From positions 124,001-188,000 of the forward strand of contig NW_027117342.1 of the NCBI RefSeq assembly GCF_038025025.1: a DNA stretch of 64,000 nt, given 5' to 3'. The notes under the pieces are model-generated. The model was given only the letters and a program-made list of their open reading frames with translations, was not told the DNA's origin and made no database searches. Positions 1-64,000 of the stretch are shown here, in pieces; position 1 is the first letter of the stretch; each line of letters begins with the position of its first letter. Source of the stretch: Phyllosticta citribraziliensis (taxonomy: Eukaryota). The translations under genes were made by a program, and so were the position numbers.

Positions 1-2878
1 TTGCAGGCACAGCAAAAATGGCGACAATGACTCCTCCCAACTGCGCTGGCGGCTTGGCGCAGGCCAGTTGCTCCATCGGTTCTACATCACGACGACAGAG
101 GAGACTTTGGGCTGAGACTACCTGCCCGGCTGGGGTGGCGGCTTGCTTGGCTGAAGGGTTTAGGTCCTCGTCCTCATCCGCCCGTCATGATGGCAGAGAA
201 AACCACCCACAGCAACAGCCAGCCTGGCCCCGGGTCGAAACCTAGCATCGCCACCACCAGCACCGCTCCAACTGCGCCCACACAAGCAGCATCAGAAGAC
301 CTCAATCCAGCCCGCTCACAGTTCCGGAAACAACGCGCTGGTCGCACTTGGTTCGAGGTCGAGCCGCGGGTCTTCTCGCTGAGCCGACACATCTTTTTGT
401 CAAGGCTCCCAATACGGTCGGCCAGGCGGCCACAGACGCATCCTCAGAGAGGCTGCAGCAGAACCTTTTGCTCGCCCGCACCGGTGACATTTCATAGGTC
501 CAGGTTGACTGGGATATACGTCAACAGCCGATCAACATCCTCCTCGAGGCGCACAAAAACCCCCGATCGCGAGTATGCAGACGCCGTCGAAAGAGGCCTA
601 GCCAAGAATACTGGATGAGTTGGTGGGCCGTGGTGTCACTCCAAGCGTGCCAGGAGCTGGCGTGCTTGTCGTTAGAAAAGGATGATGAATGGCATGTGGT
701 CCAGCCAGCCGCAAAACGAGATACGACGCTTCATCGCGCCGGCGTACTCCCATAGAAACCCCTGCTTCCTAGGTAGGTCTCCCATCGGTCAGCCCTCTGG
801 TCTCGTTCGTCCTTCTCAGCATCCCACCTCTGCATCGGCAGGTCCCATCTACGCTTCCACCACCACATATTCCTCCCATTCTATCCCAATTACAGCCTCT
901 GCCGCTTTGCTGCTGCTGCTGCTACCGACGCTTCCACAGCCGCAACTACCACCGCGAGCTACCAGCGCAAGAGACTGCGCCGCAGCAAGAAACAGAGGTT
1001 TCTGGGGCGTTCGGAGCCTCAGAAGCTTCAGCAACGGCGTTTCCACGCGCCATATCGTCTTTTGGGGCCACGGAGATGGATATCCGCGACGGGGACAAGG
1101 GAGCGTGGGAAGAGACAGCGCCTGCCAATGTCAACCGTTAGGCCTTCAGCAACGATTCTCAGTTGATATTCATGAGGTGGAGGACGAAGGCTGTGGCGGA
1201 ACTTGTTACCAGTCCCTATCTCTTCCTTTCTTTCCTTTTCCCGTTTCAGTTCTACTCCACAAATTCTATGCATGCGGGGGCAAACCCCTGCTTAGCGCAG
1301 CTACAGACGCAAACATCCTTCATTTCCTGTGCATGGATCATCATGATGTGGACGCTCAGAGTTACTGCTTTTGGCCACTTGACAAAAAAGAAAGAAGCGG
1401 CGGCCCCGCTTGCGCCTCATTCGCCTTAAAAACAAATTCCATTAGACTTGTCATTAATTGTTTGATGGGGAAAGAAAAGAGAAAGGAGAAATGATACATA
1501 TAGCAGTCTTCACCTCCTCACCTGGCGACCATCCTGTTCCTCAACCGCTCAGATTGAAGACGCGGACTCAAAATGCCGCGACACACCCAGCACCTGCAGT
1601 TTGCCAAGGGCAGCACACGTTCAAGGGTATTCACCACCAAAACAACTTGCAAGTTAGACGAAAGCTAAGCATAAACACAACAGCAAAGCCGCTCTCAACC
1701 TTACAAAGCACCCATCATTAATCCATGGATTCCGTTGTACAACCCAGCAATTTCCCACCAGCCCCATTGCGCATGCGCCCACTGCTACTGGGAGTGGCTT
1801 TCAACAACGCAAACGCCGCACAAGATGCTTGGACGACTGGGGAGCCCGTTCAGCGTCGCAGCAGACACGCGCGGGACGCGCCCAAGGTCGCGCCGCCTGA
1901 TGCACCGCGGAGACGGCTACGCCAACGCCTTTGCCTGGACCGTGCGGTCTGCCATGCGGCTGGAAACCATCACGACTGACGTGCCCCTTGTGCATCCCCC
2001 GTCGGCCATGCACTACTCCTTTTCCGCCGATGTCCCGCCTCCTGCTGCGGATTACGCGCCGGCTGTCCTAAGGGATCCGAGAGTTGAGCTTGTCAGGCTC
2101 GGCTTCTAGCCGATACTGGAACTCGACGGAGTAACTCTTCGCGGCTTTTGATTGATGCTCGTGTGCAGAGACTTTTCGAGGGTGGATGATGGGAGGAAGA
2201 TGGAATTTAATGTGTCGCTTGTCGATTGTGGTGACAGACCCGTGTAAAGCCAAATCCCTTGTGTCTGTTTTTTTCATTGCCAGAGGGCTTGGATGGAGAC
2301 GGATGATGGAGCGCCGTGGGAAAGGTGGGAGGTGTCCGGGCGCATTGGAAAAGGAGGGTCGCAAGTTGGATGAGGCCACGCTCGGCACCGCGAAAGAACA
2401 GCCAGGTAGAGATCGAGGATCGTCATGGATGGACCAAAAGCTTCACACGGGTTGCATGGAGGAGGCGAAGGCAGGCTGTTTCAAGGGTTGGGCGGTGTGC
2501 CCTGCTCTTTTGTCGCGACCCCGAGTCTTTCGTGAAAGAACGGCGGCGGATCAGATGGCAGTCATTCTGAGCGCGTAGACATGTGTTGTTTGACTCCTGG
2601 TATAAATGTTAACGATGCAGAGCAGCTTGCTTGACTTGCCGCCACGCCTTCTCCGACGCGCGCCTTCATTCAGGTCCTGGCCTCTATTATCTATCGCCTT
2701 GTAATCCATCGGGTCCTCTCAGAACTACGCCCACAGCTCCCATACCTGGGCAGCGACAATGAAAGGCAGGACGTGGCCATCGTCTTCCTCAAAGGCAACA
2801 TGGATGGAGGAGGCGGGAGAGGGGGTAGAGGCAGAGCCCAAACTCCGCGTCAACGACTTTGGCGCCATGAAGAGGCGG

Positions 2879-2998
2879 ATGGTGCCGGAGCTGCAGGACC
2901 TTCGCCGCCTCCGCCATAAAGAAGCATATGATGCCGGAGCTGCAGGACCTCAAGCCGACGACTTCGAAGCAAATAATGACGCCAGAGCTGACGGACCT
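2879..2998 (+). repeat. Three degenerate copies of a ~48-bp unit
   Basis: ATGGTGCCGGAGCTGCAGGACCT at 2879, ATGATGCCGGAGCTGCAGGACCT at 2928 and ATGACGCCAGAGCTGACGGACCT at 2976 (spacing 49 and 48). Each starts M(V/M/T)PEL(Q/T)DL. Confidence 0.8.
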
Positions 2999-3907
2999 CG
3001 AAGCCGAAGCGTGCTCCGTCTTTACAGCTGTGAGGGGGGAGCCAGACGAGAGAGAGATACATCTCATGGGCCCTGGCGTCAACGTGTCAAAGGACATGCT
3101 CCATCCTCTATCGTGACAGGCGCACGCACGGTAATAGACACAGAGGTTGTTGCGGCTGTCGTTGGCATACGGAGCGACGTCGAGCAAAGGCGAAACACGG
3201 TAGGCGTCGTGGCCAATCCAAAGAATCAATCTTGTTCCATCTCTTCCTCTGTCCTCACTGTGCTATCCAAGCACAGCTCATGTACCCTCGACCTCCAACT
3301 GTATTTGTGTATTCCCCTCGGGCTGCGGCAGCATGTTTGACGGACGAGATGGTGGGGTTGGACGGATCGAGCGAAAAGCGACAGCACACGAGGCGGTAGA
3401 TTGCAAGACGCGAGAGACGGGTGGCGTTGCCGGAGGCGCAAGCAAGCGTGGATTCAGGCGCGTTCACAGCTTCTGGTGGGTGTGGAGAGTTGGGATGGAG
3501 ATAGTTGCGAGAGTCGCGTCGAGGGGCGGGGATGATGGGTGGACAGCCGGGGTCGGCCGCGCCGACGCGCCAAACCCAAAGGGGTAAGGTAAGCTCGTCG
3601 CCGGTGGTACCGTCAACACCAACGAACGAGACGATCCAATAATCTTGAATATTCAACAACCCACACCATTGATCATGCGAAGAGACTGGCGCCGACTCTT
3701 TCCGCCTTCGACGCGAAACGCCTCGTGTGGCCTCGTGGGAAGGGATTTCCTGGGGGCAAGCTGGCCGACTGCCTGGTTCCGCACAAGACCCAGCTAGCTA
3801 GGTGCAGCAAACAATGACGCAGCAAACAACGACTCCTTCGCCAGTACCTCCTCCGTTCTTCACGCCAAACCAGATCGTTGCAGATCCATCAACCGCCATC
3901 CTACTCG

Positions 3908-4789
3908 ATGCCTCCCCACGACCAGGCCGCAGCGCCATCACCGCTGCTGCCGCCAGCATGGGCAGATGCTATTTTCACCGACGCTTTCCTCGCAAAGTAT
4001 GCGCGAGACGACGGTGACGGCGCAGACGACGTGGTGGATTTGGCGACTGGCGATCTGGTGCAAGACCACGGGTACCTTGCAGGCATGGAAGATTACCCGG
4101 AGGAGGGGCCGTTCGCCGCTCTGGCTTGGGATGACGCTTGCAGTCAAGATGAAACCCCGCAGGAAAGGATGGACGACACGCTGGAGGCAGAGGAGGGCGA
4201 AGAGGACGACGAGGAGGACGAGGAGAGGATGGACAGTCATGTCGAGGCAGAAGAAGAGGACAAGCACGAGTAAGTTCACCAAGGGTCGATTGTTGTTGAC
4301 ATGCTTCATACTCACTCTTCCGAATCAAGGACAACAACAAATGTGCCGATTCGGCCCGCCATCACGACAACAACCAAGGAAGGCATCGAACCCATCGACG
4401 CCAGCGCCCTGAAATTTGGCAATTGGACCCCCGAGGAGGACGCGAGGATGAAAGAGCTGCGGGACAAGAAGGTGCCGTGGGCAGAGATTGTTCCAGCGCA
4501 CATGCCCGGGCGCACGCTGCAAGCAGCGAGGCAACGATTCTACGACGTCCAGAAGGGTCGCTCGGCCACCGGTGGCGACAGTCAATCATACCGAAGATGG
4601 ACCCAGGCCGAAAAGGACCACCTCCTGGGCCAACGCCGCAAAGGATTCAAGTTCAAAGGCATTGCGGAAGAGCTGGGAGTTTCTGAGGCAATGGCCATTA
4701 CCCAGTACAACCGGCTGGTGAAGAAGCTGAACGATGATGATGATAATGATGATGATGATGAGGAGGACGGAGAGGACGAGCTTGCTTAG
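3908..4789 (+). CDS. Myb/SANT-like two-repeat protein with acidic N- and C-terminal tracts
   Basis: Exon 1 is 3908-4269, the intron is 4270-4329 (GTAAGT...AAG) and exon 2 is 4330-4789; splicing joins the two ORF frames exactly. Myb-type motifs: NWTPEEDARMKELRDKKVPWAEIV..HMPGRTLQAARQRFY and RWTQAEKDHLL..RRKGFKFKGIAEELGVSEAMAITQYNRL. The start codon is tentative. Confidence 0.75.
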
Positions 4790-5034
4790 GTAGTGGCGAG
4801 TCATATGTCTGGGTTAGTCTGCTGATACTACTACATTCAATGACATTGGGCAGATTCACACAAGAAGCTAAAGCACACACAGCGCACGTCAATCTGCATG
4901 AATTCAGTGCTTATCCCCATCTTCGACGGCCGCAAGCCTCCTCTCCTTCCTGTAGAGCTTCCCTCTCCCCTGTCGGTTTGTCTCTATCCAATCAACCAAT
5001 GTATGTTGTGCCGCTGCCGCGGACGGAATTACTG

Positions 5035-5547
5035 TTAATGGGCCTCAAACCGACCGCGGATCCGTCTCGCCAACTGCATGTCAACCTGCTTGATAGTCTG
5101 GCGACGGGCATGCTGGGCGCAGTAATTGGTGTCCTCCATCACACCGACCAGGTACGCCTCGGCCGCCTCCTGCAGCGCTTCCAACGCCTTGACCTGCCAC
5201 CGCGTCACCCCGCTGGCGCCATCCGTCATTGCTTGAGCAATCTCCCGCACCTGGTACCGTGTTGGTCAGTTGTGTGTATGTGTGTGTGGCTGTGTCTGTG
5301 GCATACTGACCAGGCGGGAGAAGGGCAGCTTGCGCAGGCAGAGGTCGGTCGACTTTTGGCATGCTTTGATTTCCCTGATGGCAACGGCACTGGACTTGCG
5401 ACGCCTGACCGGCGGCCGAGGGGTGGGGTCGCCAGCTGCGCGTGCGAACTGTGTGTCAGCAATGTGCAGTGTGTTGGCTGTGGTGTTGTCGGACATACGC
5501 TGTGAGAGGCTTCGTTTCGACGGCTTCCCGAGCTTGGATCGTGCCAT
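5035..5547 (-). CDS. Divergent histone H3 variant, CenH3-like histone fold (150 aa)
   Basis: Exon 1 is 5547-5311, the intron is 5310-5251 (GTCAGT...CTGAC...CAG) and exon 2 is 5250-5035. Spliced fold: [90 protein letters not shown], clearly H3 family. Confidence 0.9.
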
Positions 5548-8500
5548 TTTTGATTGAGTGGATGGAGGATCGAAAGAGGTTGATGAAGGTCCAAGAAACT
5601 AAATATGTAGACAATCGTCGTCGTCGCTCTCGGCCTCAGGCATGGAGCAAACAAGCCGCAGGTGCCAGCCTGTACATGTCGGTAGGTTTGTCGTTTTCTT
5701 CGTCCGTCCATCCATCTGCGTCTACCCTCACTCCCTCACTCCGTGTCACACTTCCTGTGCATTTCCTTGCCACTTCATCTTCTCGCTTGCTTGCGCGTCA
5801 TGCTCGACGCTCACACGGTCGTCGCCCCAGGCCATCATCCTCGACCGAAACGACCATGACGGCCCACCACCACCACCACCACCATACGTCTTCGCTGCCG
5901 CCGCCAGAACTCGCGCACCATCTCGCCGAACTGCAGCGCCTCATCGAGCCCGACAACGCTCGCGTCATCGAAAGTACTGCCCCAACTTCTCAGCCCGACC
6001 AAGAATGCCAAAAGGCGACTCTGGAGTACTGCCACAACCGTCGCACGCCCACACTGCTACGCCTACACCCGGCACACCACAGGAGGTCCGAAGCACTTCA
6101 GGTCCGCTTGGCGCCCGCACGGGTGCCTCGCAGACGAGCATTGCAGACCTCACCTGTCCCCGGCCAAGAAGCATCTGTACGCGCGGTACCCAGCGCCGCA
6201 GGCGCGCCAGGCCTCGTTCGGCTCTCACAATTTCCACACCAGCTCGCAGCCCATGCGGTCTACCTCACGCGGCTTCGGCTCCAGCAGTGCTTGATAGGCA
6301 GGCTTGCCTGTGTCGCATTGTGCCTCTTCTCTTCCTCATTCACGAGTGGATCTCCGGCCCCCCAGAGCTCAGCAATGGCGCCCTGCCAAAACACGCGGAG
6401 CACATCCAACCAAAGAAGATTGGCTCAAAGCACAACACTGCCCCGCAGCTGTCGCCGCTTTCGGTGAAGCTCCCCAAAGTCACCAGCGCCTCCGAGGACG
6501 CCATGTGGCGGCGAGCTGGAGCTACACGCTCGCGCTGTCGCGGCCAACAAGACAAGTGGACGCGGACACAGCAAATACGCTCGCGGCCGCACTCGACGCA
6601 CAGAGCTTCCAGCTCCGACAGACAGAGACGGCTCTCACCAGAGACGCGGGGGTTCAGAGCAGGCGCCTCTGCCAAGTGCTCGAGGCGGTGCTGCAGCAGG
6701 CGTCGGCGGAAATGGACCGCACGGGGCAGAAGACAGACTGGAATTTGAGCATACCCGCCTCGGACCGCCTTTCACAAACCTCCTAGTCGTCGTCGAGACA
6801 TGCATGCATGTTGGACGTGCTAGCAAAACGTTTCTCCGACAAGCTCTCCTCCACTTCCTTCACTGGACACTTCAACACAAACACCAGCACGACCAAGGCC
6901 ATCCCTCGTCGCCATCACTACCATCTCTATCATTGCTTTTTCATCTTCCTCCAGTAGCTGCGGCCGCGTCACGATGCCCTGTCACCCGAGATTGTGTCGA
7001 TGGCTACTTCACGGGGACAGTCTCGCTCCGGCAACCATCGCACCCCTGTCGCACTGTCACGCAGCTTCAGAGAGAAAGATGACACTGGGGAACAAACGAG
7101 ACGGACTGCACAATCAAGTTCAACAACAAGAGGGCGTACAACCTGGAAGTCTCAGTATCATCAGGTGTCGCCAAAGTACGTTGGTTTTCCAGCTGCGCCA
7201 GATTGGCCGCGTTGTGTCGACGGCTTGCAGCGTGGCTCAAGGACCGCAGCGCCTGAAGTTATGGACTTTGTGCTGTCGCCATTTGCGACTGATTGTCACA
7301 GTATCAACGCCGCCTCCTCCTCCTCCTCCTCCTCCTGCCGCCTTTTCTCAATCCATACAGCCTGAAACCCCACGACTCGGTATCGGCCGCCAGCACCACA
7401 TCGATTGAATGGACAGTGGTGGGACAACGTGTCTTGGTCAGGCCTCCGATGGATCTAAAAGCGGTGGATTGGGCGCACAACTGGTGGTGATGATGATGGT
7501 GCAGCCGGGGAATAAGAGAGGCCATGTCCGAGTCCGAGTCTTTGAATTGGCCATGACTGTCCTGGTGGTCAGTCTTCGTGTCCCAATCATGTCTCGCACA
7601 CATCCAGCTCGAAACGCCTGAAACAAATGTTCTATTTGGTCCTCCCCGTCAATGGCATATGCACGTCAAATTCTGGATTTCCCCTCGAGTACCAGCAACC
7701 CGTCCCATTCTCCAATGCTGCTGCTGGTTCCGCCCGCAAATAACCAAAGATCCATCTTGAAACCATGTCCCAATTCATCATTCCAGTACCTCGTGTCCTG
7801 CCTTCCAGACCCATAGACGACATGCCCGGCCATCTTGTGCTCTTTTTAAAGAGCCTCTGACGTGTCTACAAGCTGGAGTTGGTCGTGGCCAGCGACGCTG
7901 GTGTCGAGATTGGCCTTGAAAAGTTTTAGTGCTGTGGTTGGTCAAGACGGGATCGAGTCTGTGGACATTGATCCCTCTTCCGCATTCCGCTCTAGGCAAA
8001 CGGGAGACTTCAACCGCTGGGACTGTCATCTAATCACCACCACCGACGAAGAAATAGCAGCCGCGGCGCACTAGAATCCCTATAGGGATGATGATGGCCC
8101 GCCCACCGGCTCACTACGAAGCTTGTCTTTCCGGCCATGGGCCCACACGAATGCTGCTAAAATCGTTTGCCGTCTCTAGAAGTCGAAGCGCGTGGCTGAC
8201 GATCATCATCACGTCTCCTCGCCTCTCGAAGAAATTGCCTGGCATCTTGATGCCTGCCCGAATCCAAAACGCAGCGCATCATAATTGGACCAAAGACTGC
8301 AGCAAGCAATTCAAAAGCCGTGGCCCACCATCCCTCGGCCTACTGTCGACCAGGACGTGCGCGCTCAGCCCCTAGTTGGTCGTGAAACTCGGCCACAGCC
8401 AAGTAGAGGCCGGAAATCAAGCAGCCGGACGCCACTTTTCTCGACCTGATTCTACAGCTGCTCAAGCGAGCCCTTGAGCGTGATGACGACGCCTAAAAAA

Positions 8501-11500
8501 AAGTACTTTAGCGTCTTCATCTTCCTCGGCATGTGCGCGCGCGCAAGGTTGTCAAGGCTGAGGCTGAGACGAGGCCGAATCCAAAGGTCGACTTCCACAA
8601 AAGGACAACTTCACGAGAGTACAAGAGACTGTCTCATCATGAAGCTCCTAATTGCAGATTCCGCTGTTGCTGGTACGGCCATACAAGGCGCACCGCACTG
8701 ACAAAGGACTTGTTGCCCAAAATCCAGTCGACCAGTACAGTGCGAACACCTGCGCAGCTGGATCAATCAATGAGCGCGTGCAGACCAACGCCAACGTGGA
8801 CTTTCACAGCAAATCCATCGCCATGGTGGGCCGGCCAGGCGGCCGTCGAATTCCGAGCCGGTGCGTCGTTCGTGAGAGTTAGTTGCTGAGGCCGCGTGTG
8901 GCCGCCCGAGGACGACGAGCTTTGGTGCGACTTCGAGTTTGCGCGCGCCGCATTTATGTATCGCGACGGCCCCTTTCCAATTTTTTTTGGCCGACGCGCG
9001 AGTATCAGGCATGATGAGAGCGGTACGGCCATGGCCGGCGGGCCCGGCACGCCAGCCGACGAAGAGTCGTCAGAGGCAGCGTCCGCACTGACGGTCGCCA
9101 TGGCAGCTCGACCACTGCTGCTGCTGCTGGTGTTGATGGCGAGGAGTATGACGGCCCCATCGGTGGCGTCATGCAAGTCGAGCCCTGCCTGCTACTTAGC
9201 AGACTGACTGACTGACCTTTTGCTGCCAGGCCCGCCACGCTCGCTCAATCCGCGCTTGTCTTCGTATGACCGGGAAGAGAGTTACGGAAGATGATGCCTC
9301 CCGCGCCTGGCCTCGCTCCGGCCATAAACGCCGCGACTATGGAGCGGGAAGAGGAAATTCACCCGCAGCTGGTTGCCGAGTATGATAAAAGGGGGGAGGG
9401 GGGACGCGAAGCAGCTGCGCGCACGAGCACCTCACGCGCTTTGCCAGGAAGCTCGATCGAGTCTTAGCCACGAGCCTCCAGACGGCAGCGCGGGCTCAAC
9501 GGCACTTGGTGACTGTTGTGCACAGAAGAGTCGGGCAATCAGTGGGAGATGGGGGGTGGAGGAGGAGGAACAAGGGCTATGGATGAATATCAAATGAAAA
9601 AGCCCAGCCCGTGGCTCAAATCAAAGCATCACCACCACTACATAGAGAAAATATAATGAATTACGGCGGCACTGACGGACATCACCGCAGTACTCGACCG
9701 CGTTTCCGGTGCCCCAAGGAGGTCTTCACTGGCCCTGCAGATAATAATGGCGATGCCATCAAAGAGCTAGAACCGCTTGTCAAGCAAGACGTCGAGAGGG
9801 AGCCTGAGGATACCACCGCAGCGATCAAGATGAAGTCCAGCAAACCTGACAACAATCCAGCTCCCATGCCAAACGGAAGCCAGTAGACCCCTGGGCTGAT
9901 TATTTTGGAAATAGAGCGAAGCAAGGCTCTGAAAGTGATAATGACATTGATGTTAGGTTGGAGGACTCTAGCAATAGCAATATCAGCATCAACAGTGCGC
10001 CAGGGTCGTCCCGACTTCGTCGGCAACGCGCCTGACAGCGCCGCCGCCTCATCTCTCAAACACGGTGGCTGCTGGGAACAACGGCCGGATCGTCCCATGA
10101 GCAGGATTTGGTCAGAATAACAAGCCATGTGCACTTGTCAGCCCCCAGAACTGTGTCATCCACCTCTGTCAACCATTTTTTTCGCACCAACATGCCAAGC
10201 CGATGGTCCTGGTGCTCTCTTAACATCTCCCACGCTTCTCGTCAACCGCCGCACGCCTCTCTCGGCCTCGTTCAGTGTCTGACGGGTGCTACCATCTGCC
10301 GCCACAGCACTGTCCCCTCCTCTGCCGGGGAAACGCGCCCTCGCTTCCTTGTCGTCATCTTGTGTAGCACGCGCAACAGACTTGGAGGGAAGGCAGGCAT
10401 GCAGTTTCCATCGGGATATCATAGCCTTGTGAGTATGAGCATAAGCAGTAGACGCATGATGGTCATGCGCGAGCTCGTAGCGCGCGCATGGCGTCAGGTG
10501 GTAGTCCAAATCATAAGGGCTTCCAGATCGAGACCGCTGTTGGCCGAGAAGGCCTGCTATTTGTAGCCGTGTTTGGGGTGACTGGGAGCCTGATGGCGCT
10601 GACGACGGCATTTGATGATGGGCTCGCTATGCCCTTGTGTCGGCAGCGTGGGTGGAGGTGGTTGTTGGTGTGGAGGTGGAGGAGCGTTCGATGGCGGCGC
10701 GGCGGCCGTTGACGACCTCGCGAGCCCCGGGCGACGTGTGCGAGAGCGCCACGCTGGCGATGGCAGTAGCAGCAGCGGCGATACCACGCGGCCGCGCTTT
10801 GCGAACAGCGCCGTTGGCATCGTGCCATGACCTCGATGGCGTGCCCCTATGAGCACCACACCTGGAGAGGGGAGCTTCGGCGGGAAGCATACCTGGGCAG
10901 CCGGAGAATGAAGTTGGGCCGGACATGCAAAGAGAACTTGAAGGGGAGGTGTACCTAGAGCTGACCTGTCCGGCGATTCCAATAGACCGTCGGCGGCTTT
11001 TGCGGCGGTGCTTTACGTCTTGCGCATTCAGCGCCCCAAGTCCCCAGTGGTCGGGAATTGTGCGGTGGAGCCGATAGCAGCGTTGAGGCGTTTGAGCAGG
11101 CGCTGGGTGGCGCGGAGCAGAGAGAGTACGGCGGGACCGGAGACATTGGAGGACTTGGCGAGACTTGAGGGTGGTGGGTCGTGAATTGAAAGTGAGAGGG
11201 ATGAAGTTCGAGTCGTCAAGCGTCCAGGAATGCGCCCGCCGGCGGGGCCTGATGGACTGACGGTGACGTTGTCTGACCTGATCAGGACCACCCTGCCGTA
11301 GATGGGACTCCCCTCGTCTACTCCACTGCATGGCAGGGAGTCGAATGATTTGCGTCTCTAGCTAGACCAGCTCCTCGGTCGCCGCCGCGTCCAGAGTCTC
11401 CTGGCAACGATGCGGTTGGATGCGGTAGCGACATTGGGCGGATTTTGCGTCGGTCAGGAGCCGCAGGTTGGCCCACAAGGCCGCGGCGTCCGAAGCACCA

Positions 11501-12145
11501 AAGACGTGCCACGCTGGGGCGATGTTGTCGACAAACGCGTTTTCCTCGTTTGGATCATGGAACCTTGGTGGGTAGTCGATCCTCGACAGTTGTTTCCGGC
11601 GGGGACGAGCGGGCAAGATGAAGCCGCCGCAGCCAAGGCCGGCACGATCTAGAAGACGGTTGGAAGTTGTTCACGTCGTTCTTCTGGCCAACATTAGTAT
11701 CCAGCAGCAGCAGGAGCAGGGACGAGACGAACAGAGGAGAGGAGAGGTAAGCGCCAGATGAGAAGGTTGAGAGGCTCGGCGGTGGTTGAGGAGCATCTCT
11801 TCTCGTTGTCGGCAGCCACCGAGAGGCAGATGTTTGTCGGTATTGGCTGAGAAAGGCAAGATGGATGGGTCGAGCGGGTCGAAGGCGACGAGGCGGGGGA
11901 GACGGAGGGAGTGACGAGCTGGCGACCTGGGCTTTCCTCCTCTTCCTCTTCCTCTTCTTCTTCTTCTTCCTCCTCTCCTCTTCTTCCTCCATCATCAATC
12001 ACAACATCCGCTGACGCTCTTCTTTCATCGCATCCACCTCACCATCACTTGTCTGATTCTACCGGTACGCCAAAGCACAACGGCTACTCCTACAACCCAC
12101 GACATGGTGCAGCAACGAGAACAAGCACCCTCACCCGCTGGGTGC

Positions 12146-12240
12146 GTTCGATGGAGTCGACGGCCGCAATGTTCAGATTCTTCGCCTCGCCCGTTCCATG
12201 GGGTCGACGGCCGCAATGTTCAGATTCTTTACTTCGCCCG
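12146..12240 (+). repeat. 47-bp tandem duplication
   Basis: GTCGACGGCCGCAATGTTCAGATTCTT is identical at 12156 and 12203, with similar flanks. Confidence 0.85.
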
Positions 12241-15147
12241 CCTAGCCCACCTCGCCCGAGCGCGACACCAACGCTCAGGCCGCCCAAACAGACCTTATCA
12301 AGCGCCCATAATCGCCTCAACTCTAGCTCACCTACGCGCAAAAGCTGGAAGAAACCGTCGCTGTACTACGCGCCGACTTCTCCTCCCAAAAAATGCACTA
12401 CGAAAACCTTCTCTCGTCGACGACGGCCTCGTCGCAAACCAAACTTACCGAAACGCGACTCCAACGCGCCGGCCCAGCAAACAGAGCTCATCGAGCGCCC
12501 ATCGTCGCCTCGACTCCAGCTCACATACGCGCAAAACTTGACGAGCACACCGTCTCCTGTCCGCAGATTGCTCCTCCCACTTTCTGGCGTCTCGAAGGTT
12601 GAACAGACTGGAATCCGCCGTCCGTGTGTGCTGCCCGGGCGGGCTACTTCGACAGCGAACGCAGAGCCGACGAAGGCGGCGCGAGGTACCCATCAGTCAA
12701 ATCTGGCCTCAAACCCGTCCCGCGAGAGCAATAACAGCATCCGACGTCGAAGCACGCTTGGAGAAAACATGCTCGGGCTCAGGAGTACGAGGTTGATGAG
12801 CTGCCGCCGCCGTCGAGACGATCACGTCCATCCACAGCAAACACGCCTCAAGTACAGTACGAGGAAACCCACAGCAGCCCTTTCACTCAGGACAATCCAT
12901 TTCAGAGTCCCCGACGCGTCTGGCCGCCACTTCTCCACAGGATTATGGGTCGTCAGCAAGTGGGGGAGGAGTTGGGGGTGGTGTCATGGATTTACGGCCA
13001 GCCCCGCTGAATGCCACGCACCTATGTATTCAATCAATCAGCACTGTACCCACAGATCCAAATATTTGCTCAACTTGGCCCCATGCATATGCGTCTCCAT
13101 GTTCTCTCGTCCTGTCTCGAAGTTTTCACGCCGTTCATGTCCTGGTAGCATAGCAGAGGTCAATCTCTAAGGCGTAGGATGAGAGCCTCTGATTCAGCTC
13201 CAGTTCAGGACGCGACCACAGCTCTGATTCTTAAGAAAGATGCATGCCGGCACGAATGTGGAAAACCAAAGTGTAAGAGCCAGGAATGTGGCAACCACAT
13301 TGCGCATGAATCTCGCCTGTGCGGTCACAAACGTGTTGCGCGTATGGAGTGCGAGCTGAGGCATGGCCATCGTGGTCACCGCATCCATCACCATATATTG
13401 GGTTTTGATACGGTCGAGAAGCACCAACCACCCGATGGAAGGAATGGTGCTTGACGAGCGAGGCAGTCATCGACAGGCTCCGCACCATGGCCAATATATG
13501 GGATGCGCGGCTCGACAGCATCAGAGGACCGAGTCGACACCAGGCGTCGCACGTGGAAACAGTGGAAGGAGGTTAAGGATAGTTTGCAGCAACTGAAGCA
13601 AGATGTCAGTCACAAGGTGATGAAAGGACGGACCAACTGGAGGAGTAGGAGCTGAAGGATACATTCGAGCAGGCGTACATCGAGTTTGAATAACAGCCCA
13701 GCGGGTAGCTAGCGCAAAACTCCCTTGGTTTGGTAATGTGTCTCCTACCTCTTTCAGTCCCACAGCTGCGAGATTTACAACCTTGTCTCAAGATTGCATC
13801 CTTATAAGGGGTTTGCAAGCACCTCTGTTTATAGACATGCTTTGGCGGTAGTAGGAGTATGGGGGGCCGAAGTGAGAAGTGAACTCTAAAAAGATGAGGG
13901 CGGTGAGTAAAGGATAGCAGATGATGGGAGGTAGGAGCACGGCGGCGGACGAAGGCAGCAGGATCATTTCACACAGTACTTGAACAGCGGCAATGTCCAG
14001 TGACGTCTCAAGTAGGTCGTTGGCGTAGGCTGGTTCAGGAAAGTTTTTAATGCCCGGACTCCAAACACAGAATCCTATGCAGTCGTCTTGATTAGCAAGA
14101 ATGGCTGAGAAATTGGAGATGGCGACGCACTCGTCTGATAGCTTGGGATAGCTGTAGAGTGGTTGAGATGAAGGTGAGTAGAGTTGAGATGGAGGTAAGG
14201 TTAACAAGAGTGGGAGTGCAGGAAGACCAATTTTCTTCCCGGTGTCGCCAACGCTAATCCAACAGAATCACAACCGCCTTATAAATTCTTCTCTCATCTT
14301 CTTTACGCCCGCCGTTGCTGTTGCTCTTCTCCTTCTTGTCTCATCGCATCTTGGCCCACCAACGTGTAAACGGCCAAAGCCAAGGTCACCTCACGTACCA
14401 TTCTCTGCATCAGTCCTACTTGGACACTTATAGCCTGTCGATGCCGGGTAGTGGATGGTGTAAGGGCTCGTCTCCAGGGGACAAGATGAAGAAAATGTCC
14501 GCGGGAACGGGGGCGAGCCTCGCTCGCTGCTTCGCTCTGGAATGAGTCGCGGTGCCTGGAGCGACTTCAGAGGAGAAAGGCTGACGAGTGGTCGCTGTGG
14601 TTTTGTGGAGAACAGGCGCGCGGTGACTCTGGTGGCGCCGCTTGGCCGCTGTAATCCAAGCTGACCCGTTGACACCAATGAGGGCGCGCCGAATGTCAAC
14701 GACACACTCCGTGAGCTCTTATAGAAAGAGGGAAAGCCTTCAGCCACCAGAAACCCTGAGTGAGGCGAGGATAAGCTGTAGAATTTGAAGCTGGGGCGAA
14801 GCACACAAATAGACCCGAAAATGAAGGCAGACAGACCCAAGAGCCTGGCCATGGAATGAAGCCCCAAGTCGCGACGAATCTGAGCGGTCCACGTGTATAC
14901 TGCAAGCGATCAAGATCTCAATGAGGAGGAGGAGGAGGACCCCACAAGCCAACCGATTCGGTGCCCAAGTTGCCGCATCCGATATTCTTGGTGTGTCATC
15001 CTACGCTATTAGCGAAGTCCAGAATGTATATCCTGAAGAGAAAATGCTGTGATATCCTCCTAGATGTCATTTATTTCTTATATTAGGTAGGCTATCAGGC
15101 TTGACATCTTGAGCGTGGTGCTGTGTTGTTGAAGCAGCGCACGCGTC

Positions 15148-15184
15148 GAGGGCTCGGTGGAGGGCTCAGTGGAGGGCTCGGTGG
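15148..15184 (+). repeat. 12-bp tandem repeat x3
   Basis: GAGGGCTCGGTG GAGGGCTCAGTG GAGGGCTCGGTG. Confidence 0.85.
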
Positions 15185-15419
15185 TTGTAGCCTGTTGATT
15201 GGTGGCATCGCTTGCCAGGGTACTGTGGACTCAGGAGAGTCAATTTTGGAGCAATTAGGAGCGCGTCGTTAGGAGGAAAAGAAGTTGGAGTTGAAAGCAT
15301 TACGAAGGCGAGTCGCGCATGCGGACGTCTGGTATAGACAAGACCTGGCCCAACGTGCTGTCCAAGATGCCCAGTTGCTCGTGGGCTCCCCAGGACGTGT
15401 TAAGTAGTGGCCGGTGAAT

Positions 15420-16012
15420 CTCGCTAGCGGGAATGGCAATCTCGCCAGCGGGAATCATACTCGCTAGCGGGTGACTCAGCCACTCGCTAGCGGGAATCAT
15501 ACTCGCCGGCGAGTATGGCTTTCTCGCTCACGTGACCGGCATACTCGCCGGCGGGAATGGCATACTCGCCAGCAGGTGACTCAGCTGCTCACTCACGTGA
15601 CCGGCATACTCGCCAGCGGAAACCATACTCGCCAGCGGGTGACTCAGCCACTTGCTCACGTGACCGGCATACTCGCCAGCGGGTGACTCAGCCACTCACT
15701 AGCGGGAATCATACTCGCCGGCGAGTATGGCTTTCTCGCTCACGTGACCGGCATACTCGCCGGCGAGTATGGCTTCCTCACTCACGTGACCGGCATACTC
15801 GCCGGCGAGTATGGCTTCCTCGCTCACGTGACCAGCATACTCGCCGGCGAGTATGGCTTCCTCGCTCACGTGACCAGCTCTCTCGCCAGCGGGATTCATA
15901 CTCGCTAGCGGGAATGGCCTCCCCACCAGCAAGAAAGAAGGTGATTACTAAGAGGGCCATTCCCGCCAGCGAGTATGATTCCCGCCAGCGAGTTGCCTTT
16001 CCCGCCAGCGAC
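15420..16012. repeat. Phased array of ~21-bp monomers built on the quasi-palindrome CYCGCNNGCGRG, with a 42-bp higher-order unit and an inverted terminal cluster
   Basis: About 17 forward-type copies lie between 15420 and 15912, and 3 inverted-context copies at 15962, 15981 and 16001. The perfect 20-bp palindrome CATACTCGCCGGCGAGTATG occurs at 15498, 15710, 15752, 15794 and 15836. Confidence 0.95.
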
Positions 16013-16199
16013 AAGGCGCGCAATTTGCCTCGACTTGACACCCAACAGCAAGATGGACAGCCCTGAAGCGCTCCAAGTCCCCCTCAGCGACAGTTCTACA
16101 CTGTGAGCAACCATATAATTCAACCCAAATGATGCTTGCTTACACCATGTGCTACTCCTAGTCACCCTTGCCAACCTCGCCCCCGTCCACAATATGCTC

Positions 16200-16295
16200 G
16201 CCGTCCTCTCCCGCATATCGCGCGTCGCCCTCCCCCGCACATCGCGCGTCGCCCTCTCCCGCAGAACGCGACCCGTCCTCTCCCGCAGAACGCAC
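16200..16295 (+). repeat. 24-bp tandem repeat x4 (degenerate)
   Basis: Unit approximately CGYCCTCTCCCGCASAWCGCGCGT repeated four times. Confidence 0.75.
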
Positions 16296-16776
16296 CCCTC
16301 CACACCTGCAAAAGCGCCAGCACAACCTTGGCCCCGTCTCAATTCCGATAGTTGAAGACACAACTCCAGTGAGCGGCACCGGCAGCAACAAGGACCGCGA
16401 GTGAAGCAAGCGTGGAGGACACAAGACGCGATGATGCCGAAACCTTGCTCGGAGACGTCGACTGGACCTTTGACCGAGCTCCGGACGAAACAATTCAGGA
16501 TTTGAACGAGGGAATCGACCTATCCAATCCGTTTGTTATGATCGAGCGCCCCAGGAAACGGAAGCGCGACTCTGAAATGGAGCAAGAGCGTATGACGGCC
16601 GACGGGCAGACAGCGACCGAAGAATCTCGCGCTCCTCCCATGAACGAGACCGACAAGGCCATGGAGCAGCTCAGTGGGTGCTATCAGGTCGGACAAAGCG
16701 TAATCTACCTTATTTGGGGCGCCTTTGCCTTGAACGATATGCGCATCATAGAACTCGCCAAGAATCCACCTTAGCC

Positions 16777-16810
16777 TTGGGCGTCTTGGGCATCTTGGGC
16801 ATCTTGGGCG
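16777..16810 (+). repeat. 9-bp tandem repeat x4
   Basis: TTGGGCGTC TTGGGCATC TTGGGCATC TTGGGCG. Confidence 0.75.
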
Positions 16811-18325
16811 AAGGACCGCCATCGCGACGGACCCGTTCAATGCCATGTCGGCAGCCGTTGACGCCGCCCGCGGGCGTCGCGGTCCAAGACGCTGAGGCCA
16901 CGCATGCCAAGTTGAAGGGTAAACCAGAGCCCGCGATCGCTTCTTGCGCCGGATGACTTGTGTGCGACGACGGCGCGTCATGATAAGGGCGCCGCCGCCT
17001 TTGTGATAGGATTGAAGAGTTTCTCAAGTGGGGCATGGTCGGGACTTGATATTTGCTCGTACTTCCGCCGGTGACGAAACGCAGCCGGGCAAGCGTCCGC
17101 ACCAGCAGACGTCGCCAGAGAAGCACGCCTTCCTCGCCCTCTCTTCATTCAAGGCCGGTCACCACACTGGTATAGGTCGACAAGTTGAATCACCCTCCGT
17201 TTCCGTCTTCGCCCCACATCCGATCGTTCTAGTTCCTCCAAGCTGCTCGAAATGTACGCCTCCCTTGCCCTGTTTTCATTCAAAGCTAGACACCATCTCA
17301 CACGCTGACAGGTCGAGTTCGTGTACTGGGACGTTTCGACAGCACCACTTGGATCAATAAGGCCATCCTCTTCGCCCTTTGTCTACTCCGCCCTTGACCT
17401 GCTATCCCCGGAATCCACCAATTTCACTTGTTCGCAGCGGTCGGCGGCCACTGATCAACCCATTGCGCGCGCTGATGGCCGCCCAGCCAATTGCTGCGGT
17501 ACTGCGCGTGGAGCTCATCACGTCGACGAGGGCGTCGCTAATTGGAGAGGAGAGTCTAATGACAACAAGAGCAGAGACTACGACCTGGAGCAACCTCAGG
17601 ACCAAAACTCGTCCACGCCGGATGCGGACCACACGTCAACACTGACTGCATATCCGCCGAATGTGATTCACGGATCCCACCAGCTCACCCGAAGCACGCA
17701 GTTCTTGCGCCTCAAATTGTGAAGAAGGAGACGGCCACTTTTCAACATTATAGCGCCCACTCAAAGTTGAGTCCTCCGCCGCCAGCCCAGACACCGACAT
17801 CGACACCTCCAAGACTACGTTTTCCGCGCGAGTTGAAGCAGCGTCTAGCGGTCAATTCAGCCAAAGACATGTCGGGAGTGCGATGCGCATCCGGCGCCCT
17901 TGTTCGCCGTCCCATGCGTTGTGTCATCCGCGCCCAGCCTCGAGCAAGAATGCACGCCGACCTTCGCGTCGAACAGCTGTGCTGTCCTCAATGCAGGAGC
18001 ATCTTTTTCACCATCAACCGTACATTATTCTCAGGGAAGTTGGCGATATTCTCCTTGTCCAACCCCGCGTCACCAGTCAACTTGGGAAGCCTACCACCTG
18101 TGCTGAGTGCGTGGGTTTTCCCCTGTATGTACCTGCTAGGTCTGCAAGAGGGCTAGAAACATGGACCGCCGCTGAGTGGGAAGCAGCTCTGGTCATTGGG
18201 CAGCTTGGCGCTGACTAGGGCACGTCATCCGCCATTGCTTCGGGATCTGCACTGGCTGGGGAGTTTCATGGCCGGGGCGTTCAAGCAGTTGGGAATCGGT
18301 TCCTCGCAACGGCGGCATGCCATCC

Positions 18326-19086
18326 TCAGGACGACTGCCAGAGCCAGCAGACCCACTCAAAAGTCGGCTACTTCTCGACCATCCTCGGGCTCGCCACCGC
18401 GTCCTTGCCCACGGCGGAAATCGCGCCGTTCTTCATCTTTACGTACTTCACCACCTGCGCCGCCAGGACCATGCTCCCAAGCACGACTAGAGCGTCCCTC
18501 CCTTCGGAATTCTCCTCCATCTCCGCCGGCAACTCCATCGTCGACACAAAGACTTCGTCCTAGTCGGTGCGCATGAATACCTTCGACACGTACCTTGTGG
18601 TCGGGTCCGCAACCTTGGACAGGATCTTGCTCGTCATCCTCTCATACAACACCAGCGCGAACTTGACTTAGGCCTTCATCAGCAACTTCTTGTCGGTCAT
18701 GAGCATGGACAGAGTGCCGTGCGTGCCGCACACCAACAAGCCGTTGAAGTATTCCTGCGGGGCGGTCGCCGAGCAAAAGACAAGCCCAGCGAGGAAGGAG
18801 CAGGTTGTACTGCGTGTGGCAGTAGGCGTCTGTGGTCTCGCCGCAGGAGAACTCACTGCCAATTGGTGCTAGGTTCACAAATGTTTCGTCCTTATTGATG
18901 CTGGAAGGGGCGTCCGGGTCTGGCAGCGTCGCCGAGGACCTCTCGGGTCCGTTGGAGAATTTGCCCTTGATCGCGATCAAGCGCTTCTCCACCGATGACC
19001 TTGTCCATGGCCTCAATGTCGCGCTCGTTCGCGGTCGCGCCTGGGTCAACGCCCATGACGTCGATTCTCTCGGCGGAACCTTTCAT
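18326..19086 (-). pseudogene. Decayed coding sequence of unknown family
   Basis: One minus-strand frame reads as plausible protein through three in-frame TAA/TAG stops (18668, 18560, 18368): ...LMTDKKLLMKA*VKFALVLYERMTSKILSKVADPTTRYVSKVFMRTD*DEVFVSTMELPAEMEE...LAAQVVKYVKMKNGAISAVGKDAVASPRMVEK*PTFEWVCWLW. Frameshifted protein-like segments continue upstream. Confidence 0.5.
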
Positions 19087-21074
19087 GTTCGTGTTCTTAC
19101 TGTCGCTGTCGTCGTTGAAATTACTTCACGTGGCCCTTCACCGTCGCATCTGACATCTCCTTCTGCACTTCTAGGCGCGTTGCCATGGAACCTTCCTTCG
19201 AATTTCTGTCTAACCACCTACCCGGCGACCTAGAGGCTCTGCCTAGACGCCGTAGACAAGAAACTCTTCCGGTTCCTGCTTCTCTCCCTCGTTGAAGACA
19301 CGCTCCCAGTCGCCTGCACACGTGCAGGTGACCAGCGTGCTTCTTCAACTACGCACTGAATGCTTGCTGATGGGTGGTACGTGGTGATGGTGGACGCCGA
19401 TGTCCTGCCACCACCGCGTCTTCATCCCCCATGATGCTGGCTTTGAGCAGGTTGAACTGAACGCCTGCCATCTCCTGGCATTGCCGTATGCGTGGACAGA
19501 ATGGAGTCGTCAAGGTTGCGTTCTGTCTCAGGCCTGGTGCTGAGGCGCACCGCATTCAAACGATGCAAAGGAGCAACGGTGAAGTGAGATGGCGAGGGAG
19601 GGCGGTCTGCTGGTGAGCATGTTGCGAGAAGGTGGGTAGTAAGAAGGCCGCCTACGCCACACAAGACGTCAAAGCTGAGTGTCCACGTTATTCTCCTGGA
19701 GCGCATCAAGCGTCGGCGGCGTTTTCAAAAATGTCTTGATTGACAGGGCCGCGGCGCACTAAAGTCCTTGGTTGGCTCTTGAAATTACTGGAAAAAGAAC
19801 AGCAAAGCCTCCGTCCTCCACGGGTATTGCCTGGCAGGGGCGCTTAACAACAGCCGATGCGGTGTCGAGCAACCCAGTTGAATCTGAGCACAGGCCCTCT
19901 TTGATTCCCGACCATTTATCCCCCAAAGCATATAACCCCAGTATCTGCAACGTCTCCAGTGGCACAGTCACCCAGCAGCGAAACCGCGCTCCATGGATCC
20001 ACATGGGACGCTGACCTCACGGTTCACTCTCATTTCGGGGAAGGGCGAGCTGTCGTTCGGTTCAGCGGCACAGGCCCTGGTGCTTGGAGCTAAGCCGTCA
20101 GTGGTGCTTCTTCGCGCGCGGCGATAGCAGCAGCGCATAGCTCAGGGTGTGCGCGACAGGAGACACGCCATTAGACGCCTGGCGCTTTCTGTTGCTTCCT
20201 GCTGAAAAGAAAGCCGATGCCGCAGACCAAGAGCCTGGCGGTGTCGCGCTGGACGGAATCGCCCAGTACAGCCAGTGCTTTTTCGACAAGCGCGTTTTTG
20301 ACTTGAATTGAAAAGCAGGTGGAGTAGTGTCGTACATTGAAGGCTGAGACTTTGGGCCCTGACCACCGTTGACGTTTCCATTGGTGGCATTGCCGCTCTG
20401 TCCAGGAGATCCATTGACATCGGGTGAAGGGCCGTCTTTTTGTAGCTCCATTGCTTGATGCCGTGTCGCTGATTGCACTGCTGGGGCGAGACACCAAGGC
20501 TAAGGCGGGAGCAGGCGGGACATTTGCCGCTTGTTGGTTTTCCCTTTCCCTTCTCAGTTGCTATTTGTGTCGGCCTGCCCTCCTCTGGAAACGATTGCCA
20601 CGATTCTGTCGACAACGTCGTTGGAATTCCGCAAGCCCAGGTTTGTTTCTCATGTCGCCGCGTTGAGCCACCGGGGAAACCAGACAGGCTGGATGAACGA
20701 CCGACGGGAACCGTGGTGGTGGATGGGAGGCAGTCGATTTCGAGGTGGTGTAGACGTTGTCCTCGTCAGACTCGTCGTGCTTGGGTGGAAAGGCATGCGA
20801 GGTCGAATTGAGGGAGACGGAGGAGGTGGGAATCGGCGACGCGCTTGAGTGAGTGAGGTCAGATTCCGGATGAAATGGTAGAGGAGCCGGGGGAGCCAGT
20901 TACCGTCCCACTGCACAAGGTAGGCGTCAAATTGGTTATTAAGAATACGGACAAAGGGAGTTTTGGGAGTGGTTACGCTTGCGCTTGAGTGTGGCCGAGG
21001 AGATTGGGATAGGCTGGCTGGTTGTTAAGGTGCGCCATGGTGATGATGACGGATGTAGGTGGTGGTGGTCAAAA

Positions 21075-21229
21075 GCCGCTGGCGAGAAAGCCATTCCCGC
21101 TAGCGACATCCATTCCCGCCAGCGAGTTTGATTCCCGCCGGCGGCATTCATCCATTCTCGCCAGCGAGTATGCCCATTCCCGCCAGCGAGTATGATTCCC
21201 GCCGGCGGCAATTGGATAGTCCACGTGAC
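21075..21229. repeat. Second cluster (7 copies) of the CYCGCNNGCGRG motif, inverted relative to the main 15.4-kb array
   Basis: Copies at about 21075, 21096, 21115, 21134, 21157, 21179 and 21198. The string CATTCCCGCCAGCGAGTATGATTCCCGCC is shared with 15958-15987. CACGTGAC follows at 21222. Confidence 0.9.
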
Positions 21230-21247
21230 TGCCCAGCGGCTCAGGTT

Positions 21248-21303
21248 CTCCTCCTCCTCCTCCTCCTCCTCCTCCTCCTCCTCCTCCTCCTCCTCCTCCT
21301 CCT
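21248..21303 (+). repeat. (CTC)n microsatellite, ~18 units
   Basis: Uninterrupted CTC/CCT run. Confidence 0.95.
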
Positions 21304-22730
21304 ACTCCTACTACACCCTCCTCATCTCGGCAAACTGTCTCCTCGCCGCTCGTTGCTCGCCGCTCTCGCCATCTATCACACCGTTCGCTCGCCGTCTCCG
21401 ACGATTGCTCAGGGAATGCCCTACGTCTATGGGACGTATTCCTCCCACGCTTCTGCTACCCTGCCCTCTCACCGTCGCCGTCGCGTTGTTTTTGCTGATA
21501 CGCGCATGCAGTGGTTTTCCTCTCACCTTCACTGTCACCATCTACACACCGCCGCCCAACACCAGACTCAAGCCTTTCGATCGGGCACGGCTCTCTTGCC
21601 TGAGACGATCACGATGATTACGCGCCTGCAACTCCGCGTCGCCTTACCCATCACCGAAACCAGCACAGGTTCGTCCCGTCCACTCCGCGCACCACAGACC
21701 ACGCCCGCGAGAACCCATGGGGCCTGCCACCTGTTCCACCGAGGAACGTGCGGTCAACATCCCAGCGGTCGACTCCTACATCCAAGGCGCCCCTCCACGC
21801 AGCAGACCACTCCCTCGACGACGCACGCGATCTGGCATCGGTTTCGGTTCCCGTCGGGAAAGGGTGAAATTTCCAGCGCTCAAATTTCTCATCAGCACAT
21901 GGGGTGAGCACTACGTCTCGGCCCAGGAAAGCTACAAGCAGAACCTCGGCGAAGTTGGCGCCACCATATTTCAAAAACTTGATGCTCATTGCTTTTTTGA
22001 TACAACGCTGCAACGGTCTGCTTTCTTTGCATTTCCAGCGGGGTTGGCAAGCCTCTGCAAAAGGAGAAGGCTGAGATAATTCTGCAATTGGAGAGACAAT
22101 CGACGTCTCCATGGTGGCCAAACTTTGGAGCGGCGTTGCATCCCTGTTTTTCATGTCGCATAGAGAGTGGAAGCACCCATCGCTCGCTCAAGTCGCGGAA
22201 CGTGCAACAAACAGGTGGTTAGCTGCAGGCAGTGCGGCTGACTCGGCCACAGGGTAGAAATGTGCTGGTGTTTTGTTGCCACTTTACCAGCGCCCATTGA
22301 CAGCGCCGCCCCCACCGGCCCATTCACAACTCACTACCCTCTCGCCCGGTAACTGATGCTGCACCACTCCACTCCCATCCACCCTATTTTCGGTCTACAT
22401 GAGCTTGCCAGATTTGATCTCACGAGGCACACTGTCATCATGCAAAGCCACAACCCCCGCCCGGACACTGTTTGAGCATCCGGAGGTGCTGCGCAAAGAG
22501 CCGCAGCGCGGGCCCTGCATTTTGACCCAATATACGCGCTGCGGTGCTCAAGGTCACCTCTTGCACTCTCATCGTTTGCCACGTGGGTTCAGGCAGGCAG
22601 GTCCGGTGGGTGCTGCTTCCCGTCATCCTGCTCAGCTGCGGGGGGACTTCCCAGAGGAGAAGGCGGCACCCACCACTTGCGCACAATGACCTCTATATAT
22701 TTCCCTCGTCGCCCACTGGGCTCGCTTGCG

Positions 22731-22860
22731 GGACCTCAAGGCGCGCGAGCGCAGGACCTCAAGGCGCGCGAGCGCAGGACCTCAAGGTGAGCAGAGTAGT
22801 AGGACCTCAAGGTGAGCAGAGTAGTAGGACCTCAAGGTGAGCAGAGCAGTAGGACCTCAT
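22731..22860 (+). repeat. Minisatellite: six GGACCTCA(AGG) cores with two linker types
   Basis: Cores at 22731, 22754, 22777, 22802, 22827 and 22852 (periods 23, 23, 25, 25, 25). Confidence 0.9.
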
Positions 22861-23257
22861 CCTTCCCAACGATCGTGAGGAAATTGCATTCATTGGAAAC
22901 AAGTGTAAAGAAGATTGACTTTGCATACAGAACCTTTTCCCTTCGCCCCTTGAATCAACCATCTTTTTTGACTTCATCTGTCTTCATCGAGGCCCACGTG
23001 TCCATTTCCGTGGCGACATTCTCAAGACGAATCCACGAAAGCACAAAATCAGCTCGGATAGATAGCTCCACGACCTTAGGCATCATATTGAGTGTCGCCC
23101 TATGAGAGCATCGTCTTGTCCACCTCCTCGACCATGGAACCAGCAGTGTTGCAGCAGTGGTGGACATTGTTGCGGCGTTGCAATTGACTTTCGAGATTAT
23201 TTTCGAATCGGCAAGCGGAAGGAAGAGAAGAGCGGCGGTGACCTCTAGGATCTCGAT

Positions 23258-23864
23258 TCAGCACTTCCAACAGCGGCTGCCAGCCATTTGTCGACGGGGA
23301 GCCGTGAAAGGAGGGCTGTCGAGATAACGTAGAAGGACAAGATTAAGGCCGCCGGCGACTACCCACATGGCCAAGGTCTTGAACGAGATGGACCCGGCAA
23401 AAGAGCTGATCACGATGGCCATCGCGCGCGCGCTGCTGAGTTGTGGCATCTTTACATCCTTCTTCATGCACAGCTCCCAAATCATGCACCCGTTCTCCAT
23501 CGCAGGCATGCGCGGTCCGTCGCAGCCGTATTCAAAGTAGTCCGCGGAGCACTTGATCTTCTTGGCCAGCGCGTCGATTGCGACTTGGAATTCTGCCAGC
23601 TTGATGTCGTCTCTAACGGCCCTGCAGAGGCAGAAGGCCGTGGCGACGAAGCATGCTAGCTGGAGAAAGCTGATGATGATTGACGCGTAGAAGGCCAGTA
23701 TCCATGGAAGTTCTGGATCTGCTTTGGCGTACGACGAAAGCCCGCGTCGAGCCGAGTCTTGCAGCTGCTCTTGCCGTGCAGTATGGACTTGGTGTTGATC
23801 TAGCACGCGTTCATTATCTGTTCGCTGGTAATGATGCGATGCACTTACTGGTGTTCAAAGGCAT
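23258..23864 (-). CDS. Short, divergent Brr6/Brl1-family nuclear-envelope protein (four-cysteine lumenal domain between two hydrophobic segments)
   Basis: IIISFLQL..(TM)..AVRDDI...KIKCSADYFEYGCDGPRMPAMENGCMIWELCMKKD...ARAMAIVISSFAGSISFKTL matches the Brr6/Brl1 pattern YLQ..D..C...Y..N.C...R.PA....C..WE.CM..D...A...A....F...IS.KT. Tentative 16-nt first exon at 23864-23849 with a GTAAGT...TAG intron at 23848-23800. Confidence 0.75.
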
Positions 23865-24699
23865 TTGGGCTCAGGGTAGCAGACTAGAATTGAAGAGGTG
23901 GTTTCATGGAATGTAGCGAGTGAGAATGGTCTACCGTGGGATCTTGATATATGAATGCTTGGTCGCAGCGCAAAGAGTAATGGTTTGCTGTCCCATTCAC
24001 CAATCGGGATTCGCTTCTATTCCTCTCTCTTGTTTGAGCTCAACACACCAGAGCGTCTTGGAAAACTCGCGCGTCTTCCGGAGTCCAGCAGCGTCTAGAT
24101 ACAAACGGATACCGCCATTCCCGTCGAAGCAATCGAAGGCTTACATCGCTCCCTGACACTATTTCGACGTGAATTCGGAGTGGTCAAGCACCATTCAAAA
24201 AGAACCAACTAGAGCTCTCTCTCTCTGTCAGCGTTGCCCACTCACACCACTAATTCAAGCAGTCTGAGCTGGCTGTTTCGACGCATCTCCACATTAAGGC
24301 AAACACCGACGCAAACGCGCTTGTCTATTTGTTGCTCTAACGGACTATGGGTCGGCCCCGGTAAAGATTTCTGGAGCTCCTTTCCTAGGAGAAGCTTGCG
24401 GTATCGCGCCATCTGGGATTCTCGGTCAGCAAAGCACAAAGTACCCCATCCAGTGTACGACTGAGGACTTGAGCCAGATTTAACATGATTCAATCTAGGC
24501 TGACGGGCGTGATGGTGGCCTAGATGGCAAGATCGGCGGGAGTCTTGACGGGACTGCGGGCCAAAGTTGAGGAGCGCGAAGACGAGTTGGTGCGCGACCT
24601 CTTGGACGAGTGGGCCGGTCGCGACGGGCGCGGCGTGTCCTTGTCGGATTCGAAGGTGCTTGTTGTTGGGCGCTTTGTTGGCGTACTGGGCGGTGGCAC

Positions 24700-26961
24700 T
24701 CACATGGGGCAGTGGCAGCGCTTGCGAGGGAGGGTGGGCGACGACAATGACGACGATGAGGAGGGACGGCTACTTCGTAAAACTTGCCTTGCCTCCAGTT
24801 CCTTTTGCTGCCTGACTTTTCGAGCCTCTTGCTCGGCTTGCTGTCGACTGACCATTGGCCGAAATATGTGATCGTCGTAAATGTCCATCCAGGCGCGCTG
24901 CATAGCATTTTGGGCATCCAAGTCGAGCGGTTTTGAGCGGTAAATACCTAGCCTAGTGTCTGACGGCGAAGAAGAAGCGGGAAATGAATGTGTCTTATTT
25001 TGCTGGTCCCTCTGGTCTGCGTCTGCATCCAATGGCGCCAACAGTGACCAAGGGTAGAGAGGGTTCTCTTGCAAATAGGGGACCGAAATATTGCTGAGCT
25101 CGTTTTCCATGACGCCCACCATCTGGAGTTCGTACATCCGACAACGTAGCGAGAAACCTTTGGATCTCTTTTGCAGCTTCGCCTTGAGATTGCCTCGCTT
25201 TTCGACAGTCGGGGACGCGTTGAGATCTTCCGACGTTCCAGTCCAAAAGGAAATGTCAAGCCAATGGGGCATGGCATAGCTCCACTTCCCAGGCTCAGGC
25301 TCAGGCTCGGACATGGACTGGGCGAGGAATGCTTGGTATTTGCCAGGAGAGGCTGACAGAGATCCCGGTGTCCGCTGTCTACTGGCCCTGTGCGGCCCAA
25401 AGTTAGGAAACGTCTGGCGCGGCGTGTCGTCTTCTTCCACAACAGCTTCGTCTCTGGATCCGGACGCCGTGTGCCTCTGAAGTCTCGTCACGGAATCAGT
25501 CGCCAAGCGAGGATTTCGATATTTAAATAGCGGAACGGAGTGCAGAGGCATAGGCTGCAGGCAAACGAGGTCGATGCCGATGCCGCTGCCCATCAAAACG
25601 TCTGTCGTGAGTTTGAGCATGTTGTAGTCGACTTCGAAGAGCCCGGTTCCGGGTGTGATGACGATGACCGAGATACCCGTTCGGACGAGGTCGCGGTCGA
25701 TGTGGTCTTTGGAGTATTGCCTAACGGCGAGGTTGATGGCCTCCAAAACGTTTCCTTTTTCAGCGGTGCGAGGAGTTCCGGCGATGATGGTCTCAGGATG
25801 GATCTGCTCTTCTGAATCGTTGACGTCGCCCGGTGTTCTTGTCGATTCGAAGAAGGGCATGATGGAAACATCCCTCAAGAACGCCCTGAATTCCTTCTTG
25901 AGCTGGTAAAGAATGTGGACCCAGTCGCCGCTGGCCATTTCGCTCACTACGACGCGATAGAAGTCGCGCGTCGCCCTGCCGTCTCGAGCTTCGGGGTCAA
26001 ACGGCAGTCCATTTGCTTCGCTGTTGTCTGGCAGGAAGCCTCTGTCGTACTGCATGCGAGTGAAAAGGATAATGGAGACGAGGTGCTTCACGTCGAGCCT
26101 TTTCCAACGCTTGAACAGGTCTGGGAGGAAGCCGTTGATGACCTTGTTGAACATGATTTCTCCAGAGCCCTCGGTGTCGAAATTCCACATTTCCTTGGAC
26201 ATTTGGATGAAGAGAACGAATCTGGCAGACTCGCTGCGGAATACCGGCTTGGTCGTTGTTGAAAAGTAGGCGGAATGCGTGGTCTTGCCGTTGACGAAAA
26301 CATTCTTAACCGTGCCCTTGATTGTTCCCATGAACAGCAGCTTTTGGCCCTTGTACATAGTCTTTCCGCTCAGCTCAGAAATGGCGAACCTCCACATGTC
26401 GGCCCGGGAGAGATACTCGTCACGAAAGCTGATTTCAATATGTGACGCTGAGTACAAGTCATCTTCGGCTGCGGACAAGACGACCTGCATGCGATTGCGG
26501 AATCCAAAGTTGCGGGCAATGTGGTCCGAAATTGAAACTTGCAGATTTGGGTACTTGGTCTTGAGATCCTGGCTCACGGGCTTGGCGATGAAGACGTACG
26601 TCTTTTGCGCGTCGATTTCTCTGCCGCCTTGTACCCGGTGGCCATTCTCGTCGAGCGTCACCATGAAGGCTCCATTGCGATTCTTTTGCGAGCCAAGTGT
26701 GGAAGAGGCGTGGCGCGTCGTCTCCAGCTTGATTCGGCGTCCTCCATCTTGCGAAGAAGAGCGTGGAATCTCTTGAAAATCGCGAACGGCGGTGTTTTGG
26801 CTCAAGGCCACGATCTTGACCAAAGTTCCGGGGGTAATGGACAATTCCGGGAAGCGGTCAAGGTTTATCACGACGTCTTCGCGGGAGAACTGTGTGTCAT
26901 GTGTCCACAGCGTGCAGACTTTCTGCATCTTGGGAGATGCCAAATTTGCCGACTTGGACAT
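24700..26961 (-). CDS. IML1: Iml1/Sea1/DEPDC5 (GATOR1/SEACIT subunit), N-terminal ~750 aa only; appears 3'-truncated
   Basis: Motifs SHIEISFRDEYLSRADMWR, FRSESARFVLFIQMSKEMWNFD..G..MFNKVINGFLPDLFKRW, DFYRVVV, GNVLEAINLA, DRDLVRTGISVIVITPGTG and GIGIDLVCL..MPLHSVPLFKY. No DEP or C-terminal domain coding sequence is visible downstream. Confidence 0.88.
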   Translation of the reverse strand: MSKSANLASPKMQKVCTLWTHDTQFSREDVVINLDRFPELSITPGTLVKIVALSQNTAVRDFQEIPRSSSQDGGRRIKLETTRHASSTLGSQKNRNGAFMVTLDENGHRVQGGREIDAQKTYVFIAKPVSQDLKTKYPNLQVSISDHIARNFGFRNRMQVVLSAAEDDLYSASHIEISFRDEYLSRADMWRFAISELSGKTMYKGQKLLFMGTIKGTVKNVFVNGKTTHSAYFSTTTKPVFRSESARFVLFIQMSKEMWNFDTEGSGEIMFNKVINGFLPDLFKRWKRLDVKHLVSIILFTRMQYDRGFLPDNSEANGLPFDPEARDGRATRDFYRVVVSEMASGDWVHILYQLKKEFRAFLRDVSIMPFFESTRTPGDVNDSEEQIHPETIIAGTPRTAEKGNVLEAINLAVRQYSKDHIDRDLVRTGISVIVITPGTGLFEVDYNMLKLTTDVLMGSGIGIDLVCLQPMPLHSVPLFKYRNPRLATDSVTRLQRHTASGSRDEAVVEEDDTPRQTFPNFGPHRASRQRTPGSLSASPGKYQAFLAQSMSEPEPEPGKWSYAMPHWLDISFWTGTSEDLNASPTVEKRGNLKAKLQKRSKGFSLRCRMYELQMVGVMENELSNISVPYLQENPLYPWSLLAPLDADADQRDQQNKTHSFPASSSPSDTRLGIYRSKPLDLDAQNAMQRAWMDIYDDHIFRPMVSRQQAEQEARKVRQQKELEARQVLRSSRPSSSSSLSSPTLPRKRCHCPM

Positions 26962-27973
26962 GTTGAATTGAGAGCGGGGACGCGGGGAGAGTCTTCCGGA
27001 ATGTCATGGTACGCGCGGGTTGTCAGTCGGGTCAGGATGAATTCAAAAAGAGACGCATCAGAGGGCCGGTCGCCAGTTCATCTCGGAGATGTAGTCATGG
27101 AAAGCCGATTCTTGAGATTCTGGCAATTTTCAGTGCGCAACAGTCAATGATTCGCTGGCCATGGGTGATGTTGAGTTCGGAGGGCAGGCGTTTGGCGGTC
27201 GCCGGTCTCACGCCCGCCGCGGCGGCCGAGGCGACGGGACGCACGGGCCGCATTACATCACGTGTCAGGGAGGGACTGAGGTGACCTTGCGGAGCGGAAG
27301 ATTGTTTTCACGACTAAACATCAATCCTCCCGGTCGGTCCCTCTCATCTCGACTCTGCCTAGAGGATGACTTCATTGTACATTCGAAGAAAAGCGTCTTC
27401 CGCAGAGAATGTCTCGCCCTGTGGAAAACTCTCCCTTGATCTGGGATCCCTGGCCAGCCGACCGAATGACCCTCGATTGCAACTCTCCGAACCTAATTCA
27501 AACCCTGCATGACACGAAGACAAGCGACGCCGTCTCTTCAGACATCAAACCCGTCCATGCGTCATAGCGTCAAGCATCGCTACGGTACGCTCGAGCGCCG
27601 CCATCCACGAGCGCTAATTCCTAACTCCGCCGTCCACGTCGAGTTGCCGAATCTGGTGATGGACTGGCAGACTGGTCCATGCCGAGCATCTAGATGCAGC
27701 ATCCAACGGTCGCAGATCGACGGCATGAGTCGAGAGCTTAACAGAACCGTGCTTGAAATACAGCAGGTTCTTCGAGTTTCCCGGGCACAGGAGCTTATCT
27801 CCGGTTAATCCCGTCTCGCAACGTGCTGGCAACACCTTGGATCAACAGACGGTCGCGTTGACGGCGTGGTATAAGTATTTGCTGGACTCGTTGGAAAATC
27901 CATCGCCGCATTATCTACTTTCTCTGTTGCACCTTCTCTCGTCTACTCTGTCGAAACGCGAAACCCGTCCATC

Positions 27974-29121
27974 ATGGCGTCAAACAACAGCAGCAGCAAC
28001 GATTCGGTCCCGACATCGCTGGCCACGAGCATCGCCTCTACTAAGGTCGTCTACAAGCAACTCGGGAGCAGCGGACTGCGCGTTTCTGTGCCCATCCTCG
28101 GCGCCATGTCCATTGGCCACAAGGCATGGCAGCCGTGGGTCGTTGACTCGGAGGACGCCGTGTATCGCCTCCTTGGCGGTGCGTACGACCGCGGACTCAA
28201 CACTTGGGACACAGCCAATGTCTACTCCAACGGCGAAAGCGAGGTGCTCATCGGCCGCGCACTCAAAGCCCTCAAGATTCCCCGCCACAAGGTCGTCCTG
28301 TTGAGCAAGTGTTTCGGCTACGTCGGCGAGTCGCCGGACATCAGTCAGATGCGCTATCCGCTGATGAAAACCACCCGCGATTATGTCAATCAGGGCGGCT
28401 TGAGCAGAACGGCAATTTTCAACGCAGTTGACGCGAGTCTGAGGCGCCTCCAGACCGACTACTTGGATCTGTTGCAGATACATCGCTTCGATCCGACAGT
28501 GCCGATTGAAGAGACTATGGAGGCGCTGCACGACTTGGTCAAGAGTGGCAAGGTGCGCTACATTGGAGCCAGCTCCATGTGGGCGTATCAATTCGCGCAG
28601 ATGCAATTTTGCGCCGAAAAGAGAGGTTGGACCAAGTTTGTCAGTATGCAGAATCACTACAGCTTGTGTTATCGGTACGTGTATTCCCCGGTTGATCTTT
28701 CGCTCGAGACTGACGCCTCAGCAGGGAAGAGGAGCGCGAAATGAACAAATTTTGCGCCGAAACTGGCGTCGGCCTCATCCCCTGGGCGCCATTGTACCGC
28801 GGCCACTTGGCTCGGCCCCTCGATCAGGGTAACACGTTGCGCGCTCTCGAGACTATCCGCAGCGGCTTTTGGAAAGACATGACTGGTGCCGATCCAGAGA
28901 TCGTGACGCGAGTGCAAGAGCTGGCAGAACGCAAGGGCTGGAAAATGTCGCAGGTTGCTCTCGCGTGGGTGATTCAGAAGGGCACAATTCCGATTGTTGG
29001 CTTCAGCAGCTTGGAGCGCATCGAGGAAGCTGTCGCTGTCACTGGTAAAGAGCTGACAGACGATGAGATGCGTTGGTTGGAAGAGCCGTATGTGCCTAAG
29101 GCGATTTTGGGACATTTTTAA
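27974..29121 (+). CDS. Aldo-keto reductase (aryl-alcohol dehydrogenase-like)
   Basis: [57 protein letters not shown]. Intron 28675-28724 restores [12 protein letters not shown]. Confidence 0.95.
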
Positions 29122-29436
29122 ACAAACAAGATGTTGGATCGCACTGGCGTGGGCGCAACCAGCGGAGATGAAGGGGCATTCAAGGCCGGCGGCATGGCTC
29201 GACGTGCCGCCGCCGTACAGGGACAGAGATCATGAAGCATTCAAAACGGCAGGTCGCTGATGTAGGGGTTTCTGTCTTTGCGGACTCCCACGCCGCACTT
29301 GAGGCAAATCTTAAATAGCAAGTGCTGAGTAGTATCTGTTTGCTGATAGGAATGTAATTGTTGGTCGAGAATTGTGTCTTTAGACTAATGTGATTGTTTC
29401 CATCTCTTTTCCTTGCATGGCTTTTTGGAGAGAGTG

Positions 29437-30822
29437 TTAGAAAGATCTCAATGAACTAACCCGCACTATACCCACTCTTTCGAAAACGCGTTGGTCCTTT
29501 TTGTGGCGAAGGACTAGGAAGTAGTCATCATAGTACGTGTCAGTTTCAGGTTCCTCCCTAAAAGTCAACAAACAGTGGACAGAATGATCTGAACAATGCT
29601 GTTGGAATAGGAAATCTGGATGAAAAGTGGAGCTACACAGATCTGGGCAGATATCACCATTACAACATTCTCCGCAGTATGACCTGTCCCAGAACACGTG
29701 CTTTTTGGGCGGGAGGCCTTTTCGTTCGCGGCCTGGATCTGGGTCCAAGTTGTCGAATTTAAATCTGGTATTGTCTCGATGTTGAGCCCGGTCTGGATTT
29801 AATTCTACAGAGAACAGATACCCTCGGATAGTGAGAGTGCCGGATTTGATTTGCAGGAAGTTGTCACCATCTTCTGGTTCCGGTTGTATCGAGACGTCGT
29901 CGATTAGTGCCATCCTTTGGCTTTTGTCGGGGCAAAACCAAGGGAAAAATTTGATTGGCACGTTCTGCATGCAGGCCCAGGACCGACTGGGGGCAATACC
30001 AGTATCACGTTTCAAATTCGGTTGCTCATCATTCCAGTCGACGGACGAGGGGAGCCAAAAAGGATCCTCAAATAGAGAATCCTTCCATAGCCCCGCCAAG
30101 TAGTCATGAACGTCGATCACCCGCGTCGGCAGACATGGCTGGCTCCATTGTTGGTTGCAGCAGTTTCGATGGTTTACGAGACAGTAGTTCAGCTGGTCTT
30201 TGGCCCATTTTAGGCTTGTTTCTGACGAGTTTGCTCGAGGCAGATGCTGAGTCGGCCCAATTACTGGCCAGGGGCTTGGTTCACTGGGCACAGTGAAGAT
30301 TTCAATGGCGGCGAGGTGATGCCCTCTTTGCTTGAGACATAAGAGCAAGCTCTCATTGACTGGTTCTCCAGGTATCATTGCATGTCGTTCGACACCCTCA
30401 AAATCACCGTCGAAAATATCTGTCGAGTCAAAAAGATATTCGGGGATGCAGCGTTCAAAACAGTGCAGAAGGATGGGACAGATCTCGCATATTCCGTTCT
30501 TGCGCGCAGCTGACTCTCAAAGGTCTTTGATTCCCACATTTCCTAGGGGAAATTCCTGCAGACTTAAGCATGTCTGGCAGCGATGGATTGCAAATTCTCT
30601 CGATTGACACTCTGGACACTGGTAGTCCTGTTTGTATTCGTCGTGGCCTCGTGAAACAGTCTGAGGGCATTCCGGAATCTCTTCGCCAGGTTCGAATGCC
30701 GTGATGAAGAAGGAGAGCTCCGAATTGTGCATGGCTGAAGCAGTGGCATTGAGTTTCATTTTCCGGACGGAGGTGGCCCGGGGCGAATGGAGCGCCACAA
30801 AGGTGCTCAAACGGAGCAGCAT
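29437..30822 (-). pseudogene. HET-family gene with an in-frame stop and the HET domain missing
   Basis: Pre-HET motifs (DL*ESAARKNGICEIC, IEIFTV...SPWPVIG, CLVNHRNC, LPTRVIDV) are joined directly to post-HET motifs (YLAGLW, GTLTIRG, FLVLR....VFERVGI). In-frame TGA at 30517-30519. Confidence 0.8.
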
Positions 30823-31784
30823 CGAGAGAAGAACGAAGTGGGCTCAGCAAGCGGCTGAGTTGTGACCGTCAAAAGACTTCGGAGGGTATCAAGGTGGCGC
30901 AAAGTATTTGAATGGTCCCAAAAAACTCGATGCGTAGACGCCTCGCCTTATGATTGCTTTCAGTTGCGTCGTCAGAGCTGCACAGAGATAAGCAAAGCAG
31001 CCCAATTCTGAAGCTTCCGTGGTGGCGTTGTGTGACACAACGCTCTCTATCCGGTCAGCCTGATCGAGAGAAGCCGAATGTCCGATCTTCAAAGTTCATC
31101 GCATCGCCGTCGTGAATATGCCTGCAGCCCATCTGGGAGGGACGTGGATCGACTTGAGATGCGAATGGGAGCCACATCGACCCTCCATCGTTCAGCTTCA
31201 GATCCCGATGAAGCCCCGAGAGCTCAAAAACAAGTGGGGGCCCTGGCTGGATTCATGCGCATGGTCAGCAGAAGCCGTGTGGCGCAATGCAGAGTGTCGA
31301 ATGCAGTGGTTGGTTGCCTGAAGCGGCCTGCAATGGTGGCTTGATCGAGCAAACCGCGGAAGAGAGCCGCGGCTCGATTATTTCCGTGTCATGTCAACGT
31401 CGAGGGGTTTGGTTTCACAGCTGCGTGGTGGTGGTTGTGGTGGAAGTCGTAGTAGTGGAAGTTCGCCGGTGCCGTGAGCCCTCCGATGCACGGCCCACGA
31501 CCTTCCGTCTTGAACCGTCACCACTCAAAAGTTCAGAGCAAAAACAGACGGGCAGAAAAGATTCAGAGAGCCACCGATTGATTAATGCCCAGGCGAACGG
31601 AAAAAGCATAGCAAATGCACCATCCTTCCAATCCCGCCCTTTTCGTCCATCCAGCCGTCCATCCGTCCGTCCATGCATCCTGCCTTCCACCTACACCCCG
31701 AAAAAGATCAAAAACGTCCCAAACGCCCTATAGTACATGCAGAGTCGGAAGAGCAGCAGCAACGTCCAAAGGCTACGTGCCACA

Positions 31785-34700
31785 TCAATGACCGTTGACA
31801 GCAACCTGGCCGTTGACGCCATTGACGCCGTTGACAGCAGCGTGGCCGTTGACACCGTTGGTCTTGGCCTCGGCGAGGTCGCCGAAGCTCTGCTGGCGGT
31901 TAAGCTGGAGCCAGCGGAGCAGGTAGTCGGGGCGCTTCTTCTGCTGGACGTCGGCAAACTGCCACTCAGCAGGAGTGACAAAGGTGCCGAAGGGGTCGCT
32001 GGCGCTCGGGGGCGAGGTGCTCCACTTGTCGACGCGGGCGTCAAAGTTGGCAACGCCAGGGTGCTCGTCGGCGAACTCGTCGACGGTGCGGGCCACCAAG
32101 TCACCGATGCCATAGATGTCGCCGTCACCGTCGTTGCCCCAGCCGCCCTGGCGCGCGTAGATGCGCTTGATGAGCTCCAGCTGCTGCAGCGCGACCTGGC
32201 CAGCCACGTCCTCGGCGATGGCGTCTTCCGAGTCGTCGTCCAGCTCGGCACGGAGGATCTCTTCGTGCAGCGCCAACGCGTCGGCGTGTTGACCGGCCGA
32301 GACGTACAGCGACGAGAGCAGGTTGCACAGCTCGATCGTGACCGTGTCGAGGAGACCCCAAGTGCGACGCAAGTTGTAGCACATGGACTCGCACAGCGCA
32401 ATGGCTGCGTCCTGCTTGTTGCGCACGTACAGGACCTCCACGAGGCGGCGACCGACGGAAATGACCGTCGTGGCGGACCACGAGGCCTGGAGTTGGCGAG
32501 AGTTCCAAAGCTGGGTGAGGAGCCACTGGAGATTGTCAGTATTGAAAGCAAGTTATGGCGAGGGCAGGGAAGACGTACCTCGAGATCCTCGTAGTTCTTC
32601 TGCTCGCCCATGAGGCGGACCAAGTTGTTAAGCTCGGTGGCCTGCAGCTGAACGAGATCAATGTCGAGGCTTTTGCAAGCCGTAAGCGTCTCGCGGAGGA
32701 CAGCCTTGCTCAGCTCAATCATCTTGCTCTGCAGCTTGAAGTCGCTCGTCTTCTTGACACCAAGACCGGCCAGGTACAGCGACAACTTGAAGCTGCTGGG
32801 AATGTTCTTGGGGTTCTTGAAGCCCTGGCGGGAAGAGGTGAACTGGTAGGTGACGAGCGCAATCTCGTAGGCCTGAGCAAACTGCTCGGCCTCAAGCAAA
32901 GCATTGACCCTGCCGGTGCCAGCGGAAATGGCCACGAGGGCGAGGTCGTCGTGGGTGCGCAGCTTGGACAGCTCCTCGACAAGGGCAATGAAGAAGGTGC
33001 GTGTGACCTGGCTCTGGGTCTTGATGTTGGCGCCAAACTGCTCCATGAAGAGTGCAAACAGCTTCTCCTCGAGGGCCAGCGTCTGCTCAGAGTGACGTTG
33101 GTCCGCCTTCAGGAAGGTGTAGAGGCGAGCACCGTTGAAAATCTTGGCCTCGACGCTGACGTCCTTGGCCTGGAGCGAAAGGTGGTAGCGGTCGTACAGA
33201 ATGCCCTCGGTGACGAGGTCAGTCATGATGTCGGAGAAGGTAGGCCTCTTGGTGACGTCGGCGACGTCGGCGGCGAGGAGGGCTTCCTCGAAGGCAGCGA
33301 CGAACACCAGAGCGCGGCGATCGACGGCCTGGGGAATCTTGACCTGAACCTTGGCGGCGGCAGCAGCATCCTTGGAGATGATTTGGAAGCGCAGGTCCTT
33401 GAGCAGAGTCCACGCTTGAGCAGAAAAGTTGCAGGAGAGGTAAGTCTTTGCGAGCGAGGTACCCGACTCATGCAGCTTGGTCGAGTCGACCTTGTTGCCA
33501 GCCGAAATGATTTCGACGGCGGTCGTCTGGAGCTGCTGCTGGGCCTGGGCACGCACCTCGGGCTTCTCAGACTTGGCCCACACCGAGACGAGCGAAGCAA
33601 GGCTGGCGAGCGTCGACTTGTGGGCGACGCCGTGCTCCTTCTTGCTCGTCTCGAGCTGCTCCCTCCACAGACGCTCAGCCCTCTCGGTTGACTCAGCCGT
33701 GGGGGCACCCGTTGCAGTCTGGCTGGAGTAGAGAGCGGCAAGGTGGCTCTTTGCCGTGGCCAGAATGCTGAGCTGCGCCGGAGTCGGCTTCTGGTCCTTG
33801 GGGAGCTCAGCAGACTTGGCAACAACCTCTTCGCAAATCTTGACAGCCTCTTGCTGTTGCTCGGGCTTGTCGCTCTTGCGCCAGACCTCGGCAAGCTTGA
33901 GGTTAGCCGTGGTGGTGATTTGGGCGTTGGGGCCGTAGACGGTCCTGCAAGTATCGCGGTACTGCTGCGCAACCTGGCTGATCGTAGTCGTGTCGACGCG
34001 GAGGTACGTCTCGAGGACGGTCGTGTAGCGCTTATGAATGGCCTGGACCAGCTCGGGCGACATTTGGTACTCCTTGGCCTTCTTCTGGAAAGTGACCCAG
34101 ACCGTCGAGTAGACGGTGCGAGCCTCTTGCCAGCGCTTCTGCTCGTAGTAAATCTTGGAAAGAGCAATGGCAGCGCGCAGTCCCTCTTGGCTGAGGACGC
34201 CGCTGTTGTCCTTCTCGGCCTTGGTGATTTCGAGGTAGTAGCGGTCAGCACCCTTGAGGCGGTACTTCATGCACAAGTCACCCATGGTGTAGAGCGTCTT
34301 GAGCGTGAGTGGGTTGCGAGCACCGAGGGTGGTACGGTAGCTCTCGAGCAGCTGCTGGTAGATGAACAGGGCCTTGTTGTACTGCTTGGTGCGAATATGG
34401 AACTCAATCAAGTCGTTCGCAGACTCGGCAACAAGCTCGTCTTGGATGCGCAGGCTGGAACGAGCCGACTGGAAGACTTGGACGTAAATCTTCTCAGCCT
34501 GCTCGGTCTGGTTGCACTCGGCGTAGCAAAGAGCAAGACGGCGGGCCAACTTGATGGACTCGTCAGTGTATTCCTTGGGGAAGCCGTACTTGCCCTCGAC
34601 ACCAATCGTGGGCCAGATCTGGCGGAGTGTCTTGAAGACAACATCAATGGCCTCGGACCAGCGCTTCTTGTTGATGTAGAAGGTCGACAGGGTCTCGCAA

Positions 34701-37700
34701 GTCTGCAGACGGCTCTCGATGGTGACCTCTGCCTGTGCGACGACGCCGGCCTTGGCAGCACCATCGACAACCAGGGCCGCAGCTTGGGGAGCAGCAATGG
34801 CAGCCTCAACGACCTCGTCCATGATGGCATCGGCCTCATCGTCACCCTCGTCGTCGCTGATGTCGGCGGCGTCGGTAGCAGCGGGACCAGCGGCGGCGGC
34901 CTGGCGAGCAGCCTCCTTCTTGTTGTTCTGCTTTTGCTGGACGGCATCGGCCAGAGAGACGGCGGTGCCGACCGCAGCAGTAGAGCTCTTCTCACCGCTG
35001 GCCTTGAGGAAGCCCCAGACGTTCTTGAAGACGGCGATGGCAGTCTCGAGAATACCCATAGCCTTGAGCTCCTCACCAACCTGGTTGAGCTGGGTGACCA
35101 CGGCCTTGGACTTGTTGTCGCGGTGCTGGTACTCTAGTGGCGGTGTTAGCAATTATTCAAAGGGAAGGGGGGTTTGGGGGGGTTTCGTACCAAGCCAGAC
35201 GCCCCTGAGAATGTTCTCGGCCTCGGACTCGCGGTTCTGGCGCTTCAGGTAGCGAGCATAGGCGATGCTGACCTGAATCTTGCGCTCGTGCGACTCCTGA
35301 GAGTCACGGTTGGCGCGGCAGTACTGGGTCAGACCGCGCCACAGAGAAATGTAGAGTTCCTCGGCGCGGACAAGATCGCCCTTCTCCTCGTACGTCTTGG
35401 CCATCTGGAGAGTAATCTCGACACGACGAATGTCGAAAATGTCAAGGGTCTGCTCGGCCGTCTCAAAGAGAGGCTGGGTGTACTGGACAACCTCCTCGTG
35501 CTTGGACGTCTTGTACAAGACGGCCTTGAGCTTCTCGGCAGCCGTCAGGGTATCCGCGGAGAACTTGCCACTCTGGGTAACGGTGTGCTGGTAAACCTCG
35601 CGGTAGACAGCCTCGGCCTTGTCATTCTCCTTGATGTCCGTGTACAGCTGGGCAAGCTCATTGTTGTACTTGGTGGCGAGCGTGCTGTTGGCGCCGTTGC
35701 GCTGCTTGTCGGTCTCAATGACGTACTTGAGCAGCTCCTCCTTGCGGGCAACCTCGTCGTTGCGGGCAGTGTGCTTGACATCCTCGGTGCTCTCAATGGC
35801 GGCAACTGCACAGTTGAGGGACAGCTCATGGCTCTTTCCAAGGACGGACTGGGCAGTCTTTGCAGCCTGGTAGAAAAACTTGTTGGCCTGAGCGGGAGCA
35901 TTCAGCTTTTTGTAGGAGAGAGCAAGGTTGATCGAGTTTTGCATGGTGCAGACGTGGTTGTCACCCAGAGCCTGCTGGCGAATGTTGTACGCCAAAAGCT
36001 GCTGCTCGTTGGCCTTGCTCATCAAGGTCTGCTTCTCCCAGGTGCTGCGCTCAAGCTGAACAAGCAGAGTGGAGCTGGGGAAGATGTTCTTGACCTCAGG
36101 GGTGAGGGGCTGGAGCTTGCCACCGACAAAGAAGGTCGAGCGCGTAAAGTGAGTCAACCAGTTGCGAGAGGCATACTCGAGCAGGCTGTTGGTGCGGAAG
36201 AGGTCCTCGACCTCATACGGCCTGAGCTCCTGAATGGAAGGCTCGACGTTGCGAGAGACGGAAGTCTTGACGTAGAGAAGCAGCCTGGTCGTAAGGTCCT
36301 TGTTGGCCTCGTCCAGCGGCATGAGGTATTGGTTCTCCTTGGTCAGCTGGAGCAGGTGAAGGCGAATCGACTCGTTGCGGAAGCGGACGGTCTTGTCCTG
36401 GATGATGATCAAAGATCCGCAAGCCTTCTGAATGTCCTCGACGACGTTGCCAGACCTGGGTTGATGGAAGCCCTTCTGGATGTTGAGCTCAAGCAGAAGC
36501 TGAATCTCGTTGGTGGTAAGGGGACGGTCGGCAGTCAGGAGCCAGCCAAAGATCAGACGAGCGTCGCCCTTGAGAGACAGTGTGCTGATGTGCTTGTCGA
36601 GAAGCTCCTTCTGGGTGGTCGGGAGTTCCTTGACAATGTTCTGGACATCGACAATCGAGCGGGCATTGTTGAAGAGCTGCAGGGCCATCTCGGCCCACGA
36701 AAGGGAGCCGTTGCTGCGTTGAGCCAGCTGGTCAGCGACCTCTTCAATCTCGTGCTTGTTTCCAATGCCGCAAGACTGCAGCCAGCCACGAGTGACGTGT
36801 TTGACATCCTCCTTGGTGCGCTCAGGGCCCATGGTGATGTGGCGGCTGGGGCGGGAGAAGGGCTTGGGCAGGGGCCTGGTAAGGATGATAACGCGGACGT
36901 TTTCATTCTTGGCCGCAATGTCGTGAAGCCTCTCGAACGCCTCAAACTCCTCGTCGCCCTCGAGAGCCTCCAGGCCGTCAATGACGAGAGCAACATCCTT
37001 CAATGGCTTCAGGGCAGTCTCGAGGGTGTACCAGAGCGCATCCTCAGCATCCTGAGTCATGTTGGTGTTGTTGTCGAGCTCGAGGACGTTGGCAAGGCAC
37101 CTGTAGAGGGCGACGTTGCCAACATTTTGCTCGAGGAGCTGGAGAAGAAGAGTCTTGACCAGGGCAATCTGCGTAGCCTGCGCAGGAATCTGGCCGTCGA
37201 CTTCGGCGTGAACAGCCTGGTAAGTCTTCCTGCCAATGGGGCGCTGCAGTCTCTCCAGGATCCAGCCGAAGAGGACGCTTTTGCCGGAGCCAGACTCGCC
37301 AGTGATGGTGAGAATGTTCTCCTTGCTCCTGACAAAGTCGACGAGGGGCCTGTCAAGCCACTCGCAGGTGTACTCGGCGCGCAAGACACGCGTGGCACGG
37401 CGGCCCGTGACCACGGCCTGAAGCGTGCGGTCCTGAGGAAGCAGCCACTGGCGAATTGTCTCGATGGAAACGCGAATGTCTATCTGGTCAGCAATGAAAC
37501 TTCAAGGTGGAAATTGAACTTACCAGTAAGCTCAGAAGAGTTCCTCAGCTGGTACGTCCACATCAGGTTGGCCATCTTGTCCTTGTGCTGAATGAAGGAC
37601 TCCATGAGGCGGCCAAACGTGATGTTGAAGTCGACCGTGACACTCGAGGTCGACATGGTCCTGGCGCTCTTGCGGTAGTAGACGGTGATTTCAATCGTCA

Positions 37701-38489
37701 AAGCGAGCATGTCCGACAGAGCAAGGCTGAGCTCCCTCCTCGCCTCCGGAACAGAGCGGAGGATGTGGTAGTTGCGAATGTAAAAGGCAAAGGCGAGGCC
37801 ATATTCGTGGAAAATGGAAAAGGCCCTCTCCAGAGCTTCGCCGTTTTGAGGACCAAGCTAAATTTGTTAGTCTGGAACAAGTTCGCGCAGGGGGAGAAAC
37901 TCACCTGGAGCAGGACTTGGAGGCATCCGATGATGACCTCTGCCGCTTCCTTGCTGGAATCAACAAAGGCCTCAACTCTCTCTCCGAATAGCGAGACCGA
38001 AGTAGCAAAGTACTCGGCCCACTTGAGAATCTTGTCCCATCGGCTGCCCTTGGGGGGCATCCGCCTCAGACGCTCGTGGCTGATGAAGCTGATGAAGGCT
38101 TCAATTGTGATTCCGGCGGCCAGCCACTCCTCCTTGCTCGACTTGAGCTCATCCTCCAACCTCTGCCTCAGCGAGGTCAAGGAGTCGTGCACGTCGCCAA
38201 TCATCTCCCGCCTGGGTGGTGACGGGGACTTTGCCCTGTTGATGACACTCTTGGCCTTCTTCAGCAGGCCCAAGTTGTTGTCCTCTTGAGCAATTGTGGT
38301 ATCAGAGACAATGGTGGCGGGAATGGAGTTGACCGACATCCTGTCTGCTTCAGGCTTTGCGGCGGGACGAGGGAGGGATAGTCGGCTGCGAGGAGCCTCG
38401 ATTGGTTTGGAGGTGGATTTGCTGGTGACGGGAGTCTGTGAAGACGAACCCGGGGTCTGCGACCTTTTGAGGCTAGAAAGAATGGACAT
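31785..38489 (-). CDS. Large NACHT-type NTPase with TPR-like helical repeats (fungal NLR-like), ~2167 aa
   Basis: Five exons (introns 37904-37858, 37523-37480, 35190-35134, 32578-32526) total 6504 nt in frame. Motifs RAEYTCEW, Walker A ITGESGSGKS, Walker B LVIDGL and LLEYASRNW, followed by kinesin-light-chain-like TPR segments (LG..H/N..TL). Confidence 0.9.
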
Positions 38490-41400
38490 GTCGGATTCGT
38501 TGGGTTGTGTAGAGTGGGCGTGGCCGTGATCCTTCCCAGATGGGTGGAAAACAATGGATGGGTTTGCGGCGTCTATACGAAAGAGACAGTGTCAGCTCAT
38601 AACACGTGGCGTGGCGGATTGATATCAGAGATCTAGAATGCTCTGATGGGGCAGCCCACCTTCTTCGCCTTCACCACGAATGCCCAAAACTCCTAAGGCT
38701 TCCGAGAGACCCTTGCGAACGCGGTGCTTCTTGCCACGTTGGAGGAAGCTTGGAAGCTTTTCTTTGGTAGTAGGACGCATTGATCAATGCTGATCTCACC
38801 GCCTTTGTGGCTTGGGAATAAAGGGTATACGGATAACAATGGGGCAGAAATGAAGCGAAGAGAAGAGGCAGGGTTGACGTTACTTTGAGATTCAGGTTCC
38901 CCGAACACGCAGCCTACAATATATGTATACTTCGGCTTGCTAGGCTGCATCTTGAAACGTCATGGCGAGCCCATCTGTGCCACCAAGGCAAATAAAATGG
39001 AGACGAGCACTTATCTCCAGGGGGTGTGACCATTGGAGAGACCAGAGATTGGCATGAGACAATTGACTAATGCACTTGGGCCCGTCCAGTTTGGGAGGCG
39101 ATCCTCCGGCTTGACTAGGTCTATGAAGGCATCAGCGATGCAGTGGACCGGTGTCTCCGCACAAGCGCTGCTGTTGTTGTTCGAAATTCTTGTCGGGGGC
39201 GCCGACACGCATTGCTTGTGCCCCCTTTTTGCGTCAAGAGGCATTGCACGCCTCGGCGGTGAAGGCTTCTCTGATTTTGATAAATGCAGAGGACCGGGCC
39301 GGGGCGCGATTAAGCTCAGCGAATGGCACCTGTGGAACCCCTGGAAAAGGGATTTTTGCCGATGGCGACGCGAGCAGTCACCCGTGCGGAGAGCTTCTTG
39401 ACCGCTATTTGTGTGACCGAGGGACGATTGCGTCTTGCAGCTCTGAACATCCATACTGGATTGAATCTTCTACCTCAGCCCTGCCGCTCATCAGTGCCAG
39501 CAGTCGCAAGCTCGGCTTGATGGAAGACTGATCACATTGTGCTCCTTCAAGGTACGCACTGCACCATGGTTCTTTTAGTGGATCCCGGAATGCGAGAAGG
39601 AGCTTTCACCAGCACACACGCCCAATGGCTCTTTGCAGAGGCGCTAACCCGGAAAGGCCGATGAGAGTCGCCACCAAGGCTTGTGCATGGAAACAAAACG
39701 GTTGCTGGCGAGCGACTTCGGTTCTCAGCCACTTCGTGTTGAGCGCGTGGACGACGAGGCGAAGCTTTGACGCAGAGTTCGAAGGACGACGGGGACCACG
39801 ACGCGGCCTCGGGCACAAGGGTCTGGCCGCAAGTGGGTGTCCCGCGATCCGTTCGTCGCCAGCGATGCGGCCCGTTTTGGCGCTCGAGTCAGCCTGCGTC
39901 ATTGCGTCTGCTACTCCACGCTTTCCTCGCTCGGTCGAGTGATGAGCGTACGTAATTCCATTCTGGAAGGATAGGAGAGCAAAAGGAGCACAACAGTATT
40001 GGTGGCCGGAAGATCCTCCTGAGCGAGCTTGTGCAATCCCAAAGAATGCGGGGCTGGCAGGCGTTTCTTTTGCATCAACAACAACAACGACAAGTGTTAC
40101 AAGATGGACGATCAAACGACTGCAGAATGTTCAGTCAGCCACAACTGACCACGGCATCATGGCGCAGTCGCACCCGCGTTAGAGATACACAAGACCTACA
40201 GTCTCAAGTCCTGACAGCCGACGGGGAGCAGCACCATTGCGGCCATGCGCCTCCGCGTCCTTCCAGGCTCTGGGGATAATAATAGCTCCGGATTCGACGG
40301 GAAATGGGACCAGTTAATCATTGCGCTCAAGCGATCTTTCCATGATTTCTATGGTGATCCGGACATTCCAGATTGGGATTCGCGCTCAGACTGCTCCCAA
40401 GAGACTGGTCACCAATTGGTGCTTCGTATAGCTCACTGGTGCAATGTGAGGTAGATTGCGTTCGGTCTGTCCGCGATGGACGCGGCGTCTGCTCATTCAA
40501 TTACAGCAGTTTGGTTGACCGGAAACTGCACAACGGGAATTTGGCGCATACTTTGGGAGGGAATGGCGTGTTCATCTCCTTCGTCTAGAATCCACGTGTA
40601 AGCCTTGGCCTTGGAGTGAGCAGTTTGAGGGGAAATGCTATTGTTGTACCACGGCCGTGTGCTGCCCAATGGGGACGCGTGGGACCGGAGCCTCCGCCTG
40701 TTGTGCATCCTGAGGAGGGGCACATCTCCACGACTCCGCTCGAGGACGCGTAGTAGGCGCTGTGTTTCATGCCACCTTGCCATACACGCAATGCTGCTGG
40801 CTTCCGCTGTCGTCCTCGGGGAGCAGGTGCTCGCTCCGCCAGTGGCTACGAGTCGGTAGTGAAGAGTGGAGAAGCCCAGGACTTGGTCATCTCACAAACT
40901 CGTCTTGACAGTCTATTCTGAGAAATGCTTGGTTGAGCTTTGGTGTTGATCTGGTGGCACTGCCCACCTCTCGTATGCCGTGTAGATTGGCGTTCTGCAA
41001 ATTGCTACGGATCATCTGGGTGAGTGAGGTTGCTGAGTGGAGTGATTTGCTTCGCAAGTAGTGCTGGCCTGACCGAGGATCATGAGAGCTTTGGACAGGG
41101 AAGCTCGTTTGCTTGAGGATCAGGACATTCCGGAGAAGGCGGTAGAAAATTGGAGACGCTCATTTTGCTTTTGCTGATGGAGAGCGTGGCGATGCAAGGG
41201 CAGAGATGGGACTGGCGGGCGGTGCAAGTCGGCGGGAGGATGCTGAACTGGTCGGACGGATTTGCACTCGGATCTGCGATGAATGGGATGCGCATTGATT
41301 GGATTGCTTCTGGGGCACGATTGAGGTGAGTGAGAGGTTGATGAGAGGTGCAAACAAGGTCGACGTGTTGTCGCAAGCAAGCGCGACGGCATGGTGGGCG

Positions 41401-41635
41401 CTAAACCGTCGACCAATCGGGTCCGAAGGCCTGCCACTAGCCCATCCGCCTTGAACGACACTCCTTCTCACACACTTCACCAACATTATCCAGACCTCAG
41501 CTCATTGCAATGTCGCGTGTATCCGTTGTGCTCTTTGATTCGTCAATCATTTCATCATACGTACAAAGAAAGACGGTGCAATACACAGGCGCCAATTACT
41601 CTCTTGGGTCAAACATCTCATTCACCTCTTTCACA

Positions 41636-43413
41636 CTACCTGCAGTCAACCGGCGAGTGTGCTTCGTCTTCCATGTCCAAGTCCGCGGCACTGTATCTGA
41701 TATTCCAATCCGTCTTTTTCCTGATAATCAGCTTGTCCTTTCCTTCGCTCAGGGCACTCGAATCCAACATCTCTTGATGATTGCGCTCGCCGCGGTTGGA
41801 GCCTCGCCTTTTCCCACCCCCTTCGGAGTCGCCATTTAGTGACAAGGGGCCCTCTGCGTTGGCCGTCACTGTCGCGGTCGCTGCCGAGCCTCTCCTCCCG
41901 CACATTTCGCCCAGTCGCTCTCGGCTCCCTGCTCTTGACGGGGCCATGCTCGCCAACTGCTCTTTGCTTCCTGATCGCGAAACCAGTCCATTTTGGCTGA
42001 CCGAGCCCCGCCTCGTGTACATTTCGCCTAATCGTTCTCGACTCCCAGCCCTCGACGGGGCCAAGCTCGCTAGTTGCTCTTTGCTTCCCGATCTGGACAC
42101 CAGCCCATTGTGGTGCATCGAAGCGGCGTCCAGCAGATCTACGCTTCGCACCGTCGGTGCACGTCCGCCCGAGAAGCCACGTCCTCCGTAGGGACCGCCA
42201 ATCTCTTTTTCGAACGGCAATGCCTCTGCGAAAGAAGTCGAGGGAAACCTGCAGAGAGATGGCTCGGGCTTGTCGTCGATGCACATGCTATGGTCGACCA
42301 TTCCTCCGACCGGGCCACCGTGGTCCATCCAGTTGCCGTCAGCAACAGCTTGAGAGGCTCGAATGTTGACAATTGCGGCATTGGTATCGTCCAAAGTTGG
42401 ACACAAACAGGGGATTATTCCAGCAAGAATGGAGTAGTGTTGTTCAAACAAACTCAGAATGACGAGCGGAACAAGGTCAAACGTCAGATCCGTCGAGTTG
42501 ATGCTCCGATGCAGGAACAAAAGGCGCAGAGCTTCGATGGGTATCAACCTGAATGGTAAGCATGCAGCAAGAATTTCGAGCGCCGGATGATCGACATACA
42601 GCAACCGGAAACCGAAGCCAGTGATGACTGTGAGTTTTGAAGACAGTGGCATTCTGATGCCGGCCAACAGACCTGCCGGTGAGGCCACGAGCACGACCTC
42701 GATGAACAAGCCAAGTGCTCCGAAAGAGTCCCAAATCTGGGGCTGTTGATCGTGTTAGAATGTTCCACGAATCTTTCCAGTGGACTCACCCAATTCGAAC
42801 AGCGATCGGCATCAAGTTCCCACGGTCGAGACGGTTTGCAGGTGATGGAAACAGTAAGAACAAAAGCACTGCCCCAAAGGAGCGTGAAAGCAGATGTCGC
42901 ATAAGATGTAAGAATCCTTGTTCGTCTATGAGACAAACGTTCGAGCAGTTGCGACGTCGCCACTTTGCTGAGCGTGAGAGAGGCGACAAATAGTATGTTG
43001 GCCGAATATACAAGCTGCTTCCTGTCAGAGCTCGTCAACCAGTCTTTTTTGGCCACACACCTGTTGGACATTGTCCTTTTGATCAGTGTCCAGATCGTCC
43101 ACGTGATGACCCAAGCCTTTCCGCACCGCCAGCAAAATCAGCGTCGTCTGCGCAACCGCGCATATCTGTCAAGTGGTAAGCACCATCCAAATTCGACAAT
43201 CTCTGAGCTAACCATTGAGAGCACATTGGCCGCGTCGTCGGATCCGAAGAGCAATGAAAATGGATACCTAATGGACAGCCGGAGGGCAGTGAGAAAGACC
43301 AAGCTTCCAAGTAAGAGCGACGCGGCGATATTGACAAACAGGCCGCGATCTTCCGTCGTTCCGACAGTGTTTGTTGGCGTTGACGCCGTCGAGTTGTACA
43401 GTGGATCACTCAT
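41636..43413 (-). CDS. PTH11-like (fungal rhodopsin-domain) integral membrane protein, multi-exon, no CFEM domain seen
   Basis: DRGLFVNIA..., GSDDAAN, YSANILFVASLTLSK, C.PSRPW....C, KLTVITGFGFRL, EQHYSILAGIIPCL.P are spread over four minus-strand ORF pieces separated by short introns. Confidence 0.8.
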
Positions 43414-46258
43414 CTTGAGTCGGAGAACCAGGCAAGACAACAGCCTGAGATTCTAGGCGAACGCTGGACTCTTTAGTAACTCACGCGAGTGGGCTGTCGC
43501 AACAAACCCCACAGAATCTTCACCCTGGTTGTTTCGGTGGTCCCAGGCTGTCCCGCTGCCGCAGAGATGTACGGTACGGTGCCGGGCAACAGCATGGGTG
43601 GACCAGCAGTTACCACTTTAAAGTCTGCTCGCGTGTGGTGCGGCAAGGTTGCCTGCCCAAATCGAGAGCCTCTTGTCCAAAGTTGTCTTTCATTCCCAAA
43701 CAAACATCCGTCCAACCTTGTCAGAGCAGGGATGCAGCAGCAAAAGCCACGCTCGCGGCTCTTGAAGTAAACGAGGGCGGGAGGCGGACCAGAGATCTGC
43801 TTGTTGTCGCCTGGCCACGGCAGTTATCCTCGCCAGATTGAGTTTGCGGCATAGATTGGAACGCGGAAAATCTGCCAGGTACATTTTGATTTCCTTGCAA
43901 CCAAACTCTGCGGCAAAGCAACCTCTGATTGAAGTCTTGTCCTGCTCCAACACCGGGGAGGAAGTATTCGCCTGTACGCACTGATTGGTGTTGTCCAGAT
44001 CCATGTCCTCGGGAACAGGGAACGCGGCGGCTCGACGCCGTGTTGACACTTCGATCAAAATGAAACTCGGGAACGATTCTCCCCGCATGTTTACCCATCA
44101 AGGTTATTTTTGCACAAAGAGATCCTTGAGATTGTCCACTTCACCGCTCGAAATTTCCACTCAGTTCTCTTTCGCTGTTGCTGAGCGCGCTTGCATCGAG
44201 TGCTCTTGATAGACTTGGGTTTCTCAGTATCGAGAATCCAAAAGGCACTGCTCGCGGAGACTAGCAGCAGCTAGATTCATAATCAGTAGTCATGATGGGA
44301 AATTGATGGCAATGCGCAGACTTTCAAATAGCCTTTCGTGGAGTTTGTTTTGTCAATAATCGCAAAGCATCAACCGAAGCTAACGATGTTTCAGAAAACT
44401 GGCCGCTGGCTTCCAACGCCTCTTGAGTCGTTTCGAAACCCATTTCGGTGACCTTCGACAGATCCGAAAGCGAGCTTTCTGCCGCGCTGCTGTTTTCACA
44501 GCAGAGCCAACCCTGACAATCGTCGAATAGCAAAGCCCAGCTTCCCGGGAGCGCTTCCCCGTGGGTCGGCTGGAGCGGAATGCGCCACAGCCGTCCCGCA
44601 AAGCATGCGCTAGAGCACCTCTGGTTGATGCTCTTGCGCCGGAATCTGTGATTTGGACCACTCTCGGATCTCTTGCAAGCCGGAACACTGAGTTTGAAGG
44701 CAAAACTGTGACCACGCTCATTCAGCTGCACTTTCTGGAGGAATTCGGGCTCAGTCAAAAAAATCAGCTTTCCGCAAGCGCCTCCTGCGACAGAAGCTCG
44801 TGTTCTTCGTTCCCAGTCCCGAGCAGCGCGGCTTGCATGTCATACAAGGATGGCAGCTGGGCCGGCCCATGGTGTTGTATAATTCGGAGACATCACTCCA
44901 TCAACAACCATGCCCCGCTCCAAGCAAGATACACTTTACAGACCTGCCGCGAGAGCCTCTGCCCGCCCGTGAGACAGAAAAGTGGTAGCGAGCCGCTCGA
45001 TCGTTCGATGGACCACAGCTCCACGCCTGTACTCCCATTGTCGAACGTCTGAAGCAGATGTGCCATTTATATCGTTGCTTGTTAAGGTAAGGCGGCCGCA
45101 GTGGCGCTTTTGTTGGTACAATGATATTTGCGCCGCGTAGACTGCTCACTGTGAAGAGGCAGCCCGAAAGAGTCATTGCGTTAATGAGACTCCCATCTTG
45201 TCCACATGTGTAGAGCAATGGCCGCTGCTGCTGCCGTCCATCAAGTCTCTGACACTGGCCATGTAAAACCACCGTGCCCAAGTACAGACCTTCGCGTGGA
45301 CGGAGCAAGAAGGTATGATGCCGTGACCGCGTTGAAAAACGTACCGGGTTGACTGCAAGATTGAAGATGAGGACCGCATCGCATCGCACAATCGCACTTC
45401 AGTCTCAAGTAGTGCACATTTTCCCGTGCGTCACCTCTAGACGCTTCTTCTCAGGAGCTTCTTCTGACCCAGCTACCCGGATGACTGGCGATTCAGATCC
45501 CAATGCACGACTTGAACACTGAAGCTTTTTGAATGTCAATCTAGACCGCGCTGTGAGAACTCACTGCCGCAAGTGACGCATGACCGATCCATCCATGGAG
45601 ACAGCGCAATATTGCGCTACTAGACGCGAGGGAAGAACAAGTCGAAGCACGATCGTAGCTTGAAGCCTGCAACAACGCCAATGTCGAGTTGAAGCCTTTC
45701 AAGATCTCAGGCGAGTTGCACAGTAACACCGTGGCATCACTTGACATCCTGTCACCTCCAAAGTGGACATCAACACGAGAGGTGAGGTGACGAACCTTCA
45801 ATTTGGCTCCGCCGACTTCCAATGGCCACCAACCAAGAACGGCTTTCTCACTATGGCTTGTCCCCATTTTCAGTCGCAGGTGGTCACGTGTGAACCGTTA
45901 GATGGGCTCTGTGTCAGAGTAAGCGTTGCCAGTTGCGCCCTGAGGCTTCATCGTGGTTGAACAACATAATCGTCGATTACCACATCGAGATCGTCGATTT
46001 TTTGGTCGCGTTGGGTTCTGTTGGATAAAGACTGAGGCCTTGCCAGTACCATGGAGTCCTCGCAGAGGATCCAGAATGCTCGACCATCGCGATCTGATGA
46101 TAGCTCGATGTATCGATGAGGAATCGGCCTTCAAGGACTGTCAGTACCACACACGTCTCTCGCGAGCATCTAGGGTTATTTAGCTGATGACTGACCTCGA
46201 AAAGTCCCTGCTCTTCATCAGATGCCAACGCTTTCGTTAGTTCAAATCATTCGATTCA

Positions 46259-47933
46259 ATGTCACCTGGAAAACCACCATGCCGTTCGTCAGACGGCGAA
46301 AAGTCCTTTGGAGACTACACGACCTTCGTCCACGTCCAGCCACACGTGGACGAGCTGGCTCTCAAGCTGGACAAGCACGGAATCCCGCTTTCACCGCAGC
46401 CGTCCGCAGAACCCAAGGACTCACTCAACTGCCCCAAATGGTTGAAGTGGGTTGTTCTGGTGCAGATCTCGGCGCTGTCATTCACGACATACCTGTCAGC
46501 GTCCATGGTGGTACGTCGTAGCGATAATTCCGCTTCTAGCGCTTCCAGCGCCGCGCATGAAGGAAGGCTAGCTTGACTGACGAACAAACATCTAGTCTCC
46601 CGCCTTTTTCCCGCTCTCGCGCTACCTGCACCGGCACCGCGGCCTTTCCGACACGGCCTATACGACGAGCATCGTCCTGGCGACGACGGGCGTGTCGCCA
46701 TTCTTCTGGAACCCGCTGTCCAACGTGCTGGGCCGGCGGCCCATCTGGCTGCTATGTCTGCTAGGCTCCGCAGCCACGTCTGCCGCCTCTGGCGCCGCGC
46801 GCAATTATGAAGTGTTGCTCGCGCTGCGTGCGTTGGCAGGCATCTTTACAGGCATCCCGCAGGCCCTGGGCTCGCCGACCGTGTGCGATATGTTCTTTGC
46901 GCACGAGCGCGGCTTCTACATGGGCCTATACGCGGTGTCGAGCATCGCCGGGGCTCACGCGGCGCCGGTGCTGGGCGGCTTCGTTGCGCGGGCGGGAGGC
47001 TGGCGTTGGACATTTTACGGCGCGGCCGTGGGCTTTGGCGCACTGTTGCTGCCGTTCGTGCTGAGCGTGCCCGAAACGCTGTTCTCGCGGAGTCCGGCGG
47101 CGTTGGCTCTGGCGCAGCACCGCTCGTGGCGTGACAACTTGCTCATGAGGGGGCGGCCAAGGGCCGGCGAGAAGCGCCTCGCTGCGGTCGACTTTGTGCG
47201 CGCCTGGCAAATGCTCAAGTACCCCTCTGTGCTGCTACCAGCCTTGTATCTTGCTGTGTCGCTGGGGTTCGGCAGCATCATCTTCATCCTGAGCGGCCCG
47301 GCCATCTTCTCGTCGCTGTACGGCTTCGCACCATATCAGATTGGCATGCTGGTAGGGCTGTCGCTGACCCTCGGCAATCTCGCTGGCGAAGTGTTTGCGG
47401 GTGGCTTCTGCGATTGGGTCAGCGAGTCGCGGGCGCTCCAAAGAGGTGGAAAGAGGAGGGCAGAAGACAGACTGTTGGCGATCTTGCCGGGTACGATTCT
47501 GACACCAGCCGGACTGATCCTCGAGGGCTTCTGCATCCAGAGGCGGACGCACTGGTCTGGACCTGCCCTGGGAATCGCCATGTCGAGCGTTGGTTTCCAA
47601 ATCGTGACGACAGTGGTGTTTACGTACACAGCAGAGGTGAGTCGAGATCGATGATGCATCTCCTGGTGGGCGCATGGCTGACTAGTCGCCTTTCAGTGCT
47701 ACAAATCGCAAGCGGCTCATACCGGCACCATCATCAACTTCTTTTGCGACATGTTTGGCTTTTGTGTTGCGTTTTACGACTTGAAGATGGGCGAAACGCT
47801 GGGATTCCAAGCGGCATGGACCATTCTGGCAATGATCAATGTTGCATTCTTCTTTCCAGTGCTGATACTCTTTTGGAAGGGAGAACAATGACGTGAGAGG
47901 CTGGGGCCGCCACAGTTTGACCAAGATCTGTAG
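46259..47933 (+). CDS. MFS transporter (DHA1-like); premature stop 14 codons before the probable ancestral end
   Basis: Exons 46259-46510, 46596-47636 and 47697 onward. Motifs PQPSAEPKDSLN, FFWNPLSNVLGRRP, CDMFFAHERG, WRWTF, VPETLF, EDRL. The last exon reads WKGEQ*RERLGPPQFDQDL*. Confidence 0.85.
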
Positions 47934-48200
47934 AGTGAAGACTTTCGGGCCTTCTTAGATCTGTTCAGATATATTTCCAATTCATCTTTCGTTTTCGGTC
48001 AGTACTTGGATAGAAATGGTCTGATTTGCGATCATGTTGGATGGCAGAGGCAACAACGGCTGACTTGATGCATGAAATCTGTATGCAAACAAAAGTTTGC
48101 AAACCTCTACTGAATTTATCCAGAACCCGCAAAACTTGTGAGCAGTCAGCGTTGTTGTGGCCTGAAAGGGCGAGAATATAAGAAGACTTACAACGGCCTT

Positions 48201-49824
48201 TCAATCACCCGTCCCCTTGGCTTGCACGCTCTTCTCAATCGCCTCCCTTAACATCGATTCGTTCCTCGGCTTGAAAAAGACCTTGTAATTTTTGCTCATC
48301 GTCACCAGACTGGTCGGATCAGCGCTACCCGTGACAGGATGCGTGTCGACGTCGGACGCGCCCACCAGCTCAAAAGAGTTGAGCATGCGCAAGAAGACGA
48401 TGTAGAGTTCGCGATTGGCAAGTAAAGAGCCAGCACACATGCGGTAGCCAATGCCATAGGTGAAGAGAGGGGCCTCAGGCTGCTCGAGCCAACGCTCCGG
48501 ACGAAAGACGAATGGGTCGTGCCACACCTCGGGGTCTTGGGTCGTCAGCAGACTTCAAGATTTGGGGAGGAGAGTTCATACCCATGTTGCAAGCCCATGC
48601 ATTGAGAAATATGGTTGTGCCCGCCGGGATCAGCTTGCCCTCGTAATGCAAGTCTTTGACTGTTGCGCGAGGCAAAGCCAGACGGAGAACGCAGAAGTAT
48701 CTCAGGCACTCGCGCACCAGGGCCGCAATGTACGCAACTTTTTGATCGTCTTCGGCGTCACACAGAGGCTGGTCTTCGGAGTATTGCTCCCTGATGGCTT
48801 TAACTGCTTTTTGCTGAATGTCGGGTCGCTGTGCCAGAAGCGCAACGCTCCACTGGACCAGAGTCGTGATCGTGTCGAGCCCGCCACTCAACATGGTCAA
48901 GCTGATGCTGGTGAGTTCTTCCTTGTTGAGGCTAGCTTCTTCGTCCAAGATGACGTTGGCTTGGATGCACGGCTTGTGTGTCCCTTCCTTCATCCTGCGA
49001 TCCAAGTCATGGTTCAGGCGCTTCAAGTACACGTCGCGGCGGTCGCGGACCTCTGCTGCATGCCTACTGCCAAAGCTAAACGGGTTCAGCCTTAGCAGTG
49101 GAATGTAGTCTTGCAAATTGCCAGTCGTGCTGCGGAAACGGCTGATGTCTTCTTCCACATGTGTGATTTCATCGAAGAGAGGGTCGTCGCGGCTGCCCAT
49201 TCGAGTGCCCCAATTCAGGGTCAAGGATAGACTGAGAGAAAGTCGCTGAATCATGGGCATGGGGTCGACGCCCTCCTTGCCTCCTTTGCCGTACTCGAGT
49301 CCCTCTTTAACGAAATCGCGAGTTTCAATGTCCAGATGGTCAATGTAGGTGGCAACACTCGGCTTGTTGAGCGCGCTGGCTGCACCTTTGCGACGCCGCT
49401 TCAAACTTTCGGAGAACGGCGACGTACCGATAGTTGTCCCGGCAGTGTTGCTCAAAACCTTATGGAACGTGTAGAATACCGGGCGCGAACTGAGAACATG
49501 GCTGTGTTTTCCAAAGAGATCCCTTGCTGTGACAGCTGAGTTGACCACGATGACGGGTATGTTGCCGAGTTGGATCTGATATACGGGACCGTATCGCTTG
49601 CTCCAGAGGCGGTAAGTTTCCGCAGCGTTAACGCGGATTTGGTGAATGTTGCCAACTATGGGCAGCCCTGGAGGTCCTGTAAATCCAGGAAAACGGGCGC
49701 GGAGCCTGTAAAGTTCGTTCAGGAAGACATAGCCGAAGAGTAGGAGGATAGGAGAGAAGAGAAGAGTCCGGAGAGGATGATTGAGAGCTTGGTTCTCGAC
49801 AGCATCGACGACTTCGCCAATCAT
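48201..49824 (-). CDS. Cytochrome P450, CYP504 family (phenylacetate/3-hydroxyphenylacetate hydroxylase-like)
   Basis: SRPVFYTFHKVLS..AGTTIGTSP, SLTLNWG, I-helix SGGLDT, ExxR (ECLR), PERW and heme motif FTYGIGYRMCAG. Intron 48581-48536. Confidence 0.92.
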
Positions 49825-50279
49825 CTTGCAAGCTGTTCAAGAGGATGGGTGGCTGCGACTAGCCGTTAAGGATGACCTTCAGGAAGAATGGAGGTGTTCG
49901 GACATTCAGAGTACCAAGCTGCAGAAACATGACCCTTAAAACATAGTCTTGAAGCCAATGTGCTGCGGAATGAGGACCGTCTCGGTAGTCTGGCGGCATA
50001 CTGGCTTCAGGGTCAACAAGACCGTTTCTTTGTGATTGGCCATGTGGGGAGTGGCTGGATCCCTGTTGTCCATCAATGCGGGGAAGCTGGGGCGGAAGAC
50101 GTCCGCTTGTCCCACGGAATCTGGGCATTTTCTTGCCGGGGAACCTGGCACCAAGCAGTCGTTCGGAACGTTGTTCATGTAGAAATAAAAGACGTTAGAT
50201 TGGACTACACGGTCTACCGGTAAACTCGGGGTATCATCAAGAATTCAAAGAGCATCTCCACTTCCCTCACAGGCTTCTT

Positions 50280-52056
<1,777 letters not shown>

Positions 52057-52377
52057 GAGCGGAGAGCAGGTGTGAGCAAATTTTCAGCAGTTATCCTGAT
52101 GGATGGTGATGGGATCGGGTCGCTCTTTGTGTGTTGAAGCTGCGATGGAAACATCGACGCGACCGCGACCGCGACCGGCTGCAGCCTCTGTCCCTGTACA
52201 CGTGACGCTAACTCCGTCATTCCGCGGCCCATTTCTGCCTCCAGACTTTTTTCCATCTCGACCTTACAACCACGAACAACATCTCGCCGCCGCTCTGTCC
52301 ACCGTTTTGAAAGCAAAGAAATTTCCCGATCTCTCGATAACATCTGTCAATTGCAGCATGCTGCGCTAGGCCCGGTC

Positions 52378-53421
52378 ATGGAACTCAAGAACCTGTCCAG
52401 CAATTGGAAGAAGCTCCAGCAAAAGATCAAACCCTCCGACGACACCACCAAGAGCACCAGCCTCAAGCGCAAGAGCACGAATGAGAGACCGTCCGCAGCC
52501 ATAGGCGCAAAGCGAAAGAAGACAGACTCGAACGCCCTCCCCGTCGACAAGAAGCGCCGCAAAATGGGCTCGTTCATCTCCAGGGAAACCGCATCTACAG
52601 ACACTCCCTCGTCGAATGCGCCGGCCAGCGCCTCCGCTTTTGCTCAAGAGCACAACATCCCCCTCGCCGACGTCGAAGCCGCCTACAACCTGTCCAAGAC
52701 GACGACAAACGGCAGCAACGCGACATACAACGACGAGCCCAACGCGGGGCTCAACACAACGCGCCAGCCGGGCAAATACCTGGCGCTGGACTGCGAGATG
52801 GTGGGCGTAGGACCAGACCCGGACTCCGACTCGCAGCTCGCACGCGTCTCGGTCGTCGACTACAACGGGCACCAGCTCTACGACAGCTACGTGCTGCCGG
52901 TGCTGCCCGTGACCGACTACCGCACGCACGTGTCGGGCATCACACCACGGAACCTGGCTTCAGGACGGCCGTTCAACGCGGTGCAGCGCGACGTCGCGAC
53001 GCTCCTCCAGGGCCGCATCCTCGTGGGCCACGCGCTCAAGCACGACATGGACGTGCTGCAGCTGTCGCACCCGCGCAGAGACATCCGCGACACGGCGCGG
53101 CACTCGGCGTTTCGCGCGCACAGTATGGGCCGCGCGCCGGCGCTGCGCAAGCTGGCAAAGGAGGTGCTTGGCCTGGAGATCCAGAGCGGGGAGCACTCGA
53201 GTGTCGAGGACGCGCGGGCAACCATGGCGCTGTTTCGCGCCGACAAGGAGGCGTTTGAGCGCGAGCATGCGAAGAGGTGGGGACGCAGTCACGGCGGACC
53301 TGCTCCGGGTAGCGCAGCAGCAGTGGCCGCAAGAAATGACGCTGATGATGCTGCTGCCGCGGCGGGGAAGCCGAAGAAGGGTAAGAGCAACAAGAAGAAG
53401 AAGAAAAAGGGGAAGAAGTGA
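52378..53421 (+). CDS. REX4: RNA exonuclease 4 (DEDDh)
   Basis: N-terminal LSSNWKKLQ; KYLALDCEMVGVG, LARVSVVDYNG, VTDYRTHVSGI, ILVGHALKHD, IRDT, IQSGEHSSVEDARATM. Confidence 0.95.
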   Translation: MELKNLSSNWKKLQQKIKPSDDTTKSTSLKRKSTNERPSAAIGAKRKKTDSNALPVDKKRRKMGSFISRETASTDTPSSNAPASASAFAQEHNIPLADVEAAYNLSKTTTNGSNATYNDEPNAGLNTTRQPGKYLALDCEMVGVGPDPDSDSQLARVSVVDYNGHQLYDSYVLPVLPVTDYRTHVSGITPRNLASGRPFNAVQRDVATLLQGRILVGHALKHDMDVLQLSHPRRDIRDTARHSAFRAHSMGRAPALRKLAKEVLGLEIQSGEHSSVEDARATMALFRADKEAFEREHAKRWGRSHGGPAPGSAAAVAARNDADDAAAAAGKPKKGKSNKKKKKKGKK

Positions 53422-54242
53422 GGGTAGTCTGTCAGGTGTCGGACACGCAACGAGCGAGCAGCTGATCTGACATGCGGTGCTCTCAAGGGAAAACGGCGTC
53501 CCCATCACTGGCGGCCAGTCAATCCAGACACAGACACGCGATACCAGCCCCAAAGCAGCACGCCAACGTCAGCGCGTGCGTAGCATTCGACCGCGCGAGA
53601 GCCGTGGCCCCATTCGGCCGGGGAGAGTAGAGCGGACAGTAGACTCGAGAACGAAGTTTGTGAAGAAGGGAAGAGAAAGGGCGGAGCTACAAGCACTTGT
53701 TTGATACCCCCATAGCAGTGAGAGAAAGAGAGGGGGAGGCAAAAGCATCACATTACAGCATCTGGCCGGCGTTAGAGAAGCGTTCTCTTCTTCACCAATA
53801 GATACCTGTACTCCATGTCGGCAAAAGCACTCACACAACGGCGTCATGGTCCACCGGAAGATCAAAGCATATATGACTTAAAATGGGATTGAATTACCTG
53901 CCTACCAACTCATGCACCTCCTCGTGATAGCAGCGCCTTGTACCGCCACAGCATGGTCCCCCTCTCCACCGACGTACCCCGATGCACCCACCCCTGCAAG
54001 ATGCCATCCCTGCCAGGACAGTACAACGTCTATTAGCAACGCCGCCCTCCGGTGGCGATCCCGCCGTGTATGAAGAAATTGTACGATGTGGGAAGAGCAA
54101 CAAAAGATATGAATGAAGAGCGGCGAAGAAGTAAAGGAGAAAACGGCGAAGCGCCAATCGCTATGATCGCGTTCAAAAGATCTCAAGGAAAGGAATCAAT
54201 CCAAGCAAGCTGGCGGCCGCGACGTCATGCCGCTTCGCGCGC

Positions 54243-55667
54243 CTACAAGGGTACGGTTTCCATCATCTCAACCGCACCCTCTCTGCCAACAGTGATGATG
54301 ACATCTCCCAGTGTCTTGGTGCGGAAGCCCGCTTCGCAGTATGCAAAGTAGTACTCCCACTTGCGGCGAAACGTCTCGACGTCGGCCTTGGTCATGTCTT
54401 CGTGCTCCTTGAGCAGCGAAGGGCGGATGCGCGAGTCAAAGTTGGCCATGAACTGTTCGCGCCACAGCCGCAGCGTCTTGGCGTAGTGCGGGCCAATGTT
54501 TTCAATTTCGTCGACGATGAGACGTTTGGATGCGCCGGCGTTGATGGCAGCGACGAGCTGCGAGACTGCAGGCAGATGGCCGCCGGGGAAGATATACCGC
54601 CGGATGAAGTCGTCAGATGCGGCGTAGGCGTCGTAGCGCTGGGTAGCAGTCTTGTTAGTATGAGCATAATGGGAGAAAAAGGGGGGAAAGCTCACAGTCT
54701 CAGGCATGGTGATACATTGGAAGACAGCGATGCCACCCTCCTTTTTCAGCAGCCGGTCCACCTGCTTGAAATACGTGACCAGGAATTCGGGGCCAACCGC
54801 TTCTAGCATTTCAATGCTGATCAACTTGTCGTATGCCTCGCGGTCCACTGGAGTTGGGCAATTGCGGTAGTCGCAAAGCAGCACTTCTATGCGGTCCTGC
54901 AGTCCGGCCTCGCGGATGCGATCTTCAGCGAGTTCTTTTTGCTCGACGCTCAACGTCAGCGAGGTGATGCGACATCCAGTCCGCCGCACGGCGCGAATCG
55001 CCAGGGAGCCCCAGCCCGTCCCAATTTCGAGGACATGATCGGAAGACTTTAGTTTGGCGTTGTCGATGAAGCGGTCCAGCTTGCGCATCTGCGCGTCCTC
55101 GAGGGTTTCGAGAGCTGACGCAGGCTCCGTCAGTGGCAACCAGATGGGACAGCTGTAAGTCATGTCCGGAGAGAGGAATGCGGCAAACATGTCATTGCTA
55201 ATGTCGTAATGGGCAGCGATGTTGAGACGCGAATTCTGCAGGGTATTGGCTTTTCGGGCGAGCCCAGACAAGGTTCCGGCCAGACTCGACGTCAGGGTTG
55301 AGCCATTGGACAGCGCGCCGCGGTTCATTATGAAGATGTCAAAAAACGCAGTCAAGTTGGGGCATGAGACTTCATTCAGCATGAAGCTCTCAGCAAAGCC
55401 CATGTCCGCAAAGAGAGCCAGACGAACCCAAAAGGTGTCAGAGTGTACGCGAAGGGTTGTGCGGGGCCCAGCGTCTTTGTTGTCCCTGTTCCCGCATATT
55501 GTTTCGGTCCCATCCACATCAACAATGTCGAGTCGTCCAGTCTGTATGTATGAGAGTAAGCTTAGGACAGCGCTCCGCGACAGGCTCGCGAGCGGACCCC
55601 ATGCCAACTGGCCAGTGTAGCTGCGCAGCGCGTAGAAGCGCGAAGTCAATGGGGAGAGGACAGCCAT
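54243..55667 (-). CDS. Cyclopropane-fatty-acyl-phospholipid synthase-like SAM methyltransferase
   Basis: NIAAHYDISNDMF..FL...MTYSC, VLEIGTGWG, LTLSVEQ, SIEMLEAVG, FIRRYIFPGG, HYAKTL..W, WEYYFAYCEAGF. A 57-nt in-frame intron is likely at 54695-54639. Confidence 0.93.
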   Translation of the reverse strand: MAVLSPLTSRFYALRSYTGQLAWGPLASLSRSAVLSLLSYIQTGRLDIVDVDGTETICGNRDNKDAGPRTTLRVHSDTFWVRLALFADMGFAESFMLNEVSCPNLTAFFDIFIMNRGALSNGSTLTSSLAGTLSGLARKANTLQNSRLNIAAHYDISNDMFAAFLSPDMTYSCPIWLPLTEPASALETLEDAQMRKLDRFIDNAKLKSSDHVLEIGTGWGSLAIRAVRRTGCRITSLTLSVEQKELAEDRIREAGLQDRIEVLLCDYRNCPTPVDREAYDKLISIEMLEAVGPEFLVTYFKQVDRLLKKEGGIAVFQCITMPETVSFPPFFSHYAHTNKTATQRYDAYAASDDFIRRYIFPGGHLPAVSQLVAAINAGASKRLIVDEIENIGPHYAKTLRLWREQFMANFDSRIRPSLLKEHEDMTKADVETFRRKWEYYFAYCEAGFRTKTLGDVIITVGREGAVEMMETVPL

Positions 55668-56728
55668 GGAGCTCGAGGAGAGACCGAGGGGCTCGCGCGC
55701 GCGCGGAGCGGAGCTGTGACGATGGCGATGACGAGGGCGAGACACGAGGAGTTACTCGCGGATGGAACTAGGCCGTGCAGAAACCAAGGAATGTAATGCG
55801 GGATGGAATGAGAGCGCAATGGCAGCAACGAACTTGGTGAGAGCAGACCGGGGGGGAACTGAAGGGAGAGGAGAAGGGCTGGCCGCAGACTGGTAGACGA
55901 CAACAGGCCATCAGCCGCTAGCATCAACCCTAAAAAGTGCTTGTTCGAGGGATTGCTTCTGGCCGCCAGCCCACATGCGCCCTGGCTCCGAAGGCATGTG
56001 GCCTGCCGGCAACGGCCACTTGGACAAGTGGGCTTGATTACATGTGGCTTTTGGGCGAAGCGCGAGAGGCTGGCAGGTATTGGGGTCGCGGCGCCTCGTG
56101 TTTTGGCAGAGCGCGAGGTGGAAATGGGGCCTTTGCCCTTTGCAGTGAGTCCATGACGTTTGCGTTACTCGGCGAAGCGGCAACGGGCGACGAGTCGAAT
56201 AAGGGCCCGCTCGGCCGTTGGCGTTTCCCGTCTCTTGCAGCGGCCGTCCACTCGTAATCATGAAGTCATGTCGTGAGTTTCCTGAGCCTCGGACGGACAG
56301 TCTCTTTGTCCGCCTGGGCGCAAGGAACAATTGGGATGGCGTTGATGAGGCTCATTCGACGAAAATGTGGTGGGCCCCGATGCGGGGTCCGTTTCTCGAT
56401 GGGCGCGCGACATGTACCGTCATTGACATGGTCCGACTGCTCCACCGGGCCCAATGCGTCGAGTGAGAGTGTGAGACTGAGAAGAGGCAGAGAGCGTCGC
56501 CATGGGGTAGGAGTAGTAATCTGGAGATGAAGTGCGACGGACGAAGCGTCGAGGTCGTCCAGCAAGTGCCCCCGAGGCAGAGGCAGACGCAGAGGGCAGG
56601 CACCCAGGCACCCAGGCACCCCCCAAGAGATCGGATCGCCGCATCCCGGTCGCCGATCAACTCACGATACGCGACTCTGCGCGTCTGACGCGTCTTCCTC
56701 TTCTTCCTCCGCTCTGCAACCATCCATC

Positions 56729-57341
56729 ATGCTCTCCATCCAGCAAAAGTCGTCTTCCGCTCAAAAGGCCACGCCAAATCTCGTGCCGTGTCGCATCGAC
56801 CACAATGGCCCCGTCAACGCCACCGAGCGCTACTGGAAGCCTCAGACGGAAAATGGTGACAGCCTCAACTCTTTTTGCACGCGCCCTTGCTGAGACCAAC
56901 AATCAGATGGCACACAGACGGCCTTTTTCCGTGGGCGTAAACTGAAAGGCCGACAAATTCAGCTGCCAGACGGCTATCGAGGTTCGCCACCTTCTTCATG
57001 CGCGCGCTTCGGCTTCTGACCGGTATCAGGAGCGCTCCTCTCCACGACCAACCGCACACTCCCTCAGGATAACACACAGGCTGGCGGTGAAGGCGATGAC
57101 AACGAGGAAGACGAAGAGACCGTCGAGGTTCGTGTCGTCGAGGAGGTTGGTCACTTTGACCGCGTCGTTGTGTGGGGCCATGAGAGCGTTCCAGACGAGG
57201 CCGAGGACCCGTATTCAAGAGGCTTGGCGGAATGGCTTACTTTTGCTCAAGCTGTACGTCCCTTTGCCGTTATATCGCTACCGTACTGACAGCTTTCAGA
57301 TGCATTCGCAACCAAAGAGCGACAATGGCTCCCAAGCGTGA
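56729..57341 (+). CDS. RNH203: Ribonuclease H2 subunit C-like
   Basis: Spliced product MLSIQQ...NLVPCRIDHNGPV...YW / TAFFRGRKLKG..IQLPDGYRG / FDRVVVWGHE.VPD...DPY.RGL.EW..FA.AMH. Three short introns. Confidence 0.88.
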
Positions 57342-57413
57342 TTCTTCTCTCCGCCCTCAGGACAAGCGGGGCGTTCGGGCTGGGGACGCATTTGGATTTC
57401 AATAGCGAACGGG

Positions 57414-57942
57414 TCATACATCTCTTTTCGGCAAAGTCTTGTCCCATTCGCGCTGCTCTTTGAGGAATTCGGCTTTGCGCTTCTGGTATCCTTCGTGCTC
57501 GCGGCACCGATTCCACACTTGGCGGAAAATCTCCGAGGCTTCCATCTTGTCCTTGGCGTCCTTGTGCGTCGAGCTCTTGGGCAACTCTTTGCCATTTGCA
57601 GTCGAGTACTTGCGACCGCCACGATGATTGGCGTATCTTTTCGCTCGCGTCATGCCCTACAAAGTGTCAGTCAGGAAGCTGCCTGCCATGTAATTACAGG
57701 AGACTGGCCATCTGGATGAACTTGCGGCACATGTCCATGCCCACAAAGTCGTCTTCTCGATCGTACTCTTCAAATCGCTGCCACAGGTCTTGTGAGCTTT
57801 TGCGAGCGAGCTCCACGGTGCGGAATCGCCATAGCGGGAGCAGCGTCGACTTATAGGGCTCGAATGTCAGGACCCCTTGCTCGCCGCGTCCAATCCGGTA
57901 GCTCATTCGGAGCGCGTGGGATGGTGGAGAATGATTCGACAT
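57414..57942 (-). CDS. DUF4385-family protein
   Basis: YRIGRGEQGVLTFEPYKS.LLPLWRFRT, DFVGMDMCRKFIQM/GMTRAKRYANHRGGRKY. Intron 57708-57657. Confidence 0.85.
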
Positions 57943-58529
57943 TTAGAATCCGGATTCTGAGCTGCTTATGTTTCTCAGCGGAGTCCTGGGGAGGTGTATT
58001 GGAGCGTATGCATCTAGAGGGGATGCGGAAACTAGATTGGTCAAATAGCTACCCGGATCGAGCCAATGACGTCGCCGTGTTTCGCTAGCCGACCCAAAAG
58101 AGCAATGAAACCGCGTCTGTCTGCTCCCGCTGATAACCGCTATACTCACTACTCAGGCTGAACCCTCTTCGGAATTCTGCTCTCTGGTCGCTCGGTCTCT
58201 GCGTCAACTCTGGCGCTCGCCGGCATCACTCATCTCTGGCGGCATTATGTCGGCTTCGCCGTGGCCACGATTTTCGGTTTTCTGGCATCGTCAGCCAAAA
58301 CATCAACAACTTCATCTCGACTATTCGGTATTCTCTCTCAACTTTCACACGTTCAGAACCTGTCTATTCTGCAGACATCAGTTTGCAACCGGGATACCCG
58401 CAGCCTCTTCTCCCACACTCCTGCTTTTCCCGTCCAATAGTTCCAACCAAGAGAAAAAAGAAAAGAAAAACAAGTAAGCGGGACCCGATCCAGGAGCATC
58501 ATTTAAACAAGCATCGCTACTCTTACATC

Positions 58530-60209
58530 ATGCCATCTTGTACCCAGAAATACGCTCTTCTGGTACCAGCAAAAGATGTCAAGACCATAAAGACGCTCCT
58601 CGAGAGCCACGGCCACTTGGACAAGACGCGCAAAATCGAGGCACACAAGGGAAGCAACAACACCAATCCCGGACAGAAGCGCTTCCTGGTTCCCATACTC
58701 TCTGAATCTGGATCCTCCGGAGACGCTGCAGATGAAGACGAGATCCACGAGGCGATTCAACAAATTCTCCCACCAGGACCAACGTACTCCCTTCTCCCTC
58801 TCTCCGCTACCTCTCCGTCCGGCGGCTTATCACGACCAACCAAGAACCCGCTTCACGCCTCCTTTTCCGCAGCGCTGTCATCGCAGCTCCCTGAGTCTCT
58901 GCTCGCGTCTCTCTCCCTCTCGGTTGCGGCTGTTGTGTCCGCTCTGCCGGCGACGCATCTAGTCTACTCCCCCTTGCTGCTCCTGCCTGCCCACGCGTTT
59001 GCAAAGCCGGAATGGCAGACACTGCTTGGTGCCGCGGCCGCCGATGGAGCAGTGATGCAGAGAGTCTGGGCACACGTAGCAAAAGAGATGGGCGTCGAGG
59101 CCGTGGCAGTCAACGCGGCGATCCCGCTGGGCGCATCATCAACATCGTCACCATCAAAAGCAGCAGCAGCAGCAGAAACCGCACATCCAGAAGAATCGCC
59201 ATCATCGTGGAACGCACTTCGCTCACCCACAGGCCTAACGCCACTACACGGCTCCTTCGGCCCTCTCCCCTCGCCCACGACAACGGCGGCCCCAATGCCG
59301 TCCGACTACACCGCCGCGCTCTGGGTCTCGACGAGGCAGAACGGCATCACGCAGACGTGGGCTCCGCTGTACACCATGTTCAGCCGCGGCAACATCCGCG
59401 AGAAGGCTCGGCTACTGGCTTTGCTACCATCGCTCCACCGTAGCCCTTCCTCTGCTACCCTCGCACCATTGTCAGAACCCCAAAGTTCAGTTCCAGCGTC
59501 TGCAGGGGGACGAGTATCGACCGCTCAAGCGCAGGCCGCCAGCGCGCCCCTCGCCGCCCTCGACCTCTACGCCGGCATCGGCTACTTCGCCTTCTCGTAC
59601 CGGCGCGCCGGCGCACGGCCGGTGCTGTGCTGGGAGCTCAACGCGTGGAGCATCGAGGGGCTGCGGCGCGGCGCGGCGGCGAACGGGTGGACGACGCACA
59701 TCATGACAACAGACGCGGCAAACAACGACGACCAAGAAAAGAGGATGACGAAATGCGTCAACGTTGTTGACGCGGACTTCATCGTATTCCCGCACACCAA
59801 CGCCGCTGCGCTGGATGACCTGGCGGCGCTGGAGGAGGCGGGGATCACAGTGCCGCCGATTCGGCACGTCAATGGCGGGTTGCTGCCGTCGTCGCGTGGC
59901 GCGTGGCGGACGGCTGTCAGGGCTGTCGATAGCAAGATGGGCGGGTGGTTGCATTTGCATGAGAATTTTGGCGCGGAGGAGATGGAGAGGAGGACGGGTG
60001 AAGTGCTGGCGGAGGTGGGGGCGCTATGGGAGGACGCCAGGAGAGAAAGGACGAGGGAAGTGATGCGAGAGGGAGACGACGGGGCAGTAAAGAAGGGGAA
60101 GGGCGAAAGTGTTGAGCTCGTGCATCTCGAGAAGATCAAGACCTATGCGCCGGGCGTGTGGCATGTGGTTTTGGATGTCTGGGTGCCACCAACTGAACCG
60201 GTAGAATAG
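58530..60209 (+). CDS. TYW2: tRNA wybutosine-synthesis protein 2 (Trm12/TYW2)
   Basis: QNGITQTWAPLYTMFSRGNIREKARL, DLYAGIGYFAFSY, CWELNAWSIEGL, IRHVNGGLLPSS, GWLHLHEN, KIKTYAPGVWHVVLD. Confidence 0.9.
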   Translation: MPSCTQKYALLVPAKDVKTIKTLLESHGHLDKTRKIEAHKGSNNTNPGQKRFLVPILSESGSSGDAADEDEIHEAIQQILPPGPTYSLLPLSATSPSGGLSRPTKNPLHASFSAALSSQLPESLLASLSLSVAAVVSALPATHLVYSPLLLLPAHAFAKPEWQTLLGAAAADGAVMQRVWAHVAKEMGVEAVAVNAAIPLGASSTSSPSKAAAAAETAHPEESPSSWNALRSPTGLTPLHGSFGPLPSPTTTAAPMPSDYTAALWVSTRQNGITQTWAPLYTMFSRGNIREKARLLALLPSLHRSPSSATLAPLSEPQSSVPASAGGRVSTAQAQAASAPLAALDLYAGIGYFAFSYRRAGARPVLCWELNAWSIEGLRRGAAANGWTTHIMTTDAANNDDQEKRMTKCVNVVDADFIVFPHTNAAALDDLAALEEAGITVPPIRHVNGGLLPSSRGAWRTAVRAVDSKMGGWLHLHENFGAEEMERRTGEVLAEVGALWEDARRERTREVMREGDDGAVKKGKGESVELVHLEKIKTYAPGVWHVVLDVWVPPTEPVE

Positions 60210-60563
60210 AAGTAGACGGACTGCGAGGGCGAAGCCGGATGATAGAAATTTGGAAAAAGGATGTTGGTTGGTGTTTTGGATGCTTGGTGCCTTCAGGGAG
60301 CCTGGAACAATCAACCGTATATTTACACATGCTCTGGCCCTCCGTACAGCTTTGAAAAATTGAAAAATTATGGCATAAACCCCGCGACAAGCTTCGCCGG
60401 CTGGTCAGCAGCAAATCCACTTCTCCACACTCCTCAATCAACGCCACGCTCGTTCCCTCTTCGCCTCATGACTTTTGTCTTCGTGTCCCATATCCAACAA
60501 GAACTCGCTGTATAAATATATGCACATTCGTCGTGGTCATCGTCGTTGTCCTCGTCACATCAC

Positions 60564-61384
60564 TCAATGCCCCACTCGCCGAAACTTTTGCGGTATGTTT
60601 GCTTCGACAATGGACAGCTGCTCCTGCGCGTGCAGCTTCTCCTCTTCGGCCTCCATCTCGTCGTGTTTGCGGAAGTGCTCAATGTCCTCGGGGTGCGTCA
60701 GGTCCTCGAGCTTGACGTTGTCACCGCTGTGGTATCTCTCGAAGTGGTGAATCTGTTGCGCCGTCAGCCATAGCCCTCCGCATTGTGCCCGTGTGGTTGT
60801 GTTTGCTTACCTCGTACTCCGTCTCGTAATCGCCGTGGTGGCCCGGGCCGAAGCCAAAGTCGGGGATAACGACGCCCTTGGCGTGCGCAACGACGAACTC
60901 GGGGTACGTGATGTCGCCGCTGCGGTCGGTGTCGTACAGCTCAAAAACGCTGCGAACGGCCGCGTCCTTGTCCTGCTGCGGGAACCGCGACGTCGAGTCG
61001 TCCATCAGGCCGAGCGTCTTGCGTACGTCGTCAGGCGACCATTTGCCGGTGCTGTCGTAGTCGTGGAGATTGAAGAAGACGCCCGCGTCGAAGCTGGTGA
61101 TGTGGTGCTCCTCTGTTTGACATGGTTGTTAGCTTGGAGTCTTCTCTGGGGTAGCTGACCGGGAGCGGGAGCTTGTTTGTCCAGCTGCCGCGGCCGGGGG
61201 AGACCCTTTTCAATTCGTGCGCGATGGACGCATTGTGAGAGGAACGCGGCGAGAGTCACACACCTATCATATGGCGCGTCATCCAGTCTGCTCCTTCAGG
61301 AACTTTGAGGGCTTCCTGGCTGTGGGCGGACGCCGTGGCCGCGAGAGCCGCCAGAGCGATTGCGGCTCCAACGAAGGACCTCAT
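60564..61384 (-). CDS. SSP120: Secretory-pathway EF-hand protein Ssp120-like
   Basis: Signal peptide MRSFVGAAIALAALAATASA; WMTRHM.EEHH..FD...FF.LHDYD, EF-hand YDTDRSGDITYPEF, GPGHHGDYETEYE/IHHFE.YH, LTHPEDIEHF, NIPQKF. Two introns. Confidence 0.9.
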
Positions 61385-62336
61385 TGTGAGGAGATAGTGA
61401 CTTGACAGGTCTTCTTTGGGGGTGTTGTCGAATCAGAAGCCCGCGCCTTTGGTCGGAGACGGAGCTGAGGGGTCTGGTAAAGCGAGCGTGGTTCCACAAA
61501 TCAGTTGGTTGTCGTTGTCGAGATGGAGATGGAGTTCGGTCGGTGCCAGGTCCGATGGATTTGTGGACCGTGCAACGGGACCCCTACCTTTCGGGGACTC
61601 CATCGTCGTCCCCACCACCTCCATCAACCACGCTCCAGGTCACAAGCCGATGCTGAGTTGTCAATTATGCTTTATTTTTAAGACCCACGGCTGATCACCA
61701 AGCCATAGCAGTATCATCTATGCCATCTTACTGTCGTCTTCACTGGAAAGCATATTCTCCGCCGCCATCTCGTCAAAGAACTCTTCTTTCGGTCTCACGT
61801 AACAGTCAATCCGAAACCATTTTGACCGGCGCCAGGAAAACTGAGAGAGGGACAAGCACTGGCTCCTTGACGACTTTCGTGGCAAATGCTCGCCTCGTTG
61901 CGAGTTTCTATACCCCACTCGAGCGTCGTGCTTGCAAAACGATGCCATGGCTGCGAAGGGCTTCAGATCACGACCTACGCGCAGCATTTCTTATCTGGAT
62001 ACCTAACTTACTATCACATAGATTCTCCGTTTATTTGAGTTGGCTGAACTGCTATGAGAACGAGACCATGACTTTCCATGTAAGCCCTCGCATTCCCTGT
62101 CTGTCCAAAACCACGGGAAGAGGCAGTTGAGTGCAGGCTGATTTTCGTAGCCCTGCACGGCCATGGTCCCGCCACTTTCAGACCCACCTCTGGACACATG
62201 TCTCCCGGAGCAAAATTCAAAAAGCGTTTTTACCTGAGCTACTGCTTCCATCCTGCTTGCATCAAGAGCCTTTCTTTCGCTTGTTCCCCTATCCTTGCCG
62301 TGAATTATGGGGTGTTGGTCTGCATTCCTTCATCAA

Positions 62337-64000
62337 ATGCGCACCATCTGGTCGGTGGACTCCCGGGATAGCCATGTCAGCGGACACCAGCCTGAGACGG
62401 GCACAAACGCCCCCAAGGACACGCCCATGGATCGTGGAGCTGCTCAGAAGCACAGTAGTCAAGACCTGATCCAGACCCCCAAAAATGTCGACAGCTTGCC
62501 CCTTTCCGAGGATACGGAAACCTCAACGCCTGTTTTCACTGATGTTGTGGTAAAGAGAACCGCATCAATCTCGCACTTCTTTCTTCAACTCCTCGCTAAC
62601 TTGGGCAGGTTCCTCCAATTGGCACTCATAGAGAATGCGGTCAATGCGGCGAGTTTCGAACTTCCATTAGCGGTCCACTCGAACTTCTCAAGAAATCGGT
62701 TGAGAAGGGAGCCTGCCCAACCTGTCCAATTCTTTGGCATTTCCTGGAACAATTCCTTCCATATCATCCTGAGGGCTACACATGGATAAGTCTGATCAGA
62801 CCCGCCAATCGTGGCCTTCCTTTAGAAGATGGGAAGGAAGTTTATCCCGGGCAGTCATCAAACGAATGCATGCTGGTCGATGTCCGTCCAAAAGAACTCG
62901 AAATGAGGATTCTCTGCTCTGTTGAAGTTTTCACTGTTGCCAACACGCCGAGTCCCTTTCCATGTGTTGGATCAGCTCAGATTTTGCCACAAAATTCGTC
63001 CAGAGATCGTTTGGATCGTGCTAAAGAATGGCTCAACCATTGTCTGAGGATACACGAACGCTGCAGGCGACCTGAGGAGGAGAATTATCCGTTACCTAGA
63101 CGACTGGTTGATGTTTCGGGTCCCAAAGAGGACGGACCAGTGAGACTGATTGAAACATCCAATCATGAAAGACCCTACCTATGCTTGAGCCACTGCTGGG
63201 GTGACCCTGGACGTCATCCTTTGAGAACCCTGGAGGGAGGTCACCCAATTGAGGGCGATGAGACAAACCTTACGGAAGGAAATTTGGACAGCCACATGAA
63301 GGGAATCGCCTTTCATGATCTACCTGGCACCTTCAGAGATGCAGTATCGGTCGTTCGTGCTCTCGGGCAACGCTACCTATGGATCGACTCTCTCTGCATT
63401 ATCCAGGACTCCGGAAAAGATTGGGACCAAGAAGCAAAGAGAATGGCCGACATTTACCAGAACTCGTACCTGACACTAGCCGCAACAAAGTCCATGGATA
63501 GCACCGGCGGTCTCTTCTCAGAACCAGGCGCAGAATACAATGCTCGCGCGTTCAGCGTGAAAGACACAAACCACAACTCTTACAATCTCTACTGCCGGAA
63601 AGCAAGGCCACACTGGTTTGGTCAAACAGACAGGTCAGAATATCAAAGCGCTCCGACACTACTCTCTCGCGCTTGGGTCTACCAAGAACGAGTGCTTTCA
63701 CCTCGAACCTTGCACTTCGGACAAGAAGAGCTCTTGTGGGAATGTCGGGAAGGGTCGACCTGCGAGTGCAGCCTCTGGCCTGTGCCGAACAAACAATGCC
63801 TGAGATTCGATTCAGATTTCAGTCCTGGGATCATGGAAGTTGGTGCCAACTGGCAGACCAAAACTGTGACGAACCGGTGGAGGAGTGCCGTCGAGGAATA
63901 CTCAAGCCTAGACATGACCAAACCGAAAGATCGCCTCCCCGCCATAGCCGGCGTGGCCAAGCAGGTGCAGCTACTTCGCGGCGGCGAACGTTACTATGTC
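62337..64000 (+). CDS. HET-domain (heterokaryon incompatibility) protein, partial at window end
   Basis: Absent from the ORF track because it has no stop in the window. The frame from 62609 reads LPRRLVDV, YLCLSHCWG, LPGTFRDAV, YLWIDSLCIIQD, MADIYQNSYLTLAA, LLSRAWVYQERVLSPR, DRLPAIAG. Intron 62550-62608; the start codon is uncertain. Confidence 0.92.

Follow-up and report, generated by a model that had tools for sequence, protein, structure and literature searches.

Why do a centromere-type histone gene, a Myb gene and a gene for a nuclear-envelope protein lie within 20 kb of one another in the citrus-associated fungus Phyllosticta citribraziliensis, in DNA where little else can be recognized? 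An initial annotation of the 64-kb stretch analysed here (the window) had read these genes, together with a phased repeat array, as a possible selfish or accessory segregation module. Our analysis leads to a narrower answer: at 3.9–5.6 kb lies what we take, with a probability of about 0.6, to be an expressed tail-to-tail pair of extra, fast-evolving copies of CenH3-system genes, in which an Scm3-like protein is most likely the dedicated chaperone of the histone encoded next to it.

Recognizable genes in the window

We searched 268 stop-to-stop open reading frames (ORFs) of at least 60 amino acids (aa), all starting before position 25,000, against Pfam at its curated cut-offs. Left of the gene for the IML1/SEACIT subunit (24,700–26,961, minus strand; Pfam IML1, 388 bits), matches above cut-off came only from three genes: a CenH3-type histone gene, a gene for a protein with Scm3 and Myb domains (the Scm3-Myb gene) and a Brr6-like gene. 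This agrees with the initial annotation, which had counted a CenH3-like H3, a tandem Myb protein and a Brr6-like gene as the only recognizable genes; these and a seven-site array were all found where it had placed them, by Pfam and by site count. IML1 is the first ordinary conserved gene rightward and ends the unrecognizable stretch; from there ordinary genes, including those for an Esa1-type MYST acetyltransferase and RNase H2 subunit C, run to 64 kb. Rfam at gathering thresholds and a tRNA scan returned nothing in the window, and no transposase, recombinase, mobile-element or partition gene was detected among the ORFs scanned in it.

An extra, divergent CenH3-type histone

The histone gene (5038–5547, minus strand) consists of exons 5499–5547, 5309–5435 and 5038–5248 and encodes a product of 129 aa. 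Both splice joints (5248>5309 and 5435>5499, CT..AC) are present in run X1, and the spliced translation is identical to the annotated protein P0006. The last exon matches Pfam Histone at 66.8 bits, and the closest chain in the PDB is Cnp1 of the fission yeast S. pombe (123.9 bits, with canonical H3 chains at 104.6 or below), so that the protein has an H3 fold nearer to CenH3 than to canonical H3. Hallmarks of fungal CenH3 are a loop 1 longer than that of H3, a tryptophan in R-W-Q and the lack of the glutamine in PF-Q-RLV. All are present in the alignment: loop 1 is longer than the AQDFKTDLRFQ of H3, RWQ stands in place of RFQ, and helix alpha-1 reads PFSRLV where H3 has PFQRLV. The N-terminal tail is short, only about 33 aa, and contains QPGDPTPR. 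Judged by its sequence, the window histone belongs to the CenH3 lineage.

With the ordinary CenH3 of Pezizomycotina (the CSE-4/hH3v type, represented in Phyllosticta by the 156-aa proteins P0126 and P0109) the window histone has in common the H3 fold, QPGDPTPR before alpha-N, the long loop 1 and RWQ. However, RYKPGT has become RRKSSA, LCAIHAKRVTIMQKD has given way to a different stretch of 15 residues, and the C-terminal GAWGGLG is gone: where the Pezizomycotina tail reads RIRGAWGGLG, the window histone ends RIRGRFEAH. Among the other fungal CenH3s aligned, 11 of 14 end G(A/V)WG(G/D)LG, the exceptions being P0101 (RIRGD), Neolecta, Magnusiomyces and P0103. The protein also departs from the other Pezizomycotina CenH3s at positions in alpha-N, alpha-2 and alpha-3 where those proteins do not vary. 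Because the C-terminal motif is lost and these positions are changed, the histone probably does not provide a standard kinetochore platform.

The extent of divergence is apparent from pairwise identities. The conserved 156-aa CenH3 is 95% identical between P. citricarpa and P. capitalensis, and the Phyllosticta protein is 80–84% identical to the CenH3s of Elsinoe, Aspergillus and Hypoxylon (the three in the matrix). The window histone is 62–63% identical to the Phyllosticta 156-aa CenH3 in the histone fold, and 57–63% identical to the Phyllosticta and the Elsinoe, Aspergillus and Hypoxylon proteins taken together. In the tree its terminal branch measures 3.78 against a median of 0.081 (about 47-fold), and it clusters (support 90/88) with P0101, a second divergent CenH3-like protein encoded on the same 598,952-bp contig of the same species. 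The window histone is thus not the sole centromeric-type histone of the organism, P0101 being present in the species and the 156-aa CenH3 in the genus. KAK7536540, an accession for the conserved CenH3, falls between two blocks of P. citribraziliensis accessions, and in UniProt its number is adjacent to the one given to the window histone; from this accession arithmetic, rather than from its genome sequence, we infer that P. citribraziliensis also keeps the conserved CenH3. Identities and tree together bear out the suggestion of the initial annotation that the histone is a divergent one, and identify it as an extra, extremely divergent copy, distinct from the separate, conserved centromeric H3 that is ordinary for the genus.

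The copy shows signs of being maintained. An identical protein is encoded on three contigs, and when the histone coding sequence is compared with run X4 (sister organism B), the five differences listed comprise four synonymous third-position changes and one Ser>Thr, a count that covers the five best-supported differences, with 1,692 more over 20 kb, and in which the X4 contigs may represent a paralogue rather than an orthologue. The initial annotation had named an unexpressed gene, neutral evolution and a sole orthologue as findings that would speak against it; for the histone, the joints in X1, the four synonymous changes out of five and the other CenH3s point the other way.

A neighbouring gene encodes an Scm3-domain protein

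The Scm3-Myb gene (3908–4789, plus strand; exons 3908–4269 and 4330–4789, stop included) encodes 273 aa. Its intron joint (4269>4330, GT..AG) was seen in runs X1 and X3, and the spliced translation equals the NCBI protein P0127. The tandem Myb repeats on which the initial annotation had based its Myb/SANT assignment are present at aa 151–193 and 211–265 (Pfam Myb_DNA-binding, 28.2 bits; Myb_DNA-bind_6, 25.5 bits), but it had missed an Scm3/HJURP domain encoded by the first exon, at aa 27–62, which is separated from the repeats by an acidic linker. Pfam Scm3 (PF10384; cut-off 24.3) reaches 32.9 bits with exon 1 and 30.7 with full-length P0127, and by this gathering score the protein carries an N-terminal CenH3-binding Scm3 domain. 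An N-terminal Scm3 domain is also found in Scm3 of fungi and HJURP of animals, with DNA-binding modules in the C-terminal part reported for fungal Scm3, and on domain score and layout we assign the Myb protein to the Scm3 family of CenH3 chaperones. It differs from these relatives in being small (273 aa) and one of several Scm3 proteins in its species, and its Myb repeats are nearer to a large multi-Myb fungal family than to anything Scm3-specific. Fungal Scm3 proteins reportedly contain Myb domains, zinc fingers and AT-hooks, and are said to vary greatly in size and in their tails.

Public labels for this gene read only 'Myb-like domain-containing' or 'hypothetical', and the model in one assembly lacks the Scm3 exon; the identification of the Scm3 domain corrects this annotation.

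Among 16 proteins scanned, the Scm3 domain occurred in three, all from this species: P0127; P0238, a second Scm3-plus-Myb protein of 235 aa that is 32% identical and lies on another contig; and P0130, which represents a copy of the Scm3 exon, 92.6% identical, on a third contig. The species therefore has three or more loci with an Scm3 domain. Of 122 proteins among the best 150 HMMER matches, 119 carried Myb and Scm3 fell outside the 25 commonest families, so that at most three members carry Scm3. A phmmer search of P0127 against the PDB returned Myb domains only and no Scm3/HJURP chain, and an Atlas structure search with its N-terminal 120 aa gave no usable match, all rows having TM scores of 0.23–0.32. 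Outside the species, a P. citrichinensis Myb protein is 46–50% identical to the window gene over the Myb part; its model is without the Scm3 exon, possibly through truncation, as is the case for P0004.

These comparisons bear on whether the chaperone gene is an extra copy at all. If only the histone were extra, the Scm3-Myb protein might be the ordinary, fast-evolving Scm3 of the lineage, its working Scm3, serving both the conserved CenH3 and the variant. The P. citrichinensis relative indicates a gene lineage older than the species, searches bounded by length and word sharing recovered no long, canonical-looking Scm3 in the species, and fungal Scm3 proteins reportedly differ widely in size and tails. 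However, the same species encodes P0238 as a second Scm3-plus-Myb protein and P0130 as a near-identical copy of the Scm3 exon, and the P. citrichinensis model, truncated or not, lacks that exon. We consider it improbable that the histone is the only extra member of the pair.

Arrangement and proposed role of the pair

The Scm3-Myb gene and the CenH3-like gene lie tail to tail, 248 bp apart. Two gene types whose products are cognate are unlikely to have come to lie at this distance by chance, and the segregation theme proposed in the initial annotation gains from the identification of an Scm3-family chaperone, of which it had no knowledge. On our preferred reading, that of an extra histone with a dedicated chaperone, the Scm3 domain is predicted to hold a dimer of the variant histone with H4, and the Myb repeats would bring the Scm3-like protein to DNA. 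Histone and chaperone would then constitute a second, specialized deposition route, and the variant may be active in one specific stage or in chromatin outside the kinetochore. Binding between the two neighbours, Myb-targeted deposition and any biological role are inferred.

A transcribed, gene-poor interval separates the pair from the Brr6-like gene

Between the pair and the Brr6-like gene lies an interval (5600–23,200) that is transcribed and spliced and holds no recognizable protein domain. Contigs of run X1 cover 30 of 30 bins of 3880–23,870 and include intron-like GT..AG and CT..AC joints, in plus sense at 5680>5830, 9172>9230, 16,102>16,162, 17,253>17,312 and 22,809>22,929, and in minus sense at 13,592>13,679 and 14,073>14,130; they are collinear with 5830–9172 and 17,312–20,195. 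We took X1 and X3 to be RNA-derived because they contain intron-sized GT..AG joints, the RNA label of X1 being a guess, and we drew nothing from the uncovered bins of X3 and X6.

The initial annotation had described this DNA as decayed or dead, which is half right. Codon periodicity, measured as GC periodicity (a codon-usage log-odds model built on 10 window genes separated genes poorly), is low except over the three genes and at one broken protein-like frame at 18,371–18,865 (minus strand). This frame has the strongest periodicity of the first 30 kb (0.47, over 1–30 kb) and is interrupted by two in-frame stops (TAA and TAG); it had no Pfam match above cut-off (DUF7931 reached a sub-threshold 13.3 bits) and no PDB match, and is probably the relic of a gene. 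Against the description stand transcription and splicing, open frames longer than in shuffled sequence, and the finding that 5 of 10 ATG-initiated ORFs tried in the interval correspond to annotated proteins, although the annotated ORFs differ between assemblies. Fragments at 12,707–12,908, 20,336–20,439 and 7057–7203 have loose ends in several runs and so are common to other loci, and expressed sequences resembling several parts of the region exist elsewhere.

A compartment of this kind might simply collect unrelated recent duplicates that decay without function and owe their transcription solely to that of the region at large; the initial annotation had itself raised a pile-up of duplicates as an alternative. 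Pervasive transcription, the broken frame, the fragments common to other loci and the inconstant ORF annotation all fit such a fast-evolving setting. The three genes sit less easily with it: their frames are intact, their introns are correctly removed and their codon periodicity (0.24–0.33) is as high as that of IML1, while the histone protein is identical on its three contigs and differs from the sister organism mostly by synonymous changes among the listed positions. Nor would a random pile-up be expected to set a histone beside its chaperone, and the 248-bp adjacency is left unexplained. We therefore regard decaying duplicates as an unlikely account of the locus, and continue with an extra histone and its chaperone as the preferred one.

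A minimal Brr6-like gene

The Brr6-like gene (23,258–23,864, minus strand; exons 23,849–23,864 and 23,258–23,799, stop included) encodes 185 aa. Its joint (23,799>23,849, CT..AC) is found in run X1, and the spliced translation equals protein P0128. The product matches Pfam Brr6_like_C_C at 67.8–68 bits (cut-off 25), and in its sequence two hydrophobic segments flank the four-cysteine domain, as in the Brr6/Brl1 nuclear-envelope proteins of fungi, of which P0128 is a minimal, 185-aa form. Among 99 candidate relatives of 108–347 aa, only the species' own record was recovered, so that a conserved orthologue was not found in that size range, and a search for the species' ordinary Brr6/Brl1 gene was unsuccessful. 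The Brr6-like gene of the window makes a third minimal copy confined to the lineage. It shares a gene-poor, pervasively transcribed compartment, prone to duplication, with the histone/chaperone pair, and we found no tie between it and the pair. All three genes are lineage-restricted: the close relatives found were the species' own records, except for the P. citrichinensis Myb protein at 46–50% identity.

The repeat array is a foldback minisatellite

The main array (15,414–16,012) consists of about 27 units of 19–23 bp, each beginning CTCGC, with Tandem Repeats Finder periods of 21, 42 and 63. Units contain TCACGTGA (seven units), TGACTCA (four units) or the palindrome ATACTCGCCGGCGAGTAT, and the last three (15,951–16,012) are inverted, so that the array folds back on itself. 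Its ends (15,421–15,471 and 15,962–16,011) are 88% complementary over 51 nt, and the single-strand fold has an energy of −191.4 kcal/mol (z = −21.5). A short second cluster (21,076–21,211) holds about seven main-array units in inverted orientation followed by one CACGTGAC, and folds with z = −3.95. The unit occurs in three clusters in all, and self-comparison over 1–25 kb revealed no similarity between their flanks. Metagenome contigs gave 0 matches to the unit.

Two further interpretations of the clusters were dropped. The dissimilar flanks spoke against paralogy among three units and against a single 5.8-kb element whose interior can be recognized. A role as promoters of three transcripts was set aside as RNA contigs simply end where the repeats lie, and record 11 of X3 crosses the 21.1-kb cluster.

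All seven copies of TCACGTGA in the 64-kb window fall within 15,528–15,873, at spacings of 65, 63, 84, 42, 42 and 42 bp, and none of 100 shuffles reached seven (mean 1.23). Since the sites are copies inside a tandem repeat, the count reflects duplication and not seven independent events. We take TCACGTGA to be a generic bHLH E-box. Every copy fits RTCACRTG, the CDEI (Cbf1) site of budding yeast, on the minus strand; CDEI, however, is a single site in a 125-bp point centromere with CDEII and CDEIII, whereas here the copies lie within a minisatellite whose sequence contains no CDEI-CDEII-CDEIII unit, and to our knowledge CDEI logic does not transfer to a filamentous ascomycete. Plasmid iterons are phased repeats as well, but no initiator or partition gene was found near the array among the 268 and 111 ORFs scanned. 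The array resembles foldback or MITE-like elements: it has their roughly 600-bp length, terminal inverted repeats (about 50-bp ends, 88% complementary), short tandem units and strong fold-back into one long hairpin, with a further short copy about 5 kb away. Inspection of the sequence at 15,414 and 16,012 showed no target-site duplication. The array is a foldback minisatellite with E-box and AP-1-type palindromes.

Does the array belong with the genes? The initial annotation had the three genes surround it, which holds only loosely, with about 10 kb between the array and the histone gene and 7.3 kb between it and the Brr6-like gene, and we found no link of the array to the pair or to segregation. 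In its view histone, Myb-bearing loader, Brr6-like protein and array would form a private partition or drive system, with the Myb repeats binding the array as an iteron-like site. Three lineage-restricted genes within 20 kb that are all extra copies of genes for nuclear division, a histone-chaperone linkage as tight as is often presumed for co-adapted drive components, an unusual, strongly structured array in three clusters and the expressed close copies of parts of the region elsewhere would all be compatible with such a system. Yet the region is part of an ordinary chromosome arm, beside IML1, the MYST acetyltransferase and RNase H2 subunit C, without a detected transposase, recombinase or partition-type gene. 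The array is 7–10 kb from the genes, the sites in it are palindromes of generic bHLH and bZIP type, the flanks of its clusters have no other mutual similarity, and binding by the Myb repeats is purely putative. With nothing linking array and Brr6-like gene to the pair, we consider joint action as a selfish module highly improbable. Hardly less speculative is an elaboration of the preferred reading in which the pair is a second, self-contained nucleosome-deposition system: the Myb repeats would direct the tail-less CenH3-type histone to specific DNA, perhaps to the arrays of CTCGC units. The pair could then take part in genetic conflict, as a driver marking its own chromosome or a suppressor blocking kinetochore spreading, with the Brr6-like protein part of the same adaptation. 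We hold this to be a long shot.

Comparison with known systems

In fungi, CenH3 and its loader are as a rule essential and encoded by single genes. Centromere drive and intralocus conflict, proposed as reasons for the rapid evolution of centromere proteins, have been put to the test chiefly in animals and plants with asymmetric meiosis. In the literature searched, CenH3 paralogues turned up only for insects, nematodes, plants and a green alga, and no description of an extra CenH3 paired with a chaperone was found for fungi. The relevant passage of an Aspergillus survey (PMC5307856) reports CenH3 in every species surveyed and mentions no duplicate. The nearest parallel is in mosquitoes and Drosophila, where Kursel, Welsh and Malik (2020; PMC7306699) describe co-retained paralogues of Cid and CAL1 under differing constraint and propose specialization as the reason for their retention. 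Those genomes likewise hold multiple genes both for CenH3 and for its chaperone, but there the chaperone is CAL1 rather than Scm3/HJURP, whereas here the two genes are adjacent and the host is a filamentous ascomycete.

If the window pair is what we propose, P. citribraziliensis would offer a haploid, tractable fungus in which to ask what a second CenH3 pathway does. It would also be a system for asking whether a linked histone and chaperone co-evolve, and whether the C-terminal tail of CenH3 is dispensable in a non-kinetochore role.

Gene content and gene models

The window is fungal sequence with a G+C content of ~0.56. In its left part, 268 stop-to-stop ORFs of ≥60 amino acids starting before 25000 were scanned against Pfam at curated cut-offs. 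The few matches were Scm3 (3818–4270, +; 32.9 bits) and two Myb models in the same frame (4274–4786, +), Histone (5038–5265, −; 66.8 bits) with a weaker piece (5269–5598, −), Brr6_like_C_C (23261–23854, −; 67.8 bits) and IML1 (24703–27003, −). A scan of 111 ORFs of ≥110 amino acids found ordinary genes from 27 to 64 kb, including those for an aldo/keto reductase, an NLR-like NACHT/TPR protein, an MFS transporter, a P450, a MYST acetyltransferase, an exonuclease, a CMAS-type methyltransferase, RNase H2 subunit C, an EF-hand protein and a HET-domain protein. The NLR-like gene (31694–37501, −) is large, with an NPHP3_N/AAA NTPase and TPR repeats in two long ORFs; it and the HET-domain gene (62600–64000, +) are typical fungal non-self-recognition types.

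We compared 3880–23870 with run X1, from the same organism (0.86 of sampled words), and three other runs. The RNA label of X1 is a guess, with which its intron-sized GT..AG and CT..AC joints fit. Joints at 4269>4330 (X1 and X3), 5248>5309 and 5435>5499 (X1; two introns) and 23799>23849 (X1) define three gene models, encoding a 273-aa Scm3-Myb protein (3908–4789, +), a 129-aa histone (5038–5547, −) and a 185-aa Brr6-like protein (23258–23864, −). The coordinate-joined translations match three NCBI proteins of Phyllosticta citribraziliensis at every residue: P0127, P0006 and P0128, respectively. In one assembly the model of the Scm3-Myb gene starts at an internal Met, giving a 166-aa 'hypothetical protein' (P0004) without the Scm3 part. 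The 273-aa protein has two RefSeq and two GenBank accessions, ~7,000 numbers apart and with local gene order reversed, a pattern shared by the histone and Brr6-like proteins; either the species has two assemblies or the whole 20-kb block occurs twice in one genome.

A divergent CenH3

By sequence, the window histone is an additional CenH3 that has diverged strongly. Its closest solved relative in the PDB is fission-yeast Cnp1 (123.9 bits, against ≤104.6 for H3 chains), and alignment shows that it keeps the CenH3 hallmarks: the QPGDPTPR motif, a long loop 1 and RWQ. The genus has a conserved 156-aa CenH3, represented by P0126 (P. citricarpa, 9 contigs) and P0109 (P. capitalensis, 5 contigs), which are 95% identical in the histone fold and 80–84% identical to the CenH3s of Elsinoe, Aspergillus and Hypoxylon, whereas the window histone is only 57–63% identical to the CenH3s of all four genera. 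It reads RRKSSA where the conserved protein has RYKPGT, ends in RIRGRFEAH rather than RIRGAWGGLG, and carries changes at several sites in alpha-2 and alpha-3 where the other CenH3s compared do not vary. In a maximum-likelihood tree its terminal branch measures 3.78 changes per column (median 0.081), and it groups, at support 90/88, with P0101 (136 aa), a second divergent CenH3-like protein from this species, whose gene lies on the same contig (598,952 bp) at a distance of 84 accession numbers.

The window genes of P. citribraziliensis occupy two accession blocks; KAK7536540, one of the accessions for the conserved CenH3, lies numerically between them, and in UniProt it is numbered next to the window histone. 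From this placement we infer that P. citribraziliensis also keeps the conserved copy. The species has at least two, and probably three, CenH3-type genes.

Run X4 (organism B, the sister) is present in all 30 bins of 3880–23870 at roughly 85–95% likeness, and it retains the Scm3 intron (record 14, 4006–4641), so it represents DNA of a close relative. Five differences from the window are listed within the histone coding sequence, four of them synonymous at third positions and one Ser>Thr, a small, tool-selected sample from contigs that may derive from a paralogue. This comparison points to purifying selection rather than decay. A second X1 contig differs from the window at 5140, 5143, 10195–10291, 12310–12394 and 20320, its variant letters being mostly those of the sister's run; parts of the region, the last exon of the histone among them, probably have close paralogues that are expressed from other loci.

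Scm3-Myb and Brr6-like genes

The initial annotation named a tandem Myb/SANT protein here but missed its Scm3 domain, the strongest link. That domain also exceeds the Pfam cut-off in the full protein (30.7 bits). Searching 1.84 billion representatives with HMMER yielded 357 matches at E≤0.001, nearly all through the Myb part. Among the best 150, 122 proteins were scanned; Myb occurred in 119 and Scm3 fell outside the 25 commonest families. The Scm3 carriers identified all belong to P. citribraziliensis: the window protein; P0238 (235 aa, Scm3 and Myb, on another contig), which is 32% identical to it; and P0130, which is 562 aa long, mis-modelled and encoded on a third contig, and in which residues 471–524 are 92.6% identical to window residues 4–57. 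Scm3 domains are thus encoded at three or more loci of the species. A 179-aa Myb protein of P. citrichinensis is 46–50% identical to the window protein; its model shows no Scm3 exon.

In the Brr6-like protein the family domain is accompanied by four cysteines and two hydrophobic segments. Of 99 candidates of 108–347 aa, only the species' own record matched it, so the gene seems to be a further minimal copy restricted to this lineage.

The interval between the genes

The interval had been described as decayed, yet the label 'dead' does not fit: every bin has X1 contigs, with further intron-like joints on both strands. Long collinear X1 pieces lie on 5830–9172 and 17312–20195, where there is no long ORF. 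The coding signal is weak, codon periodicity being low save over the three genes and a protein-like frame at 18371–18865 (−). This frame has the strongest periodicity of the first 30 kb but gave no family and no matches. It is interrupted in frame by TAA and TAG, stops of the sort that would arise from C-to-T mutation. There are some remaining signs of coding history: 24 open frames of ≥150 aa against 13.0 ± 3.0 in block-wise dinucleotide shuffles, the longest of 439 aa (reached in 1 of 200 shuffles), and five of ten ATG-ORFs tried that are annotated proteins, although different ones in each assembly. Tandem duplications at 12145–12240 (47 bp, twice), 12261–12343/12454–12536 (83 bp, twice, 83% identity) and 41880–42113 (117 bp, twice) sit inside or near long open frames.

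Loose contig ends in several runs at 12707–12908, 20336–20439 and 7057–7203 mark stretches common to transcripts from other loci. The 200 bp at 12707–12908 have high depth; X1 and X3 show loose ends at both edges, X4 at the 12908 edge only; they are a fragment common to a strongly expressed transcript from another locus, and six-frame translation gave nothing recognisable. Run X6, labelled as another organism (C), has short, low-depth contigs identical to the window at 4180–4379, 9680–10061, 10431–10581, 12711–12890, 14534–14698 and 20741–20998, which suggests that the window fungus, or its DNA, was present in that sample. A 25-bp tandem repeat (5.3 copies, 22731–22859) varies in copy number, as X1 lacks 23 of its bases.

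The 21-bp array

The seven phased sites of the initial annotation were recovered: TCACGTGA occurs seven times in the whole window, always within 15528–15873 (0 of 100 shuffles reach seven), and Tandem Repeats Finder gives periods of 21, 42 and 63. The unit, of 19–23 bp, begins CTCGC. Its core, CTCGCYRGCGRG, has 49 matches on both strands with one mismatch allowed (3.73 expected), in ~19 forward copies (15420–15912), three inverted copies (15962–16012) and about five more inverted (21075–21190). A (CTC)20 microsatellite (21248–21309) lies just after the second cluster. Unit variants carry TCACGTGA (7), TGACTCA (4 of the window's 7) or the perfect palindrome ATACTCGCCGGCGAGTAT. Over 51 nt, one end of the main array is 88% complementary to the other, and the 621 nt fold as one hairpin (z −21.5). 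No target-site duplication was seen at the array, self-comparison found no other similarity common to the flanks of the clusters, and the unit was absent from the metagenome contigs searched. RNA contigs stop at or pass through the arrays, so transcription start sites cannot be placed. To us the array looks like a foldback minisatellite whose amplification has incidentally copied generic bHLH and bZIP palindromes; it may act in regulation, and the proposed iteron- or centromere-like role finds no support.

Comparison with known CenH3 paralogues

The idea of an accessory segregation module survives in that its genes are divergent extra copies; the selfish-element mechanism and a part for the array in it are speculation. 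In the literature as far as it was available, CenH3 paralogues are described in insects, nematodes, plants and a green alga, and none was found for fungi; the portion seen of an Aspergillus survey reports CenH3 in all species surveyed and mentions no duplicate (PMC5307856). The nearest described situation to the window pair is in mosquitoes and Drosophila, where, according to the available part of one report, paralogues of CenH3 (Cid) and its chaperone (CAL1) are co-retained (PMC7306699). The pair described here differs in its fungal setting, in a putative chaperone of the Scm3 family and in the physical linkage of the two genes.

Follow-up and report, generated by a model that had tools for sequence, protein, structure and literature searches.

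A divergent, constrained CenH3-like histone gene lies tail-to-tail with an Scm3-domain gene in Phyllosticta citribraziliensis

Results

A three-exon histone-fold gene and its convergent neighbour

The 64-kb window, which is the whole stretch of DNA analysed here from the endophytic citrus-leaf fungus Phyllosticta citribraziliensis, contains an H3-fold gene with three exons on the minus strand at 5547..5035. The exact translation of this three-exon model is a 129-aa protein, P0005, whose only database name (GenBank/RefSeq) is "histone H3 [Phyllosticta citribraziliensis]". It has four accessions and is present on three contigs, with a sequence that is identical across three assemblies of the species. 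A second gene, which a preliminary description of this locus had missed, lies tail-to-tail with it on the plus strand, with 245 nt between the two stop codons. The features of the two genes are as follows.

5499..5547, minus strand: exon 1 of the P0005 gene, with the ATG at 5547, codons 1-16 and one further base; covered by a run contig with 0 differences
5436..5498, minus strand: intron 1, 63 nt, in frame and stop-free, GTATGT...CTGAC...CAG
5311..5435, minus strand: exon 2, coding for the last part of the tail with its PGDPTP motif, for αN and for the beginning of α1 as far as PFSRL; covered by the contig
5251..5310, minus strand: intron 2, 60 nt, GTCAGT...CTGAC...CAG
5035..5250, minus strand: exon 3, encoding α1, loop 1, α2, α3 and a short C-terminal end, with the stop codon at 5035-5037
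3908..4789, plus strand: Scm3-Myb gene, encoding an Scm3 domain (CenH3 chaperone), an acidic stretch and two Myb-like domains

Both introns of the P0005 gene are absent from one run contig (X1 record 1), which shows 0 differences from the window. This contig joins 5435|5499 across intron 1, where it leaves out 63 letters bounded by CT..AC on the plus strand, and 5248|5309 (cut +2) across intron 2, skipping 60 letters, in agreement with the 60-nt intron with GT..AG ends at 5251-5310 that had been proposed from the outset. The same contig also lacks a plus-strand intron of the next gene. A spliced form of the P0005 transcript exists, as seen in one run of one study that is presumed to be RNA (for X1 as for X3 the run type is guessed); the contigs do not show how strongly or at what stage the gene is expressed, or where its transcripts end. 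Together with the annotated 129-aa protein, the contig overturns the earlier model of an intact 150-aa spliced ORF, in which the second intron, 5436-5498, had been read as coding. Because that ORF reads through the intron, 21 residues of the "tail" described from it are intron sequence. A 50-nt alternative acceptor for intron 1 was also considered and rejected, since it shifts the frame into non-histone sequence and contradicts the contig junction. The site of intron 1 coincides with the place where gene models of canonical CenH3 disagree, and the comparison suggests an intron position common to the P0005 gene and canonical Phyllosticta CenH3.

The Pfam histone profile PF00125 matched the spliced P0005 protein (E 1.8e-30, residues 18-123) and also its last exon by itself (E 3.3e-18), and the feature is a real gene and no chance ORF. 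No second H3-like locus was found in the 64-kb window, the next tblastn match having an E-value of 0.31.

The neighbouring gene was assigned its domains by Pfam profiles that scored above their cut-offs: PF10384 Scm3 (E 5.4e-08, 32.9 bits against 24.3, profile positions 18-53 of 53), PF00249 Myb (28.2 bits against 24.4) and PF13921 (25.5 bits against 22.9). Its sequence (P0396) contains a KY motif and, behind it, acidic residues that alternate with hydrophobic ones, both of which are described as hallmarks of the Scm3 domain in the accessible part of the literature (PMC13322267). We infer a 60-nt in-frame intron at 4270-4329 (GTAAGT..AG) as well as the placement of the start codon, and under this provisional model the product would be small, at about 270 aa. 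Searches with the Scm3 exon of PDB sequences and of the ESM Atlas gave no usable match. As a rough estimate, the chance that a random gene adjoins an Scm3-domain gene is about 1 in several thousand. None of five CenH3-bearing metagenome loci (76 ORFs scanned) had an Scm3 domain near the histone gene, so that adjacency of CenH3 and Scm3 genes appears to be no general fungal trait.

CenH3 features of P0005

Canonical H3 has a conserved N-terminal tail with K4, K9, K27 and K36 contexts, together with PFQRL and RFQ motifs. In P0005 the four tail contexts are absent, a very short tail of about 30 aa precedes the fold, and the motifs PFSRL and RWQ are present. The latter, in which W replaces F84, is invariant in CenH3 alignments of 12 and of 111 sequences. 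P0005 also carries the QPGDPxP tail motif that precedes αN in Pezizomycotina CenH3 and is nearly invariant among 111 aligned fungal CenH3s, and the near-invariant CenH3 columns P17, G18, D19, P20 and P22 are all present. Two motifs, QPGDPTP and AY..VG, are common to P0005 and Phyllosticta CenH3. All of the motifs singled out in the preliminary description (PFSRL, RWQ, KACQ, DLCLRK and [17 protein letters not shown]) were found in the sequence. The longer loop 1 that had been listed among the CenH3 hallmarks stands as a difference from H3, over which it has four additional residues (query residues 2-67 align to H3 73-134); it exceeds that of Phyllosticta CenH3 by only one residue, and its length equals that of some other Dothideomycete CenH3s. 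In addition, the DNA-contacting arginines are retained, and so are the C, H, D, L, I and R of the α2/α3 four-helix bundle region, in keeping with the original observation; these residues, identified from the alignments, we take to be C110, H113, D123, L126, I130 and R131 in H3 numbering.

Comparisons with structures and databases gave a similar picture. The solved relatives of P0005 were, best first, Cse4 (E 3.2e-21), Cnp1 (1.8e-17) and then H3 (about 1e-16), and among the matches listed from 177 PDB sequence matches all were H3 or CenH3. Fungal CenH3s were likewise the best database matches, with at most 64% identity once P0005 itself was excluded. An AF2 monomer model of P0005 was helical but of only moderate confidence (mean pLDDT 68, pTM 0.32), with α2 and α3 as one helix. 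Judged by its sequence, P0005 appears to be derived from CenH3.

Divergence and position in the histone tree

The amino-acid divergence of P0005 is extreme. Among 76 columns with a conservation of 90% or more across 109 other fungal CenH3s, it departs at 20, whereas those CenH3s themselves depart at a median of 1 and a maximum of 10. The αN motif RY(K/R)PGT has been lost (Y29R, P31S, G32S, T33A), as has the C-terminal WGxLG tail, in which both conserved G columns are changed or absent, the protein ending five residues past RIRG. CENP-C/Mif2 docks on the C-terminal tail in CENP-A and Cse4.

A maximum-likelihood tree placed P0005 within the CenH3 side of a split from the H3-type rows (support 99/94), on an end branch of 2.35 against a median of 0.21. 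AU tests did not reject a tree in which P0005 was forced to group with the H3-type rows (p 0.068), and a Phyllosticta-only clade that includes P0005 gave p 0.16, an origin within Phyllosticta being neither shown nor rejected by this test. Grouping P0005 in a clade with P0129, a Logan protein, yielded p 0.07.

Further CenH3 copies in the species

P0005 is not the only CenH3-like protein of its species, as had been anticipated. A canonical CenH3 of 155 aa, P0242, is annotated in P. citribraziliensis under RefSeq and GenBank accessions that belong to one series with those of P0005, and P0244 is a canonical CenH3 of the species like P0242. The fold of P0242 is almost the same as that of CenH3 in four other Phyllosticta species, and P0005 is about 60% identical to P0242. 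A third CenH3-like protein of the same species, P0393 (136 aa), has derived residues in common with P0005, ends directly after RIRG, and is the sister of P0005 in the maximum-likelihood tree (support 92/88). A fourth copy is represented by a fragment only, a 122-nt match in run contigs. The divergent CenH3-like copies thus number at least three, and they are old and unlike one another. Because a canonical CenH3 and a third CenH3-like protein are annotated beside it, P0005 is not the CenH3 of the species, nor the orthologue of the CenH3 of its relatives, a place that P0242/P0244 holds. Family-specific motifs were found in none of the 392 proteins from a representative search (12,780 matches), those of the window excepted, so that the fourth copy was not recovered there, and a metagenome scan with P0005 returned five loci of 53-64% identity, with no close relatives among them.

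Selection on the P0005 gene

An orthologue of P0005 in a second organism (organism B) differs from it at 12 coding positions, of which about 7.5-8 are silent and 4-4.5 replacing. This corresponds to a dS of 0.083, a dN of 0.016 and a dN/dS of 0.19, a ratio that is based on these 12 differences with one other organism; the binomial probability of 4 or fewer replacing changes among the 12 is 0.0025. There are no stops or coding indels in the orthologue, and the three indels that separate the two sequences all lie in introns or flank (including deletions of 8 nt and 3 nt in introns), with 0 in 387 coding bases. P0005 has been under purifying selection since its split from organism B. The proposal that the gene is no decaying copy, for which dN/dS had been suggested as a check, is supported by these figures: the ratio of 0.19, the 8 silent against 4 replacing changes, the probability of 0.0025 and the want of coding indels.

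The open frame by itself is weak evidence, because in a neutral simulation with substitutions only 12% of 3000 replicates remained stop-free at the protein divergence of P0005. The identity of P0005 across the three conspecific assemblies would likewise be weak evidence against drift. The GC3 of the P0005 coding sequence is 0.77, and there is hence no RIP-like AT drift within it; RIP was ruled out on this basis as the cause of the divergence.

Discussion

P0005 is probably a functional CenH3-derived paralogue of the Cse4/Cnp1/hH3v family. It is, we think probably, a retained, transcribed and constrained paralogue that exists beside the canonical CenH3 and one or more further CenH3-like genes. 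The original suggestion of a functional lineage-specific H3/CenH3 paralogue is thus supported by the other CenH3 copies, by the spliced contig and by the dN/dS of 0.19. P0005 would pair with H4 via an intact H3-type fold, which has retained the arginines that contact DNA and the bundle residues of α2/α3. An Scm3-type chaperone may still recognise it as CenH3, because RWQ, the long loop 1 and the CenH3-type α2 are also kept. With αN RYKPGT and the WGxLG tail at the C-terminus both lost, P0005 would probably form a specialised nucleosome without the usual direct recruitment of the kinetochore. It might then serve as an auxiliary or stage-specific centromere-associated variant and be no spare CenH3, and the product of the Scm3-Myb gene, by virtue of the tail-to-tail adjacency, would be its most likely handler. 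Such an Scm3-linked, centromere-associated role is a tentative assignment, which we regard as possible but short of probable. An extended form of it, in which P0005 and the Scm3-Myb gene would make up a dedicated second histone-chaperone module, linked and co-evolving, that lays down a kinetochore-silent CenH3-like nucleosome, is unlikely. Deposition would under that reading occur on or next to centromeres, or during a particular stage of life, for instance the sexual cycle, and Phyllosticta would have a small family of specialised centromeric histones in a lineage where, given symmetric meiosis, centromere drive would not be expected to diversify CenH3.

P0005 could instead be a neofunctionalised CenH3 derivative that acts off centromeres and marks other chromatin (heterochromatin, a sexual- or spore-stage state, or a stress state), with the Scm3 neighbour being a coincidence or a relic of the mode of duplication. 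This would account equally well for the loss of the WGxLG tail and of αN RYKPGT, which are kept in at least 90% of 109 fungal CenH3s, and it agrees with the sister protein P0393, which likewise stops right after RIRG; since P0005 is under constraint it does something, and that too is compatible with a role elsewhere in the genome. Yet the CenH3-type loop 1, RWQ and α2 are kept, and these form the region that is read by Scm3/HJURP according to the accessible text of PMC13322267, while an Scm3-domain gene lies within 245 nt, a proximity that a random gene would have by chance in roughly one of several thousand cases. We consider this explanation rather unlikely. An expressed but dispensable duplicate that is drifting to loss, the long branch being a sign of relaxed constraint, would fit the 20 of 76 departed columns, the branch of 2.35 and the 12% of indel-free neutral simulations that keep an open frame, and in other lineages CenH3 duplicates often do not last long, according to the accessible part of PMC9577544. 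Against it stand the dN/dS of 0.19 relative to organism B (8 of 12 changes silent, P 0.0025), the absence of indels from 387 coding bases when three are found in introns or flank, the canonical ends of both introns and their removal in the contig and, as weak evidence, the identical sequences of the three conspecific assemblies, all of which make such a fate improbable.

That P0005 is simply the ordinary, single, fast-evolving CenH3 of the species might be supposed from its GenBank label, "histone H3", and from the fast evolution for which CenH3 is known, but the canonical P0242 occurs in the same species with accessions of the same series, and the canonical fold is near-invariant in five Phyllosticta species, to which P0005 is only about 60% identical; this explanation can be given hardly any credence. 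Very little more can be given to a transposon-borne H3-like gene, as with H3L of Pyrenophora tritici-repentis, or to a horizontal arrival. There is a precedent in the hAT-borne H3L of a Dothideomycete, as far as the accessible text of PMC3538342 goes, and there are at least three divergent copies. These copies are, however, old and mutually unlike and are not near-identical; no terminal inverted repeats or flanking repeats were found within 12 kb, where inverted pairs were limited to low-complexity arms of 25-27 nt; no transposase domain was found among the ORFs scanned; the regional GC is ordinary (0.57); and QPGDPTP, AY..VG and the suggested intron position are shared with Phyllosticta CenH3.

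Duplicates of CenH3 that are retained and diverge are classic in flies, mosquitoes, nematodes and plants, and their retention is usually discussed in terms of centromere drive and asymmetric female meiosis. It is unusual for a filamentous ascomycete to have, beside one canonical CenH3, two or more CenH3-like genes that are constrained and highly altered, because fungal meiosis is symmetric (PMC13322267) and a typical filamentous fungus has two or three H3-family genes (PMC3538342), as stated in the accessible parts of these two sources. Among the literature matches listed, and within the accessible portions of their texts, CenH3 paralogues were described in plants, animals and algae only and in no fungus. 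As for the Phyllosticta genome papers, the words "histone" and "centromere" are absent from the text of one (PMC9073689), and the gene for P0005 is not discussed in the accessible part of the other (PMC6859488). The system would offer a tractable haploid test of what besides centromere drive diversifies CenH3. It also raises the question of which CenH3 surfaces are expendable in a useful gene, given that P0005 has neither the αN motif nor the tail on which CENP-C docks, and, together with the Scm3-Myb gene, that of whether histone and chaperone co-specialise.

Comparison with known systems

P0005 resembles the fungal CenH3 proteins (Cse4 of S. cerevisiae, Cnp1 of S. pombe and hH3v/CenH3 of Neurospora) in its H3-type fold, RWQ and long loop 1, as well as in PF(S/A)RL, the QPGDPxP motif ahead of αN and the α2/α3 bundle residues. 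It differs from them in being an extra (third or fourth) copy beside the canonical one, and in lacking αN RYKPGT and RRYQ as well as the C-terminal WGxLG tail, with a tail of about 30 aa. Scm3/HJURP proteins with C-terminal DNA-binding domains are said to have been described by Aravind, Iyer and Wu in 2007 from fungi with regional centromeres. The neighbour of P0005 is similar to these in having an Scm3 domain followed by Myb-like domains, and is unlike them in that it is small (about 270 aa) and lies beside a divergent CenH3 paralogue.

Extra expressed H3-like genes in a Dothideomycete are also seen with H3L of Pyrenophora tritici-repentis, which, in the accessible part of its description, is supernumerary and expressed, fully matches neither H3 nor CenH3, and comprises about 26 near-identical genes that lie inside a hAT transposon and resemble bona fide H3 most (PMC3538342). 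P0005, in contrast, has one copy in the window with no terminal inverted repeats within 12 kb, would be derived from CenH3, and is old in comparison with its sisters.

Finally, duplication, divergence and retention are shared by P0005 and the CenH3 paralogues of animals, plants and algae, including Drosophila Cid1-5, mosquito Cid, Caenorhabditis hcp-3L, CENH3.1/3.2 of cowpea and cereals, and CENH3.1/3.2 of Chlamydomonas. In mosquitoes, paralogues of Cid and of its chaperone Cal1 are reported, in the accessible parts of the sources, to have been retained jointly (PMC7306699, PMC9577544, PMC7738545, 10.1101/2025.03.28.645958). Unlike the animal and plant paralogues, P0005 belongs to a filamentous ascomycete, and its gene physically adjoins one that encodes an Scm3 domain.

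A spliced CenH3-like gene

The histone gene lies on the minus strand and comprises three exons:

5547-5499, minus strand, exon 1
5436-5498, minus strand, intron 1 (63 nt, in frame and stop-free; 5' GTATGT, a CTGAC branch-site motif and a CAG acceptor)
5435-5311, minus strand, exon 2
5251-5310, minus strand, intron 2 (60 nt)
5250-5035, minus strand, exon 3

Translation of these exons is identical at every letter to the 129-aa protein P0005, which is deposited as "histone H3 [Phyllosticta citribraziliensis]" under three GenBank accessions and one RefSeq accession, on three contigs. The spliced protein matches the Pfam histone model at E 1.8e-30, and no second H3-like locus was found in the 64-kb window, where the next-best tblastn match reached only E 0.31. 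The preliminary description had placed a 60-nt intron at 5251-5310, correctly, as the same 60 letters are skipped in a contig from the public run X1; its frame had 150 residues because 21 of them are intron 1, which had been taken as coding.

Three public runs contain part of the histone-gene stretch. The X1 contig (organism A, 5274 letters) covers 4777-5854 with no differences, and omits 5249/51-5308/10 (60 letters) and 5436-5498 (63 letters), both with GT..AG ends on the minus strand. A third omission, 5681-5829, is bounded by GT..AG on the plus strand and is an intron of the divergently transcribed neighbour. As this single contig lacks introns of two oppositely oriented genes, three in all, we infer that it joins overlapping cDNAs, and take it as showing that an mRNA encoding the 129 residues exists, on the basis of one run of one study whose kind is guessed as RNA; the contig carries no information on transcript level, stage or ends. 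Since introns of both genes are missing from it, the two transcripts appear to share a head-to-head overlap across a common promoter region that is very short. The neighbour (5560-5860, plus strand) has an open reading frame with a His-rich start near 5857 that matches no Pfam family.

CenH3 ancestry and the canonical CenH3 of the species

Compared with solved structures, the last exon matched Cse4 (E 3.2e-21) and Cnp1 (1.8e-17), then H3 (~1e-16), and in this alignment loop 1 has four residues more than that of H3. The best fungal matches to P0005 among 5.8 billion proteins are CenH3s of Pezizomycotina (best 120 of 2047 at E 1e-5). P0005 carries RWQ and PFSRL, together with QPGDPxP directly before αN, a motif near-invariant across 111 aligned fungal CenH3s. 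An ML tree with 39 rows places it on the CenH3 side, with a 99/94 split from the H3-type rows. Forcing it to the H3 rows gave an lnL difference of 9.2 and was not formally rejected (AU test, p 0.068); the phylogeny by itself therefore does not decide the matter, and weight falls on the motifs.

That the window gene might be the sole CenH3 of the species is contradicted by a canonical CenH3, P0242 (155 aa; its RefSeq accession belongs to the P0005 series), for which P0244 (158 aa) is the gene model from another assembly. From GDPTP to the end, the canonical protein is near-identical in P. citribraziliensis, P. citrichinensis, P. capitalensis, P. citricarpa, P. paracitricarpa and P. citriasiana; P0005 has only ~60% identity to it. 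The canonical variants within the two 90% clusters differ mostly at one spot in the tail, a gene-model disagreement located at the relative position of intron 1 of the window gene. An intron at this position is probably common to both genes, which would point to duplication at the DNA level. The canonical C-terminus reads AWGD plus one residue in P. citribraziliensis and P. citrichinensis (P0242, P0127) and AWGDLG in other Phyllosticta species (P0130, P0248). The AWGD ending could be either a real change of the CENP-C-docking tail in the lineage with extra copies or a gene-model artefact.

Divergence under constraint

We compared proteins at the 76 columns that show 90% conservation or more across 109 other fungal CenH3s. 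The departures number 20 in P0005, 13 in P0393 (a third CenH3-like protein of the species) and 6 in P0242, against a median of 1 and a maximum of 10 among the other fungal CenH3s. The P0005 departures affect the αN motif (Y29R, P31S, G32S, T33A) and both glycines of the WGxLG tail, and include L49C, S78V, I81L, F96M, L101Y, I104Q, V109Q, M112K and K114V; its end branch in the 39-row tree is 2.35 changes per column, versus a median of 0.21. The arginines at H3 DNA-contact positions and the C/H/D/L/I/R of the α2/α3 four-helix-bundle region are retained.

Run X2 (organism B), in which the introns are present, holds the whole gene in two contigs (4913-5290 and 5272-5582). Over 387 coding bases it has 12 differences from the window gene and no indels; intron 1 has an indel of 3 nt, intron 2 one of 8 nt and the 3' flank one of 4 nt, and there are no others. 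The second contig has six differences, of which one is unplaced; being close to the contig end, it is expected either in intron 2 or in the 5' leader. At codon level the coding differences amount to six silent changes and four replacements (S45T, G94S, V95I, H129Y). The Nei-Gojobori method counts 7.5 as silent and 4.5 as replacing, with dS 0.083, dN 0.016 and dN/dS 0.19 from 12 differences, and the binomial probability of at most four replacing changes among 12 is 0.0025. After an earlier burst of change, the window gene has been under purifying selection since organisms A and B split, and this constraint contradicts simple decay. In a neutral simulation with substitutions only, 12% of 3000 replicates were stop-free at the same divergence, so that an open frame alone is weak evidence of function. 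Repeat-induced point mutation (RIP) as the source of the divergence is argued against by the GC3 of the gene, 0.77.

A small family of extra copies

A search with residues 72-116 returned three proteins from four candidates: P0005, P0393 and one Logan-only protein. P0393 (136 aa, "histone-fold-containing protein") has a GenBank accession only 84 numbers from one of P0005, which suggests that it belongs to the same assembly and probably to the same chromosome region or contig, some 80 genes away. It retains RYKPGT and RRYQ, and has derived residues in common with P0005, such as Y for the near-invariant L in EDTNLCA and C for L after STD/E-L; the C-terminal tail is absent from both. The two are sisters in the 39-row tree (support 92/88, not starred). 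In addition, window positions 5084-5205 (122 nt) match a further copy at 86%, seen in a 7921-letter contig of organism A and a 1621-letter contig of organism B. This copy has the derived NYCAQ of P0005 within its central 20 codons, with mostly silent differences, and differs from both the canonical gene and P0393; the alignment ends past about codon 113. The copy may represent a fourth member of the family, a fusion or a fragment. As to where the duplication took place, a Phyllosticta-only clade was neither recovered nor rejected (AU test, p 0.16).

Exon 2 and the 3' flank also have imperfect matches in short contigs (X2 record 6 and record 12 of a third run, X3). Another long-branch CenH3-like protein, P0129/P0395 (Logan assemblies, 21 contigs), has a short tail (MAR.K ... 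SQPGDP.PRPP.RR) and a loop 1 closely like that of P0005, the AU test for a common clade of P0005 and P0129 giving p 0.07. It could belong, as a distant member, to the paralogue lineage of P0005, or be a CenH3 whose short tail arose by convergence.

An Scm3-Myb gene adjoins the histone gene

Other genes of the window include:

~3908-4789, plus strand, Scm3-Myb gene, convergent, its end 245 nt from the histone-gene stop
24703-27003, Iml1 gene
50454-51839, MYST histone acetyltransferase gene

The Scm3-Myb gene matches Pfam Scm3 (PF10384, E 5.4e-08, 32.9 bits against a cut-off of 24.3) and encodes two Myb-like domains, each above the Pfam cut-off; its frames probably form a single frame split by a stop-bearing 60-nt GTAAGT...AG intron. 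Aravind et al. reportedly described fungal Scm3 proteins with Myb or other DNA-binding domains, in the context of regional centromeres, in 2007. The Scm3 part has a KY motif and, after it, residues alternating between acidic and hydrophobic, features that a 2026 paper (PMC13322267) gives as hallmarks of the domain that reads CenH3 loop 1/α2. None of five metagenome loci with a CenH3 relative had an Scm3 domain nearby (76 ORFs scanned), so this adjacency is not a general fungal arrangement. A run of GAT/GAG triplets at 4730-4785 encodes the acidic C-terminal end of the protein; 4700-4776 was skipped as a repeat in contig matching, and Scm3-Myb coverage is therefore invisible.

The rest of the window is ordinary and gene-rich (GC 0.51-0.61), with genes for a P450 and an MFS transporter as well as NACHT/TPR genes and a HET gene. 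At 31694-37588 and 62600-64000 lie NLR-like genes (NPHP3_N/AAA NTPase with TPR repeats) and the HET-domain gene, as is typical of fungal allorecognition/NLR loci. No transposon-like repeats surround the histone gene within 12 kb, which contradicts its being transposon cargo.

A proposed specialised CenH3-like nucleosome

The window gene is a spliced and constrained extra copy, very probably CenH3-derived, in a species with a canonical CenH3. The C-terminal tail of CENP-A and Cse4 docks CENP-C/Mif2. Judging from its residues, P0005 would still dimerise with H4, in the H3 manner, and offer a CenH3-like loop 1/α2 surface to an Scm3-type chaperone, while it appears to have shed the CENP-C/Mif2-docking tail and the DNA-end αN motif. 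With this combination, P0005 would form a CenH3-like nucleosome that is specialised and probably kinetochore-silent, and the Scm3-Myb protein encoded next to it may handle it. The main rival reading is that P0005 no longer acts at centromeres at all.

Insects, nematodes, plants and algae have well-described CenH3 paralogues. Among the matches listed in full-text literature, reports of such paralogues concerned only plants, animals and algae, with no case in a filamentous fungus. The words "histone" and "centromere" are absent from one Phyllosticta genome paper (PMC9073689); supplementary orthogroup tables of this paper and of a second (PMC6859488) may list the genes. GenBank already had the sequence of P0005 under a generic name, and the novelty lies in reading it as a member of a small fungal family of divergent CenH3 paralogues, one of them adjoining an Scm3-Myb gene. 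The closest fungal precedent, the H3L family of Pyrenophora, is transposon-borne and different in kind (PMC3538342).
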